A program made the position numbers and the translations under genes. 64,000 nucleotides of DNA from Octopus sinensis. Lineage: Eukaryota. The notes beneath the pieces are model-generated. The model was not told where the DNA came from, made no database searches, and saw only the letters and a list, made by a program, of their open reading frames with translations. The DNA lies in NCBI RefSeq assembly GCF_006345805.1, contig NC_043000.1:135904001-135968000 (forward strand). Direction: 5' to 3'. Positions 1 to 64,000 of this stretch are shown one piece after another. Every line of letters begins with the position of its first letter. Positions within the stretch are counted from its first letter, which is position 1.

Positions 1-71
1 GGGCAACAAACGTTAATGCAAGGCAAACATCTCAAGTCATATACATTAATATTATGGGAGAACAATTCAAA

Positions 72-127
72 GTCTTACAGCTGTTTCTGTGAAATCCTAG
101 ATACTGGGATATTCCGTCATCGGAGAC
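72..127 (-). ncRNA. Degenerate minimal type I hammerhead ribozyme in a PLE pLTR fragment
   Basis: Minus strand reads GTCT-CCGATGA-(stem II GAATATCC..GGATTTC)-GAAA-CAGCTG-TA-AGAC. Stem I is GTCT/AGAC, stem III is the palindrome CAGCTG, and the core has a U4C change. A (TA)n tract lies nearby. Confidence 0.6.
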
Positions 128-230
128 AAATAAGGAAAATGAGCAGGGTATAGATTGATGAAATGACGACGACGACATAGAGGACAGAAGTAAAGGAATA
201 GGAGATGAAGAAAGAGAACAAAAAAAATAT

Positions 231-272
231 ATGCATATATATATATATATATAATATATATATATATATATG

Positions 273-345
<73 letters not shown>

Positions 346-388
346 TTATATATACATATATGTATATATTTATACATACATATATATA
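231..388. repeat. (TA)n microsatellite
   Basis: Direct reading; source of the YIYIY ORFs. Confidence 0.95.
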
Positions 389-1355
389 AACTGTATATCA
401 CGCTTTATTGCAGACCAAACTTTTGTTGATATTTTGAATATTACACATTGTACAAATGTGAAACTCGGTCCAATGAAAGATACTAGGTTGGTAGGTACGT
501 AGTGAACATTTCAATCGTACTGGTAACCTATATACAAAGTTATGTTGAGTTATGTATTCTGAAGTGCTTTCATCTGTGTCACACTTTATTGAACGTATAC
601 TAAAATGCCGCTGAAACGACGTCTCATAGCTATAGAGAAAACGCGGATTGTTATTGGTCTCGCAGAATTAGCTCAAGAGCTTGGTCGGGATACAAGAACA
701 TTGTGGAAAATCCCATCATCAAACCAAGTCAAGATAAAGGTACGAGAAGTGTTTCCCAGCGTGATATCCGAAAAATAGGTAGACAAGTAAGAAAAGACCT
801 CGATAGTACAAGTACTGCCATATTTGAAAATGCTGGGGCTGCTCCTTTGCCCAGAAGAACCCGGTGTAGGATTCTTAAAGAGACGGCCAGAAGTGTTAAG
901 TGCATCGCTAGACCCATCCTAAGCGCTAACCACAAAGAGAAGCGTATTCATTGGGTACGGAAGTACATGAAGATCAATTTCCAAGATGTCCTCTTCACGG
1001 ATGAGGCCAGAGTTACTCTGTATAACCCCGACGGATGAGCCAAAGTTTGGGTACCTCTTGAAGCCTCTCACCCGCATCGCATTCCACGCCAACAAGAAGC
1101 CAGTGGTATCATGTTTTGGGTGGGAATCATAGGAAATTAACTTGTCGGGTCTTTCCGAGTGCCAGGAGGTGTCAAACGCACCAGCAACTCCTGCACTGCA
1201 TTTCTGGAGGAGCATTTTGCAGCATGGTTAGATGATCTGCCACTCTCACGTCGATGGTGGTTGATTTTTATCCATAACAATGCTCCTTCGCATTCAGCCA
1301 AAGCTACAATTTCATACTTCTCAACTTTGGGAATCACAGGCCAATCACTCATGAC

Positions 1356-1495
1356 AAAGCATGCGGAGTTCTGTTCTTGATTCGACGGTCAAAGCACGCG
1401 GAGTTCTGTTCTTGATTCGACGGTCAAAGCACGCGGAGTTCTGTTCTTGATTTGACGGTCAAAGCACGCGGAGTTCTCTTCTTGATTCGACGGTC
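1356..1495 (+). repeat. Four head-to-tail copies of a 35-bp unit at the LINE 5' junction
   Basis: AAAGCACGCGGAGTTCTGTTCTTGATTCGACGGTC at 1356, 1391, 1426 and 1461, with no spacers. Confidence 0.95.
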
Positions 1496-2075
1496 ATTCG
1501 GAATGCTCACAGCTGCCATATTCCTACCGCTCTATGTCACGCTGGTGAGACCCATATTGGAGTACGGGATTCAAGCCTCTTCTCCTTATCTCCTCAAAGA
1601 CATACAGTATCTCGAAAGAGTCCAGAAGCTGGTTACCCGCATGGTTCTTGGTCTCAAGCATTTGTCTTATGAAGAAAGGCTGAAGACGCTCGACCTTTAT
1701 TCTCTAGAAAAACGACGACGCCGTGGTGATCTCATTCTTGCTCACAACATCATAAGCGGAAGGTGTGACCTCACGAAAGAGCTGTTCTTCACTCCTGCTC
1801 CAGAGCGTCGGCTGCGGGGTCACTCTGAAAAGCCCTATCTGCGACGATTTCATCTCAATCGAAGGAGAGGGGCTTTCTCCGTCCGGGTTGCGGTTCCGTG
1901 GAATAAGCTGCCGGACGAGATAGTGAAGATGCCGACGACCGCTCGGTTCAAGGTCTCCCTTGACCACAAGTGGCCTGAACTCTTTACATGAACACCACCC
2001 TGTACATAACTCCATGTCCCCATACATGGCCTTGCTTTTTGCTTTTTGAGCCAAATAATTAACTAACTAACTAAC
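1356..2075 (+). mobile_element. 5'-truncated CR1-group LINE (ORF2 C-terminus, 3' UTR and (TAAC)n tail)
   Basis: ORF 1452-1991 reads LYVTLVRPILEYG..LERVQK..SYEERLKTLDLYSLEKRRRRGDL, typical of the CR1-group ORF2 C-terminus. It ends in TAACTAACTAAC and the frame is intact, suggesting a recent insertion. Confidence 0.9.
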
Positions 2076-2696
2076 TAGTCTCCCTTTTCCCCTGACCTAA
2101 ACCCTATCGAACAGCTCTGGTTGATCTTGAACAGGAAAGTGCATGAAGGAGGTATCTATTTTTCATTGAAGGATGCCCTGTGGGAAAAGTTCAAAACAGT
2201 TGCTGGTACCATAACATCATCTCAGATTAGTCGGCTAACAGCTTTTGTTAACAAAAGACTGTTTGATGTCACCTCTAAACAAGGAAGTTACTCAGACAAA
2301 TAAAGTACGGCACAAATAGTTTAATTGTGTTTGTTTCATATCTTTTGCTACTATTCTTCGGTAGCGTGTTTAATTATTACAATAAAATAGTAATATAGCG
2401 ATGATACTTTGTTTCATTACCTTAAATTGACGTTTTCGTACACCTGCAATAAAGCGTGACAGTTGAAAGCACTTCAAAATACCTAACTCAACATAACTTT
2501 GTATGTAGCTTATCAATACAATTGAAATGTTCACTGCATACGTACTTGCGAAGGATCTTTCAGTGGACCAAGTTTCACGTTTGTACAATGTTTAACATTG
2601 AAAATATCAACAAAAATTTGGTCTGCAATAAAGCGTGATATACAGTTTATGTATGTAATGTATGTATGCATATATATATATTTATATATATATATT

Positions 2697-2730
<34 letters not shown>

Positions 2731-2745
2731 CATACATATATACAT

Positions 2746-2792
<47 letters not shown>

Positions 2793-2794
<2 letters not shown>

Positions 2795-3288
2795 ATCAAT
2801 AATAATAAAGGGTAAAATTAATTAATTAATTAATTAATAATTAATAATTTCACCAAGTAGTATTCGGTATTTTAAAAAGACCATTATCGGAAAACAATTA
2901 TAATTGTGAGTATAATTATAATTAGTGTTAGGCAAAAAATTTGCTTCACCACACACTGAACTTTAGAAATAGCAGCCAAAGAACCTAGCTATTTGTTCTA
3001 CTGTAAGAAACAACTCCCTGACAATATATACTCAAAAATAATTCACGTAGACAGAGAGGAAAAACAACGAATTTCACTCGGCAGTTGATTAATTGTGGAC
3101 GCGTTTTGGAATTAGATAGATATGAAAAATGCAAGAATCACAATTGTTTTTGAGTATATATTGTCTGGGAGTTGTTTCTTACAGTAGAACAAATAGCTAG
3201 GTTCTTTGGCTACTATTTCTTAAGTTCGGTGTGTTGTGAAGCAAATTTTTTGCCTAACCCTAATTATAATTATACTTATAATTATAAT
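2793..3288. mobile_element. Foldback insertion in (TA)n, probably inverted PLE pLTR ends
   Basis: Inverted arms 2897-3043 and 3142-3288 with a 98-bp spacer. An unpaired tail of about 100 bp on the left starts ATAATCAATAATAATAAA. Confidence 0.65.
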
Positions 3289-3345
3289 ATATATATATAT
3301 TTATATACATATATATACTGTTCTTAACATGTTCTTATTATCAAA

Positions 3346-3402
<57 letters not shown>

Positions 3403-3572
3403 AATATTTTGTGACAACCAGTACCTAACACAACCAAGCTTTTAAATGTTACTTTTGACAATCTTTTTCCAAAAAAGTGAACCGGTCAAGTAAATAAACA
3501 TCTTTTAAAATTGCATTTTCAAACCTCCTTTCATATATAATTCCACTCGTGCGGTACCTTACAAATTCACTT

Positions 3573-3609
<37 letters not shown>

Positions 3610-5094
3610 AATGTATATACACTTACATATGTACGCACATATATACATACACACATATGAACGCACGTGTCTGGTGTAATATTTAATTTTCTCCTAGTTA
3701 AAAAATTCTTTCAGATTTAAAATATTTGAACCAATATAATTGACAAAGCCTGCATATAAATTTGTTTCAGTTTCATTTTGTTGTTATTTAACTCCCAGCC
3801 TAACTCTAACTAAACTGAACTGTGACTATAAACTTTCCTGTAATGACCAATCTCAATCTGTTTATAGCAGGGATTACAGCTTCAATACAATAGGGTAAAA
3901 TCGTAAAAAAATTTGTTTTTTTATTTCTAGAAGTTCTAACGGCCATATATGTTTTGTTATTATAACTAACTTAACTGCACAGAAGAGAACATAAATATCA
4001 ACGTATGTATACCGTATTATATTCTAGTCTTTTTAATGTAATACCATACTTGATGCACGCAGGTTCTACGGTTAACTTTCTAAATTACTGAGTATGTACT
4101 TATATAGGCATTGCATCGTATTCCTCAGTAAGAGAAAGAAATTCTACATGCTGAGTAAAACAAAATTAACTTCATCTATGCCATCCAACTGTAAATTGTA
4201 AAAACAATCTGCTGTAAAAAACAATTGTAAAGTCAATCTGTGCTGCCCAATTATAAAAACGAATAAACTATTTAATTAACTCAAGCACTATGTCCGGAAA
4301 AATGTTTTTATCGCCTGGTCCTAGTTACTTCTGATCACTGTAAGTTATAGACATCAGTAATTTCGTGAAGTTTAGCATTTATACATCGTCTGCATTGTGA
4401 GCTTTCATTCATGTAATTGGAAAATTAAACCATCATTCTCCGTTTTATATATGTTATGGAGTTTGAGTCCATGTGTGTAACTGTTCTATCATTGTATGGT
4501 AAAAGTCTACTAAAACACTGTGTGGTTAAGAAGCTCATCTTACATAGTCTTCAGTTTAGTTTCATTGTGCAACAATTTGGGCAAGTATCTATTATTATAG
4601 TCACGGGTTGACTAATGCCTTGTGAGTTGACGGAAGCCGTGTGGAAGCCTGATATACTTTGGAAGAGTACAAATTTATTATTCTTTAGCAAGAACAGTAT
4701 TAACAATGACCTCAAAGTTTCGGCCAGCCAAATCATCATCGGACTGTTCGATGATGGCTTAGCTTGACACCCTATTGTTTTTATTGATGGGGGTGATGGT
4801 GACGGTGCTGCTGGTGATAATGATGATGATGATGATATTGGTTCTACTACTGCTGCTGCTACTAATACAAAGAAGCCGTAATATTAGTAAATTTATATTT
4901 CTGTTAAATTCATAAAACCACAACAGATTAGTTCAGAAATATAGAAAGAAGGAAAAACCTGTTTTACTTCATTCGTTCCTTGTTTTATCTAGTCCTATCA
5001 TAAGACAGAAAAGGCAAATCTTTAGATGTGCTTGAAGTCACATGCTGAGTGTTCTGACAATAACATCTACTTAATGTGTAAGCTGTAGAGTTAC

Positions 5095-5190
5095 GGTTTT
5101 AGGATTAAGGGTTCAGGTTTAGGGTTTAGGGTTTAGGATTAGGATTAAGGGTTTAGGATTAGGATTAAGGCTTAGGCTAGGATTAAGTGT
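5095..5190 (+). repeat. Degenerate interstitial telomere-like (TTAGGG/TTAGGA) tract
   Basis: GGTTTAGGGTTTAGGGTTTAGGATTAGGATTAAGGG... Confidence 0.7.
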
Positions 5191-5494
5191 TACAATTACG
5201 GTTATAGCGCAGATGCGAAAATTCTGACCTCTTGCAAATAGAGTTTGGATGCATTCCAAGATTTCAATATCGTCAACTTGCTTTCTTTCTTTGATTTCAG
5301 AACTTCTATGACATTTTTCATTCGATACGGAGGCTTCCGCTTGGCTAAAATCTTGAAATGTAATGGTTTCTAACTTTTTTATTATCGATTTCTGCGGAAA
5401 ATTATTGTAATTTTCATCTTTAGCATGCAAAACTAGATCAATATAGAAAATATGAACAAAATCGAACTTGCGAACAACACCATGAAGATCCATA

Positions 5495-5627
5495 TGTACG
5501 TACGTACGTATGTATGTATGTATGTATGTATGTATGTATGTATGTATGTATGTATGTATGTATGTATGTATGTATGTATGTATGTATGTATGCATGTATG
5601 TATATACATATATGTATGTATGTATGT
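5495..5627. repeat. (TATG)n microsatellite
   Basis: Direct reading. Confidence 0.95.
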
Positions 5628-6208
5628 AGATCGGCCATTATTCACTTTATTTCAAGATTTCTTGCCAATAGAGAAAGAGCTAATTTCTAACCTAGATCCA
5701 AGGCTCCTTCATTGGAATTTCAACAACATCAACAGGTATTTTTGTGTGTATGTTTGGATACGTGGAAATTTGTATGTTTTGTTTCATAGATTTATTCTCA
5801 TGCTTATATGTGCATATCTAGACGTGCTCTTATATAATTAAATGATAAACTTCTGGGAAGTTTTACAGATTTTTACATTTCCAGTAATGGATTGGATCTG
5901 TAGTCTTCAAAGAAGCTTTCTCGTTTCTGGTTTTTAGAAGCCTAATTTCTCAAGATTTGCATTTAGGCAGTGTGTTACATATCCCAGGGCTCCAATAATT
6001 ACAGGCATAAACCTGAACTTGTAATCTGGATAGAGTAACCGCAGATTTCTTAATAGTTCATCATAAGTGTTCACTTTTTCACTGCTTCAGCTTTATGTTA
6101 ACATCCGCTGGACAGCTAATTTCCACAACTGTGCACATTTTCTCTTCTCTATCCCAAATCAGGTCTGTTGTGCTTACATTTTATTGAGGTCTTCATAGGT
6201 ACATTCCA
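5628..6208 (-). mobile_element. 3' end of an RLE-type (R4/Dong-like) non-LTR retrotransposon
   Basis: Minus-strand translation gives WNVPMKTSIKCKHNRPD..WDREEKMCTVVEISCPADVN..K..TYDEL..FMPVIIGALG, a PD..E..K restriction-like endonuclease. The 3' UTR abuts (CATA)n. Confidence 0.8.
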
Positions 6209-6249
6209 GTGTATATATGCATTTATGTAGGCTTGCATGTAGGAAGTGA

Positions 6250-6550
6250 AGACATGTGACTTAATGGATAGGGTATTCAGCTCGAGATCTTAAGATCTTG
6301 AGTTCGATTCCCGACGGCGCGTTGTCTCCTTGAGCAAAACATTTTACCTCACGTTGCTCCAAAAGTGAGTAGTGCCCTATTTCAAAGGCCAGCCTCGTCA
6401 CATTCTGTATCATGCTGAATCTCCCTGGAGCAGCGTTGAAAGTATGCATATCTGTGAAACGCTCAGCTACTTGCACGTTAATTTTACGACCAGGGTGTTT
6501 AGTTGATCAGATGAACTGGAAGCCTCGTCATCTTAACCGACGGAGTGTTA
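6250..6550 (+). mobile_element. tRNA-derived SINE, diverged (family A)
   Basis: B-box GAGTTCGATTCCC and a central CTTGAGCAAAACATTTTACCTCACGTTGCTCC. The 3' part matches the reverse complement of 49040-49210. Confidence 0.75.
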
Positions 6551-6717
6551 GTTTTGCTTATGGTGTATTATGCATGTATGCATATATAAATTAGTTATCA
6601 GAAATCCTTAAGAATCAAGAGTGTGTATGCACACAAACACACACATGCACAAACACATTCATACTATGATCGTACGTAGAAACTGTGGTACACGTGCGTG
6701 TGGTATTGTTAGTATTT

Positions 6718-6953
6718 GAAGGCGGCAAGCTGGCAGAATCGTTAGCACTCCGGGCGAAATGCTTAGCGGTATTTCGTCTGCCGCTACGTTCTGAGTTCAA
6801 ATTCCGCCCAGGTCGACTTTGCCTTTCATCCTTTCTGGGTCGATTAAATAAGAACCAGTTACGCACTGGGGTCGATATAATCGACTTAATCCGTTTGTCT
6901 GTCCTTGTTTGTCCTCTTTGTGTTTAACCTCTTGTGGGTAGTAAAGAAATAGT
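6718..6953 (+). mobile_element. SINE family B (Nin/Deu-like central domain)
   Basis: GGCGGC(G/A)AGCTGGCAGAATCGTTAGCA head and GTCGACTTTGCCTTTCATCCTTTC core, with a 14-bp TSD TATTGTTAGTATTT (6704-6717, 6954-6967). Near-identical copies lie at 31.2, 39.8 and 51.2 kb. Confidence 0.9.
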
Positions 6954-7144
6954 TATTGTTAGTATTTATTTTGATTGTTTTCACCCATCGATCCGATATA
7001 CTCCTTTCTTCAAAAACTACTATACATTTCAATCTATCTCTTGTCTGAACACTTTTGTCTGTAAAATTACGGTCCGTTGGGTAGCTTCCACTGCGGAGAC
7101 ACACAACAAGGTTGGAACACCGTGATATCTTGAATTTCTCTTTA

Positions 7145-7280
7145 TACAGGTGAATCGTTAAATATGTGTGTTATCAACAGACATCGCCTAAAGGGAGGTA
7201 GCGTTCTCCAGCGGCAAGAAACAACATCGATCAGATATTCACGTTTTCATCTGCCAGAACATATTAAGAATGACTTGATG
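7145..7280 (+). repeat. Old unclassified dispersed repeat (second copy at about 39265-39400)
   Basis: Shared TGTGTTAT.AACAGACATCGCCTA.AGGG..CGATCAGATATT..ATTAAGAATG. Confidence 0.6.
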
Positions 7281-10200
7281 CCAATCCTCCCTTACATTTT
7301 ACTTTCTAAACTATCATACAAGTCGCATATAACTTATTCTATTTTCCATTCGTTTTTATTTTTCTTTTTCCTCTCCACATTAATCCGTTCCCTATCACTC
7401 CTTTACTTAATGCATTTACTGATTTGCAATTCCGTAACCTACTTGACATGACCTCAACATTTTCTCTCCTTTCAAAGACGGGCAAGGTTTTGAAATATTT
7501 GATTCTTTCACTCCTCACGACATATCGACTCTCTGAATTCATTTATTTAACACTTTTGTGTAACATTTATAACGTTGCTCTACCGTTCAAACCAGCGGAA
7601 TTGTCATTCTAAATGGAATATGTATTTTAATTTCGAATAAGGGATGGTATAGCTAAAATCTTTTTGCATTATTTCAGGTGAAACTCTTTAACACTGAAAG
7701 GAAGATGAACCGAACTTTGTATTGCTGTTGTTAATGTTGTCTAGTTAAGTACATCTGTGCTAGAAACTAATCACGTGTTGTCGTGGACCTATAGTTTTAA
7801 AATTCATTATAACATATTGTAGTTGAGCAATCTGTAACTCAGACTCAAAGCTTGAGCCACTAAGAATTCATATCTTGTGTGAGTGTGAGTGTGTGTGCGC
7901 GTGCGCGTGGTGGATTTACAATAAGCCACCCATAGTATTTGAATTCATTTATGTAAACCAATGAAACATCAGTTTCGTAGTTTTCTAGTCGCTTATTACA
8001 ATTTAGTGAGTCGATACCTTTGTCATAGATATAACACTGATATTTTGACCACCTTTGCTAGGAATTGAACCTAAGCATTCAAATGAACATTACAAACTAG
8101 GGCTTACTCACTATGAAAATGAGTGTCGTAATACGTTAAGGTATATTTTTAAAATGTTTATTGTATTTCTTTGTGTGCACGAGAAATATTTAGTGGAAAT
8201 TATAGAAGGCTCGACCAAATTAAGAAATCTTGAAGTATCTAGGTTTGTTCAGTTAGGGTTAATAAAACACCGATATTTGTATATTTGGAAGTGCATAAGA
8301 GAATTTTTGTAGTGGAGTTTATAGCTTATTGAATTTACTTCAGAATAATGGATGCGATTTATCACGTGAGTGTGTGAAAGAAGACATTAGAAATCCATCA
8401 GTCGTATCAAGTTTATAATTATAAATGGGATTAGATATAGGTTAGCTGAAATTAGTAAATGTATGACAGCACTCCTAAATACAATTATACTCTAGTTGAA
8501 AGTAACTACAAGAATTCAGCAATCGTAAACGATGCCTGAAGCTTGCTGCTAAGGCAATGCAAATTGTTGAATGCATTTTTTTTTCAGATAATATTTGAAG
8601 ATACTACATATGCTATAGAAAGTAACAACTTTTCAATCAATATTTAATCAATATCTTATTTATCTATCTAGTAAGTGCTGTGGAGCAGGAGATAAGCTTT
8701 TGGCAATCTAAATTTGTTATGTGCTTTTGGTTCTTAGTTAAAAGCCATTTCACTTTCTTTAGATGTTAATTTTCTGGAGAAAGGCATAAATGTCATTCCA
8801 ACCGTTTTCCTGCTCTAAAGTAATCCGCTCTGTGTAAAGGAACCAATACGTTGTAGAACAATAAGTTAGCAAGAATTATAGAAGGCTCGGCCAAATAAAT
8901 AGATTTTAGAGTATATAGTTTTAACCATCTAAATTTGATAAAACTCAGATATTCGTATATTTCAAACAAGTACTAGACCCATTTTTATAGTGGAGGTTAT
9001 AATTTATTGGTTTTACCTCAGTGTAATAATGTATTTGTTCTGCCATTGATATATTTCTACATTTGTTTGGTTTTTCAGTGTTTTTTATCATGAATGTTTA
9101 AGAAAGAATATATTTGTTTAACATTTTCTAACTTCAGTGCCTCCTCCCAAGAAAATAGCAAGGGGGTCTAGAAGAAGAGAACAATAGTGGAGGTAATGTT
9201 GATGCTTTCTCAAGAACATTTGCGAAGTCATTAAAGGGAATTGCCTTTTTAAAACAACAAGCTTTAGTTACCTCAAAGCCAGCTTCTTACACCTGTAGCT
9301 CATACAAATCTCTACAAAGACGTTAATAATTAAAAATTAATGAAAAAAATATTTAATGGTAATTTAGGATGAAAATGATGTGAATTAATATCTGTTAGGT
9401 TCGTACTTTTTGCGTTTATTATGAAATCATTAAATGAAAATATTTAAATATAATAAATACATTTCTAATGCAGAAGGTTTAAACCATTAAGAATAATTAT
9501 AATTTCATTAGCACTTCAAATTTTAATTTGCGGCAGGTTAAAAAAATAATTAAATCCTGGTTGATTAACTTTCTAATGTTCCTTTAAATAATGAACTAAC
9601 CTCATTTTTGTTTGATTAATTTTCGTAATATTAATACTTGACAATTAAATTAAATTTATTGTTGGTTAACCTAGGATTGAATGGCGAATACATGTTTACC
9701 TTTTAAAACAAAGTGAAACATGCTAATAAAAAAGAGCACTTGTATGAGAGTTGAAATCCTTTCTCTTCGTTGCCCATAGTCAAACGCGTCCTTGATAGAA
9801 ATTAATTTCTCACGCTAACGGCTTTGTATTGAATTTTGAAATTGCTTTGAATTCTAACACACGCGCAGTTCCAGATTTTCCTGAGTGTTTTGATTTGACT
9901 TCAATTAGATTTGATCGAAAACCTGATACTAAAATTAGTTCGTGACGGGCACCAATTCTGTCTAAATCATTTTCGGAAAAAAATCAATTTTTAATTTACA
10001 TTGTGATTTTTAAAACTGACAGTAAAAATGTCGATATTCATAATCACGTCACTCTATTCTAACTACCGATATACAAAAAAATAACAGGGTAAATTTGAGT
10101 AGAATAGGCTTCGAGGAGAAGTTCAAATAAGACAGAAACGTGAGCTTCTTTCACCAGTTATATAATAAGATTCCAATTAATCCTTTGGTAGTTAAGTGAA

Positions 10201-10380
10201 GATGAATTACATTATTGCTAATGTACTGATAGTTTATACTAGTAAACAATTTACGAAACACTCATTTTATGCCGTGCGATAAGGCTTAACTGCTAGAAGT
10301 AACGTAGCCGCTTGCTATGCAACAAGTACATGATTTAAATCCCTTGTGAGTTCCACTCTAGATTGGTAGCCATATATATA

Positions 10381-10437
<57 letters not shown>

Positions 10438-10438
10438 T

Positions 10439-10613
10439 AATTAAAAGAAAAGGATGTCAAGTAGTAATGCAGTACGGCCGTTTCAAGCGGCTCCTTTTAG
10501 TTGAAAAATATAATCATTAAACCAGCTGCAAGAAATATGGATTTTAATCGCCTGTTCTTATATACATTTCTTCTTATTTTCTATAAATTCTTATTCTTTT
10601 GATATCTTATTTT

Positions 10614-10615
<2 letters not shown>
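10439..10615 (-). mobile_element. PLE pLTR-like fragment in (TA)n with a half hammerhead
   Basis: Minus strand has GAAAC-GGCC-GTA (palindromic stem III) at about 10470-10486. The 5' core is not recognisable. Confidence 0.45.
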
Positions 10616-10658
<43 letters not shown>

Positions 10659-10669
10659 CTGGACAATTA

Positions 10670-10741
10670 GCCGTGATTGTCTAGTTGTTGGGACCCCACG
10701 TTGTGGCCGTGGTAACCTATGTTCGAATCCTGGTCACGGCA
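10670..10741 (+). tRNA. tRNA-His(GUG), probably a pseudogene
   Basis: 72 nt, GCCGTGA...TCACGGCA acceptor stem, anticodon arm CCACG-TTGTGGC-CGTGG and GTTCGAATC T-loop. The D-loop GG is changed (AGTTGTTGGG) and the T-stem has mismatches (CTATG vs CCTGG). Confidence 0.85.
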
Positions 10742-10760
10742 GTCCAAATCTAATTTCTTG

Positions 10761-11062
10761 TGGAGGCGCAATGGCCCAGTGGTTAGGGCAGCGGACTCGC
10801 GGTCAGAGGATCGCGGTTTCGATTCCCAGACCGGCCGTTGTATGTGTTTATTGAGCGAAAACACCTAAAGCTCCACGAGTCTCCGGCAGGAAATGGTGGC
10901 GACCCCTGTTGTGCTCTTTAGCCCCAACTTTCTCTAACTCTTTCTTCCTGTTTCTTGAGTAATGCTGCGATGGACTGGCGTTCCGCCCAGCTGGGGGGAA
11001 AACAAACGCTATAGAAACCGGGAAACTGGGCCCATGAGCCTGCCTAGGCTTGAAAAAAGCGC
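10761..11062 (+). mobile_element. tRNA(Arg-like)-derived SINE (family A)
   Basis: Head GGCGCAATGGCCCAGTGGTTAGGGCAGCGGACTCGCGG..GGTTTCGATTCCC has A and B boxes and is nearly identical to the reverse complement of 49290-49411. Confidence 0.85.
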
Positions 11063-12416
11063 ATATATATATATTGTAGTTTACTTTGTACCTTCTCGCA
11101 TTGTTACAGCTTTACACTACATTCTTTTATACACACACACACACATATATATCGCTGACGTCATGTCTACAGGTGATGAGGGTTCGAGTACCCAATGCAG
11201 CCTTCGACAATGTTTTCTATTCAAAAGTTTTTCCACCCATTATTTACATGCTATTGTTTACAGCTTTATATGTTTTTCGAAATCATTTATTCCTCCAAAA
11301 TAATTATGCATATATATATACGTATTATACACACACATTCATACACTCTACATACGTTATATACGTATGCTTGTACATACACAATACATACACAAACACA
11401 TATTTATACCAAGTTGAACTCAATGTGAGAGTTTTTATACGCTACTTCGCTACATCATCTTACGTACATTTCAATAACAAATAATGACGACTAGTTACTT
11501 AATGTAAATTCCTTAATCAAGATGTCAAATCTTCAGAGACGAGTAACGTATTTTATGTAACATTATTGGATTGTTGAACTGTGGACAGAAGTAACCATTG
11601 TAGATATAGCGACGAACTGTAGTGGCTAATTATATCCATTTATATGTATGTTAATACGTACATATATGAGGATATGTAAGTGTGTGTGTTAATGAGTGTT
11701 TGTGCATAAGTATGTATATAGCTCTTCTTTTACTGAAATTGCTTCAGTCTAAATCGTTTAGTTTCGTGTTGGTTTTAATACAAAACACTAGTGTGGAGTG
11801 GAGCTAACTACTTTTTAGCTAATGTTTCACACTCCGAGCTTTTTGATTCCTGTATGTTTGAAGGATCCCCGCAGATATCCTGGAGTGAAAATGGTTGTAG
11901 TGCAAACTATTAAATACACATTCCTACACACACTCACGTGTGTGTGTGAGAGACAGAGAGTGTGTATGAGTGTGTGTTTGTGTGTGTGAGTGTGTGTGTG
12001 ATATGTGTATGTGTGAGTATGTATTATATGTGTGCGTGCGTATGTGCATGTGTTTATGTGTGTGTCTATTCATATGTGCGTGCGGTTCGGTATGTATGCA
12101 TCTATTTATAAATAACTCGATAAGTCTGCAGAGAACATTTACTTTTCATAGTAATTCCTATAGAAATAAGGAAGCCCTGTAGATTACATCATATTTTGAA
12201 GATGATGTCATTGAATCCAAATTCAACAAACAAATGTCTACACAATTTCCGTTGAACAAAAGAAGCAGCGAAACCCTTAATCTACTAAGATTTGATCGAA
12301 AACGCTGATTCTATTACGTACATGCCTGAGGGCGCTTACAGGAAAATGTCATCAAATTTAAAGAAATATTAATTTCATACGTGGATTGGCGCTATTGCTA
12401 TACAACGATTGTCCAT

Positions 12417-12463
<47 letters not shown>

Positions 12464-13127
12464 ACACTCAAGAACGCATATGTTTCAGCACAAGTAATTT
12501 TGCTGAAGGTTTCCTTTCAAATGCAAGCATAAAAAGAGTAATATCATAGTTTATAACAGTCAACTATAGCTGGGAGATAGATATGTACGGACAACTGTTT
12601 TGATACCTAGGAATTCTCAAACTATAACGTACATTTACAATTGGATGTATAGTTGTTCGTATACTGGGCAATATGACTAAATTATTGAATAATAATCCTG
12701 ATTTGTTTCTTGAATTTTCAGGCAAAGGAAAACATCATAGTGTGTAAATTTCCAAAAGATACAGTGAGAATATTTTCAGACTTTTCTAAAACTCTGGTAT
12801 TAAGTGTTATTTATTTATTAATTCCTATATCAAAATTTACTTATTAGTTACAAACTGTTTTTTTTTATAAGAAAAAATTTAAATAATTAATAGTAAAACA
12901 AAACATATATGCATAAACACTCCTATCAGATGATAAGCGATTGCAAAATACAATTTAAGTGGAATATGATAATGAATATACTGAGAAAAATCAAATGTTG
13001 CAACATTTTTGTCTACCAGGCCAAAAGATACACATATATGGCTTAATTAATTTCAGAGGATATGTTATATCATTATACCACAGTTCTAAATTGTTTGTTA
13101 CCGCATTTAAATACACACACACACACA

Positions 13128-13165
<38 letters not shown>

Positions 13166-13191
13166 CCATATATATATATATATATTATATT

Positions 13192-13342
13192 AAATTAGAG
13201 ATAAAACCACTATTAGGCAAATCATACAATGAAAAACTTAAGCCAATACATAAGATTAATTAATTTATATTATTTTAAATATATATCAAAATTATTAAAA
13301 AAAGATGATTAGTATAACACTACGATTGTTTCATGGCTGTCC
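13192..13342 (-). mobile_element. PLE pLTR-like fragment with the 3' half of a hammerhead
   Basis: Minus strand reads GAAAC-AATC-GTA. The piece is AT-rich and lies between (TA)n tracts. Confidence 0.4.
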
Positions 13343-13730
13343 ATATATGTATGTATGTATGGATGGATGGATGGATGGATGTGTGTGTATGTGAGTGTAG
13401 TGCAAGCAAAATGCTATATGTGAGCTTATAACTTCAATATATAATCTATCTCTCCATCAACCATTTCTCTTCCTCTCTCTCTCAATATATATATATATGG
13501 ATGTGCGTTTGGAGGCGGTGGTAGTGTATGTACAGATGCATATATATATATGCTCCATTTCTTCAATTCACCAATAATATTTTAATTTCAATTATCCGCA
13601 CCAACGCACGCTTGCAACACCATATGGTTGTACCTCCAACCGTGCTGTTTACTGCTGTGATTTTTGCTACCAAGGTATCGGTTAAACTTTTGATTAATCT
13701 ACTACAAGATTATTCATCTTTCTATTTCAC

Positions 13731-13803
<73 letters not shown>

Positions 13804-14484
13804 ATATATGTAAATTTAGACGTATATTTTTATGTGTGCGTGTATGCGATAAGTGAATATACTTATATAAATATTCATGTAAGTGAAATGTATAAATGAA
13901 GTTATAGTGTCGTTTATTCTGCAAGCTTGTAGCAAATGGATTTACAAGACCTAATTACTAGTCATGTTATCTATGTACGAGCTTTGTTTAAGTGGATGTA
14001 TACATTTTCTTATATGTATATTTATAGGGATAATTTTACTGTGTTTATATAAATACCATTTGTATGTAATGCAAGTGTATTTTGAGTGTGTAATCGTGGA
14101 ATATGCAGATAAGAGCATTATATGTGTCCGTGTGCGGGTGTTTGTGTGTGTGTGTGTTTGTGTGTGCGCGAGCGCGTGCGTGTTTATGCATACATAAATA
14201 TACTCCTGGCTAACTTGCTGAATGCAATAATAGAACTGACTGATTACATCAGCTCAAGTCAAAGGTTAAGTTGATATTGAATCCAATACAGAAGCTAATC
14301 TGAGAGTCTCAATGTAAAATATCAGTAACAGTGGGAAAGAGAAAAGAGAAGAGTGTGAAATAAAGAAATAGGACGAAAGAGAAGCAGAGAGGTTCCGTCC
14401 ATATATATATATACATATATATTTTTTTCTGCCATACATACATAGATACATACATACATACATACATACATACATACATACATA

Positions 14485-14570
14485 CAAAAAGACCCTTTTG
14501 TTGATGTTGATATTCCAGTGAAGGAGCCTTGGATCTAGGTTAGAAATCTTGAAATAAAACCGAACAATGA
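14485..14570 (+). mobile_element. 3' UTR fragment of the same R4-like element
   Basis: TTCCAGTGAAGGAGCCTTGGATCTAGGTTAGAAAT is the reverse complement of about 5685-5720 and lies beside (CATA)n. Confidence 0.75.
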
Positions 14571-14641
14571 CATCCATACTAGCATCGAGAAAAATGGATA
14601 GAGAAAGAGAGGTAAGAGAAGATAGATAGATTGCTAGATAT

Positions 14642-14705
<64 letters not shown>

Positions 14706-15266
14706 TAGATAGATAGATAGATAGATAGAAGTGAGAAAGGGTTTGGGATAAGTTAAAGCGGAGTAAATGTTTGAATAAGTATCTTCAAAATATTGTCCTA
14801 TGACTAGGAAAGTGTATATAAAAATCTCTCAAGAAATATAAGGTAATTAATTGTAAATGCACACATGCACGCATATACACACATGAGAATGTTTGGTTTT
14901 ATATACGGGAGAAATGAGTTCAATAAATGATGTAGAAGAAAACGGCATGCTGGCAGAATCATTACCGCACCGGACAAAATGTTTGGTGGTATTTTTTTCC
15001 GACTTTACAGAATACGTGTGCGTGTGTGAGTAGCCTGTGCGGTAAATATATGAACAAGGCAAATCTAACTATTTTTTCCGTAGATTAAAAGAAACATTTC
15101 ACTAATTCTTTAACCATATTTTGTTTTCATCAGAGATACCCACATCACTCAAGTAATACCCGTTATATAAGTAGCCAATCTATTTATATACGTAACACAT
15201 CCAGTAGCTTCAGAGAATTGGAGAGGTTAATTTGCATGCTATAAATATGTAACACTTTATTTAGTA

Positions 15267-15663
15267 ATAATAAATCTCTGAACGAGATATAAACAGTAAC
15301 CGCTCGACAATGTAAAGTATAATAGCCATCTCAATATGGCTAACCACAAAGGGTGGGTGTTACTGAAGCTTTTAGCCCCAGGTGATCATCGTCTCTAGCT
15401 GGCTTTAGGCACACTATCTGTGCCCTTATGGTATTTGCAAAGGGAGGTCATCCCTTTCTCGTAAGCCTAAGTGATACCTCGAAACTGCGGTCCGTGCGTA
15501 TCACTTAGGCTTACGAGAAAGGGATGACCTCCCTTTGCAAATACCATAAGAGCACAGATAGTGTGCCTAAAGCCAGCTAGAGACGATGATCTCCTGGGGC
15601 TAAAAGCTTCAGTAACACCCACCCTTTGTGGTTAGCCATATTGAGATGGTTAGTATACTTTAT
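15267..15663. mobile_element. Hairpin insertion (inverted PLE ends) with 11-bp TSD
   Basis: Arms 15313-15477 and 15498-15662 (165 bp, about 4 mismatches). The 20-nt spacer holds CGAAAC-TGCG-GTC and there is a 46-bp unpaired tail. TSD TTTATTTAGTA at 15256-15266 and 15664-15674. Confidence 0.8.
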
Positions 15664-17829
15664 TTTATTTAGTATTATATATATTATGAAACCTTTTGTG
15701 TAAATAATTTTTAAAATATAATAGCAATAGAAATAGTGGAATACACATAAGATGCTGAAATTAATACTCGCTACGACTGGCTTGTATACTACTAGCTTTT
15801 CTAAATGCCTTTACCTGTTAGTGTAACCGTCAGGTTAGAATTTCTTATAAATTACTCAGAAAGGCGTACTGTTAAAGCTTGCTCTAAAATTACTTCTAAT
15901 TTAATTTACTAAAACCGCTGCAGCTTGTAGGGAGCGTGTATTGCAATCTGGAAAACTGAAACGCATTACCAATAGATCTTTTGACTTTGTGCAACGTTAC
16001 GCATAGGCTATTTCTTTTTACGAGTTATAAAGTTATATTCATATGAACTGATAACTGCAATAGTTAAAAAAACGTCGCTGTAGCCATATGCAAAGACTAA
16101 TATATTAGCGATTAATTCTGAAACGGAATCTCTTCTGCCAAGCCTGGCTACTGGAAAAGAAAACTACTTTTGATTTCATCTGTATATTAGTCAAGTATAT
16201 TGGGAAGTAATAAGGAAAAAATATTAGATCTAAAATTCTGCTCTTCTATTAGAAAATCATAATCTAATCTCTCTTGAAGTGACCAGAGAAGTATTTTCCA
16301 ACTGACATCTAAATAGATTTTCTCTGCGCAGGTATGTTATACCTGTAAGAATTCTAAAGTGACATGTTTGTACCAAATGTCTAGACCATAATACTACTTG
16401 TCTCAAGCGTACAAAATAGGGACACATTAAAAAATATGTGTAGGAAACCAAATACTAAGCACGTCTCTTTTTCTTGCAAAACCTGCCTATGTACCATCTT
16501 TATTAAAAAAAAGTATTTAACTAATTTGAGGGTTTACAGAATCTGAATGGTCTCGGTGAAAAAGACAGTTCTGAACATTTTATCTGTGTATCAGTTACGT
16601 GTAACCGTAGGTTGCTAACTATAGATTATAAATATATGATGTTGATAGCTTCAGTTAATTTGACTGTGCCAGTCAAGAAATATCGTGAACTAAATTTAAA
16701 GGTATTGTAGTGAAAAACGTTTCCTCGTACTGACTGCTGCGCGGACGTTATTATCAGTGGTTTTCTTTCAGGGTATTTGCTGGCATTTAATCGGTCTTGG
16801 TGGTTTGCTCTTTGACCTCGCTAATAACAGATGTGTAATCTGTAATTGATCTATAAGCTGTAGTCAAACATTAACCTTGATCCTACGAAATCCTGTAAAT
16901 TTACATCATCTGATACTGTCGAGTTCACTTGATCTAAAGTGAATAAAATGTTTAAAGAAATCATTATCAGACCAAATAACTTGCTCTGCCAAATCCATGT
17001 CGTTAACTATAGCAACAAAAGTAGTTGACCATTCCGAAACTATTGATAATTTCATCCACATAGGTGATTACTCGCTGAGTAACTAAAGTGACGTAGTTAA
17101 CAAAAAATAGCTTTATGACGGATTTTTAGTACTACCGACTTACGTAGAGCGATTTGGGTTGCAAGTTTCCAAAGAATTATAGACAAACATTATTTGTGAA
17201 AATAAGATGGAGAGCATGTACGCTTACATAGATAACGCCACAATTTGTGGTAACATCAAAGAGGAATACAGCAAAAACTAAAAGTTACTCATAGATCTAA
17301 CTAGATACAGAATGACGATAAAAGAAAATCTCCAAGTAAATCTGTCCCTATTATAGGCTATCAAGCATAATTTCCGAGCGTCTGTTTATTTCGTCGTCAA
17401 CTAATAAATGTAGATTGCTGTTACGACATTTCGTCATCGATTTCAAATTTTTGTTTGACTATGTCATTTCCTATTTTCGGTTTGCTGAATATGTCTCCTC
17501 GGATCGAGCCCCTTCTTGTCTATCGAACTGAAGTGGTTCTTGTGTCATAGGGATGATATTTCAAATAACCACTCTGTACCATACCTTTCCGCTAGAATGC
17601 TTGGAAAGCAATAGCATTAACCCAAGAATCTAAAACTCTACATATTTGTGCATGGGAGCCTGTCCTACTTGACACATTACAGTCATTGCGAAACTTATTC
17701 TGAACATCATTTCATTCAACTCTTTATGAACATCTCATCCACTTTCCTAAAAAAGCAACTCAGAAATAAGCTTGTCAATCTATTTGTCCTTGTCGGAAAA
17801 TGTTCTGTTAAGTGGGTATGTCCGAAGTA

Positions 17830-18719
17830 CGAGGTCTGATCAATAAGTAACTGGACGGTTGCCATAGTAACGTCGCTAAGGTACGCAGAGTAAAACTGCT
17901 TGGCACAGATTGATTTTGAACTCTGCTGTACATGCGCAATAAGTTTTAACGTTCTAGTTTACTTCCGCTGTTTACAGCAGTGCTTGGAAGGAAGGAGTGT
18001 AGCGTGTGAGCGTTGCATTGACCATGACAGAGAGAGTTCTCATGGTGATACCTGCTCAGAGGCCGACGCAAAGTTGCAGAAAGTGTACGGAGAGGAGTGT
18101 ATGAACAGCACACAAGTGTACGAGTGGTTCAGACGCTCCAGCATGGCGGAAAAATTCTCGATAGTGACGAACGTTCTGGGAGACCCGCGACAAGCAGAAC
18201 TGAGAAAAACATCGCAAATGTGCATGCAGCCGTGAGGGGAAATCGGCGAATCACCATCCGTGAATTATCAAAGGATGTGCAGATTAGTTATGCTTCAGTT
18301 CAGTCCATTATTACTGAAGATTTGGGTACGAGACGCGTGTCTGCCAAGTTGGTACCAAAATTTCTTTCAGCTGACCAAAAGGACACTGGGGTTTCAGTTG
18401 CATAAGATTTTGATTGTGTCGAGAACGATGAAATATTTTTGGAAACTTTGCGTAGGCCTCTGAGCAGGTATTGCCAAAATTTTAGCAAAACTTGATGCAG
18501 ATTTTCTGCTCAACTTACTCTGTCATTGTGAATGCGTCGATCACACGCTACACACGTTCCTTCCAAGCACTGCTGTTAATGGCGGAAGTAAGCTAGAACG
18601 TTAAAACTTAGTGCGCATGCACAGCAGAGCTCAAGGTCAATCTGTGCCTTTGGCTTCACTCTATGTGCTTTAGCTTCGTTACTATGGTAACAGTCCGGAT
18701 AGTTATTGATCAGATCACA
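17830..18719 (+). mobile_element. Internally deleted mariner element
   Basis: About 190-bp TIRs (CGAGGTCTGATCAATAA..) with TA flanks. The ORF piece RSGRPATS..ITIRELS..LGTRRVSAKLVPKFLS covers the mariner HTH region and WVPH-like motif. The catalytic domain is absent. Confidence 0.9.
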
Positions 18720-19577
18720 TATGGTCAACGCTATTGAACTGTTGGAATCAAATCCTTATGTGCTCACATTCGTTTACTCAGTGGTCGAGAAGATAGCGCT
18801 TCAATAAAAAATTAAACTCTATCAGAATGTAGCAAAAATAAAGTTAAAGTTAAGCATGATGTGAGTGAACCAATTGAACATATCAATATTATTGAAAATT
18901 ACCTTGAGTTGTTTACTCTGACACCTGGTAGAACATTTGCACAGCAACTCGATCCGAAACAACAAGTTCACGAACAGAAATCGACGGACGCTGTGTCACG
19001 CTACTCTACTTTCATTAAACGACCTATTGAAAGGTTTGGTTAAACTCAAATATTTTGCCTTATATCAATTGCACTTAGAAGAATGAAATTTCGAAAAATT
19101 GTTCCACTATTGTACGTTTGTAGATTTTATTAGTTTTATTTGCGTGGATGATTAATACTTTAGCAAAGTAATACTTTATTACAAATAATTTCTCAGATAG
19201 GCACAGGGTCAGATGTAGTAGTGGAGTTAGCTGATTAAATCGGCACCATTACCTACTACTTACTTAATCGAACAAAGAAACATGAATTGAACCACTTACT
19301 GTTACTACTACTACAAATATATTTGCAAACGACTATCTCTTCAGTCACCCAGTAGAATCCAATGTAGATTTTAATGAACTAAAAACTGATTTAAATTGAG
19401 TTTTGTCATGCAATATTTACACCTCAGGATAATTTTGTTAGTTGTGGAGCTGAAAATTCTATAGGAGTTACAAAGCTGGTCTTAGTTTGTTGCGTAATAT
19501 TTTCGAAAAATAATTAACAAGAAACTTGAGGGTTCTGAATAAGCCGCACAATATTTTAAACTCTAAAAGTAATACGC

Positions 19578-19578
19578 A

Positions 19579-19643
<65 letters not shown>

Positions 19644-19695
19644 ACACACACACGCACACGCACGCGCACACATATACACACAGACACAGACACAT
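19578..19695. repeat. (CA)n microsatellite
   Basis: Direct reading. Confidence 0.95.
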
Positions 19696-19734
19696 GTAGA
19701 AAACAACAAACCTTTTGATTTTATATTATATATA

Positions 19735-19950
19735 CGTGGGGTACTGAAAAGTGCCTGGATTTGGGTAAAAGAAAATACAGGAGGATCAATTAATTATGAT
19801 TTTGTTCAACATATTTCCATCTAAGATTCATATACTTATTGCAACGGTTCTTCCATTTTTCTAAGCCCCGTAAAAGAACTCGGTAGTTTAGGCCTCCAAC
19901 TTAGCCTTTCACGATACCCTCAAAGCCAGCAACTTTTCAGCGCACCCTAG
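19735..19950 (-). mobile_element. Mariner-derived MITE
   Basis: TIRs CGTGGGGTACTGAAAAGTGCCTGG and CCAGCAACTTTTCAGCGCACCCTAG with TA flanks. The internal minus strand reads KWKNRCNKYMNLRWKYVE, like the mariner C-terminus. Confidence 0.75.
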
Positions 19951-20107
19951 TATAGGTTTTTCGACACAGCCCGTTTAAATAAATTCAACTAGGTTTATTG
20001 TGAGTCCAATTAGGCGGTGATTAATGAGGGATCAGATAAAAAGAAGGAAGTGTGGCAATGTTGCGAACCACTCATTTGTAAAGCTGTGCTCTCTGAAACA
20101 AATGGTA

Positions 20108-20524
20108 AGCTGAAAGCAGTTTTGGCACAAACTTGGCAGACATGCGTCTCATACCCAAATCTTCAGTGATAATGGACTGAACTGAACCGTAACTAATCTG
20201 CACATCCTCTGATAACTCACGGATGGCAACTCGAGGCCTTCTTATCACAGCTGCACGTATATCTGCGATATTTTTCTCAGTTCTGCTGGTCGCAGGTCTC
20301 CCAGAATGTTCGTCACTATCGACAATTTTTCCACCTTGCTGGAACGTCTGACCCATTCTACACTTGTGTGCGGTTCATACACTCCTCTCCAGGCACTTTC
20401 TGCAACTTTGCATCGGTCTCTTGAACAGCAGAGTTCAATATCAATCTGCACCAAATGGATTCACTCCGCGTGCTTTAACTTCGTTACTATACCAACAGCC
20501 CAGTTACTTATTCATCAACCACGT
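20108..20524 (-). mobile_element. Second fragment of the 17.8-kb mariner family
   Basis: ORF 20072-20356 reads SGRPATSRTEKNIAD..LGMRRMSAKFVPKLLS. A left-TIR remnant lies at about 20420-20524. Confidence 0.9.
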
Positions 20525-22479
20525 ATAAAATCAGTTATCCTGCTAATGTGAGATTCTTTCAGCATCACCGAGAAAGGGAAACAAGTACTTACATCTTCTC
20601 TGCATATAGGAGTTAAATTTGCATTTGTACCCATAATTATTGCTGCTCTTGCTTATGTTACGGAATGTCTAATTGTTAAACTTTGAGGGAAAGGAGGAGA
20701 CTCACAAGACTTTGCAAATACAGTCTGTTAATGAAAGAATAAAAGTAAACACGACTTTTCTACATATCCCTTCATCCTTGTTGTTAACTTAATTTGATCA
20801 GTAGAACTTTGCTTCTTTTATGGAAGCAAGTTCTATTCTTAGCGAAAGAATTCAAATAATTAAGAAAGACAAATTACTACCGATGAATACAAATTTATAT
20901 ATTCGTTTCATTTTTCAAGGAACGTTTCCTTAAAGAATACCAATACAATACATCAGTGAACCACTCCAAGGTATATCTCATATCTTTTGAACACAAAGAT
21001 CGCGAAATTACAAGCAAAGCAAGAGGTCTCGCAGCAACGAGGGGATTTCTGAGCTCTTGATTAACCTGAGAAAAATAGCTCCCAAATTGCTCAAATTACA
21101 TCCCACTGACTTAAAAATAAGGACACAATAACGTAATCTAATTTCACTTTACATCAGAAAAAGAAGGAATGGTTACATTCTGAATGATTTTGATCATAAG
21201 TATCTTTGATCAGAGCCTAGAACGGCAAGCAATACTTTGGCATTGTATTACCGTTCATTTAATTTAAATATTTTCAAGTTGTTTAAATAATTTCATTTTA
21301 TGCTTAAAAATCACTTTTATAACTTATTTCTATTTTATGCATATTCTTTCTATCTTCTATTCTCTTGCTCTCCGTCTCCCCTTTCTCTCTGTTTTGGAGT
21401 CGAGGGATTTCAAAACGGTACACGCTATGGACAAAACAAAGGATATGTGTCTCAAGTGAACAAATCAAGTATAAAATTACACTGAGAAATTTATTTTTAT
21501 CAGTTTCGTTATTCCCGAGATATATATTGATATTTGCTCAAAGTCCACTTTGGTATTATTGAATAGAAATAGGCAAAAGCAAACTTTACATTCTGCCGTA
21601 AGGCAGAACTGGTTGGTAAAATCTACAGTATTGACTTCTTTCTTACTAACATTCAATAAATTGCAATATTAGATTCTTAAGAAGCAAGCTGCATGATAAG
21701 GTAGTTTTTATATATGCAGATGTAATTTCGTTACGTAGCTGTCTATATACTTATCAATCAATTAATCTATGTATTTATATTTATTTATCTGCCTGCCTAA
21801 CTATGTAATCTGTTGACGCATAGTCAGTCTATCTACATCTCCTTGAAATATACGTACATGTGTCCACATACATACATATATACAGAAATATGTATATCTA
21901 TCCATCTTAATAATGAACACACGCACGTATATGTAAATGTACACACACACACACACACACAGAAACACAGGCGCAGACACAGATACACGCACACACTCAC
22001 AGACCGACACAGACACAGACACACACACACACATGCACACACAAACACACACATATACAATTCTTCTTATTGCTCCCCATCAACTGTTTCCCCTCATCAA
22101 TTAATCTTATTTTCCTCACAATCTACTTTTCAAGTTTTCTATCTCTTTCTATAACTTTCCCATTCTTTATCAATGTTTCCGAAGCTATACACCTACACAT
22201 GGACATCAATATGTCTTGAAAACAAAGAATTGTTTCAGAAATCAAGACAATTCCTCAGAGATTGATTTTTGTATGTTGCTTGTTAGATTGAGGAATCTTC
22301 CAATTCACAGTGAATACATTGAAGCTAAAATAGATCTCACAAGTTCTTGGAAATTGAACTGAAGTCTTAAATATAGGAGAGCTGAAAGATAATAATGTTT
22401 AAGAATAAAACTTTAAAAAAATTAAACCATGAAGGTGTGGTGCTGTGAAATGTAAGCGAAGTAATATCTAAAACCTTGA

Positions 22480-24070
22480 TTCAAATTTGTTTCATTGCTA
22501 TATTATTGTTGCAGCATGACCCTGGAAACATGAATAACAATTCGGAATTGATTAGGTAATTTTCATTTGTAATTAACCATGGGTACTGAGTACAGTTAAA
22601 TGACTCATCTGCATTTGTATTTTCGAAATTTGGTTGTGATGAAAAGCTAGTCAACCTGAACAGCATTATATCTATCTAGCCACTGCTTTATATCAGAGAT
22701 AAAATTCATTTGACTATACAAATATACAGAACCAACCGCAATCTTTCAAATAAAATCTCTCTCTTTAGGAAATCTCTCCTGAATACTGTGTGCGTATTTG
22801 CATATCCAGAATTCTATTGTTTCTAATCCTTATTCATGAAGGATATTTGTGTAGAGATTGGTTACGTTAAAACTAACAAGGATCGCTTTTTATCTATTCT
22901 CTCTGCAACATCGTTGCAAAACAACTAAGTTTTCGATAACAGATATTACCCACAAATACAAGGCGCGGCAATGCGAACGGAAGCAACTCCGAAGTTTGTA
23001 ACAGTCATAATGCGATACCTGGAAGAAAAATCTATATTCTTTCTAGAATTACGTATGATCAACATTTCCAATGGTATTTGATAGAGAACTGGAAACATTC
23101 TCGTATAACTGCTTCGTATTTGGAACTTTCTAATAATTTTCTGGACTAATAATTAAAGAAAATAAAACTGTTACAACTGATTTCTACTGCAAGAACACAA
23201 ATACACATCTATATTTAGATTTTAGATCTTGCCACTCTTCCACACAAAAAGTATATATAGTAAGACGTGTATACTCAATAACTACAGATACAAAAAGATG
23301 ACAGAAATGACAGGTAAAACTAAATATCTTCCTTCACAAATAGAAATACTGTAAAAGGACCTAATAAATAAACTGTTGGAAGAAACACCCGCACTGAAGG
23401 TGAAAACAAAAATACAAATTAAATATTTAATTTGTAGTCACCCATAATCCTAGGAACTATAACATCCAGTATTCGGCCAAACAATACTTTCTAATTCTAC
23501 ATGAATGATCGAAACTCCGACAAGACATTAAAAGATCTCAAATTGTCAACAGGTGAAAACCACCAAATCTCAAGAGTCCTAACAAAGTCGAAACTCACAA
23601 CAGAGAAAGAAATAATGCAGTTAATAAACTATGGAGAGCCTCGAAACGTCAAACTCTCTTTTTACGAAGCATCAAGTTAATACATTCCTTGTGCACTTCC
23701 TCTTGTCTGTTAATTTTATTATTTGTTTAAGTATTGTATTGGCATCCTTTCTGTCTCGGGAGACAATGGAGTTGCGCATGTTTTTTTTGTTTTTTTTTTT
23801 GTAGTCTAGTCCGGCTTTTATATTTCATGTCCTGATACATTTCCTGCTGTGGCTGTGTAGTCCTATCCTGGACAAACACTCCCTCGTTTATTTGATCGCT
23901 AAATGCACAAGTTTTTTTATTCTCTCTCTGTTTATTTCTTCGTGTGCCTTTCTGTTGAAGAGCGTAGGTTCGAAACGTCAAACACTTTCTCACCTTCCCG
24001 AACGTCAAACTAATGCACCTGCTTCTTGCTTATACACCTGTCTTCGTCTTTTGTTTTCTGTAAATTTCAA
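22480..24070 (+). mobile_element. Highly decayed Penelope-like retroelement (RT remnants and pLTR)
   Basis: 22932-23027 translates to FDNRYYPQIQGAAMRTEATPKFVTVIMRYLEE (PLE RT motif B). 23431 gives FVVTHNPRN and about 23560 gives KPPNL. The pLTR has a hammerhead near 23950. The left boundary is approximate. Confidence 0.75.
23944..23985 (+). ncRNA. Variant minimal hammerhead ribozyme motif
   Basis: TTT-CTGTTGA-A-GAGC-GTAG-GTTC-GAAA-CG-TC-AAA, with an A6U core change and an ACGT palindromic stem III. Confidence 0.55.
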
Positions 24071-24509
24071 CTATATATGTGTGTGTGTCTATATGTATAC
24101 ACAGACACACACACACACGCATATTTATATATGCGTATGGTGTGTTTCTGAGTTGGTGTGTATGTATTGACTAAAAACATAATATTTTATTCAATAGATA
24201 ATGTTGTAATCATATTGGATTGCTGTGAGGAAAAATGTTGACAAATGTAAGGAAGAGTAGGCTACTGTATCCTTAAAATGTAAAGATTTGATTAGATCAA
24301 TAAAGATTATAGAAAAGTTGCTGGTGCAAGAATTTATTACAATGGTAATATTTTTGATAATAGTTTTGATAATATGAAAAAAGCTGTTAATGATTATAAG
24401 GATAATTGTGTTAACAATGGTTAATGATTCTGATAACAATGATGATACGACAGTCATAACAATGATGATAGTGATGGTAATGATGTTTATAGCAACACCG
24501 TTACCACAG

Positions 24510-24527
24510 CCAATAATAACATTAATA

Positions 24528-24600
<73 letters not shown>

Positions 24601-24652
24601 CAACAACAAAAACAACAACAATAATAATAATAATGATAATAATAATAATAAT
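24510..24652. repeat. (AAT)n/(AAC)n microsatellite
   Basis: Direct reading. Confidence 0.95.
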
Positions 24653-25085
24653 CACAGATTTGCTTGTCAGTTGTTTGACCTTAACCAGTTGAGCATGTCC
24701 CCCAGTGGCTGACGATATGTGCATCTCTGATCACGAGCAAAAGTAGTGGGGAAGCGTCATAGCCATGTATTGAGAGGGATTCTTTGGGGTTTGAATAATT
24801 CACCTCTGGAAACATGGGTGTTTCGTTCAACATTCTTAAACAACCTTTATTCAGGGACCTTTTGAGCGGGATGGGCTACTCGACCTGAAGAAAATTCTAA
24901 CTGAGCCCCACCTCCAAGGTCATGTGCTATTTATCTTGATATGAGATCACCATGGTTGATCTCATATGGTTGTGATACATGTGCCTCGTGTACCCTTATT
25001 AGACGGGTAGTCATGATGGGAATACTGGGCTTCGTATATTTTACCCCAGTATCACTTTGATGGCATGCTCTGCTCTCTCATTCAA
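24653..25085 (+). mobile_element. Unclassified retroposon of about 430 bp inserted in (AAT)n
   Basis: Higher-GC block bounded by AAT tracts, ending CTCTCTCATTC(AAT)n. It has an internal palindrome ATATGAGATCA..TGATCTCATAT. Confidence 0.55.
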
Positions 25086-25167
25086 TAATAATAATAATAA
25101 CAGCAACGACACTAACAACAACAACAGCAACAACAACAACAACAACAACAACGATAACGATAACGAT

Positions 25168-25232
<65 letters not shown>

Positions 25233-25390
25233 CAATACGATTGACGCCAATACAAAAATATGATAGCGATAGTGATGACAGTGAAAAATATGTTGATAAT
25301 GATGTTGGTGTGATTATGAAGTTAATGGCAATATTGATAGCTGTGATGGGAGTGATGATAACGATAATGATAAAGACGATGTCGAAGACA

Positions 25391-25452
<62 letters not shown>
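25086..25452. repeat. Compound (AAT)/(AAC)/(GAT) microsatellites
   Basis: Direct reading; source of the poly-N, poly-M, poly-L and poly-I ORFs. Confidence 0.95.
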
Positions 25453-25453
<1 letters not shown>

Positions 25454-26772
25454 AAATTTTTCACTTTAAAAAGCTGAATTTCTCTCAGCTCTAGTATAAC
25501 AAAAATACTCGAATGCTGAATATTTTTAACGGTCTTCATGTAAATATTTACACCGATTTTCTTTCCTTAATGAAAAAAACCACTTGTGTTTTATAAATTT
25601 CGATTTTTTAATGCAGTAAATTTAATAGGAGAAAGCTGAAGTATTATATGAATAGACCGAATACTTTAAAATTCAATTTCAAAATTCAATTTTGTCACAG
25701 ACCTACTGGCATGCTTTTAATTTGGAACAATCATAAGTTTTGTGGAAATTTTTACTGAAAACTACAAGAATAAAAAACAAACTAAAGAGATTATATTTTG
25801 TTGCTGTTGCTGCGATTGTCGGTGTTATTATTATTGTCAGTAAGATGTATCATTATTCTCTCAGTGTTGCTATGACGCTTGCTTTGCATTGGTTAAAAAT
25901 GTTGTAAATTTGTTGTGATTGACTATATTTTCGTTACCAAGTTATGAATCTGGTTGCTTTAGGGACATTCATTCTCAAGTAAAAAAATAAGACGTCGATA
26001 TATTAAAATTTTTACATGCAGAAGCACATATACACATACAGTCGTACATCATGCATACACCCGCACACACAGCCATACGTATATTCACACACTGATACAC
26101 GTATATGCCTTGGTGTTACGAAATGTTCTGATAGAAGTAGGAAATGAATAGCCGAATATTTACTTTCGTTTTTGCCCACAGTGTGGATGTATAATATTTG
26201 AATTTATTTCACTTCTGGTTTGCGCTGCCCTATGTTTAACGGATATTGTTTAATTAACAAGTTGGCAAAGTACAAATGTATAGATTAGGTTATTCACCTT
26301 GGTACTGACCTAATTCATGCCTATTTTTTAAACAGCTGATCTATTTTATTAATTGGGAAAGGATTCCGGGTTTGTCTTCTCTGAGAAGTGGTCAACTAAG
26401 AGCTAACTCGTTCACCAGAACACTCCGTCTATTTTTCTTTTTCAGCACATCGATAATATGGGCAGATTTGTTTATATTCTTATTTAACCGAGATTGAAGA
26501 TTTACAACGTTTACATAGCAGAGTGTCTTCATTTAAGAGAAGTTATACTGCATATTGTTACTTATAGGTTTTCATTCTTTAAACATTTGTCAAATTGATG
26601 TTATGGGGTTTGCTCTTGTTCTTCTTGAAGTTGTTGCTTAGCTCCTGGTCATATTTGATTCAACAGACACATGAACAAATATTCACTAGCAGTGGTCGCC
26701 ATCCTTTATCACAAAATGATAACGATATGTGAGATGTAGTAGACTGATCAGGTATCATAACCATCGTTATTG

Positions 26773-26806
<34 letters not shown>

Positions 26807-26854
26807 TAAAAAGTCAAGACAGAAAATGCTAAAATAATTTTATAAAAAACATTT

Positions 26855-26890
26855 CAGTACTGGTTTCAGTCACGCAGACTTTTTCAACTG
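26855..26890 (-). ncRNA. Minimal hammerhead ribozyme, U3-A8 core variant
   Basis: Minus strand reads CAG-TTGAAAA-AGTC-TGCGT-GACT-GAAA-CCAG-TA-CTG. It sits in an AT-rich insert next to (TA)n. Confidence 0.7.
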
Positions 26891-27065
26891 TAAGTATGGA
26901 AGACAATTAAATTTTGGAAAAATTAAAAGAAAAGTTTTTTAAAAGAATATTTGCATAGTGTTCAAATACAAGGGGCATTTTCCTTGTTTCTGCCCGTCTC
27001 TGTCTCTCTTGTTTACTCTTGTGAGTTTGAGGTCGTTATATATATATACATACATAAATGCACAC

Positions 27066-27121
<56 letters not shown>

Positions 27122-27154
27122 CACACACACACATACACGTTATCGTTATTATGA

Positions 27155-27445
27155 GAACGCATGGCTTAGCGGTAAGGGAGTTGCATTCACGATCGCAAGA
27201 TCGTGGTTTCAATTCCTAGACCGGGTGGTGCGTTGCATTCTTGAGCAAAACACTTCATCTCACGTTGCTCTGCGATCACTTCGATGCTCGACGTGTGGCA
27301 CACTGCGCACTTGTTCAGAGAATGTTGATTTGACGGAGAGAGTGAGCTAATGTACAGCACATACATTTAATCTCTATAAACAAATCAGTTGTGCAGTTCG
27401 TTCGGCAACAGCTGAATAATCATACATCGTCCTCGACGAGAGAGT
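27155..27445 (+). mobile_element. tRNA-derived SINE, diverged (family A-related)
   Basis: GCATGGCTTAGCGGTAAGG..GGTTTCAATTCC head and CTTGAGCAAAACACTTCATCTCACGTTGCTC core. Confidence 0.75.
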
Positions 27446-27854
27446 TTTTCATTATCATTTACTTTCACTTTCCATGCTTGCATGGATTGAGCAAGTGTCA
27501 CTGTTGTAGTCCTATCTTAATCAGCATTACTACCTTCTCAGATGAGTCGGATAACTACGTCACGCTTTTACTTTGTATTTGTAGCATGAATTCTATGGTT
27601 GGAAGACCTTCCTAACAACAGTACCAGAAAGGTGTCATTGTGTCAAGACATGGGGTCCTCCTGATCCTGCATTCTTCAATAACTCTGCGGAGTGTGCTGG
27701 GCGAATTGTATCATGATTTCAACATTAGGGAGGTTACTGTTTCTCTTCATGGCTAAGTAGTTGTCACTGTTCTACATTGTATCTAGTTATTCAGAACAAA
27801 GTGACCAAGAGGGCGAATAGAAGAGAAAGTGATGGCAAAAGATGATCAGGAGTG

Positions 27855-27877
27855 AAAGAGAGGGAGAGTGAGAGATG

Positions 27878-27909
<32 letters not shown>

Positions 27910-28006
27910 CGGAGGGAAAAAGAGAAAGAGAGACAAAGTAATCGTAGTTACACACTTGCTAGTAAGACAGAAAGAGAGAGAGAGAGAGAGAAATAGAGAG
28001 GGAGAA

Positions 28007-28042
<36 letters not shown>
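27855..28042. repeat. (AG)n tracts
   Basis: Direct reading. Confidence 0.9.
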
Positions 28043-28043
<1 letters not shown>

Positions 28044-28340
28044 AAACACGTGGACTGAGTAGTTGTTGAGCTGAGCGATAGTACAAAGTAATCGAGGATC
28101 AGAGAATAATGCTATAGACAATAAGAACGGGTATTTGACTACTGAATTGAGTTGGAGCTAGAAGATGCGAGCTTAAAGGACAAATTGGGTAAACATTCAG
28201 ACACACATACGTACATACATGCATTCATACATACATGCATGGATGCATGCATACATACATACATGCATACATATATACATACATACATACATACATACAT
28301 ACATACATACATACATACATACATACATACATACATACAT

Positions 28341-28751
28341 AGGCGCAGGAGTGGCTGTGTGGTAAGTAGCTTGCTAACCAACCACATGGTTCCGGGTTCA
28401 GTCTCACTGCGTGGCACCTTAGGCAAGTGTCTTCTGCTATAGCCTCGGGCCGACCAATACCTTGTGAGTGGATTTGGTAAACGGAAACTGAAAGAAGCCT
28501 GTCGTATATATGTATATATATATATATGTGTGTGTGTGTTTGTGTGTCTGTGTTTGTTCCCCTAGCATTGCTTGACAACCGATGTTGGTGTGTTTACGTC
28601 CCCGTCACTTAGCGGTTCGGCAAAAGAGACCGATAGAATAAGTACTGGGCTTACAAAAGAATAAGTCCCGGGGTCGAGTTGTTCGACTAAAGGCGGTGCT
28701 CCAGCATGGCCGCAGTCAAATGACTGAAACAAGTAAAGGAGTAAAAGAGAG
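28341..28751 (+). mobile_element. SINE family C (about 410 bp, internal TA/TG microsatellite)
   Basis: GGCGCAGGAGTGGCTGTGTGGTAAG head and GACTGAAACAAGTAAA(G/A)GAG tail; near-identical to 63175-63583. Confidence 0.9.
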
Positions 28752-28894
28752 TATATATACATACATACATATATACATACATACATACATATATTTATGT
28801 ATATATATTTACGTATAGATATACATGTTTACATGCAAGTATGTATGTTGAGTTTTACCGAGTTTGCTCCTTAAGACCTCATCTGCTAGGCGAA

Positions 28895-29210
28895 GGCGAA
28901 GGCGTGGCTTTGAGATAAGAAGTTTACTTCCAACCACATGGTTCCTGGTTAAGTCCCACTGCGTGGCACCTTGGGCAAATGTTTTCTACTATAGCCTTGG
29001 ACCAACCAAAGTCCTGTGAGTGGAATTGGTAAACGGAAAACTGAAAGAAGCCTGTTGTATTATGGCTGAAACAAATATAAGAAAAATATGTTTGTGTGCA
29101 TCTGTGTTTCTCTCCCACCACCGATTGACAACCCGTGTTGGTTTGTTTACGCCCCCGCCACTTAACGGCTCGGCAAAAAGAGTTAATTATTGGGGTCGAT
29201 TCATTTGACT
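28895..29210 (+). mobile_element. SINE family C, older copy
   Basis: Collinear with 28341-28751 but more diverged. Confidence 0.8.
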
Positions 29211-31151
29211 AAGAAATATAATAGATTTGGGTATAAAACATGGGTCATCAACACAAGTATGGTTAGCCGATATAAAAATGTCTTTATTTTTGCCTGTATT
29301 ATGACAATAAACAGAAAGAGCTGATAATACACTACCTGTACACTAAGTCCATCGCTGACTCTCACTTATCTTACTGCACCTCTGTACATGACTTGTACAC
29401 CTCTCACTCTCACAAGCTAACATACATCTACCTTTAGGGACTACCAGATTACAGAAAGGGAAACTCAAATGCGTTTTTCGAGGTAGGCGGATGACAGGTA
29501 TAGGATTTTACTCATTGCTAATTTACCTCACTTGGAAAATAGTATGAAAAACTATCGGTTGAGGCACTGTATAACATTGTATATGGGGCCTACAATGGTT
29601 TATGTTATTTTGCAACGATTTAACATATCACTTTAAAAAAATAATGTTTCGTTGCTTTCTGACCAAAAATAACATGAATTGCAAATCAGCCTGCTTAATG
29701 AAATTTTATTTCCTTTGAGAGTTGTAGTTAAATTTGAAAGCCACTTATTCTTCTTCAAAGAAATCTCTAGAAAATTCTTTCATAAAAAATAATAGATTAA
29801 CAATCTAATTTTAGTTCTTAATTAATTAAGGAATTAAAGACAATAGCTAATACCTCGATATCTAAGTTTATCATGATTAATTCTACTATCTTCGACGCTA
29901 GTATGACTTGTCAGAAGAACTAACGTTTATTTTCTTAACGTTACGACTATCTCTGCCACTATCTTCAGCATCATTGTCTGACATCAGAATAGGATTGTGA
30001 GAATAACGTTAATATGGCTGAGGAAGTTACTCTAAGAGAGCCTTTTGCCACATACGTAATATTGTGTTGTGATAAACTCGGTACTGTGTATTGATTAACC
30101 GAGGTTATCTATGCTATTAGTAAATAAAAACCACACTCAGAGGGCGTTTATAATCTCTAGATTAAAAATATACACCCCTGATTTATTGTTGTATATTGTT
30201 GCTTTATAACCCGTTTTAATGAAGCAGAATATTGATTTCTAACATGAATAAAAGGCTGCTAATTTACAGGTATGTGGGTCATAATAGAGTGAATTGAATC
30301 TACTCGTGTATTACTTATTCTTATTTTTACCCCAAGAACTCTTCTCCCGAAAGATGAAATGCCAAGAAGTCTCAAACTAGATTAAAACTAAATATTGAAA
30401 TACAATTAAAGTAGAGCCTCACTGACTTACAGTATAATTCAACAGAATAATAAAAACATCAGGGTCGTGCATTTTTGTGAACCAGACAAAATTCAGCTAG
30501 TAATAACTTTACTTTTCACCTCTCCCTTAGCTCGAATGAATAATCTGTTGTTGTTCCCCCAGGTCAAGCTTATTCAAAGGTTAGCACAACTATAAAATCT
30601 AATGTATCATTTCGTTTTCTCAAGACGATGAGCTGTGACTTGAGAGCAATGCGATTTATGGGGTTAAGTCACTTTTTTCGTGTTTACGAGATATCGCATG
30701 ATGATAAAAATATTGATAAGTCGAATATGAATTTCATTGGTTATACAATCTCCTCACAAAACTTCGCCATGTTTCTAACCGCAAGAAAGCGTAATTAAAT
30801 CCAAGAGCGTTTAATAATCAACAAATTAGACCATATTTTTAAGATGTAGTATGTAATGACACAAAATATAATCAGTTTTGAATATATATGTGCACATGCA
30901 TTCCTACACTCCTGTATATTTACACACCCATATGCATATAACATATATGTAATGTGAGTATAATGCTCATTATATGTAGCAGAATAGATAAAACTAATGC
31001 TTATCCGATCAGTATAGCTGGTAATATTTCTTGATAGGTAAGAATGAGGATGTAGAATTGAGGAATTAAATACCCAAATCCCCTTTCCCGTTGAACAGTG
31101 GCACTATACAGGCACTACACCAGTCCTTTTGTAATCTTCCAGCCATATATA

Positions 31152-31370
31152 TATCTTTACTACCCACAAGGGGTTAAACACAGAGGGGATAAACAAGGAC
31201 AGACAAAGGGATTAAGTCGATTACATCGACCCAATGCAAAACTGGTACTTTATTTATCGACCCCGAGAGGATGAAAGGCAAAGTCGACCTCGGCGGAATT
31301 TGAACTCAGAACGTAACGACAGACGAAATACCGCAAAGCATTTCGCCCGGCGTGCTAACGTTTCTGCCAG
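31152..31370 (-). mobile_element. SINE family B
   Basis: Reverse complement of 6730-6950. Confidence 0.9.
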
Positions 31371-33145
31371 AACATTCATAAGTCTCACTAACCATTAAAT
31401 CACTGTCATTTCTCCTTTCTTTACGTATTCCACTGTACACCCATTTATACCTGGCGCCTTCCGCTTTACCATCTTCCACAAGGATTTCCTCACCTTCTCT
31501 CTTCCAATTGCCCTGTGGTTCCTATCCGCAACCATTGGCAGTCTCCCCCTCCTCCTACAGCCACTATACTTGCCTCCCTAACATCCTCCACATTCAACAG
31601 CTCACCAGAATACTCTGCCCATCTCCTTTGTACACCCTTACTTCCTTTCAATAGATTTTCATTTATATCCTTCATCCTTTCTTCCCTTCCTCCAACCACC
31701 TTTGTACCTCTTTCCAAAATATCTTCTTATTTCTTACAAAATGTTCACTCAACTTTTTCCCGAACCTTTCACTTACCTCCCATTTCGTCACCCTCACCAC
31801 TCTCTTCACTCCCCTCTTCACTTCTCAGTAGTGATCTTAAGCTTCTCCATCACATTTCTGCAACCACTCTTCAAAGGCCCTTTTCTTCTCTGCCACTGTA
31901 TCCTTTATCTGCTCATTCCACCACTCACTACCTTTCCTCACACCCATTCCAACCATTCGTGTACCACATTCCACAGAACGCCAATCTCATTACTGCTCCT
32001 CTAAAAGCCTCCCACTCCTCCTCCACATCGCCTATCTCCTCTCTCTCTTTTACTCTTTTACTTGTTTCAGTCATTTGACTGCGGCCATGCTGGAGCACCG
32101 CCTTTAGTCGAGTTTCTTAACCTGTTCATATTCACCTCTCAGTTTCTCTACGTACTCCTGCTCCTTCTCTCCCATATCCAGTTCACTCACCTTTACAACC
32201 TCTCTCCTCCCTGTCACTCATCTAGCATTCCATTTTGAACATAACTTCAACTTACCCTCTACTAAGAAGTGATCTGACACTCCTCCATCTTCATCTCTCA
32301 TCACATGCACATCCTCCAACCTTCCTAACACTCTCTTATTAATTAACACATAATTCATCAACGCCCAGCCACTGCTGTTCCTCCCTCCTCCCTCCACCCT
32401 CCACCATGTGAATTTATTCTTCTCCTGCTTTTTAAAAAGACTATTCTCCGCCACCAACTCCTGCTCCATACACATTTCCAACAACCTCCTTCCACTCTCA
32501 TTCCGACCAGGAACTCCATATTTTCCTGCTACATTTTCTACTCCCTCATTTCCCACCCACGCATTCAAATCACCCAACACCACCACATAGCCATTTTCCC
32601 CCAGCCTATCCACACACTCTGTTAGTTCTCTTCAGAACTCCTCTACTTCTTCCTCACTCCTTTCACTCCCTGGACCATATGCACTAAAGAAAACACAAAA
32701 ATTTCTCCTCCCCACCTCATCTTAACCCACATTAACCTAGAAGACACTTCCCTCCACTTCACCACACTCTCCTTCACACGGTCACTCACCACCAATGCCA
32801 TTCCCTCACGAGCCCTCCCCCTCCCGCGCCCGACACTCGTTCAGTCACATCACCAAACTGGTACTCTCCCTTACCTTTCATCTTAGTTTCGTTCAGTGCC
32901 AGCACATCCTTCTTTCTCCTCATCATCACACTCCCTATCTCTCTCCTCTTCACCTCACTTGTGCTACACCCACGCACATTCCATCACCCTAGCACTAAGG
33001 TGAGATTAGACGCTAACCTTCAGCCAACCCCTTGTCGTTTTCTTGTTGTCTTTTTAGGAATATGAAATTACTATGAGGAGTGGATTCCCAGTCGCTTCGC
33101 ACCCGCCCCTTTTAGTCGCCTCTTACGCCATGCAGGGAATGCGGC
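31371..33145 (-). mobile_element. RTE-clade LINE 5' half (5' UTR, APE endonuclease and linker), decayed
   Basis: ORF pieces GCSTSEVKRREIG..DVLALNETK, VVVLGDLNAWVG..NESGRRLLEMC..KFTW..SDHFLV and VQRRWAEYSGELLNV. A family C SINE tail interrupts it at about 32045-32115. Confidence 0.9.
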
Positions 33146-33155
33146 AATTGCAATG

Positions 33156-33806
33156 GGATCTTTTCCTTTTGAACGGCAGACAATTTTTAGTTAACTAAAC
33201 ACTTTAAAACTTCGTATACTGGTAGAATGTGTCAAAATTAAACATTTTTTTTCTCTTGGCTTTCTTGAGAAAATTGTAATTTGTTTGTTTAACGTAGTTT
33301 AATTTTTCGAATTTTAACCAATCCTATGCTCTCTTTTGAGCTAAAATCATTTGCTGCGTCTAAAACTGAGACAACATCCTGTAACTAACCCTAAACCTCC
33401 CCCTAACTCTAACCCTAATCCTAAATTTCTTTTCTTAATTGTTAAATTAATTTAATTGTTACGCGTGTAAAAAAAAAACTAAAGCAATGGAATTAAATTA
33501 ATTTAACAATTAAGAAAAAAATTAGGGTTAGGGTTAGGGTTAGGGGAGAGGTTTAGGGTTAGTTACAGGATGTTGTCTCAGTTTTAGACGCAGCAAATGA
33601 TTTTAGTTGAATGAAGGTAATCGATTGGTTATAATTGCCGAAATGCTCGGATTTTCAGACGAAATATCTTACAAACTATAGAATTTTCTCAATAAAACCA
33701 AGAGAAAATGATGTTTTATAAACATATTCTACCAGCATACGAAGTTTAAAAGTGTTTAGTTAACTAGAAATTGTGTTGACATCTGCCGTTCAAAAGGAAA
33801 AGATCC
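33156..33806. mobile_element. Foldback non-autonomous DNA transposon, GG..CC ends, 8-bp TSD (Merlin- or MULE-like)
   Basis: Ends GGATCTTTTCCTTTTGAACGGCAGA and TCTGCCGTTCAAAAGGAAAAGATCC, and the two halves are inverted copies. TSD TTGCAATG at 33148-33155 and 33807-33814. Internal (TAACCC)/(GGGTTA) repeats. Confidence 0.85.
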
Positions 33807-34319
33807 TTGCAATGTACTGGTCCACCGCCCCAGTCGCAGAAGGGTTTGCTAATTAACCCATATTTGGGACCCTTACAGGTGCTACCAGTTCGGGCCAGAG
33901 CAGACCTGGGAACAATAGTGGCTAAGAGGTGGTTCCACACTCCTCAAATCCTGAAACCAGGACCCCAGGGTCCCACTCCCAGATGTAGTTTATAGTCATA
34001 CGATGGTTAATTGTCAGATCTTTACAACTATTTCATACGTAACTTTTTAATAAAAGAATGAGAATATCACACTATTATAAAAGACTGTAGTCATCAGATG
34101 AAAAGTAATTCTACAAAACAAAAGAATATCCAAGAAAAAAGAAAGGAAAAAAGGAAGAAAGAAAAATAGAAAGGGTTGTTTTTCTGAGATGGTTGAAATT
34201 GATAACCGGTTCAAATAGGTCAGGCTTTTTATTAATTTCAATATATTTTTCTTAGTCATTGTGCTACAAATCATTTGGTTAGTTGTCATGTTTTCCCACA
34301 ATAGAAAATACAATTTGTC

Positions 34320-34472
34320 ACGACTGGCTTCTTTCAGTTTCCGTCTACCAAATCCACTCACAAGGCTTTGGTCGGCCCGAGACTATAGTGGAAGACACTT
34401 GTCCTAATGCCACACAGTAGGAATGAACCCGGAACCATGTGATTGAGAAGCGAGCTTCGCACACACAGCCAT
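34320..34472 (-). mobile_element. SINE family C, 5' half
   Basis: Reverse complement of about 28350-28505. Confidence 0.85.
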
Positions 34473-35333
34473 ATGTGTGTGTGTGTGTGTGTGTGTGCGT
34501 GCGAGTGTGTGTATATGCATGTGTATGTATAAACTTTTCGGCCCGTTTTATATTTTATTGAGAAAATAGACCTGGTACTCAGTGCAAGCCTGCTATTATT
34601 GTGTTATTTTTATCATTTCTACATGTGTGATTCATAACACGATGCGAAAGAAATATGTCATATAATTTTTAATACAGAATCATAGATTTTTCTGTAAAGT
34701 TTATTTTCTAATCTAAATCTAAAACAAAATGAAACAAATAAATATATATTATCAAAACTGTATAGCAAATCTAAATATTCTTCCTATTATATACTTTCCT
34801 TTTTATTTTTAAAAGAAAAACACATTATCTAAATTTAATAAAAAAAAGATAATAAAAAAACTGATTCCATAGTTTCATATTACAATTCAGATATGTTTAC
34901 AACTCGGTTTAAAATTATCAGAAACAATAAAAAAAATTATATTGAAACCCCCAAAAAAGAACAAGATTCCCCAAAGTTATTTAGAAGAATGAGAAAGAAA
35001 AAGATATTTTTCAAAATTAATGAATAAAATCTGCTAGTGATATAGAAGTTCCCAGAGAATCTAAGACATTATCTTCATGTGTGCAGTGCTTCCCTGAAGA
35101 CACATTCATTTTAGTTTTGCTTGGTTCATTGAAAGAAGCGTAGAATCTTCAACTGTTTTCAAAATGAAGCAGTAAATCCTGAAAGTGAAACAAAATATCA
35201 TAAAAGCACTTATTTCTCCTTGTATTGAATATGAAATTTTATACACACATATACACACACAGACACTCACACATACATATACACATACATTACATGTATG
35301 CATACACACACACACGTACACACGTATATATAT

Positions 35334-35397
<64 letters not shown>

Positions 35398-36216
35398 TAT
35401 ATGTATGTATATATACATGTATGTATAAACACATATATATACAAAATGGAGCGAGTGAGAATGAAAGGAAATTTGTATAAAGTATGTATGATAATTGAAT
35501 AAATTTTCAGTTTATTCTATGAAAAATTGCAATTAATTTTTATTCTGTTCAGCGGGTAATTTTTATGTCATCTACATCTATTTCTTCTTGGAAAACACTC
35601 TATTGAATCTCTTAAAAATGGACAGAATTGTTTTGGTTTAGACTTAGTTCTTTGTTTAACTCGCATATAAATATTATAACGCAAAATTATTAATATCCAT
35701 GTATTTATTTACATTTATTATTTTCCTATTTTAAAGATAGGGTGAAAGCAAATATTACCTTAAAGATGCTGTATGGGCCTTTTGGAAACATTTCTTTTGG
35801 TTGAATTTTGTTCAAAATTATGTAAATTACTGCTGGCCAAAAGCCTTCAATAGCCATATTTTTGCACATGTAAACTATTGTCTACTGTTCAAGCCGGCTT
35901 ATACTAGCTACGCTAAACCGTTGTGGTCATAATCCTCCACTAACAAAGAAAGCTTTTATTCTAACATGGGAAGTGCATCCTCGCTAATTCTTAACTTATT
36001 GAAATTATGTCTTTTTTGTGCGACATTATGTGCGAAAATTATACTAGATTTTGTTTTCTATTTTCAGCTGTAAATGAAATGTCAATTGATTAAGAAATCT
36101 TTTGCGCATTGCATTCAGTTCACCCTCAACTATTTGATATTTCTTTATACATCATTGGATCATTTAAGTTAATTTCCCTTTGCTTAATTTTAGTTCAAGT
36201 AGTACATGCTAAAAGA

Positions 36217-36373
36217 AACTGAGTATGTAGGAATACTCTTCTGAGGAAATTAAGTCAGTTGTATCCCTTCGTAATTACTTATATACTTACATCAAAATAA
36301 AAGTCTCCATATCTAACAACTGAATATGTAGGAATACTCTTCTGAGGAATTTAAGTCAGTTGTATCCCTTCGT
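36217..36373 (+). repeat. 56-bp direct duplication with a 45-bp spacer
   Basis: AACTGA(G/A)TATGTAGGAATACTCTTCTGAGGAA(A/T)TTAAGTCAGTTGTATCCCTTCGT at 36217 and 36318. Confidence 0.9.
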
Positions 36374-36769
36374 TTGTGTGAATTGAGTAGGTTGTTGCTT
36401 TTTACCTGTATTACGTTTTGATACCTTTTTTTTTTTTCCTTTTGCACTCTGTAAATGACCGTTGCACTTTGAGATATAAAGACAAAATAAATCCGTAAAA
36501 TGCTTTCTGAAAACATGATTTTAATTTTTGTAATTTATCTGGTAAGAATTGAAATTTATCTGGTAACAGATTGTTGTCTTTTGTCAACATTAATAAGAAG
36601 TTTGGTTTTCAAAAATTACTGCGGACTGCTGCAGCATAGTTTCGAATAAACAACGTGAAATCTTAACGGTCATGGTCCTCGATTTAGTGAGGAACATAGG
36701 GAACCATTCTATAGCAATGAAATTGGTGCGAGGATTAATCGATTTAGAACAGTGCTCCGACATTCTTTT

Positions 36770-37235
36770 GTACCTTGATTTACTTCACGCATTGGAGTGT
36801 GGCCATACTGGGGTACTGCCGTGAATGATTAAGTCGAACAAATCGACACCAATACTTATTTCTCGCACTGTAGGGACAAGCGGTGTAGGGACAAACGCAA
36901 AGACACGCATGCGCACACGCATACATACACACACACGCATACATGCACACACCCGCATGCGCACTCACACACATACGCACGCGCACTCTCACACACACGC
37001 ACGCGCACTCACACACACACGCACGCACACACAGATATGTGACAGAATTCTATACAGTTTCCGTCTACGAAATTAACTCATAAGGCATTGCTCAGTTCAG
37101 AGCAATAGTAGAAGACACTTGCCCCAGGTGCCTTCGAAAGGAGCTTCTTAACTACACTTCCGTGGGGTCGATTTGTTCGACTAAAGGCGGTGCTCCAGCG
37201 TGGTCAAAGTCAAATGAGGGAAACAAGTAAAAGAA
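36770..37235. mobile_element. Fragments of SINE family C in both orientations around (CA)n
   Basis: CAGTTTCCGTCTAC..GAAGACACTTGCCC on the minus strand and GACTAAAGGCGGTGCTCCAGC on the plus strand. Confidence 0.7.
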
Positions 37236-37729
37236 TGCCAAAAAAAAAATGGCTTAAAATTTTGGTGAGGTTTGGGGTCTGAAACAAATGTAGCACTTTA
37301 GACTTACGAAATAACTTATTTCCTGTTTGTACTCGTTGAAAGCAACCACCCACTCACAGCAGCTATTCAACCTTTTGTTTATTGTTTACTGAAGCTACGC
37401 GCAAGTTTTGCTGAAAAGTTTTAGTAAACGTGTCTATGTTGTGTCATGTATAAGTTGATAACCTAATATTCAACAGAAAGGCGATCCATTGACTACGAAA
37501 TTTATACCCCCCAACACATACATTACATGCTTGTATGTAATGTATGTAGAGAGATAACAATAGTATAGAATTTGTGCAATATCAAAGAAAATTGCTTCTG
37601 ATATATATACATATATATATATATATATTGATGAAAATGGTAAAACAACAAAAGAATGAAAGAGACTTCAATATTATGTAAATAGAGGAATTTTTCTGTA
37701 AATATATGTGACAATTATTCGGTAGCCAT

Positions 37730-37790
37730 GATAAAACTCCGAGTTTCGGATGCCGGGGTGGAAATTCACGCCGCCATCTCTTCAGTTATC
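37730..37790 (-). ncRNA. Inverted copy of the same hammerhead
   Basis: Minus strand reads GATAA-CTGAAGA-..-GAAA-CTCGGAG-TT-TTATC (GUU triplet). Confidence 0.75.
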
Positions 37791-37818
37791 TTCATAACAT
37801 TTTCATAGCATTTTTTCC

Positions 37819-37896
37819 GGTGGCCGGATAACTGAAGAGATGGCGGCGTGGATTTCCACCCCGGCATCCGAAACTTGGAGTCTTATCATGGCTACC
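37819..37896 (+). ncRNA. Type I hammerhead ribozyme, canonical core
   Basis: GGTGGCC-G-GATAA-CTGAAGA-GATG..CATC-C-GAAA-CTTGGAG-TC-TTATC-AT-GGCTACC. Stem I is extended with an internal loop. The GUC triplet predicts a cut after 37882. Confidence 0.85.
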
Positions 37897-39751
37897 GAAT
37901 AACTGTCACATATTACGTGTACAGATATATATATATATATTGAAAGAATTTTTTTACCAAAATAAATGAAGGTGCAGAACGTGAGAACAATTCTACAGAT
38001 TAACTCACCACTTTCATCTATTTTGGAAAACAAGTGCTTTGCAAATCATGTTGCATTACATTAATATGTACCAAGATTAAGGCAAGGGTTTCTCAGATTT
38101 GGTAGTGCAACAAACAAAACACCTTGCAGTATTTAGTTACAATTTCTTACAATCTGAGTCCAAATTCAAACTGTGAACATTTTGCTTTCATCCATATATG
38201 TCAGTAAAATGAATTACAAGTTAAGTACCGAAGTTGATTTAAACGACTATCCTCTCCCACAAAATTGATGACTGTGTGCCAATATTGGAAACTAGTATAT
38301 ATACTGATAAAATGGTAAATATCAACAAACAGAAATTCGCTTAATATTTAATATACAAATGATTTTTTTCTTATGCAATTGTTTAGATGAATAAAAGATT
38401 TCATACCTAAGTACATACATACATACATGCATGCGTGTGCGTGTGTGTGTGTGTGGACTTGGTAATAACACCGAACAGAACATCGGAATCTACAAGGCTC
38501 AGAGTATATCATATACTACTTTCGCCACTTTCAATGTAATATGATGTGAAAGCCAATATGTAAAATCTTTTCATATGCTGTCCAGTGAAAAATAACGTTA
38601 TGTGTCTGGCAGCAATTTCCCTTCTAGGCAATTAGAATTAAATAACTTGGTCACTGGCCAGAAAGTAAGGTACACAGCAAGATATATATCAATTACTCTT
38701 GGATGAAGAGGTTTCATTCGTAATATATAGATTGGTTTTCTGTATTTCAATTAGCATATATTATCGATTTTATTTTACAAATCTAGTAGCAGAGGAGTAT
38801 AGTCAAGTGAAGTTCAATGTATTACTAGTAGTTCTGTTATTAACCGCAAAATATTGAACAACAATATCAGATCTAGAAAGATTTGAACTTAGAATCTAGA
38901 GGTATGAAACTAAATATCATAAAGCTTTATAAAGCTTTATAATTCCTGAAAAGTTGAAATCTGCATGTCATTTGTATTAGTAATTTTTACATTGACACTA
39001 ACATAATAGTAATTTTTAGATACATTAAAATATCACAATGATAGATTATGGATTAAGATTTCGGAGGAAACTTGAATGAATTCCAACCTACTAATTTGTG
39101 TCAAAATTCCTTCAAACAAGCTGGGAAATAGTCTACTTAGAGTATTTGATATGCTAAATGGCATTTGAGATCATAGACAACATGACAAGCATATGCTGTC
39201 AAATATCATTGAAATACTCCGAAGCTACTTGTGCATAGTTCTGTTGGTTGTGTCTCGAAGTCCTATTACATCGGTGAAAAGCATGTGTTATAAACAGACA
39301 TCGCCTAGAGGGTGGCGATGTTTTTCGCTAACAAAAAATAACAGCGATCAGATATTTACTTTCGAATTTGTCAAGGAGACATTAAGAATGGCTACGTTGT
39401 TTAGACTCTCACTGTTCTGCGAGCATCACATAAATTATTATCTCTTTCCTAGACTTTAGCATGCATAAGAAAAATAATTTGTTTGTTGATTCATATAAAC
39501 AACTTATTCTCTTGTTAGCGTCTTCCGTCAGTAGCCGTAGCTTTAATTGAAGAGATACATAATGAGATCGAAACACTGAAGTGTCTCGAGGTCCTCTTAG
39601 ACTGGTGAATCACGTGTGTTTTGGACACACATTGTTTAAAGATGTCTAAAGGTGTTCTCCGTTGACGAAAACCAACAATCAGACAATCACATCTGAATCT
39701 ACCGCAACGTATTTAGAATGAATAGATGCATTAATATTATTCTATTTCGCC

Positions 39752-39973
39752 AAAGGCGGCGAACTGGCAGAATCGTTAGCATGCCGGGCGAAATGCTTAG
39801 CGATATTTCGTCTGTCGCTTCGTTCTGAGTTCAAATTCCGCCGAGGTCGACGTTACTTTTCATCCTCTCGAGGCCGATAAATTAAGTACCAAGTTAAGTA
39901 CTGGGGTCGATGTAATCAACTTGCCCCTTCCCTCAAAAATGTTAGGTCTAGTGACTATAGGAGAACGGATTAT
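39752..39973 (+). mobile_element. SINE family B, variant tail
   Basis: Same head and core as 6718; flanked by TATTTCGC repeats. Confidence 0.85.
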
Positions 39974-40508
39974 TTATTTCGCTATGGACGGGGAACAACT
40001 GTGAATATGCTCTGGTATTATCTGCAAACCATGAAGACACACATATATATATGTACCAATTGAATAAAGTTAAAACATGGTTTGGTTTTCACGTTTTTTA
40101 TGTTAACATAAAAAATAAATATATTTTGCAATGATCATATAAGCATTACAAAATAAATTTTTTAATGTTAAGATACCATAACAAAAAATGTGTAAACCAG
40201 GCCATATTTTAACTTTATTCAACTTATATATTATTCTATACACATTCACATAAATTCGAAACAATAAACTTCTCAAACCTGCTATAATGTAATACATGTC
40301 TTTGGTGTGGTAATTGTGCGCTGCTGAAGAAGGCTATTAACATACATGTTACATCAATTATGCATTGATATAAACAGTCCAATGCAGCCAGAAACATACG
40401 TACCGCTAAACCCTTTGCATCCTGTTTTTCTTTTGATAAATATACCCTATTACCGACACCACTAACTGGCATATACAGGTGCTTACAGTTATCAAGTATT
40501 CACCCTGA

Positions 40509-40561
<53 letters not shown>

Positions 40562-40739
40562 CATGCTCGTTTTTCTCTGCTTGTATGAGTATCCTTTCTA
40601 ATACAATATCATGTTTCATTCTGTTGTCATTTGCTCACCTAATTACTTTCCAGTCAATATACATCGTCTATATTCAATACCGTATGACACTGCTAGGCAA
40701 CTTCGTACTACTTGCAGTCCTATGGTTCATGTATCCCTT

Positions 40740-40900
40740 TAATCTTTTATTCTTTCTCTTGTTTCAGTGATTAAACTGCGGCTATACTAGGACACCATCT
40801 TGAAGAATTTTTTATTCTATTAGTCTCCTTTGCAAACCAACACCGGCGGTCAAGTGGTAGTGGGGGACAAACATAGACACAACGATACACGCATACACAT
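40740..40900 (-). mobile_element. SINE family C 3' fragment
   Basis: CTTGTTTCAGT..CTGCGGC..GGGGACAAACA. Confidence 0.7.
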
Positions 40901-41145
40901 ATACATACATGCATACATACATACATGTATATATATACTTACATATATATATATTTATATATATATATATGTGTGTGTATATATATATGTATGTATATAT
41001 ATGTATATATATAATATGTATGTATATATATATATATATATGTATATATATGTATGTGTATATATCTATATATATGTATATATATGTATATATATATATA
41101 TGTATATGTATATATATAAATATATATATGTATATGTATGTGTAT

Positions 41146-41199
<54 letters not shown>

Positions 41200-41200
41200 A
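40900..41200. repeat. Long (TA)/(TATG) microsatellite
   Basis: Direct reading. Confidence 0.95.
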
Positions 41201-41202
41201 AA

Positions 41203-41985
41203 CAGGGGTTGGACAAAGTAATGAAAGCACCTTAAAATTTCAAACAAATTTATTTTAATATGGGGTATAACCGCTTTTGGCATTAATTACACCTTGAATT
41301 CTGTGAGGTATGGACTCGTGTAAAGTTTGAATTGTTTCCAAAGGAATTTTTGTCCATTCTTCAGCTAAAACAATCTTCAGTTCTTGTAGTGATGATGATG
41401 GAGGATATCGACTCCTTACTTGTTTTTCTAAAATGCACCATAAATGTTCAATAATATTGAGATCTGGGGACTGTGGTAGCCAGATAAGATGTTCAGCTTA
41501 ACTAGAATGTTTCTCGCGCCATTCAGTAACACCTTTAGCCGTGTGAATTGGTGCATTATCATCCTGAAAGATTACGTTTCCCTCCGGAAAAAGTTCCTCA
41601 AACATGGGATGAATTTGATCAGATAAAATGCTTAAATAGTCGACTATTAATTCTGCAATGAAGGGAAACCATTGAGCCAACGGATTTCCAAGATATAGCC
41701 CCCCCCCCAGATCATCATAGACCCTCCTCCATGTTTAACAGTTGGAACAAGGCAGACAGGGTCAAATGCTTCTTTTGGCTGTCTCCAGACGTACACTCGG
41801 CTGGTGGTCGGAAATAAGGTAAAGGTTGACTGGTCCGATAAAGTAACATGCTTCCACTGCTCTAGGGACCAATTCTGTAGGTTTTTACTAAACACTTTGC
41901 AACGTTTGTTTGTGAAAGTAGTGGTTTTCTGATTGCAGCCCTCCCGTGAAATCCGGCTTTTTGCAGCTCTCGACGAACAGCTTTT
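41203..41985 (-). mobile_element. Tc1 transposon, 3' half
   Basis: Terminus CAGGGGTTGGACAAA. Minus-strand pieces read WKHVTLSDQSTF..TVKHGGGSMMIWG, IFQDDNAPIH and WLPQSPDLNIIEHLW. Confidence 0.9.
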
Positions 41986-42365
41986 GTGGGAACTAGGTTC
42001 TAATGCTCTCTTTACCAAGAGATCATCAGATAGCTGTGCATGGTACGCAAACTGAACTATTACCCGTACCATCTGACAGACTACCTCAACACATGTAGAA
42101 CTCGTCCCTTCTCCATTAGAAGCTGACATCTCTAATACCACTGAGCTCCCAAACCCTACACACCTGAGGTAACTAAACTGAGTCCTTCATCACATTCTAG
42201 CATGTATAAGATAATCTGATGTCGCTACTGCATCAACTAATTCAAGCGACCTGAACTGACCAATGGAAGCTCCCGTCACATATCCTCACTTACAAACTGA
42301 TTTTAAGTCCTTAATCTGAAACGACTAACACATACACACACACACGCACACACACATGCACACAC

Positions 42366-42397
<32 letters not shown>

Positions 42398-42589
42398 CTA
42401 CGTGTGCGTGTGTATATGTGCATGTATTTCATTTGAAACTACACTATATTTTAGTAACAGAAATCCTTCCTACACCATTCATATATAAGTGATGTAGGAA
42501 AATAGATTACTTAACACACACACTTAACACACACACACACACACACACAACACACACACAAACGTGTATATATGATTGTCATATAATGT

Positions 42590-42935
42590 GTGCGTGATGG
42601 TGTAGTTAGAAGGTTATGATTCTCGGTTAGGTTCCACAGTTGTACCTTGGGAAAATCTTTTCTACTATAGCTTCGGGCCTACCAAAGCCTTGTGAGTGAA
42701 TTTGGCAGATGGAAACTGAAAGAACCCTGTCGTATATACATATATGTGTGTGAGTGTGCCTTTCTTTGTGTTTGGCCCTGACTGTCTCTTGACAACCGTG
42801 TTGGTTTGTTTACGTCCCCTTAACTTAGCAGTTCGCCTACAGGACCGACAGAAAAAGTATCAGACGTTAAAAAAAGTGGGTCGGCTTGTTCGGCTATAGG
42901 TTTTAATGTACAGCATGACCACTCGTAATAAATAA
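42590..42935 (+). mobile_element. SINE family C, old copy
   Basis: ACCAAAGCCTTGTGAGTGAATTTGGCAGATGGAAACTGAAAGAA and downstream matches. Confidence 0.8.
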
Positions 42936-43309
42936 AAGATAAAAAATAAAGACATACAGAACGAAAGTACAGAATGTCATCATATTGCAGTATCGTATTG
43001 TTATACTTGGGTTGGAGAGGGTCATCTTTTGCCAATTAAATACAGGCACTATCTATTTGACATTCACTTTAACTATGTTATTATTATTTTTAGTTTGTCA
43101 AAGTTTTGTCATCACATATTCTGTGACCTCTTCAACGGCTTTCTGTCTCATGTGTCTACTACTCTTGTCTTGTCTATTCCCGGCGAGTAGGTCTTATAAA
43201 TCGCCAATAATATTATTGGGAGCAATAATAGGCGTGAAACTAATGTGAACTTTATGACCTGCCATAACCAACGGCTACAGAATATATATATATATATATA
43301 TATACATAT

Positions 43310-43700
43310 ATTTTACCTTTCACTTGTTTCAATCATTAGAATGCGGCCATGCTGAGGCGCCATCTTGAAGAATTTCTAGTCGAATGAATCGACCCCAGTT
43401 CTTACCCTTTGTTAAGTCTAGGCTTATTTTATTGGTCTCTTTTTTTGCCGAACTGTTAAGTTACTGAGATCTAAACACGCCAGCGCCGTTTATCAAGAAG
43501 TTTTAGGGGACAACCACAGATGCAAAGACATGCGTATGCGCACGTACACACACACATACATACATACGACGGTCTTCTTTCAGTTTCCGTCTACCAAACC
43601 CACTCAGGAGGTTTCGGTCAGTCCGAGGCTATTGTAGAAGAAACTCTCCCAAGATGACACGCAGTGGGACTGAACCCGGAACCATGTGGCTGGAAAACCA
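43310..43700 (-). mobile_element. SINE family C
   Basis: Reverse complement of 28341-28751, diverged. Confidence 0.85.
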
Positions 43701-43841
43701 TTATAAATGAAATTTTGAAATCACAGTCCTCATGCTTCTGCCAAATAATAAAACATTTAGGCTCTTCTTTAATATTGAGTAACTCTTGTTTTTGGTATTT
43801 TTGATTGTATTAAAACAGTCACACCGACTACACACACACAT

Positions 43842-43874
<33 letters not shown>

Positions 43875-44578
43875 ATTACACAACACACACAAATATATAT
43901 GTCCATACATACAGACAGACAGATATGCACATGTGCACACCACACGCACACACATACACACACACACACACACACAAATATAGATATATGAAATATTATA
44001 TTCTATTATATCATCCAATTATTCAATAAATCATTGAATAGCCCATTACATATTCTGTTCAACAATTGTTGGCTAATTTAAAATCTAGGAAAATTTCTGC
44101 TGGTAGAATTAAATGTTAATTAGTGTTAATTGCTTGATTAAAGTCTGTGCAGCTGAATTTATACTCCGGATTTCTCTATCTTGAGCCCTGTAGCTTAACT
44201 AGTCAGATGAGCAATGTTGTGTTAATACAAGCAACCAGTGATAAAATATTCAATTAAATGAACCAAGGATACCCTGCAGCTAATTAACCACAACATAAAC
44301 TATTTCTAATACAATACTCACTGAAAAAATAGAGAAGCTTTCTTTAAAAACCGTCTTGCATGAGGTTTTTAATTAGTGTACCTCAAATCTGATCTAGCAA
44401 ATATATCATACGTAGATATTAATTGGTTAAATACTAAAATGCATTCCACAGATGCAATAATTCGGATAGATCATGATAATGTTTCGTGGAGGACTATATT
44501 GTTTACTCCAGTATGCACTGGTTTATTACAAAGGATGCTGTATACTACAAAGTATGCACTGGTTTATTACAAAGGATG

Positions 44579-45008
44579 TGTATGTTTGTATGTGTGTGCT
44601 TATCTTTTCCTGGAGTTTAACAGCGAGGATTGTAGATATCCGCAAGAAAACTGAGCCAAGTCTCTCATTATTTTTGTCCAGTATTAAATTAAAGTCAATA
44701 CATTGTCCTTGTCACTTTAGCTGTTAGAAATACATATGAAAAGGACCAACGATTCATCCTTTGCAATCCTACAACCAATGACACTATTGTTTATCATTTG
44801 CAAAATGGAAATCTAACATTAATATTTGAATCCCTCCCTCTATTCAAATAACTGAGTTACTAGCTTTCTCAAACAGTCATGATCTTAAATAACAACTGTG
44901 TCAAAACTCTAAATAAATTTGATAGGTTTCGGCCAGTATAGGCCCAGGCGGTGTCTAACTCAATAGCACCACCTAGTGAAGTCTTTTAGTCATATATGGG
45001 GCACCATA
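44579..45008 (-). repeat. 430-bp inverted duplicate of 47423-47853
   Basis: ORFs 44473-44727(+) and 47704-47892(-) share the same C-terminal peptide. The copy is flanked by repeats of TATGCACTGGTTTATTACAAA(G/C)GATG. Confidence 0.9.
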
Positions 45009-45270
45009 TGCACTGGTTTATTACAAACGATGCTGTCTTTCCATACTGAGATTTTACACTGGTGTTGAATGCCATGCAGTTGCTGATATGGTTATGTTGT
45101 ATATTGTCTAAGTTCTACGAGTTTGTGCTTATGCATTTGGGCGTTTGTATTGAAGTACTGTGCCTGAGAAAGATAGGAGTTTTGATATTGTTGCTAGTTT
45201 TATAACATCTTTGCTTTTTACATTGAGTCAGAGGGTAAGATTAATAATTTTAAGATAATGCTATTGAATA

Positions 45271-45414
45271 CAATTGCAGCGTGGAAGGTGTTTGTAAGCC
45301 ATTTAAGAAACACACAAAAGCCCTTCGATTCATTTCAACATTTAAGTTTAATTTGTCAAAATATTTTCGTCGCTTTAAAACCGCGACCTGTTCACTGACA
45401 AAAATCCGTGCTGA
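45271..45414 (-). mobile_element. 144-bp PLE pLTR-derived insertion with 10-bp TSD
   Basis: TSD CTATTGAATA at 45261-45270 and 45415-45424; contains a hammerhead. Confidence 0.8.
45352..45402 (-). ncRNA. Minimal hammerhead ribozyme, G3-C8 core variant
   Basis: Minus strand reads TTTGTCA-GTGAACA-G-GTCGC-GGTTTTAAA-GCGAC-GAAA-ATAT-TT-TGACAAA. It has a 7-bp stem I, a 5-bp stem II and an AATATT palindromic stem III. Confidence 0.75.
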
Positions 45415-46447
45415 CTATTGAATAGTATCTGAGTAAATGTAGATATCCCAAGACAATTGGTCTTCTGGTAGAAGAGATTGGGAAGGTGGAAATTCCTTGT
45501 GCTGTTTTGTCCTATTTCCCAAGTGGCTGCTGAGTGTTTTGCTCATAAGTGAAGAAGTAACAGTTGAATGCTGTTGATTGCAATTAGACAGTGTAATTTA
45601 AGTTTTCTTGCTATTTTTTTCAGAATTGAAAGTAATGAAGTGGTTGAATTTTTGGTCTTTGATTTTATGTTACCTACTTACAGAACATATTGAATAATGT
45701 AATTCTGGATATAATATAATAGCAAAAAGTAATAGACACAATCAAAATGCTAATCAAGCAATGAAAAGTAGATTTTCCTGCTGTAACAGGATCTGAAATT
45801 TTAGAAATCAATTTTTATTAACTTTGTTGTTTTCTAGAAGAGGTACTTGACAACATTTACTAACTCATTTTGAAATATAATTAGTTTCCGTGATTTCTGA
45901 TTACAATATCACCATTTTAAAGTCCATTAATATAAATTACATGAACTGCATCTAAATCAGTATTATAACAATGGCTTTGATATTAACGTCGACGTGAGGC
46001 AGAGTTATATCTTGTCTTCATTGTTATTCTCAATTAACTTGAATGGTAGAATGATGGATCTTTTCGCTTTGTGAAGGTCAGCCTATACACACGTTTCAGA
46101 AATTTTAATTTTATAGATGAAAATTTATAGATGCTCTGATAGCAACTGAAGAAAAGAAACAGACAATGATTGACAGTCTAGTGAATGATGGCCTCCAACT
46201 TTCAGTAAAATCTATATACGTCTGTAGGGTCTCAAGTATATGCTACTGTCAAAACATACAAGGGACAGCGGATAAGGAATATTTCTGCAGGAGAACAATT
46301 ATTTGACGAAATATAGATATTCGCTTTAGCAACTATTTTTTCTAGGAGTTTGAAATAATCAAGATTGATACATAAGACTATTACTAATACAAATCATATT
46401 CTACAATGGTGCAGCCTAAATATATTTGTAAAAGTTTCATGTTGTCA

Positions 46448-46612
46448 ATAATAGAAATATTAAAATTACTAAGTCTCTCTAGAGGAGATTACGGCAGCGT
46501 TACTGGATATTAATAGTTATCGCCATACTAATATGGCAGTCTATAAATATAAGACTAAAGTTTTAGTCTTATATTTATAGACTGCCATATTAGTATGGCG
46601 ATAACTATTAAT
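46448..46612. mobile_element. Hairpin insertion: perfect 51-bp inverted arms plus tail, 12-13-bp TSD
   Basis: Arms 46509-46559 and 46562-46612 with a 2-nt centre and a 61-bp tail starting ATAATAGAAAT. TSD TTTCATGTTGTCA at 46435-46447 and 46612-46624. Confidence 0.85.
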
Positions 46613-46869
46613 TTCATGTTGTCATTTAAGCAAAATTCATCCCTAATTAGGTAAACCTATAGCGCAGAGTTGAAATGTGATGGAAAAATAATTACGAATA
46701 AATGGTTGCATTTTCTGGATATATATTCTTCAGTTATAGACAGATAATTTAACCATTTATGTTAAGTGTAAGATAAAAGAAAGAAATAATATGAGCGAGG
46801 GACTGAGTGGGAAAGTATGAGAGAGCCCACACTTTATTGTACGCCACCTTTAGGCGAGAGCTAATTGAT

Positions 46870-47520
46870 GTCAGATTCTGAGAACTTTCCGGTCTATAGA
46901 TGCCTACACCATCATTCTTCTCTACTCTACTTTTGCCCGACCCCATCTTGAGTACTGTTGCCCACTGAGGTCATCACATACGAAGCAACTCATTATGAAA
47001 GTAGAAGCACTCCAGAAGTCCATAACAAGAAAGATAGACGGTATAAGAGGCATTGATTACTGGGGTCGACTAAAAAAACTCAATTTCTACTCTCTCCAAC
47101 ATCACCGGGAGCGCTACATCATTTGTGTTATCTAGAAAATATTCCATTAATATTGCACAACTGATGTTAGCATCAATTTTAAAATCCACCCAAGACTTGG
47201 CCCACTACAAAAATCGAACTCCGTACACATAACAACATTACGTCACAATTACTTTACCTCAACCGGTCCAGCTCTCTTAAATACCATACCAAAATACGTC
47301 AAAACGGAAACGGATCCCATGAAATTCGAATGTTTACTGGACAAATTTCTTCAAAAAATCCCGGACCAACCTCTTACAACCGGATATGTCTCCAACAATA
47401 ATAACTCTTTGCAAGAGTGGGCTATGGTGCCCCATATATGACTAAAAGACTTCACCAGGTGGTGCTATTCAGTTAGACATGGCCTGGGCCTATACTGAAC
47501 GAAACCTATCAAATTTATTT
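46870..47520 (+). mobile_element. CR1-group LINE 3' fragment, decayed
   Basis: Plus-strand translation gives LLYSTFARPHLEYCCPL..VEALQKSITRKIDG..YWGRLKKLNFYSLQHHRERYII. The 3' UTR ends near CGAAACCTATCAAATT. Confidence 0.85.
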
Positions 47521-48450
47521 AGAGTTTTGACACAGTTGTTATTTAAGATCATGACTGTTTGAGAAAGCTAGTCACTCAGTTATTTGAATAGAGAGAGTGA
47601 TTCAAATATTAATGTTAGATTTCCATTTTGCAAAGGATGAACAATAGAGTCATTGGTTGTAGGATTGCAAAGGATCAATCATTGGTCCTCTTCATATGCA
47701 TTTCTAACAGCTAAAGTGACAAGGACAATGTATTGACTTTAATTTAATACTGGACAAAAATAATGAGAGACTCGGTTCAGTTTTCTTGCGGATATCTACA
47801 ATCTTCGCTGTTAAACGCCAGGAAAAGATACGCACACACATACAAACACAAACACGCAAAACCACACACATATACCGATAAATGTAAAACAAAAGGCCAC
47901 TGAACGCATATCATAGAAATTAAATATTAGTATTAGCAGTTTATGACCTGCATTAATTAAAATTTCAGTCCGATCAATCAAATGCTGTAGTGCAAAGCTG
48001 TAGTGCAGCCACGAGTATCAAATGAGGTTGACCTTTAGATGATGCGTTCATTCCTGTTAGTCAGTTCAAGCTAAGTAGCAGGGTCGGTAGCTGATTAAAT
48101 GCTAGTTGTTGTCGTGGTTCAATCATATGACCCAAACTAAGATTATTAATTTTAATTAATAAGCAAAAGTCTCCTTTAGAACACGTGGTTACCTCACTAC
48201 TTAGCTCTTCAGCATCCAAATGATCAGATGTACATATCTGGAATCCTTTGAGCAATGTTCATCTATGTCACAAAGTGTTTTTATATATATCAACACTGGG
48301 TTTCGGTACATTTCCCATTTACCAGATTCCACTCATAAAATATTGATCAATCCATAGGAGAAGATACCTGCTCACTGCGCTGAGTTGTAGGATCAAACTT
48401 GAAAAACTATTATGAAAAAAAGAACTTTTTAAACGCACGACCAAGTAATA

Positions 48451-48847
48451 TCTTTATATATAAAAGTCAAGTTGTGTGTCTGTCTCCTACGATTTAGATT
48501 CCTAACTACTCCCACATTTTGCAGTGCAGTTTAACCAAAACCGGGTATCTTATAGTAGTGATTCATATCGAGCCCTTCTGGGTATTAGCGCGCGTCTACG
48601 ATGAGTCTACGATTTAAAAAAAAATTACCATCATGTTTTTCCATTTTAATGCATTGTTTCGCTATTATATAAGGGAAGTAACTCTCTAAAAATATCTACG
48701 ATGAGTCAACGATTAAAATAAAAATTACCATCATTTTTTTTTCCATTTTTAAAGCATTTTTTTGCTATTTTTTGGCTATAACTCTCTAAAAATGTTTATA
48801 TAGTTATTTCTCTTACAAACCCGAGCAACGCCGGGCGATACTGCTAG
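48451..48847 (+). mobile_element. Non-autonomous Helitron
   Basis: 5' end A|TCTTTATATATAAAAG. The 3' end has the hairpin CCCGAGCAACGCCGGG followed by CTAG|T. No TSD; internal tandem duplication of about 100 bp. Confidence 0.9.
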
Positions 48848-49037
48848 TTATTTATAAAACATTAATTTCAAATTCTGTATTTTCTCTTTGTAAAAGATTA
48901 TTTTGTAAATTGAAACAAAATTTAATATCAGTAATCTAGTGGTGTAATTTGAACGAGAAAATCAGAAAGGTCTTCGAGGAATTTGAACCCAGAAAAGTAT
49001 CAGTCTTTGTTACTTTTCTATCATTTTTGTCAATTAG

Positions 49038-49411
49038 GGAAGCACTCCGTCGGTTACGACCACGAGGGTTCCGGTTGATCCGATCAACGGAACAGCCTGC
49101 TCGTGAAATTAACGTGTAAGTGGCTGAGCACTCTACAGACACGTGTACCCTTACCGTAGTTCTCGGGGATATTCAGCGTGACACAGAGAGTGACAAGGCC
49201 GGCCCTTTGAAATACAGGTACAACAGAAACAGGAAGTAAGAGTGAGAGAAAGTTGTGGTGAAAGAGTACAGCAGGGATCACCACAATCCCTGCCGGAGCC
49301 TCGTGGAGCTTTAGGTGATTTCGCTCAATAAACACTCACAACGCCCGGTCTGGGAATCGAAACCGCGATCCTACGACCGCGAGTCCGCTGCCCTAACCAC
49401 TGGGCCATTGT
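49038..49411 (-). mobile_element. SINE family A, near full length
   Basis: The head is the reverse complement of 10770-10890 and the tail matches 6380-6550. Confidence 0.9.
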
Positions 49412-49647
49412 CAATTAACTACGTGAGTAAAATTACATTGTTTGAGTATTTATGCTTGAAAATTTATAAGAAATATGTTTGCTAATATATTTAATATATT
49501 TAATTCTCTTGTTGCAGAAAGTAAATTTAGGATAAACTAATTTATGTAATAAGCTCTTTGCTTCTTCCACCTCACTTTTTAAATATTTTCTCGACAACAT
49601 TCTTTTGTTTTCGCTCATTCTCTTTTCTTTCACTCCCGCTTTCTCTT

Positions 49648-49691
<44 letters not shown>

Positions 49692-49944
49692 CATTACTAT
49701 CTCTTTCTCACTTGTTATTTTCTTTCGCTGATACAATTACTATTCCTTGGTTCGTACACTTTAAGATCATTCCCTACATTCTCTTATTTCTAATAATCTT
49801 TATTCTTCTATATTTGTCTTTCTCTCTCTCTCTCAATTACTTGCGTATACATGTTGTTTTTATACATTATCTCTGTTAGTTCCCTAATCTCTTTGCCATT
49901 CTCTATCTATCTGTCTGTCAGTCCGCCGCCTGTCTGTCAATCAA

Positions 49945-49950
49945 TCTATG

Positions 49951-50006
<56 letters not shown>

Positions 50007-50254
50007 CATCTATTTCCCCTTTTTTCTTCTTTTTTCATTTCTCTTTTCTTTTGTTCCTTTTCCTTTTGTTCCTTTTTTTATTTTTATTAATTTTTTTGTT
50101 CTTTTCTTCCCTTTTACGATCCCTCTTGATCGAAAACCTACGCCACCCCTTTTTTTGTTTCTTTTGTTTTTTGTTTTTTTCATCCCCCAAAAGAAAAGCT
50201 CTACCTTGTAACTTGTCCCATCTGTGTGCAGCCCTGTGTGGCCAATAATGAAGC

Positions 50255-50330
<76 letters not shown>

Positions 50331-50339
50331 GTATCTATG

Positions 50340-50393
<54 letters not shown>

Positions 50394-50418
50394 CCTAGCT
50401 GTCTGTCTGCCTACCTGC

Positions 50419-50461
<43 letters not shown>

Positions 50462-50469
50462 CCTGTCTG

Positions 50470-50533
<64 letters not shown>

Positions 50534-50565
50534 CCTACCTACCTATCTACCTATCTATCTATCTA

Positions 50566-50619
<54 letters not shown>

Positions 50620-50620
50620 C
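49945..50620. repeat. (TATC)n microsatellite split by a T-rich insert of about 240 bp
   Basis: Tracts at 49945-50012 and 50256-50620. Confidence 0.95.
50013..50255 (+). mobile_element. Probable retroposon 3' UTR fragment
   Basis: Ends CCTTGTAACTTGTCCCATCTGTGTGCAGCCCTGTGTGGCCAATAATGAA, similar to the SINE B tail. Confidence 0.5.
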
Positions 50621-50856
50621 ATATTTGTTTCTCTGATAGTCTGTCTCTCTATCTGTGTGCTAGTCTGTCTGTTTGATTGCTGTCAGTTTGACTGCAAGTC
50701 AGTCTGTCTGTCCGTCAGTGTATCTGCTTGTTTGCTTGCCTGTTTGTCAGTCTGTCTTTCAGATTTTTCTTAAACAATAAACATATAATTTAATACACAT
50801 GTCAATACACATGCACACTCATGCACACACATGGCCTCGCTCGTTCCGCTTCATTC

Positions 50857-51430
50857 TCTTACTTGTTGAGGCTGGGGTCATCCAAGGCTGGGGGGTCTCA
50901 GAGACGCCTTCATGCGTAGAGCTGACCAGGTCCACCAGTGCTCACAATGGCTGGTGGTTCCGTGTCACGCCTTCTGCATCCTCGAAGGTGATGCTAAGCT
51001 TCCGGAGATTTTCTCCAATTACATCCATCCATCTTGTACGGAACCGTCCACGAAGCCCCTTCCAGTTCGCAGCTACTACGTCGATGGAGAACAAAGCCCT
51101 TGTAGGATAATTGAGGAGACGTACGATATGTCTGCACCATGTACGTAAGGCGGCGAGCTGGCAGAAACGTTAGCACGCCGGGCGAAATGCGTAGCCGTAT
51201 TTCGTTTGCCGTTACGTTCTGAGTTCAAATTCCGCCGAGGTCGACTTTGCCTTTCATCCTTTCGGGGTCGATAAATTAAGTACCAGTTACGCACTGGGGT
51301 CGATGTAATCGAGTTAATCAGTTTGTCTGTCCTTGTTTGTCCCCTCTGTGTGTAGCCCCTTGTGGGTAGTAAAGAAACAGATATGTCTGTACCAGCACAT
51401 CCGACGGATATCTATGAGGTGGGAGGCCGC
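50857..51430 (-). mobile_element. RTE-like LINE 3' end, interrupted by SINE B
   Basis: Minus strand reads RRMCWYRHIVR..WKGLRGRFRTRWMDVIGENLRKL. Confidence 0.75.
51147..51380 (+). mobile_element. SINE family B
   Basis: Full copy, with flanking repeat GATATGTCTG(C/T)ACCA at 51125-51139 and 51380-51394. Confidence 0.9.
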
Positions 51431-51465
51431 GTGCGCACACATACAAATATGTGTGCATGTATATA

Positions 51466-51702
51466 CAGAGCTGGCCAAAATTCACACGACAGTAAATAAA
51501 ATTCCTTAAATACTTAATATTCAATTTTATTTATTCATTTCAATTATGAATGTTTAATAATTGAATGCTGTGAGTTAAAATCAGCGATTTTCGTTCAACA
51601 TTTGCCTATTTATTAGCGAAGTCTCATATAAAATAATTTTCTGCTTCAATCTTGGTATTAAATGGTTTTGATTTACTGTCAGGTGACTTTTGGCCAACCC
51701 TA
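51466..51702. mobile_element. Tc1/mariner-type MITE
   Basis: TIRs CAGAGCTGGCCAAAATTCACACGACAGTAAAT and ATTTACTGTCAGGTGACTTTTGGCCAACCCTA with TA flanks. Confidence 0.8.
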
Positions 51703-51738
51703 TATGTATGTATATATGAATATATGTCTGTATATATA

Positions 51739-51807
<69 letters not shown>

Positions 51808-52137
51808 GCTGAGACCCCTTCGGTCATGACTGACCATGGGATTTGCACCTAGAAAGTTACCCTCCCAGGCACAAGTCCGGGCAAAGTTGTTTATGGAAAA
51901 CCATGCATACCGGCCTCTCCTCTCCACGCCACCAGTGTTATCCAAGGCAAAGGCAAAGGACCGATACAGCTTGGCACCTGTGACGTCGCAACACATTTCT
52001 ACAGCTGAGTGAACTGGAGCAACGTGAAATAAGGTGTCTTGCTCAAGAACACAACACGCAATCCGGTCCGGAATTCGAACTCACAACCTCACGATCGTAA
52101 GCTCTATGCTCCAACCACTGAGCCATGTGCCTTCACT
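51808..52137 (-). mobile_element. tRNA-derived SINE (A-type core, different tail) in (TA)n
   Basis: Minus-strand head GGCACATGGCTCAGTGGTTGGAGC..GAGTTCGAATTCC and core CTTGAGCAAGACACCTTATTTCACGTTGCTCC. Confidence 0.85.
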
Positions 52138-52255
52138 ATATATATATATATTATATATATATATATATGCATGTATATATAAGTGTGTATATGTATATAT
52201 GTATATATATATACACACGCACATGCATGTATACATACATATATATGTATATATA

Positions 52256-52302
<47 letters not shown>

Positions 52303-53236
52303 AAAATACGATATAGTAAGAGAGAAAAGAGAAAAGACAGAGTAATACACACACGCACATAAGCATACGGACAGAAAAAGGAGAAAATTAACACCAATAT
52401 TTAAATCTCCAATTCACAGAATTCAACATTTAATTCCAAATTTGTGAATTGGAAAACTGGAATTATTAATATGGAAATGTTTTGCAAAGATTTCTTTTCC
52501 TCTGACTAAGGATCTGGATAATTGAAACATTTAGTTGGTATGCTGAAGCTGATTAGTAAATTTATTGACATTTTCCCAGACAACGACTATGTTCATACCT
52601 CTCTGAACTGCATAAAGAAGAAACAATGCAAAACAAATAAAAAAAATATATATATTCAAAACAGAATTTAAAAAAGTAAAGAAAAAAAAATCAATGTAGA
52701 AACAAACATAAACAAGATTACAATATTTTTGCTTTTTTTTATTTATTTTTGTTTGTTTGTTTCTCTTTCGCTTTTGTTCTTATTCAAAACGATGCATGAA
52801 TTAGTCAAATTTGCTTTGAGGCGACCTTGACAAATTAAGGAAAATACACAACAATAACAGGCAACACTACTACTACTACTACTACTACTACTAGTAGTAG
52901 TAGTAGTAGTAATTGTAGTAGTAGTAGGAAACAAAACTGAAAAAATATCTAAATAGGCCCATTTTTCAATTTTGGAATGATAATTGAAAATAAAGTCATT
53001 AATTTCCGTTGTTTTACTTCATTTATTTCAACTTTTACAGCAAATTGTTTTATGTATTTATCAATTTACTTATTTCTATGGGTAGTATAAACGTAGATAC
53101 ATGCATACATACATATACACACATACATACCCATACGCATCTACATACATATATATATAGATATGCATATGTATGTATGTATATATATATATATAAGTGT
53201 GTATGTGTATATACATAAATATGTATATATAGATAC

Positions 53237-53308
<72 letters not shown>

Positions 53309-54202
53309 TAAATAAAAATATATGCATACATACAAATATATATGTACGTACCTACATCTACATGTATATATACATGCATATATAAATAATTATACGTGAG
53401 TACAGGACACCACAATGAGACGTAGAAACGGGGAAAAAAACCCCCAAAAAAACCAAGAAAACGAAAAAACAAAAAACAAGAAAACGAAAAACATATATAT
53501 ATGTTTATTATATATTTAATTAGATAATATGTATATATATGTAATTCTGTGTGTGTCTTTGTGTGTGTGTGTATGAATAAATGTATGTATATACAGATAT
53601 TCAAATGCTCCTGATTGAGAGAAACTAGATTATATTTTCTTAGAAATTGATTGTTTTTATTTCCCAAATAAATTTCATCTAGAACACGAGTAATGAGATT
53701 ATGTGTAACTTGCTCTATTAGACTTAATTCACCGAACCATTCATGCCTGAAGTTTAGGCTGTTATCAATTTGTATTTCCTAATTAGAAATTTGAAATATT
53801 TTAGTTCCTTAGCTCATAATGCAGATGCATCTTTTCTGAACATATATAATGTTACTATTTTTCATATTGTTGCAAACAGATTCTGTGAAGTATTGAGTTC
53901 GATGAAATATTGATGTTAGGCAACCTTTAGATTTAATGCTCTGAAGTGTAGTGTCATGTAAAATTTCAAGTATTTGCAATGCTTTGTCTTGCAAATGAAG
54001 ACCGCTTATTAAATTTCTTCCTTTTTTTTTATCTAAGTGAAACTTACTTCAATTTCTTCCAATCCTATATTCACATATTAACTGTCTGACAGTGTGTCCC
54101 CAATCTGACCCTAAGTGTTGCCACCAATAATATTAAGGTAGTTCGTTTGTAGCTGCAACTTCTGGTGTCTTGGCTGGTCTTCTTAGAGCTCTGGAACTTG
54201 AT

Positions 54203-54420
54203 TTACTCTTTTACTTGTTTCAGTCATTTGATTGCGGCCATGCTGTAGCACCGCCTATAGTCGAGCATATCGACCCCAGGACTTATTCTTTGTAAGCCAT
54301 GTACTTATTCTATCGGTTGTCAAGCGATGTTGGGGGGACAAACACAGACACACAAACACACACACATATATATCTACATATACATATATACGACGAGCTT
54401 CTTTCAGTTTCCGTTTGTCC
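54203..54420 (-). mobile_element. SINE family C, 3' part
   Basis: TACTCTTTTACTTGTTTCAGTCATTTGA..CTTCTTTCAGTTTCCGT. Confidence 0.85.
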
Positions 54421-55123
54421 AGATTTACATTATTAGTGCCACACACACACACAGCGAATAACTTCCTAAATTCTTAGCCAAGATTCTATACGCAATTCAG
54501 ATTTTACTACGAGTTCATTTCTATTGTTCTTGGCACTTCCACTACAAGTTTTATGAGGGTCTACTATCAGACATAATAAGTTCTATTGTTTAAGTGAACA
54601 TTCCTCGGTTAAATATAGTTCAGGAAAGAAAAACCCAATACTTTCCACATGTATAGTACCCAAATTCAGTTCTATTTCTTTCATCTCTATCGCCTTTTTC
54701 GCTTGGCCGCTAGCAGAAAGGAGCACTTCACGTATGGTTTGTCACGGTTGGACTACACAACTTTCACTTCTCTACTTGCCAAATCGGAGAAACAAATTCT
54801 CATCCTTCCACCTGTTCTCCTATTAGTTAGTAAAAGATAAACTTAACTACCTTCAAAATGGGTAACAGAACTGCAAATAATCTTTATACAACAAAAACTC
54901 GAATTTATATCTCTTGATACGAAAACAGTTTTAATAAACCAAGAATTTATGTCTTATGATATTTGGTATATCTTTATTTCTCTTCGTTCATCATGTATAT
55001 GCCACTGGCCATTCTGAGTTATTTCTCTTATATCAACCAATAATTGTCTCTCTGTCATTTGTTTGCTACATATAATCATTACACATACATTACACGTGTT
55101 CTTAAATGAATTTTGTATTAATA

Positions 55124-55152
55124 CTAGCAAAGAAACCCGGCGTTGCTCGGCA
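55124..55152 (-). mobile_element. Isolated Helitron 3' terminus
   Basis: Minus strand reads CCGAGCAACGCCGGG-TTTCTTTG-CTAG|T, the same hairpin as 48820-48847. Confidence 0.7.
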
Positions 55153-55177
55153 TTAAAATGGCATAGATGTTTTTTAT

Positions 55178-55462
55178 TGTTTTAGTTATTTCGGTCATGT
55201 GACTGCGACCATGGTGGATCACACCCTTTAGTCGAAGAAATCGACTCCAGGATTTATTCTTTGTAAGCCTAGTCCATATTCCGTCGGTGTGCATTGTCAA
55301 ACGGCTAAGTTACGGGGACGTAAACACAGCAACATCGGTAGTCAAGCGATCTTGGTGGTACAAACATACACACACAAACAAATATGCACATATATACGAC
55401 AGTTTTCTTTCAGTTTCCATGTACGAGATCCACTCACAAGGCTTTGGTGGATCTGAGGCTAC
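55178..55462 (-). mobile_element. SINE family C
   Basis: Collinear reverse-complement match. Confidence 0.8.
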
Positions 55463-55649
55463 AGAATATATATATATATGTGTGTGTGTGTGTGTATTAT
55501 ACAGGAGTAAGCATATAAATGTGAAACAAGGTGGACAAAAAGAGTACTCAAATACCAGAGTTAGAGTAATATACTTTATTAAAAGCAGCAGAAATATCAC
55601 AAAAACTGTTACTCGAGGTTACACGTTCCCAATTTCAGTCTGGTCAGAT

Positions 55650-56200
55650 TAAGAACATGAATAGAAGCGATGTCAGTCAGAAGCAAACGTCCATTTGCTG
55701 TTCTCACTGGAGCTACTGAAGAAGATTTTGGGCGATATACCTCCTTAACATAAGAGTACAAACCTTTGGCATCATTTCTATCAGCTGCGTCTTGTGCCCT
55801 TTTTGCTCTATCATTCCACCATTCGTGTTTAATTTTCCTTAGAGCAGTTTGCACTTCCTTTTCAGCTTTCTGTAAGCTTCGTTTGAGTTGCGGTTAAAGA
55901 ACTGAGAAAGGAGTGTGTTGCCTAAGTTTTGTTTTTTCTAAAAGTAGATCATGAATTTCTGCTGATCTATCTGAGAACCAGTCATTGGACTTATGTGATT
56001 TAAATCCCACTGACGAACTTGCAGCCTGAAATACTTTTGTTTTGAAATCTTCTCATAGATTGTTTGGGTCAAGATTGATACTTCCTATAGCTTCGCGGAA
56101 TATTGCAAGTTGCTTGATAATTTAAAGTTTGCAACATTTAACTTTTTGAGTACTTTAGGGACAGACTGTCCATTTTTAGGCATTATCGAAAAGTACGATA
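55650..56200 (-). mobile_element. RTE (BovB-like) LINE linker fragment
   Basis: ORF 55609-55854 reads LRKIKHEWWNDRA..AADRNDAKGLYSYVKEVYRPKSSSVAPVRTANGRLLLTD. Confidence 0.8.
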
Positions 56201-56446
56201 AGGGATTTACAAATGCAAATAAAAACTATATATAAATATAAAAAAAGTAAAAGATATGCAATAAATATAAATATGTTTATAAAAGTAAAAGTATACATAT
56301 ATAAACATATAAAAAATATATAAAAAGGGTACGATGTGTGAATAAGAATTTAATAAGAATTAAATATAAATAATGTATATAAATATAAAGAAAAGTAAAG
56401 GATATGCAATTGAAGGATATAAAATAATATATATGTAAATGTAAAA

Positions 56447-56494
<48 letters not shown>

Positions 56495-56529
56495 TATATA
56501 TATATAATATATATATATACATATTTACA

Positions 56530-56732
56530 GATATTTTGTTGGATGGCCGTTGACTGTTCAGGAGTTCCCCCGTCCTTTGACAGGTCTTATTTTTCATCCC
56601 GCAGGGTGTCCAACAACACTCTCCTCACCAAGCAAGCCTGGTGTGGTTACTAGTTTAGTCGCCGCCGACCTGACCATGCGACACGTTGCACTGGATTACA
56701 TGTTACCAGTAGCACCACTCAGGAGTAACCTC
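56530..56732 (-). mobile_element. Probable RTE 5' UTR fragment
   Basis: GC-richer island in the same orientation as, and upstream of, the 55.7-kb RTE piece. It shares GCATGG..GGCGACTAAA with the 33.1-kb RTE 5' end. Confidence 0.55.
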
Positions 56733-56760
56733 ACACACACACACATACATATATATCATG

Positions 56761-56831
<71 letters not shown>

Positions 56832-56990
56832 GTTTAAATATTTGTTGTGCAAGATTTTTTGTGTGAAGTCGTGTGTTGAAACAGATATTGTTATATTTCG
56901 GAATGGTCATTTTGCCAGTTTAGCCAATAAAAACACACGCACTATATATTTGGTGTTATTTATTTTTTACATTAATCTTAATCTTATTTC

Positions 56991-57035
56991 GGCCAGAGTT
57001 CTTTCGTCACACTCCTGTGACCGCATCAGTGGTCC
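56991..57035 (-). ncRNA. Degenerate hammerhead motif in a pLTR-like fragment
   Basis: Minus strand reads CCA-CTGATGC-G-GTCAC-AGGAGT-GTGAC-GAAA-GAAC-TC-TGG (A9C). Confidence 0.55.
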
Positions 57036-57324
57036 TTTGTTTTCTTCTTTCTTATTTGTGTCTCTCCTTACTAACCGTCAACCATTTTGTATTTCTATTG
57101 TATGTCTTCATTTGCGCATGCTTATATCTCTATGTGCGTTTATATTTATTTAGTGTGTGTATGTGGGGGGATGCCTGTAATATTTGTATCTTCTGTTTAT
57201 ATATGTTCATGTAATTTGTAATTTTATATGTTCATGTAATTTGTATTTTTTTGTTTTTGTTTTTGTTGTTTTTGTTTTTGTTTATTCTTATTTTGTTCAC
57301 TAATAGGTATTTCCTCTGTCTTTA

Positions 57325-57480
57325 CTTTCTGAGCTCAAATTCTTCCGAGGTCGACTTTGCCTTTTATCCTTTCGGAGTCGATAAATTAAAAGTACCAGTT
57401 TCATACTGGGGTCGATCTAATCGACTGAACTCCTTCCCCAAAATTTCGGGCCTTTTGCCAAGAGGAGAAAAGAATATTAC
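57325..57480 (+). mobile_element. SINE family B, 5'-truncated
   Basis: CCGAGGTCGACTTTGCCTTTTATCCTTTCGGAGTCGATAAATT. Confidence 0.85.
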
Positions 57481-59397
57481 GTTCTGCTTTCACCTGACGC
57501 CTTACTCTAAAGCACACGTACATGCTCTAACAAGTGGTTATTAGTATCGCTAAGCCAAAGCAAAATCATAACATATGTTTGTACGTGTTTGTATGCGCAT
57601 TTCATTTAATATATTTTATCCAGGTACCATGGCTAAATCATCAGGAGTGATGATAGCTAATGGAACTTAAAATATTCTATATCTGTTCCTTTAAAATGTA
57701 TGAATGTTTCTTATTATTCAAACTGTTGCTCTCGGAATATTTTGAATGCAATGTATATATTTGAAAGGACACAAGCGTCTCTCAGTGATAACTTTATATC
57801 ATTCATGCTCTTCATCTGTGCAAATGATTATGTACAATGATTTATACGCAGTAGTTTATTTAGTTCAATAATCAGAAATTTATGTACTCTATACATTTTG
57901 AGTATTTTCTCCATAAATGTTTCTGTTGTTACGGATTATCTATGCAAAATTTGAATGTGGGACGATATGCGTCAGTCAACTAACATAAAAATAAATATAG
58001 CAAAATTCTTAAGCAGAACTTTGCAATAGGAAACAAGAATTATGCACCATATGGGAATTAACTTTGTGCAATATATAGGGAGGAGGTAGATATTATTCAG
58101 TAAAAACCAATAAACACATGAGGATGCTGTGGGATATCAAGGAGATTAACAAGGAACAGCATATTTAGATCCTCAAGAACATTTAAGAAACCACAGAGAT
58201 TAGATGACAGAGATAGTTCACTGACAGTTGTAGATAATTTCTGCTGTTTAAGACTTTGTTTAGTGCTGAAAGTCGTAGTATTGTATAAGAACGATGTTGA
58301 AGCAATCCAGAAAGCTATTATCCTATTGATGACAGAGTATCTCTCTCTCTCTCACCCTCTCCCTCTTTCTTTGTCTCTTTCACTGTCTCTCTCTCCCTAA
58401 ACGAAAGTGCGACACTTCAGTATGTATAAGGAATACAAAACCGTATGATATTGAAATATGGGGGAATGGAGAAAGCAGATGACCAAGCTATCCAATTATG
58501 TGCGATGGCAATTTACTAGGAAGAGTTCTTCACCTGCTGACATTGCCATTAAATTTTATGTTCTGCCATTTTCGTATTTGAAGTTGAATTAAGGAACTGC
58601 TTTTGCTTCAAAGGCTGTTGTGATCTGTGTTGGAGTGACAACTATGCTGGTATGGAAAAGTGAGGTGATTATAATGTATATACACTCCTTGCCATATTGC
58701 TGCCCTGCTTAAACGTTCTGTAAAATTTAAAGAAATAACGTTCGCATCATATTTCTTTTTATAAGAAAAGAGCAGAAAGCTTGAGTGGTTTTAATAATTA
58801 GTTAATGATTATTTAGTCCACGTTTATTTTCTAAGAATTCTCGCAAACAATGGAAATTGATTAAAACCTGAAAGACGTTTTCAGGAATTAATCATCAAAC
58901 CTGCTAAATGACCATATGACCACATGCATCACCTCTTTTGATTCATTTGCTTCTCATCAAATTGTCTTTGTTAATGCGCCATGGCATTTTTAATTGGATC
59001 GCGTTCTGTTGGTTGGGGGTGATCAGTCCAGATCTTCAAACTATTTCACATAAAAGTGGTTTTTTTTAACATTTGTGATTTGTAAATTGGGGATTGTATT
59101 GCTAAAAATCCAATCATTTGCACAACTCAGACCCTTATCCGAAGATAATTTATAATTTATTTTTGTTATCAAAATAACCTTTAATTTACATTAATTTATC
59201 AATGTTCACAATGCGATCTGATACCCACCAAAATATTTTGCCTTCTTGTCAATTTGTTCTTCACTGTGACAATCCACGATTATTTTACAAATTTTTAGCC
59301 AAATCTTAATAATTTGCTTAGAAGTATCACGATTGAAAACCTTCGGCAGATTTCTCTTGTATCACTCTCATTGCGTGCCGTGTCTGATCCATATTTT

Positions 59398-59600
59398 ATC
59401 TTTTACTTGTTTCAGTCTTTTGCCTGCTGTCATGCTGGTGCTTCTCCGTGAATAGTTTAGTTGAACAAATTAACCTCAGAACTTATTTTTTAAAGCCCAT
59501 TACTTATTTTATCAGCAATTTTTGCTGAGACTCTAATTTACAGAGACACAAACAAACCAGCGCCGCTTGTCAAACGGTTGTTGGGTAATATACACACATA
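59398..59600 (-). mobile_element. SINE family C 3' fragment, old
   Basis: TTTTACTTGTTTCAGTC..CATGCTGG. Confidence 0.7.
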
Positions 59601-59890
59601 CATAGATATATACATATATGTATATTGTAAAATGCTCAGAAATTTTATGTAGGGAAAAATATATTTTAATGAAATAAGATATTTACAAAGTCGACCGGTT
59701 TCGCTTATGTTAATCATGTCTAAAGAGTTAGTGATAATGTTATAATTCCATGCTGTCATAAAAATTTAGTGGGAGGAAGGATAATTTGTAAATCAATCGG
59801 GAAATATATAAATTTTGGAGTAGGTAACCTGCGATTATTATTATTTGAAGCAGGGGATGTAATTATCCATTTTATTTTGGGAAAGCGATG

Positions 59891-60110
59891 TACTCTTTTA
59901 CTTGTTTCAGTCATTTGACTGCGGCCATGCTAGAGCACCGCCTTTAGTCGAACAAATCGACCCCATGACTTATTCTTTGTAAGCCAAGTGCTTATTCTAT
60001 TGGATTCTTTTGCCGAACCGCAAAGTTACGGGGACGTAAACACACCAGGTTGTCAAGCGATGTTGGGGAGACAAACACAGACACACAAACATATACACGC
60101 GCATATATAT

Positions 60111-60187
<77 letters not shown>

Positions 60188-60422
60188 ATATATATCGGTG
60201 CCCCAGCATGGCCACAGCTCATAAGCTGAAACTGGAAAAAATCAAAAATCAATCATATACATATATACGACAGGCTTCTTTCAGTTTCCGTCTACCAAAT
60301 CCACTCACAAGACTTTGGTCGGCCCGAGGCTATAGTAGAAGATACTTACACAAGGTGCAACGCAGTGGGAATGAACCCGGAACCATGTGGCTGGTAAGCA
60401 AACTACTTACCACACAGCCACT
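59891..60422 (-). mobile_element. SINE family C with expanded internal microsatellite
   Basis: Full reverse-complement copy. A small opposite-strand SINE tail at about 60196-60250 is nested in the TA tract. Confidence 0.9.
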
Positions 60423-60424
60423 TC

Positions 60425-61075
60425 TTCATTATTTGTAGATTGAAAAAATATGTTTTATGAACTAAATTATATATTAATGTCCACTATTGGTTATATGCTC
60501 ATATTCAGGCGCGGTTGATATTTTTTCGATAAATGCAGTCTCTTTATTTTATTGTTGTTGTACAGAAGTTGTTCCATTGCATTGGTATGTAGGAAAATGT
60601 TGGTTTCGGTTGGAAATTCCACGCACATCTCTATGTGTTCGCTTATTGGTACTTGTCTATATCATTGGAAACTGAGTTGTTTCCTATACAGTGACATTTT
60701 TGTTTGTCCTATATAGTTGTGTCCACATCTTGATCAAGTTATGATGTAGATTAAAGATGCAGAGGTAAATTCACTGATAATTTTGAATCTTTGTCCTTGT
60801 TTAAAATGGAATTCTGAACTTGTCAGTTGGTTGAGACATGTTCTATAGTTAGGTCACTCACATCCTTTAACTCTAGGTTCCGTTGTTGGTGGATATGATT
60901 TCGCACCTGAAAGTATTCTCTTCAGTTTTTTTTTTTTATACTTTTGACGAATTTGTGTGCGCGGAGGATTTGGTTCATCTTATGGTCCCCTGTGAGCATA
61001 GGTAAATTTTGCATAATAGCATTGTATGCCTCATTGTTTCTAGGCTTTATTTTCATACAAGACCAGTTAAAATAA
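60425..61075 (-). mobile_element. Penelope-like element GIY-YIG endonuclease remnant
   Basis: Minus strand reads PRNNEAYNAIMQNLPML.., FHFKQGQRFKI..LIYIIT*SRCGHNYIGQT and YRQVPISEHIEMC. Confidence 0.85.
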
Positions 61076-63174
61076 TTTACGATAATTTTTAAAAATATTT
61101 CGATATACAATTGTTTTTATGACAGACGCATTAATTATAGGTAGGGATTTGTTTCAGAACATATAGGGATTAGTGTAGAAGTAGGTGAGGAAAGATCAGC
61201 TTTTAAGGAATAAATGTTACTATCAAGTTTTAGAATACTAGGACTCTCATCAAAATTATCTCTATGTTCATTATTTGTATTGCTATTGTTACTGTCACTG
61301 TTGTTCAATGCTGTCCCCATTTCACAGTTTTTACTTCGTTATATACCTTAAAAGTGCAATCTTCACTAATGTTAGGTCGATAATTTGCATCAAAATTGCC
61401 TTTCAGTTTTGAGGTTGCCATGTTGTCCAGTAATAAGCAAATGCTTGCCATGTTACCATGTTAATATTTTCCAATTTTCTTAATCTCATTTATTAGAAGA
61501 CCATCATTATCTAGCACAGACATCAAGATAGCAGTGAAAAGGCAGATACTCATCTTCTTCCGGAGAACCATTAACGTCATTTTCTTCGTAAAACTTCATA
61601 AATCTTGTTTGCGATACGCTTCTTTCTCCAAATTCAGAAAGTTGATAATTGTTTCTTGAACTATTTTACTTAGCTGTCTAGTCTTCTTTTCCCCGAGGCC
61701 CTATCCTCTTTGGTTTTGTTTTATGCTCAAACGCTAGCAGTTGTGTGAAAAGGAAAGTCCATGATCGAACAAGACATCAATACCATTGGTGCCATTTACA
61801 TATTTTTTTAGGATATCATTCTAGTTTATTATTTACTTATTTCGGATTTTGTTTACTTGGTAATTGTTCATACTTTCAGGTTTCCAGAACCAATTACATT
61901 ATTCTTCCAGTCTAAACCTTGTAATGCATATTCAGTACATATTTCTTCTTTTTTACCTCATTTTACGTTATTGCCTTGTTGCAGTAGATTCCTTTTCAAG
62001 TAGACTTTTTAAAAACTTTGTTTCTTATTTTATTATCTTTGAGGAAGGAAGATTGGTAGAATCGTTAGATTACAGAGTCCATGAATGAGGAACACTGCCA
62101 AATGTTTATTTGTTAATCAGAACATGTTATACTCCATTGCCTGCAGTTTTCGGTTATAATTTGTTCATCAGTAATTAATCTTTACAACCATATGAAATTT
62201 TGTAGCAGTACATGTATTCTTTGGAAAGATTATTTTTTCTGATAATTATTTATTGTTTTCGATATTGTAGCATTCAAAGCCTTATACATTTATAAGTTTG
62301 TAGATTTGAAATCAGCTGTTTCATTAGTATTGGAGAATATGATGGTTTTCCCAGATGATGTGATTTTTCCCACTTGAAAAGGTTAACTAATTGTTACCGC
62401 ATTTCATATGTTAATCAGAAGTTTAGAACGTCCACTTTTACCGTTCTGGTGTTGTTATTGCTTCTTGCAATTAATGAGATGGTGCTGTACTTATTTTCAA
62501 GAGACACGGTGCTTGGAGATTCATTTGCTATCGATATTCCTCTCCCGAATTCTTTTCCAGCTGTTGGCATTGAATTGATTTTTGATTTTGTTTTTACGTA
62601 ATTCTTGGAAAAAATGTTTTTCATTGAACTTAAATTGTTTGTTCTCTTCAAAGAATCGCCGCCGTTTATCATAACGACGGACTGTTTGAAGTTAAGCACA
62701 CATGACTTGTTTTAATTCTTTGATTTCAGGTAGTTTCTGTTTGTTTATTTATTATTTTTGTACAATTTGTATCTTCCTTAGTCTCCAGTTATTGATATCA
62801 TTAAAGATTCAGTGAGAATATATTTTGATTTCTGTCCGTCACTGCATGCTTGTTTTCTACGTCATCTGAGGGAGTTTAGACGTTCCAATATGGGTCATTT
62901 TGCTGAAATACAAACTTTCATTATTTCGCTGCTGGTGCATATATTGTTTCATTTATAGTTGTGATATGGATGTTGACATCTATTTCCAGTAAGTATAAAT
63001 GGTTATGTACGTGTTTTTATTGGGGCTACTATTTTAACGGTAAAGATTTACTTGGGAGAGTGCTTTGCATCGCTCCATTTGCATCGCTACAATTGGTAAC
63101 AATAGCATTGAGAGCATTTGCAACGCAAGTCTGTACCGGATATAAAGTAAAAAGTATTGAACTTACACATATAT

Positions 63175-63583
63175 AGGCGCAGGAGTGGCTGTGTGGTAAG
63201 TAGCTTGTTTACCAACCACATGGTTCCGGGTTCAGTCCTACTGCGTGGCACCTTGGGCAAGTGTCTTCTACTATAGCCTCGGGCCGACCAAAGCCTTGTG
63301 ATTGGATTTGGTAGACGGAAACTGAAAGAAGCCCGTCGTATATATGTATATATATATGTATGTGTGCTGTATGTTTGTGTGTCTGTGCTTTTCCCCCTAG
63401 CATTGCTTGACAACTGATGCTGGTGTGTTTATGACCCCGTAACTTAGCGGTTCGGTAAAAGAGACCGATAGAATAAGTACTGGGCTTACAAAGAATAAGT
63501 CTCGGGGTCGAGTTGCTCGATTAAAGGCGGTGCTCCAGCATGGTTGCAGTCAAATGACTGAAACAAGTAAAAGAGTAAAAGAG
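63175..63583 (+). mobile_element. SINE family C, full length
   Basis: Near-identical to 28341-28751. Confidence 0.9.
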
Positions 63584-63589
63584 TATATA

Positions 63590-64000
63590 GATTTCAACAT
63601 TTTCCTTGCTTGTTTTGAAAATATTCTTCGACATTATTTTTTTCTTCGAGGGGTTTTTGTCTAGTGAAATAACAATACTTCTCAGTGAGAAAGCAATATA
63701 TTTCTTTATGTATTGCATGTATTGCACAGAAGGGTGTTGCTATAACAACCAGCTAGCTTCCTGTAGCTCCTTTCTATTGTTGATCTTGGGTTTCTTTTCA
63801 TGTATGAGGATAGCCTCAAAGATTCTAAGGTTGCCCCTGTTCCGCTGTGTTGCCTTGATGTGCACTGGGAATTCCCGAGTCTGGCATTTCCGTAGATGTT
63901 TCTTTACGGAAGTATCTGCCTGCATGTGTTCCTTTAATGCAAAATTCAGGGTCATAGATGGGGCATTTCCACAATGTGCACTCCTCAGAATAGTGAGGTG
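63590..64000 (-). mobile_element. Penelope-like GIY-YIG C-terminal remnant running off the window
   Basis: ORF 63740-63955 reads LKEH..SVKKHLRKC..LRIFEAILIHEKKPKINNRKE. Confidence 0.7.

What the first reader, a model, noticed from the sequence alone, without database searches (positions are those of the whole stretch)
72..57035. Dispersed panel of minimal hammerhead ribozymes with a covarying 3:8 core pair (C-G, U-A, G-C)
Seen: at least six dissimilar short inserts fold as type I hammerheads, at 72-127(-), 23944-23985(+), 26855-26890(-), 37819-37896(+, with an inverted copy), 45352-45402(-) and 56991-57035(-). Half motifs occur at about 10.48, 13.33, 15.48 and 59.70 kb. The cores read CCGATGA, CTGTTGA, TTGAAAA, CTGAAGA, GTGAACA and CTGATGC, so positions 3 and 8 always stay Watson-Crick. 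Stem III is often only a palindrome (CAGCTG, ACGT, AATATT). Established: Penelope-like pLTRs carry minimal hammerheads that cleave as dimers, and C3-G8 is a tertiary pair. Inference: many PLE lineages here kept catalytically constrained non-canonical cores that a CUGANGA search would miss, at about one per 10 kb.
Basis: partly seen in the sequence, partly recalled or inferred. Interest (0 to 1): 0.75.

Follow-up and report, generated by a model that had tools for sequence, protein, structure and literature searches.

The report
Jumping-gene hammerheads with swapped core pairs
The motifs are leftover tail ends of seven abundant Penelope-type jumping-gene families, each carrying a small hammerhead-shaped RNA whose central base pair occurs in all four Watson-Crick forms (two of which I did not find in print as natural), which likely reflects selection for slow self-cutting in the parent elements, although cutting is untested.

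Summary
All six motifs lie at the stated places and each belongs to a different high-copy repeat family. The odd cores are family-wide, not decay: C3-G8 (four families), U3-A8 (41 of 42 copies), G3-C8 (66 of 69). The '59.70 kb half motif' is a whole, decayed motif of a seventh family with A3-U8 (A3 and U8 each in 38 of 41), completing all four Watson-Crick pairs in one window. Each family was traced to Penelope-like reverse-transcriptase or GIY-YIG coding sequence upstream. Across 16 families, 14 keep 3:8 paired (permutation p about 1e-5, not corrected for kinship). Three families also change an 'invariant' base (C4, U6, C9); the C9 family also lacks a palindromic stem III, which weakens 'catalytically constrained' for it. 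Genome-wide density is nearer one per 25-50 kb than one per 10 kb. Penelope minimal hammerheads and U3-A8 are published; G3-C8 I found only as a lab rescue mutant, A3-U8 not at all, but a key paper was unreadable. This scan already noted G3-C8 (same genome) and A3-U8 (other genomes). Cleavage is untested.

The parts
72..127 (-). F1 minimal hammerhead motif, core CCGAUGA (C3-G8, C4), 8-nt palindromic stem III; decayed stem II; within a Penelope-like 3' end at 1-225
   Evidence: C-G in 42 of 46 copies; position 4 C 24, U 21, with G5->A in 7: CpG decay pattern; GIY-YIG-type fragments upstream in L336, L337 and RT fragments in L338
10468..10530 (-). Broken copy of a further C3-G8 hammerhead family (internal deletion removes most of the core strand and the 5' arm of stem II)
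13318..13342 (-). 5'-truncated 3' half of a hammerhead motif (GAAA, near-palindrome, UA, stem I arm); whole family motif not recovered
   Evidence: one other copy covers it, L026/L333
15476..15496 (+). 5'-truncated 3' half of a C3-G8 hammerhead family, at the centre of a 165-bp fold-back (15313-15662)
   Evidence: whole motifs in L175, L250
23948..23982 (+). F2 minimal hammerhead motif, core CUGUUGA+A (C3-G8, U6); Penelope-like 3' end 23894-24078
   Evidence: U6 in 65 of 68; position 7 U43/A12/C7/G6; endonuclease fragments about 520-590 nt upstream in L032, L313, L050
26855..26890 (-). F3 minimal hammerhead motif, core UUGAAAA (U3-A8); palindrome broken in this copy; Penelope-like 3' end 26808-27019
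   Evidence: U-A in 41 of 42; endonuclease fragments upstream in L100, L107
37730..37790 (-). Inverted 5'-truncated copy of F4 holding a whole motif
37826..37887 (+). F4 hammerhead motif, canonical CUGAAGA core, extra nucleotide before G12; Penelope-like 3' end 37807-37931
   Evidence: C-G in 47 of 49; RT and endonuclease fragments about 1-2 kb upstream in L222, L213
45352..45402 (-). F5 minimal hammerhead motif, core GUGAACA+G (G3-C8), 7-bp stem I, 5-bp stem II; matches the family form; element 45266-45413
   Evidence: G-C in 66 of 69; GIY-YIG 1.4-1.7 kb upstream in L327, L328, L329, L331
56991..57035 (-). F6 hammerhead-like motif, core CUGAUGC+G (C3-G8, C9), non-palindromic stem III; pLTR fragment 56852-57211
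   Evidence: full-length element in L166; 29 of 30 endonuclease-seeded loci carry it downstream, C9 in 28 of 29
59688..59722 (-). F7 whole but decayed minimal hammerhead motif, core AUGAUUA (A3-U8), 2-bp stem II, 6-nt palindromic stem III
   Evidence: (A3 38 of 41, U8 38 of 41)
60522..61044 (-). Broken Penelope-like linker and GIY-YIG endonuclease coding fragments upstream of F7 (SINE-like inserts lie between)
   Evidence: L341; same arrangement in L348, L350, L351, L352

Best explanation
The motifs are 5'-truncated tail ends of seven Penelope-like retrotransposon families whose family sequences fold like minimal type I hammerheads with positions 3 and 8 paired in all four Watson-Crick forms, likely because the parent elements were selected to keep a slow self-cutting fold that would need a second copy or the element's protein; the solitary copies here are likely inert. 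Shown: family membership, family-wide cores, link to RT/GIY-YIG coding sequence, covariation across families. Inferred: the parent RNA holds two pLTR motifs (as in L166, 4.4 kb apart on one strand) whose palindromic stems III swap strands to form a dimer, or the ORF protein folds the motif, and cutting trims the read-through transcript; 3:8 swaps are tolerated because the pair positions the 2'-OH of residue 8 rather than a specific base (established knowledge of the hammerhead, recalled). F6 (C9, non-palindromic stem III) is likely the weakest or a dead ribozyme.
For: Each motif has hundreds to thousands of first-look candidates in G000 (1096, 3642, 1766, 1981, 879, 213, 158). Cores are fixed within families. 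16 families of >=3 copies pass the descriptor at consensus level, 14 with a Watson-Crick 3:8 pair (8 C-G, 4 U-A, 1 G-C, 1 A-U); the reversed data give 1 family, unpaired; permutation p 1e-5, and 11 of 11 families with an otherwise canonical core are paired, p 1.1e-4. Related elements carry flipped pairs: F5 (G-C) and F6 (C-G) share 58% RT and 49% endonuclease identity; F3 (U-A) and F7 (A-U) endonuclease fragments are 33-43% identical, E to 1e-19. In F2 position 7, the free position of the hammerhead, takes all four bases while 3, 4, 5, 6, 8, 9 stay fixed. Penelope architecture: full-length element with pLTRs and inverted 5' copy (L166), inverted pairs in 33 of 165 loci, ends at (TA)n. Literature: minimal dimeric hammerheads and U3-A8 in Penelope pLTRs (PMC4209133); C3G/G8C partly rescues a Penelope hammerhead (PMC11167929).
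Against: No cleavage data. Two of 16 families have an unpaired 3:8 (U-U and A-C, both with a second core change and few copies) and 5 of 20 strict hits in the unbiased sample are unpaired. The permutation ignores kinship; there may be only three or four independent swaps. The 2-bp stem II rule that admits F7 was added after F7 was seen, and F4 and the main F1 form do not pass the descriptor. Copies were mostly picked by similarity to the window copy. F6 spread recently (copies up to 100% like consensus; open frames to 1044 aa) with C9 and a stem III that does not self-pair; F5's palindrome is very weak (-0.2 kcal/mol) and F2's weak (-1.7). In the one reconstituted Penelope element, hammerhead mutants did not affect insertion and no RNA reads began or ended at the cut site.
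Confidence: 0.72

Rival explanations
1. The fold is kept for a non-catalytic job (binding the element's protein, setting the start of reverse transcription or translation); the 3:8 pair is conserved as structure while chemistry has relaxed, so most variant families do not cut.
For: Family-wide changes at positions called invariant (C9 in 65 of 70, U6 in 65 of 68, C4); F6 stem III cannot self-pair yet the family is young and abundant; cleavage was dispensable for insertion in vitro and not seen in RNA reads for PAc; Naiad elements spread without canonical hammerheads (PMC8557442).
Against: The 3:8 pair forms in the catalytically active conformation (recalled), and G5, G12-A13-A14-A15.1, U16.1 and a non-G17 are kept in all seven families; natural U3-A8, U4C and A6C variants cut in other systems (PMC3088659).
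Confidence: 0.22
2. The motifs are chance look-alikes or copy-specific decay of canonical cores.
For: The window alone gives 4 relaxed hits and 1 or more of 100 shuffles reach 4; several window copies carry stem-breaking changes (F1, F3, F7).
Against: Cores are fixed in 41-70 copies per family; 20 versus 0 and 0.6 strict hits per Mb against controls; each family sits behind Penelope coding sequence, where such motifs are expected.
Confidence: 0.02

Closest known systems
Minimal type I hammerheads (min-HHR) of metazoan Penelope-like elements, Cervera and de la Pena 2014 (PMC4209133; read parts 1-2 of 4 of the text and parts 1-2 of 3 of supplement 2)
   Same: Type I layout, tiny palindromic stem III, inserted base after position 9 in most families, place in the pLTR behind the ORF, mostly solitary or inverted copies, many families per genome, U3-A8 covariation.
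   Different: In their 56-row alignment I saw only C3-G8, two U3-A8 and one U3.G8 row; no G3-C8, A3-U8, C4, U6 or C9 row. No cephalopod row (word search).
Natural hammerhead core variants, Perreault et al. 2011 (PMC3088659; passages and section 8)
   Same: U3-A8 covariation, U4C, a position-6 change (A6C), 2-bp stem II, mismatch at 10.1-11.1.
   Different: The text read names no natural G3-C8, A3-U8, U6 or C9; Figure 5 and supplements were not seen.
PAc Poseidon hammerhead, PMC11167929 (passages)
   Same: Penelope pLTR hammerhead; C3G/G8C double mutant partly restores cleavage, the lab equivalent of F5.
   Different: G3-C8 there is engineered; here it is the natural form of a family with hundreds of near-identical copies.
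Lunse, Weinberg and Breaker 2017, Penelope-associated hammerhead variants that cleave as dimers (not held; seen only as a reference title and through the review PMC6765202, section 11 part 2)
   Same: Short palindromic stem III, dimer cleavage, Penelope association.
   Different: Unknown: whether it lists 3:8 or position 6/9 variants could not be checked.
Animal non-LTR retrozymes (bioRxiv 10.64898/2026.07.22.740005; part 1 of 5)
   Same: Type I hammerheads derived from Penelope pLTRs.
   Different: Retrozymes are non-coding tandem units; these seven families are dispersed ends of coding elements.

Membership tests
Penelope minimal type I hammerhead | Type I order: stem I - core - stem II - GAAA - stem III - UH - stem I | tested here: met
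   All seven family forms; stem I 3-7 bp, stem II 2-11 bp
Penelope minimal type I hammerhead | Core C3 U4 G5 A6 N7 G8 A9 (or U3-A8) | tested here: not met
   Met by F3 (U3-A8) and F4 only; F5 G3-C8, F7 A3-U8, F1 C4, F2 U6, F6 C9 depart. Hence filed as variants, not plain members
Penelope minimal type I hammerhead | Watson-Crick pair between positions 3 and 8 | tested here: met
   7 of 7 window families; 14 of 16 families
Penelope minimal type I hammerhead | Palindromic minimal stem III | tested here: inconclusive
   Met in F1, F2, F3, F5, F7; F4 self-pairs around one mismatch; F6 does not self-pair
Penelope minimal type I hammerhead | G10.1-C11.1 pair directly before G12 | tested here: inconclusive
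   Met in F2, F5, F6, F7; A-U in F3; F1 and F4 have an extra or mismatched base before G12
Penelope minimal type I hammerhead | Located in the pLTR / 3' UTR of a Penelope-like ORF | tested here: met
   F6; F5, F2, F3; F4; F1, F7; two to five loci each except F6 (29)
Penelope minimal type I hammerhead | Self-cleavage as a dimer or with protein help | not testable with these tools
   Needs a bench assay
EN+ Penelope-like elements | RT followed by a C-terminal GIY-YIG endonuclease | tested here: met
   L166 and L330: Pfam GIY-YIG E 6.8e-6 above cut-off for F5, 0.069 for F6; RVT_1 weak (0.003-0.014, below cut-off); for F1-F4 and F7 only broken fragments, recognised by motif and by similarity to these
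EN+ Penelope-like elements | pLTRs, inverted 5'-truncated copy, insertion in microsatellites | tested here: met
   L166; 33 of 165 loci with inverted pairs; (TA)n at 3' ends
Neptune/Nematis clades of Penelope-like elements | CX2-5CxxC zinc-finger-like linker before the endonuclease; clade placement by RT tree | tested here: inconclusive
   Motif present in F5 and F6 proteins (definition); no tree with reference elements was built
Non-LTR retrozymes | Non-coding tandem units each with a hammerhead | tested here: not met
   12 of 165 loci (some overlapping) have two motifs on one strand; families trace to coding elements

The most novel reading that the evidence does not exclude
Penelope-like elements in this lineage have explored the whole tolerated sequence space of the hammerhead core in nature: all four Watson-Crick 3:8 pairs, with flips between related elements (C-G to G-C, U-A to A-U), plus U6 and C9 cores thought near-dead, and all of them cut in vivo because the element's protein or a partner copy rescues the fold. 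Standard descriptors would then miss a large class of natural ribozymes.
Probability: 0.25. Interest if true: 0.65.

Novelty: new variant of a known kind. Interest (0 to 1): 0.45.

Why it matters
It gives natural, high-copy examples of hammerhead cores known only from mutagenesis (G3-C8) or not found in my searches (A3-U8, U6, C9), each tied to a Penelope lineage. That makes an open question testable: whether Penelope hammerheads must cut at all. A ready panel exists: F5 and F6 are sister elements, one with a flipped but paired core, the other with a broken position 9 and stem III. It also shows that CUGANGA-based censuses undercount these motifs. The basic phenomenon is published, and this scan has already recorded G3-C8 and A3-U8, so the gain is moderate.

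Tried and rejected
Rfam scan at E<=10: microsatellite and fold-back noise plus one tRNA, no hammerhead among the 150 rows shown. First loose descriptor on the window gave many low-complexity hits and was replaced. An abundant SINE-like family scored as 'A3-G8' (11 hits; 18); it has no stem III and was rejected as a false positive, after which an inner stem III of >=2 nt was required. Endonuclease tree: the F5 row was out of frame and 7 of 9 inner branches were open, so the tree was not used; only pairwise identities are cited. An RT fragment downstream of an F5 copy (L322/L217) proved to be a separate insertion. An apparent fixed 5' end of F5 was an artefact of short copies; longer ones run 1.4-1.7 kb up to the endonuclease. 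Expression: no RNA holder listed; four runs guessed to be RNA are contigs only and show no start or end sites, so nothing on transcription or cleavage. PDB sequence search with the F5 RT fragment found nothing. Papers not held: Lunse 2017 and Przybilski and Hammann 2007. 'Not in print' rests on searches and the passages named; figures, supplement file 1 of PMC4209133 (not searched), its part 3, and subscription papers were not seen and may hold G3-C8 or A3-U8 examples. The random genome sample stopped at 1.0 Mb, so rarer families are missed.
Full report
Setting. The window is 35% G+C, rich in microsatellites and repeats, and lies in contig C4 of a 2.72-Gb animal genome, G000. I label the six motifs F1-F6 in window order and the 59.70 kb motif F7.

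Observation. All six motifs are present as stated. Rfam lists no hammerhead among the 150 of 224 rows shown. With positions 3 and 8 left free, a strict descriptor finds 20 hits in an unbiased 1.0 Mb of the genome against 0 in the reversed sequence and 0.6 per shuffle; a relaxed one finds 42 against 6 and 6.0 (an earlier run on 884 kb including the window gave 7 against 0 and 0). The window alone is weak evidence: 4 relaxed hits, shuffle mean 0.38, maximum 4 of 100 shuffles.

Families. Each motif belongs to its own repeat family (158-3642 first-look candidates, 40 scored each, 25-30 loci taken for F1-F6). Tallies over distinct copies in all fetched DNA: F1 C-G in 42 of 46, position 4 C in 24 and U in 21 with G5->A in 7, the pattern of a decaying CpG, so C4 is likely ancestral; F2 C-G in 65 of 68, U6 in 65, position 7 U43/A12/C7/G6; F3 U-A in 41 of 42; F4 C-G in 47 of 49; F5 G-C in 66 of 69; F6 C-G in 67 of 70, C9 in 65. 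F7 is not a half motif: 41 aligned copies give a 5-bp stem I, core AUGAUUA (A3 38 of 41, U8 38 of 41, exact core 27 of 41), a 2-bp G-C stem II, GAAA, a 6-nt palindrome and UC. Most copies were chosen by likeness to the window copy; for F6 a sample seeded by the endonuclease protein agrees (29 of 30 loci carry the motif downstream, C9 in 28 of 29). A9 occurs in F6 at three places, one being the most diverged copy, so C9 is probably derived. The motifs at 10.48, 13.33 and 15.48 kb are a deleted copy and two 5'-truncated copies of further families.

Link to Penelope-like elements. L166 holds a near full-length element: inverted 5' copy, F6 pLTR, RT and GIY-YIG frames, second F6 pLTR. Walking upstream from F5 through a long microsatellite-rich UTR reaches a GIY-YIG endonuclease (Pfam E 6.8e-6) and RT; 4 of the 6 loci show endonuclease then G3-C8 motif 1.4-1.7 kb on, one has a decayed motif and one ends before it. 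Endonuclease or RT fragments lie upstream on the same strand for F2 (L032, L313, L050), F3 (L100, L107), F4 (L222, L213), F1 (L336, L337, L338) and F7 (window 60522-61044, L348, L350-L352). Most copies are short and show no coding sequence within reach. By pairwise identity the proteins fall in four groups: F5+F6 (RT 58%, endonuclease 49%), F3+F7 (33-43%), F1+F4 (37% over 62 residues) and F2. The two purine-3 pairs thus each have a relative with the same two bases the other way round.

Covariation. Clustering all descriptor hits in 2.01 Mb of fetched DNA (overlapping loci and window included) leaves 16 families of at least three copies whose majority sequence passes: 8 C-G, 4 U-A, 1 G-C, 1 A-U, 1 U-U, 1 A-C; the two unpaired ones have a second core change and 3-5 copies, like the single family found in the reversed control. 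Permutation gives p about 1e-5; the 11 families with canonical U4, G5, A6, A9 are all paired, p 1.1e-4. Caveats: kinship is not corrected; the 2-bp stem II rule was added after seeing F7; F4 and the main F1 form fail this descriptor; 5 of 20 strict single hits are unpaired, of which one has a C-G sister copy.

Density. The seven families give 28 motif-spanning copies per Mb (F2 13, F4 9, F5 3, F3 2, F1 1, F6 and F7 0) and the descriptors 20-42 hits per Mb, so about one recognisable motif per 25-50 kb, some 50,000-100,000 by extrapolation. This window is richer than average.

Mechanism. Minimal Penelope hammerheads cut weakly and as dimers through the palindromic stem III (PMC4209133; review PMC6765202); the PAc hammerhead needed the element's protein, was killed by C3G or G8C, partly rescued by the double mutant, and was dispensable for insertion in vitro (PMC11167929 passages). 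Predicted stem III self-duplex energies are -11.1 (F1), -9.7 (F4), -8.3 (F3, F7), -1.7 (F2), -0.2 (F5) and +1.4 kcal/mol (F6). Of 165 family loci, 120 hold one whole motif, 33 an inverted pair and 12 two on one strand; no window copy has a same-strand partner. I infer that selection acted on the RNA of the parent elements, where two pLTR motifs or the ORF protein can complete the fold, and that the scattered copies are relics. F6 is the strongest argument that cutting can be lost without harm.

Comparison and novelty. U3-A8 is published for Penelope and other hammerheads, as are U4C, A6C and 2-bp stems II. In the 56-row alignment of PMC4209133 I saw no G3-C8, A3-U8, C4, U6 or C9 row. Searches (listings only, plus passages of PMC3884650, PMC8490949, PMC6155905, PMC11014351 and PMC8557442) showed G3-C8 only as an engineered variant and no natural A3-U8, U6 or C9. 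Lunse et al. 2017, the largest survey, could not be read, so novelty is provisional. Earlier notes of this scan report G3-C8 in this genome and elsewhere and A3-U8 in other genomes; I found F7 before that look-up; a word search for C9 returned nothing. These notes are unchecked and are not counted as support.

Verdict. Real feature, new variants of a known kind; interest 0.45.

Noticed in passing
window 72-127, 37826-37887; L255, L029, L300, L144 families: Several families (F1, F4 and at least three others) have an extra or mismatched base between stem II and G12; F1 and F4 share a protein group, so this may be a lineage trait. One published alignment row shows a similar extra A.
   Followed up: partly
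L300 family: A three-copy family combines U3-A8 with U6, a second U6 lineage besides F2.
   Followed up: no
L317:1500-1530 and L325 upstream of F5: A branch-point-like motif, pyrimidine tract and AG lie 14 nt before stem I of F5, with a GT donor-like motif about 330 nt upstream in some copies: a possible pLTR intron ending at the hammerhead, as in Drosophila Penelope. An open frame of about 70 codons also runs through the F5 motif.
   Followed up: partly
L170/L252 family: A small family reads U3.U8 with weak stems; either a chance match or a real unpaired exception.
   Followed up: no
window 382-2654: 196-nt terminal inverted repeats around a Tc1/mariner-like transposase fragment (604-1035; Pfam HTH_Tnp_Tc3_2 E 0.007) with a LINE-like fragment inside.
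   Followed up: partly
window 44577-47854 and 18122-20358: Long inverted repeats (432 nt, 95%; 256 nt, 86%), probably DNA transposon ends; F5 is inserted inside the first.
   Followed up: no
window 10670-10741 (+): tRNA-His(GUG) call by ARAGORN and Rfam; may be a gene or a tRNA-derived repeat head.
   Followed up: no
window 33365-33582 and 5098-5191: Fold-back and tandem stretches built from TTAGGG-like repeats.
   Followed up: no
L073:1600-2250: A tandem array of about ten 64-nt units made of head-to-head F5 5' halves.
   Followed up: no
L178:3900-6200: Three F1 copies in a 785-nt tandem unit that also holds a SINE-like repeat; looks like local duplication rather than a retrozyme.
   Followed up: partly
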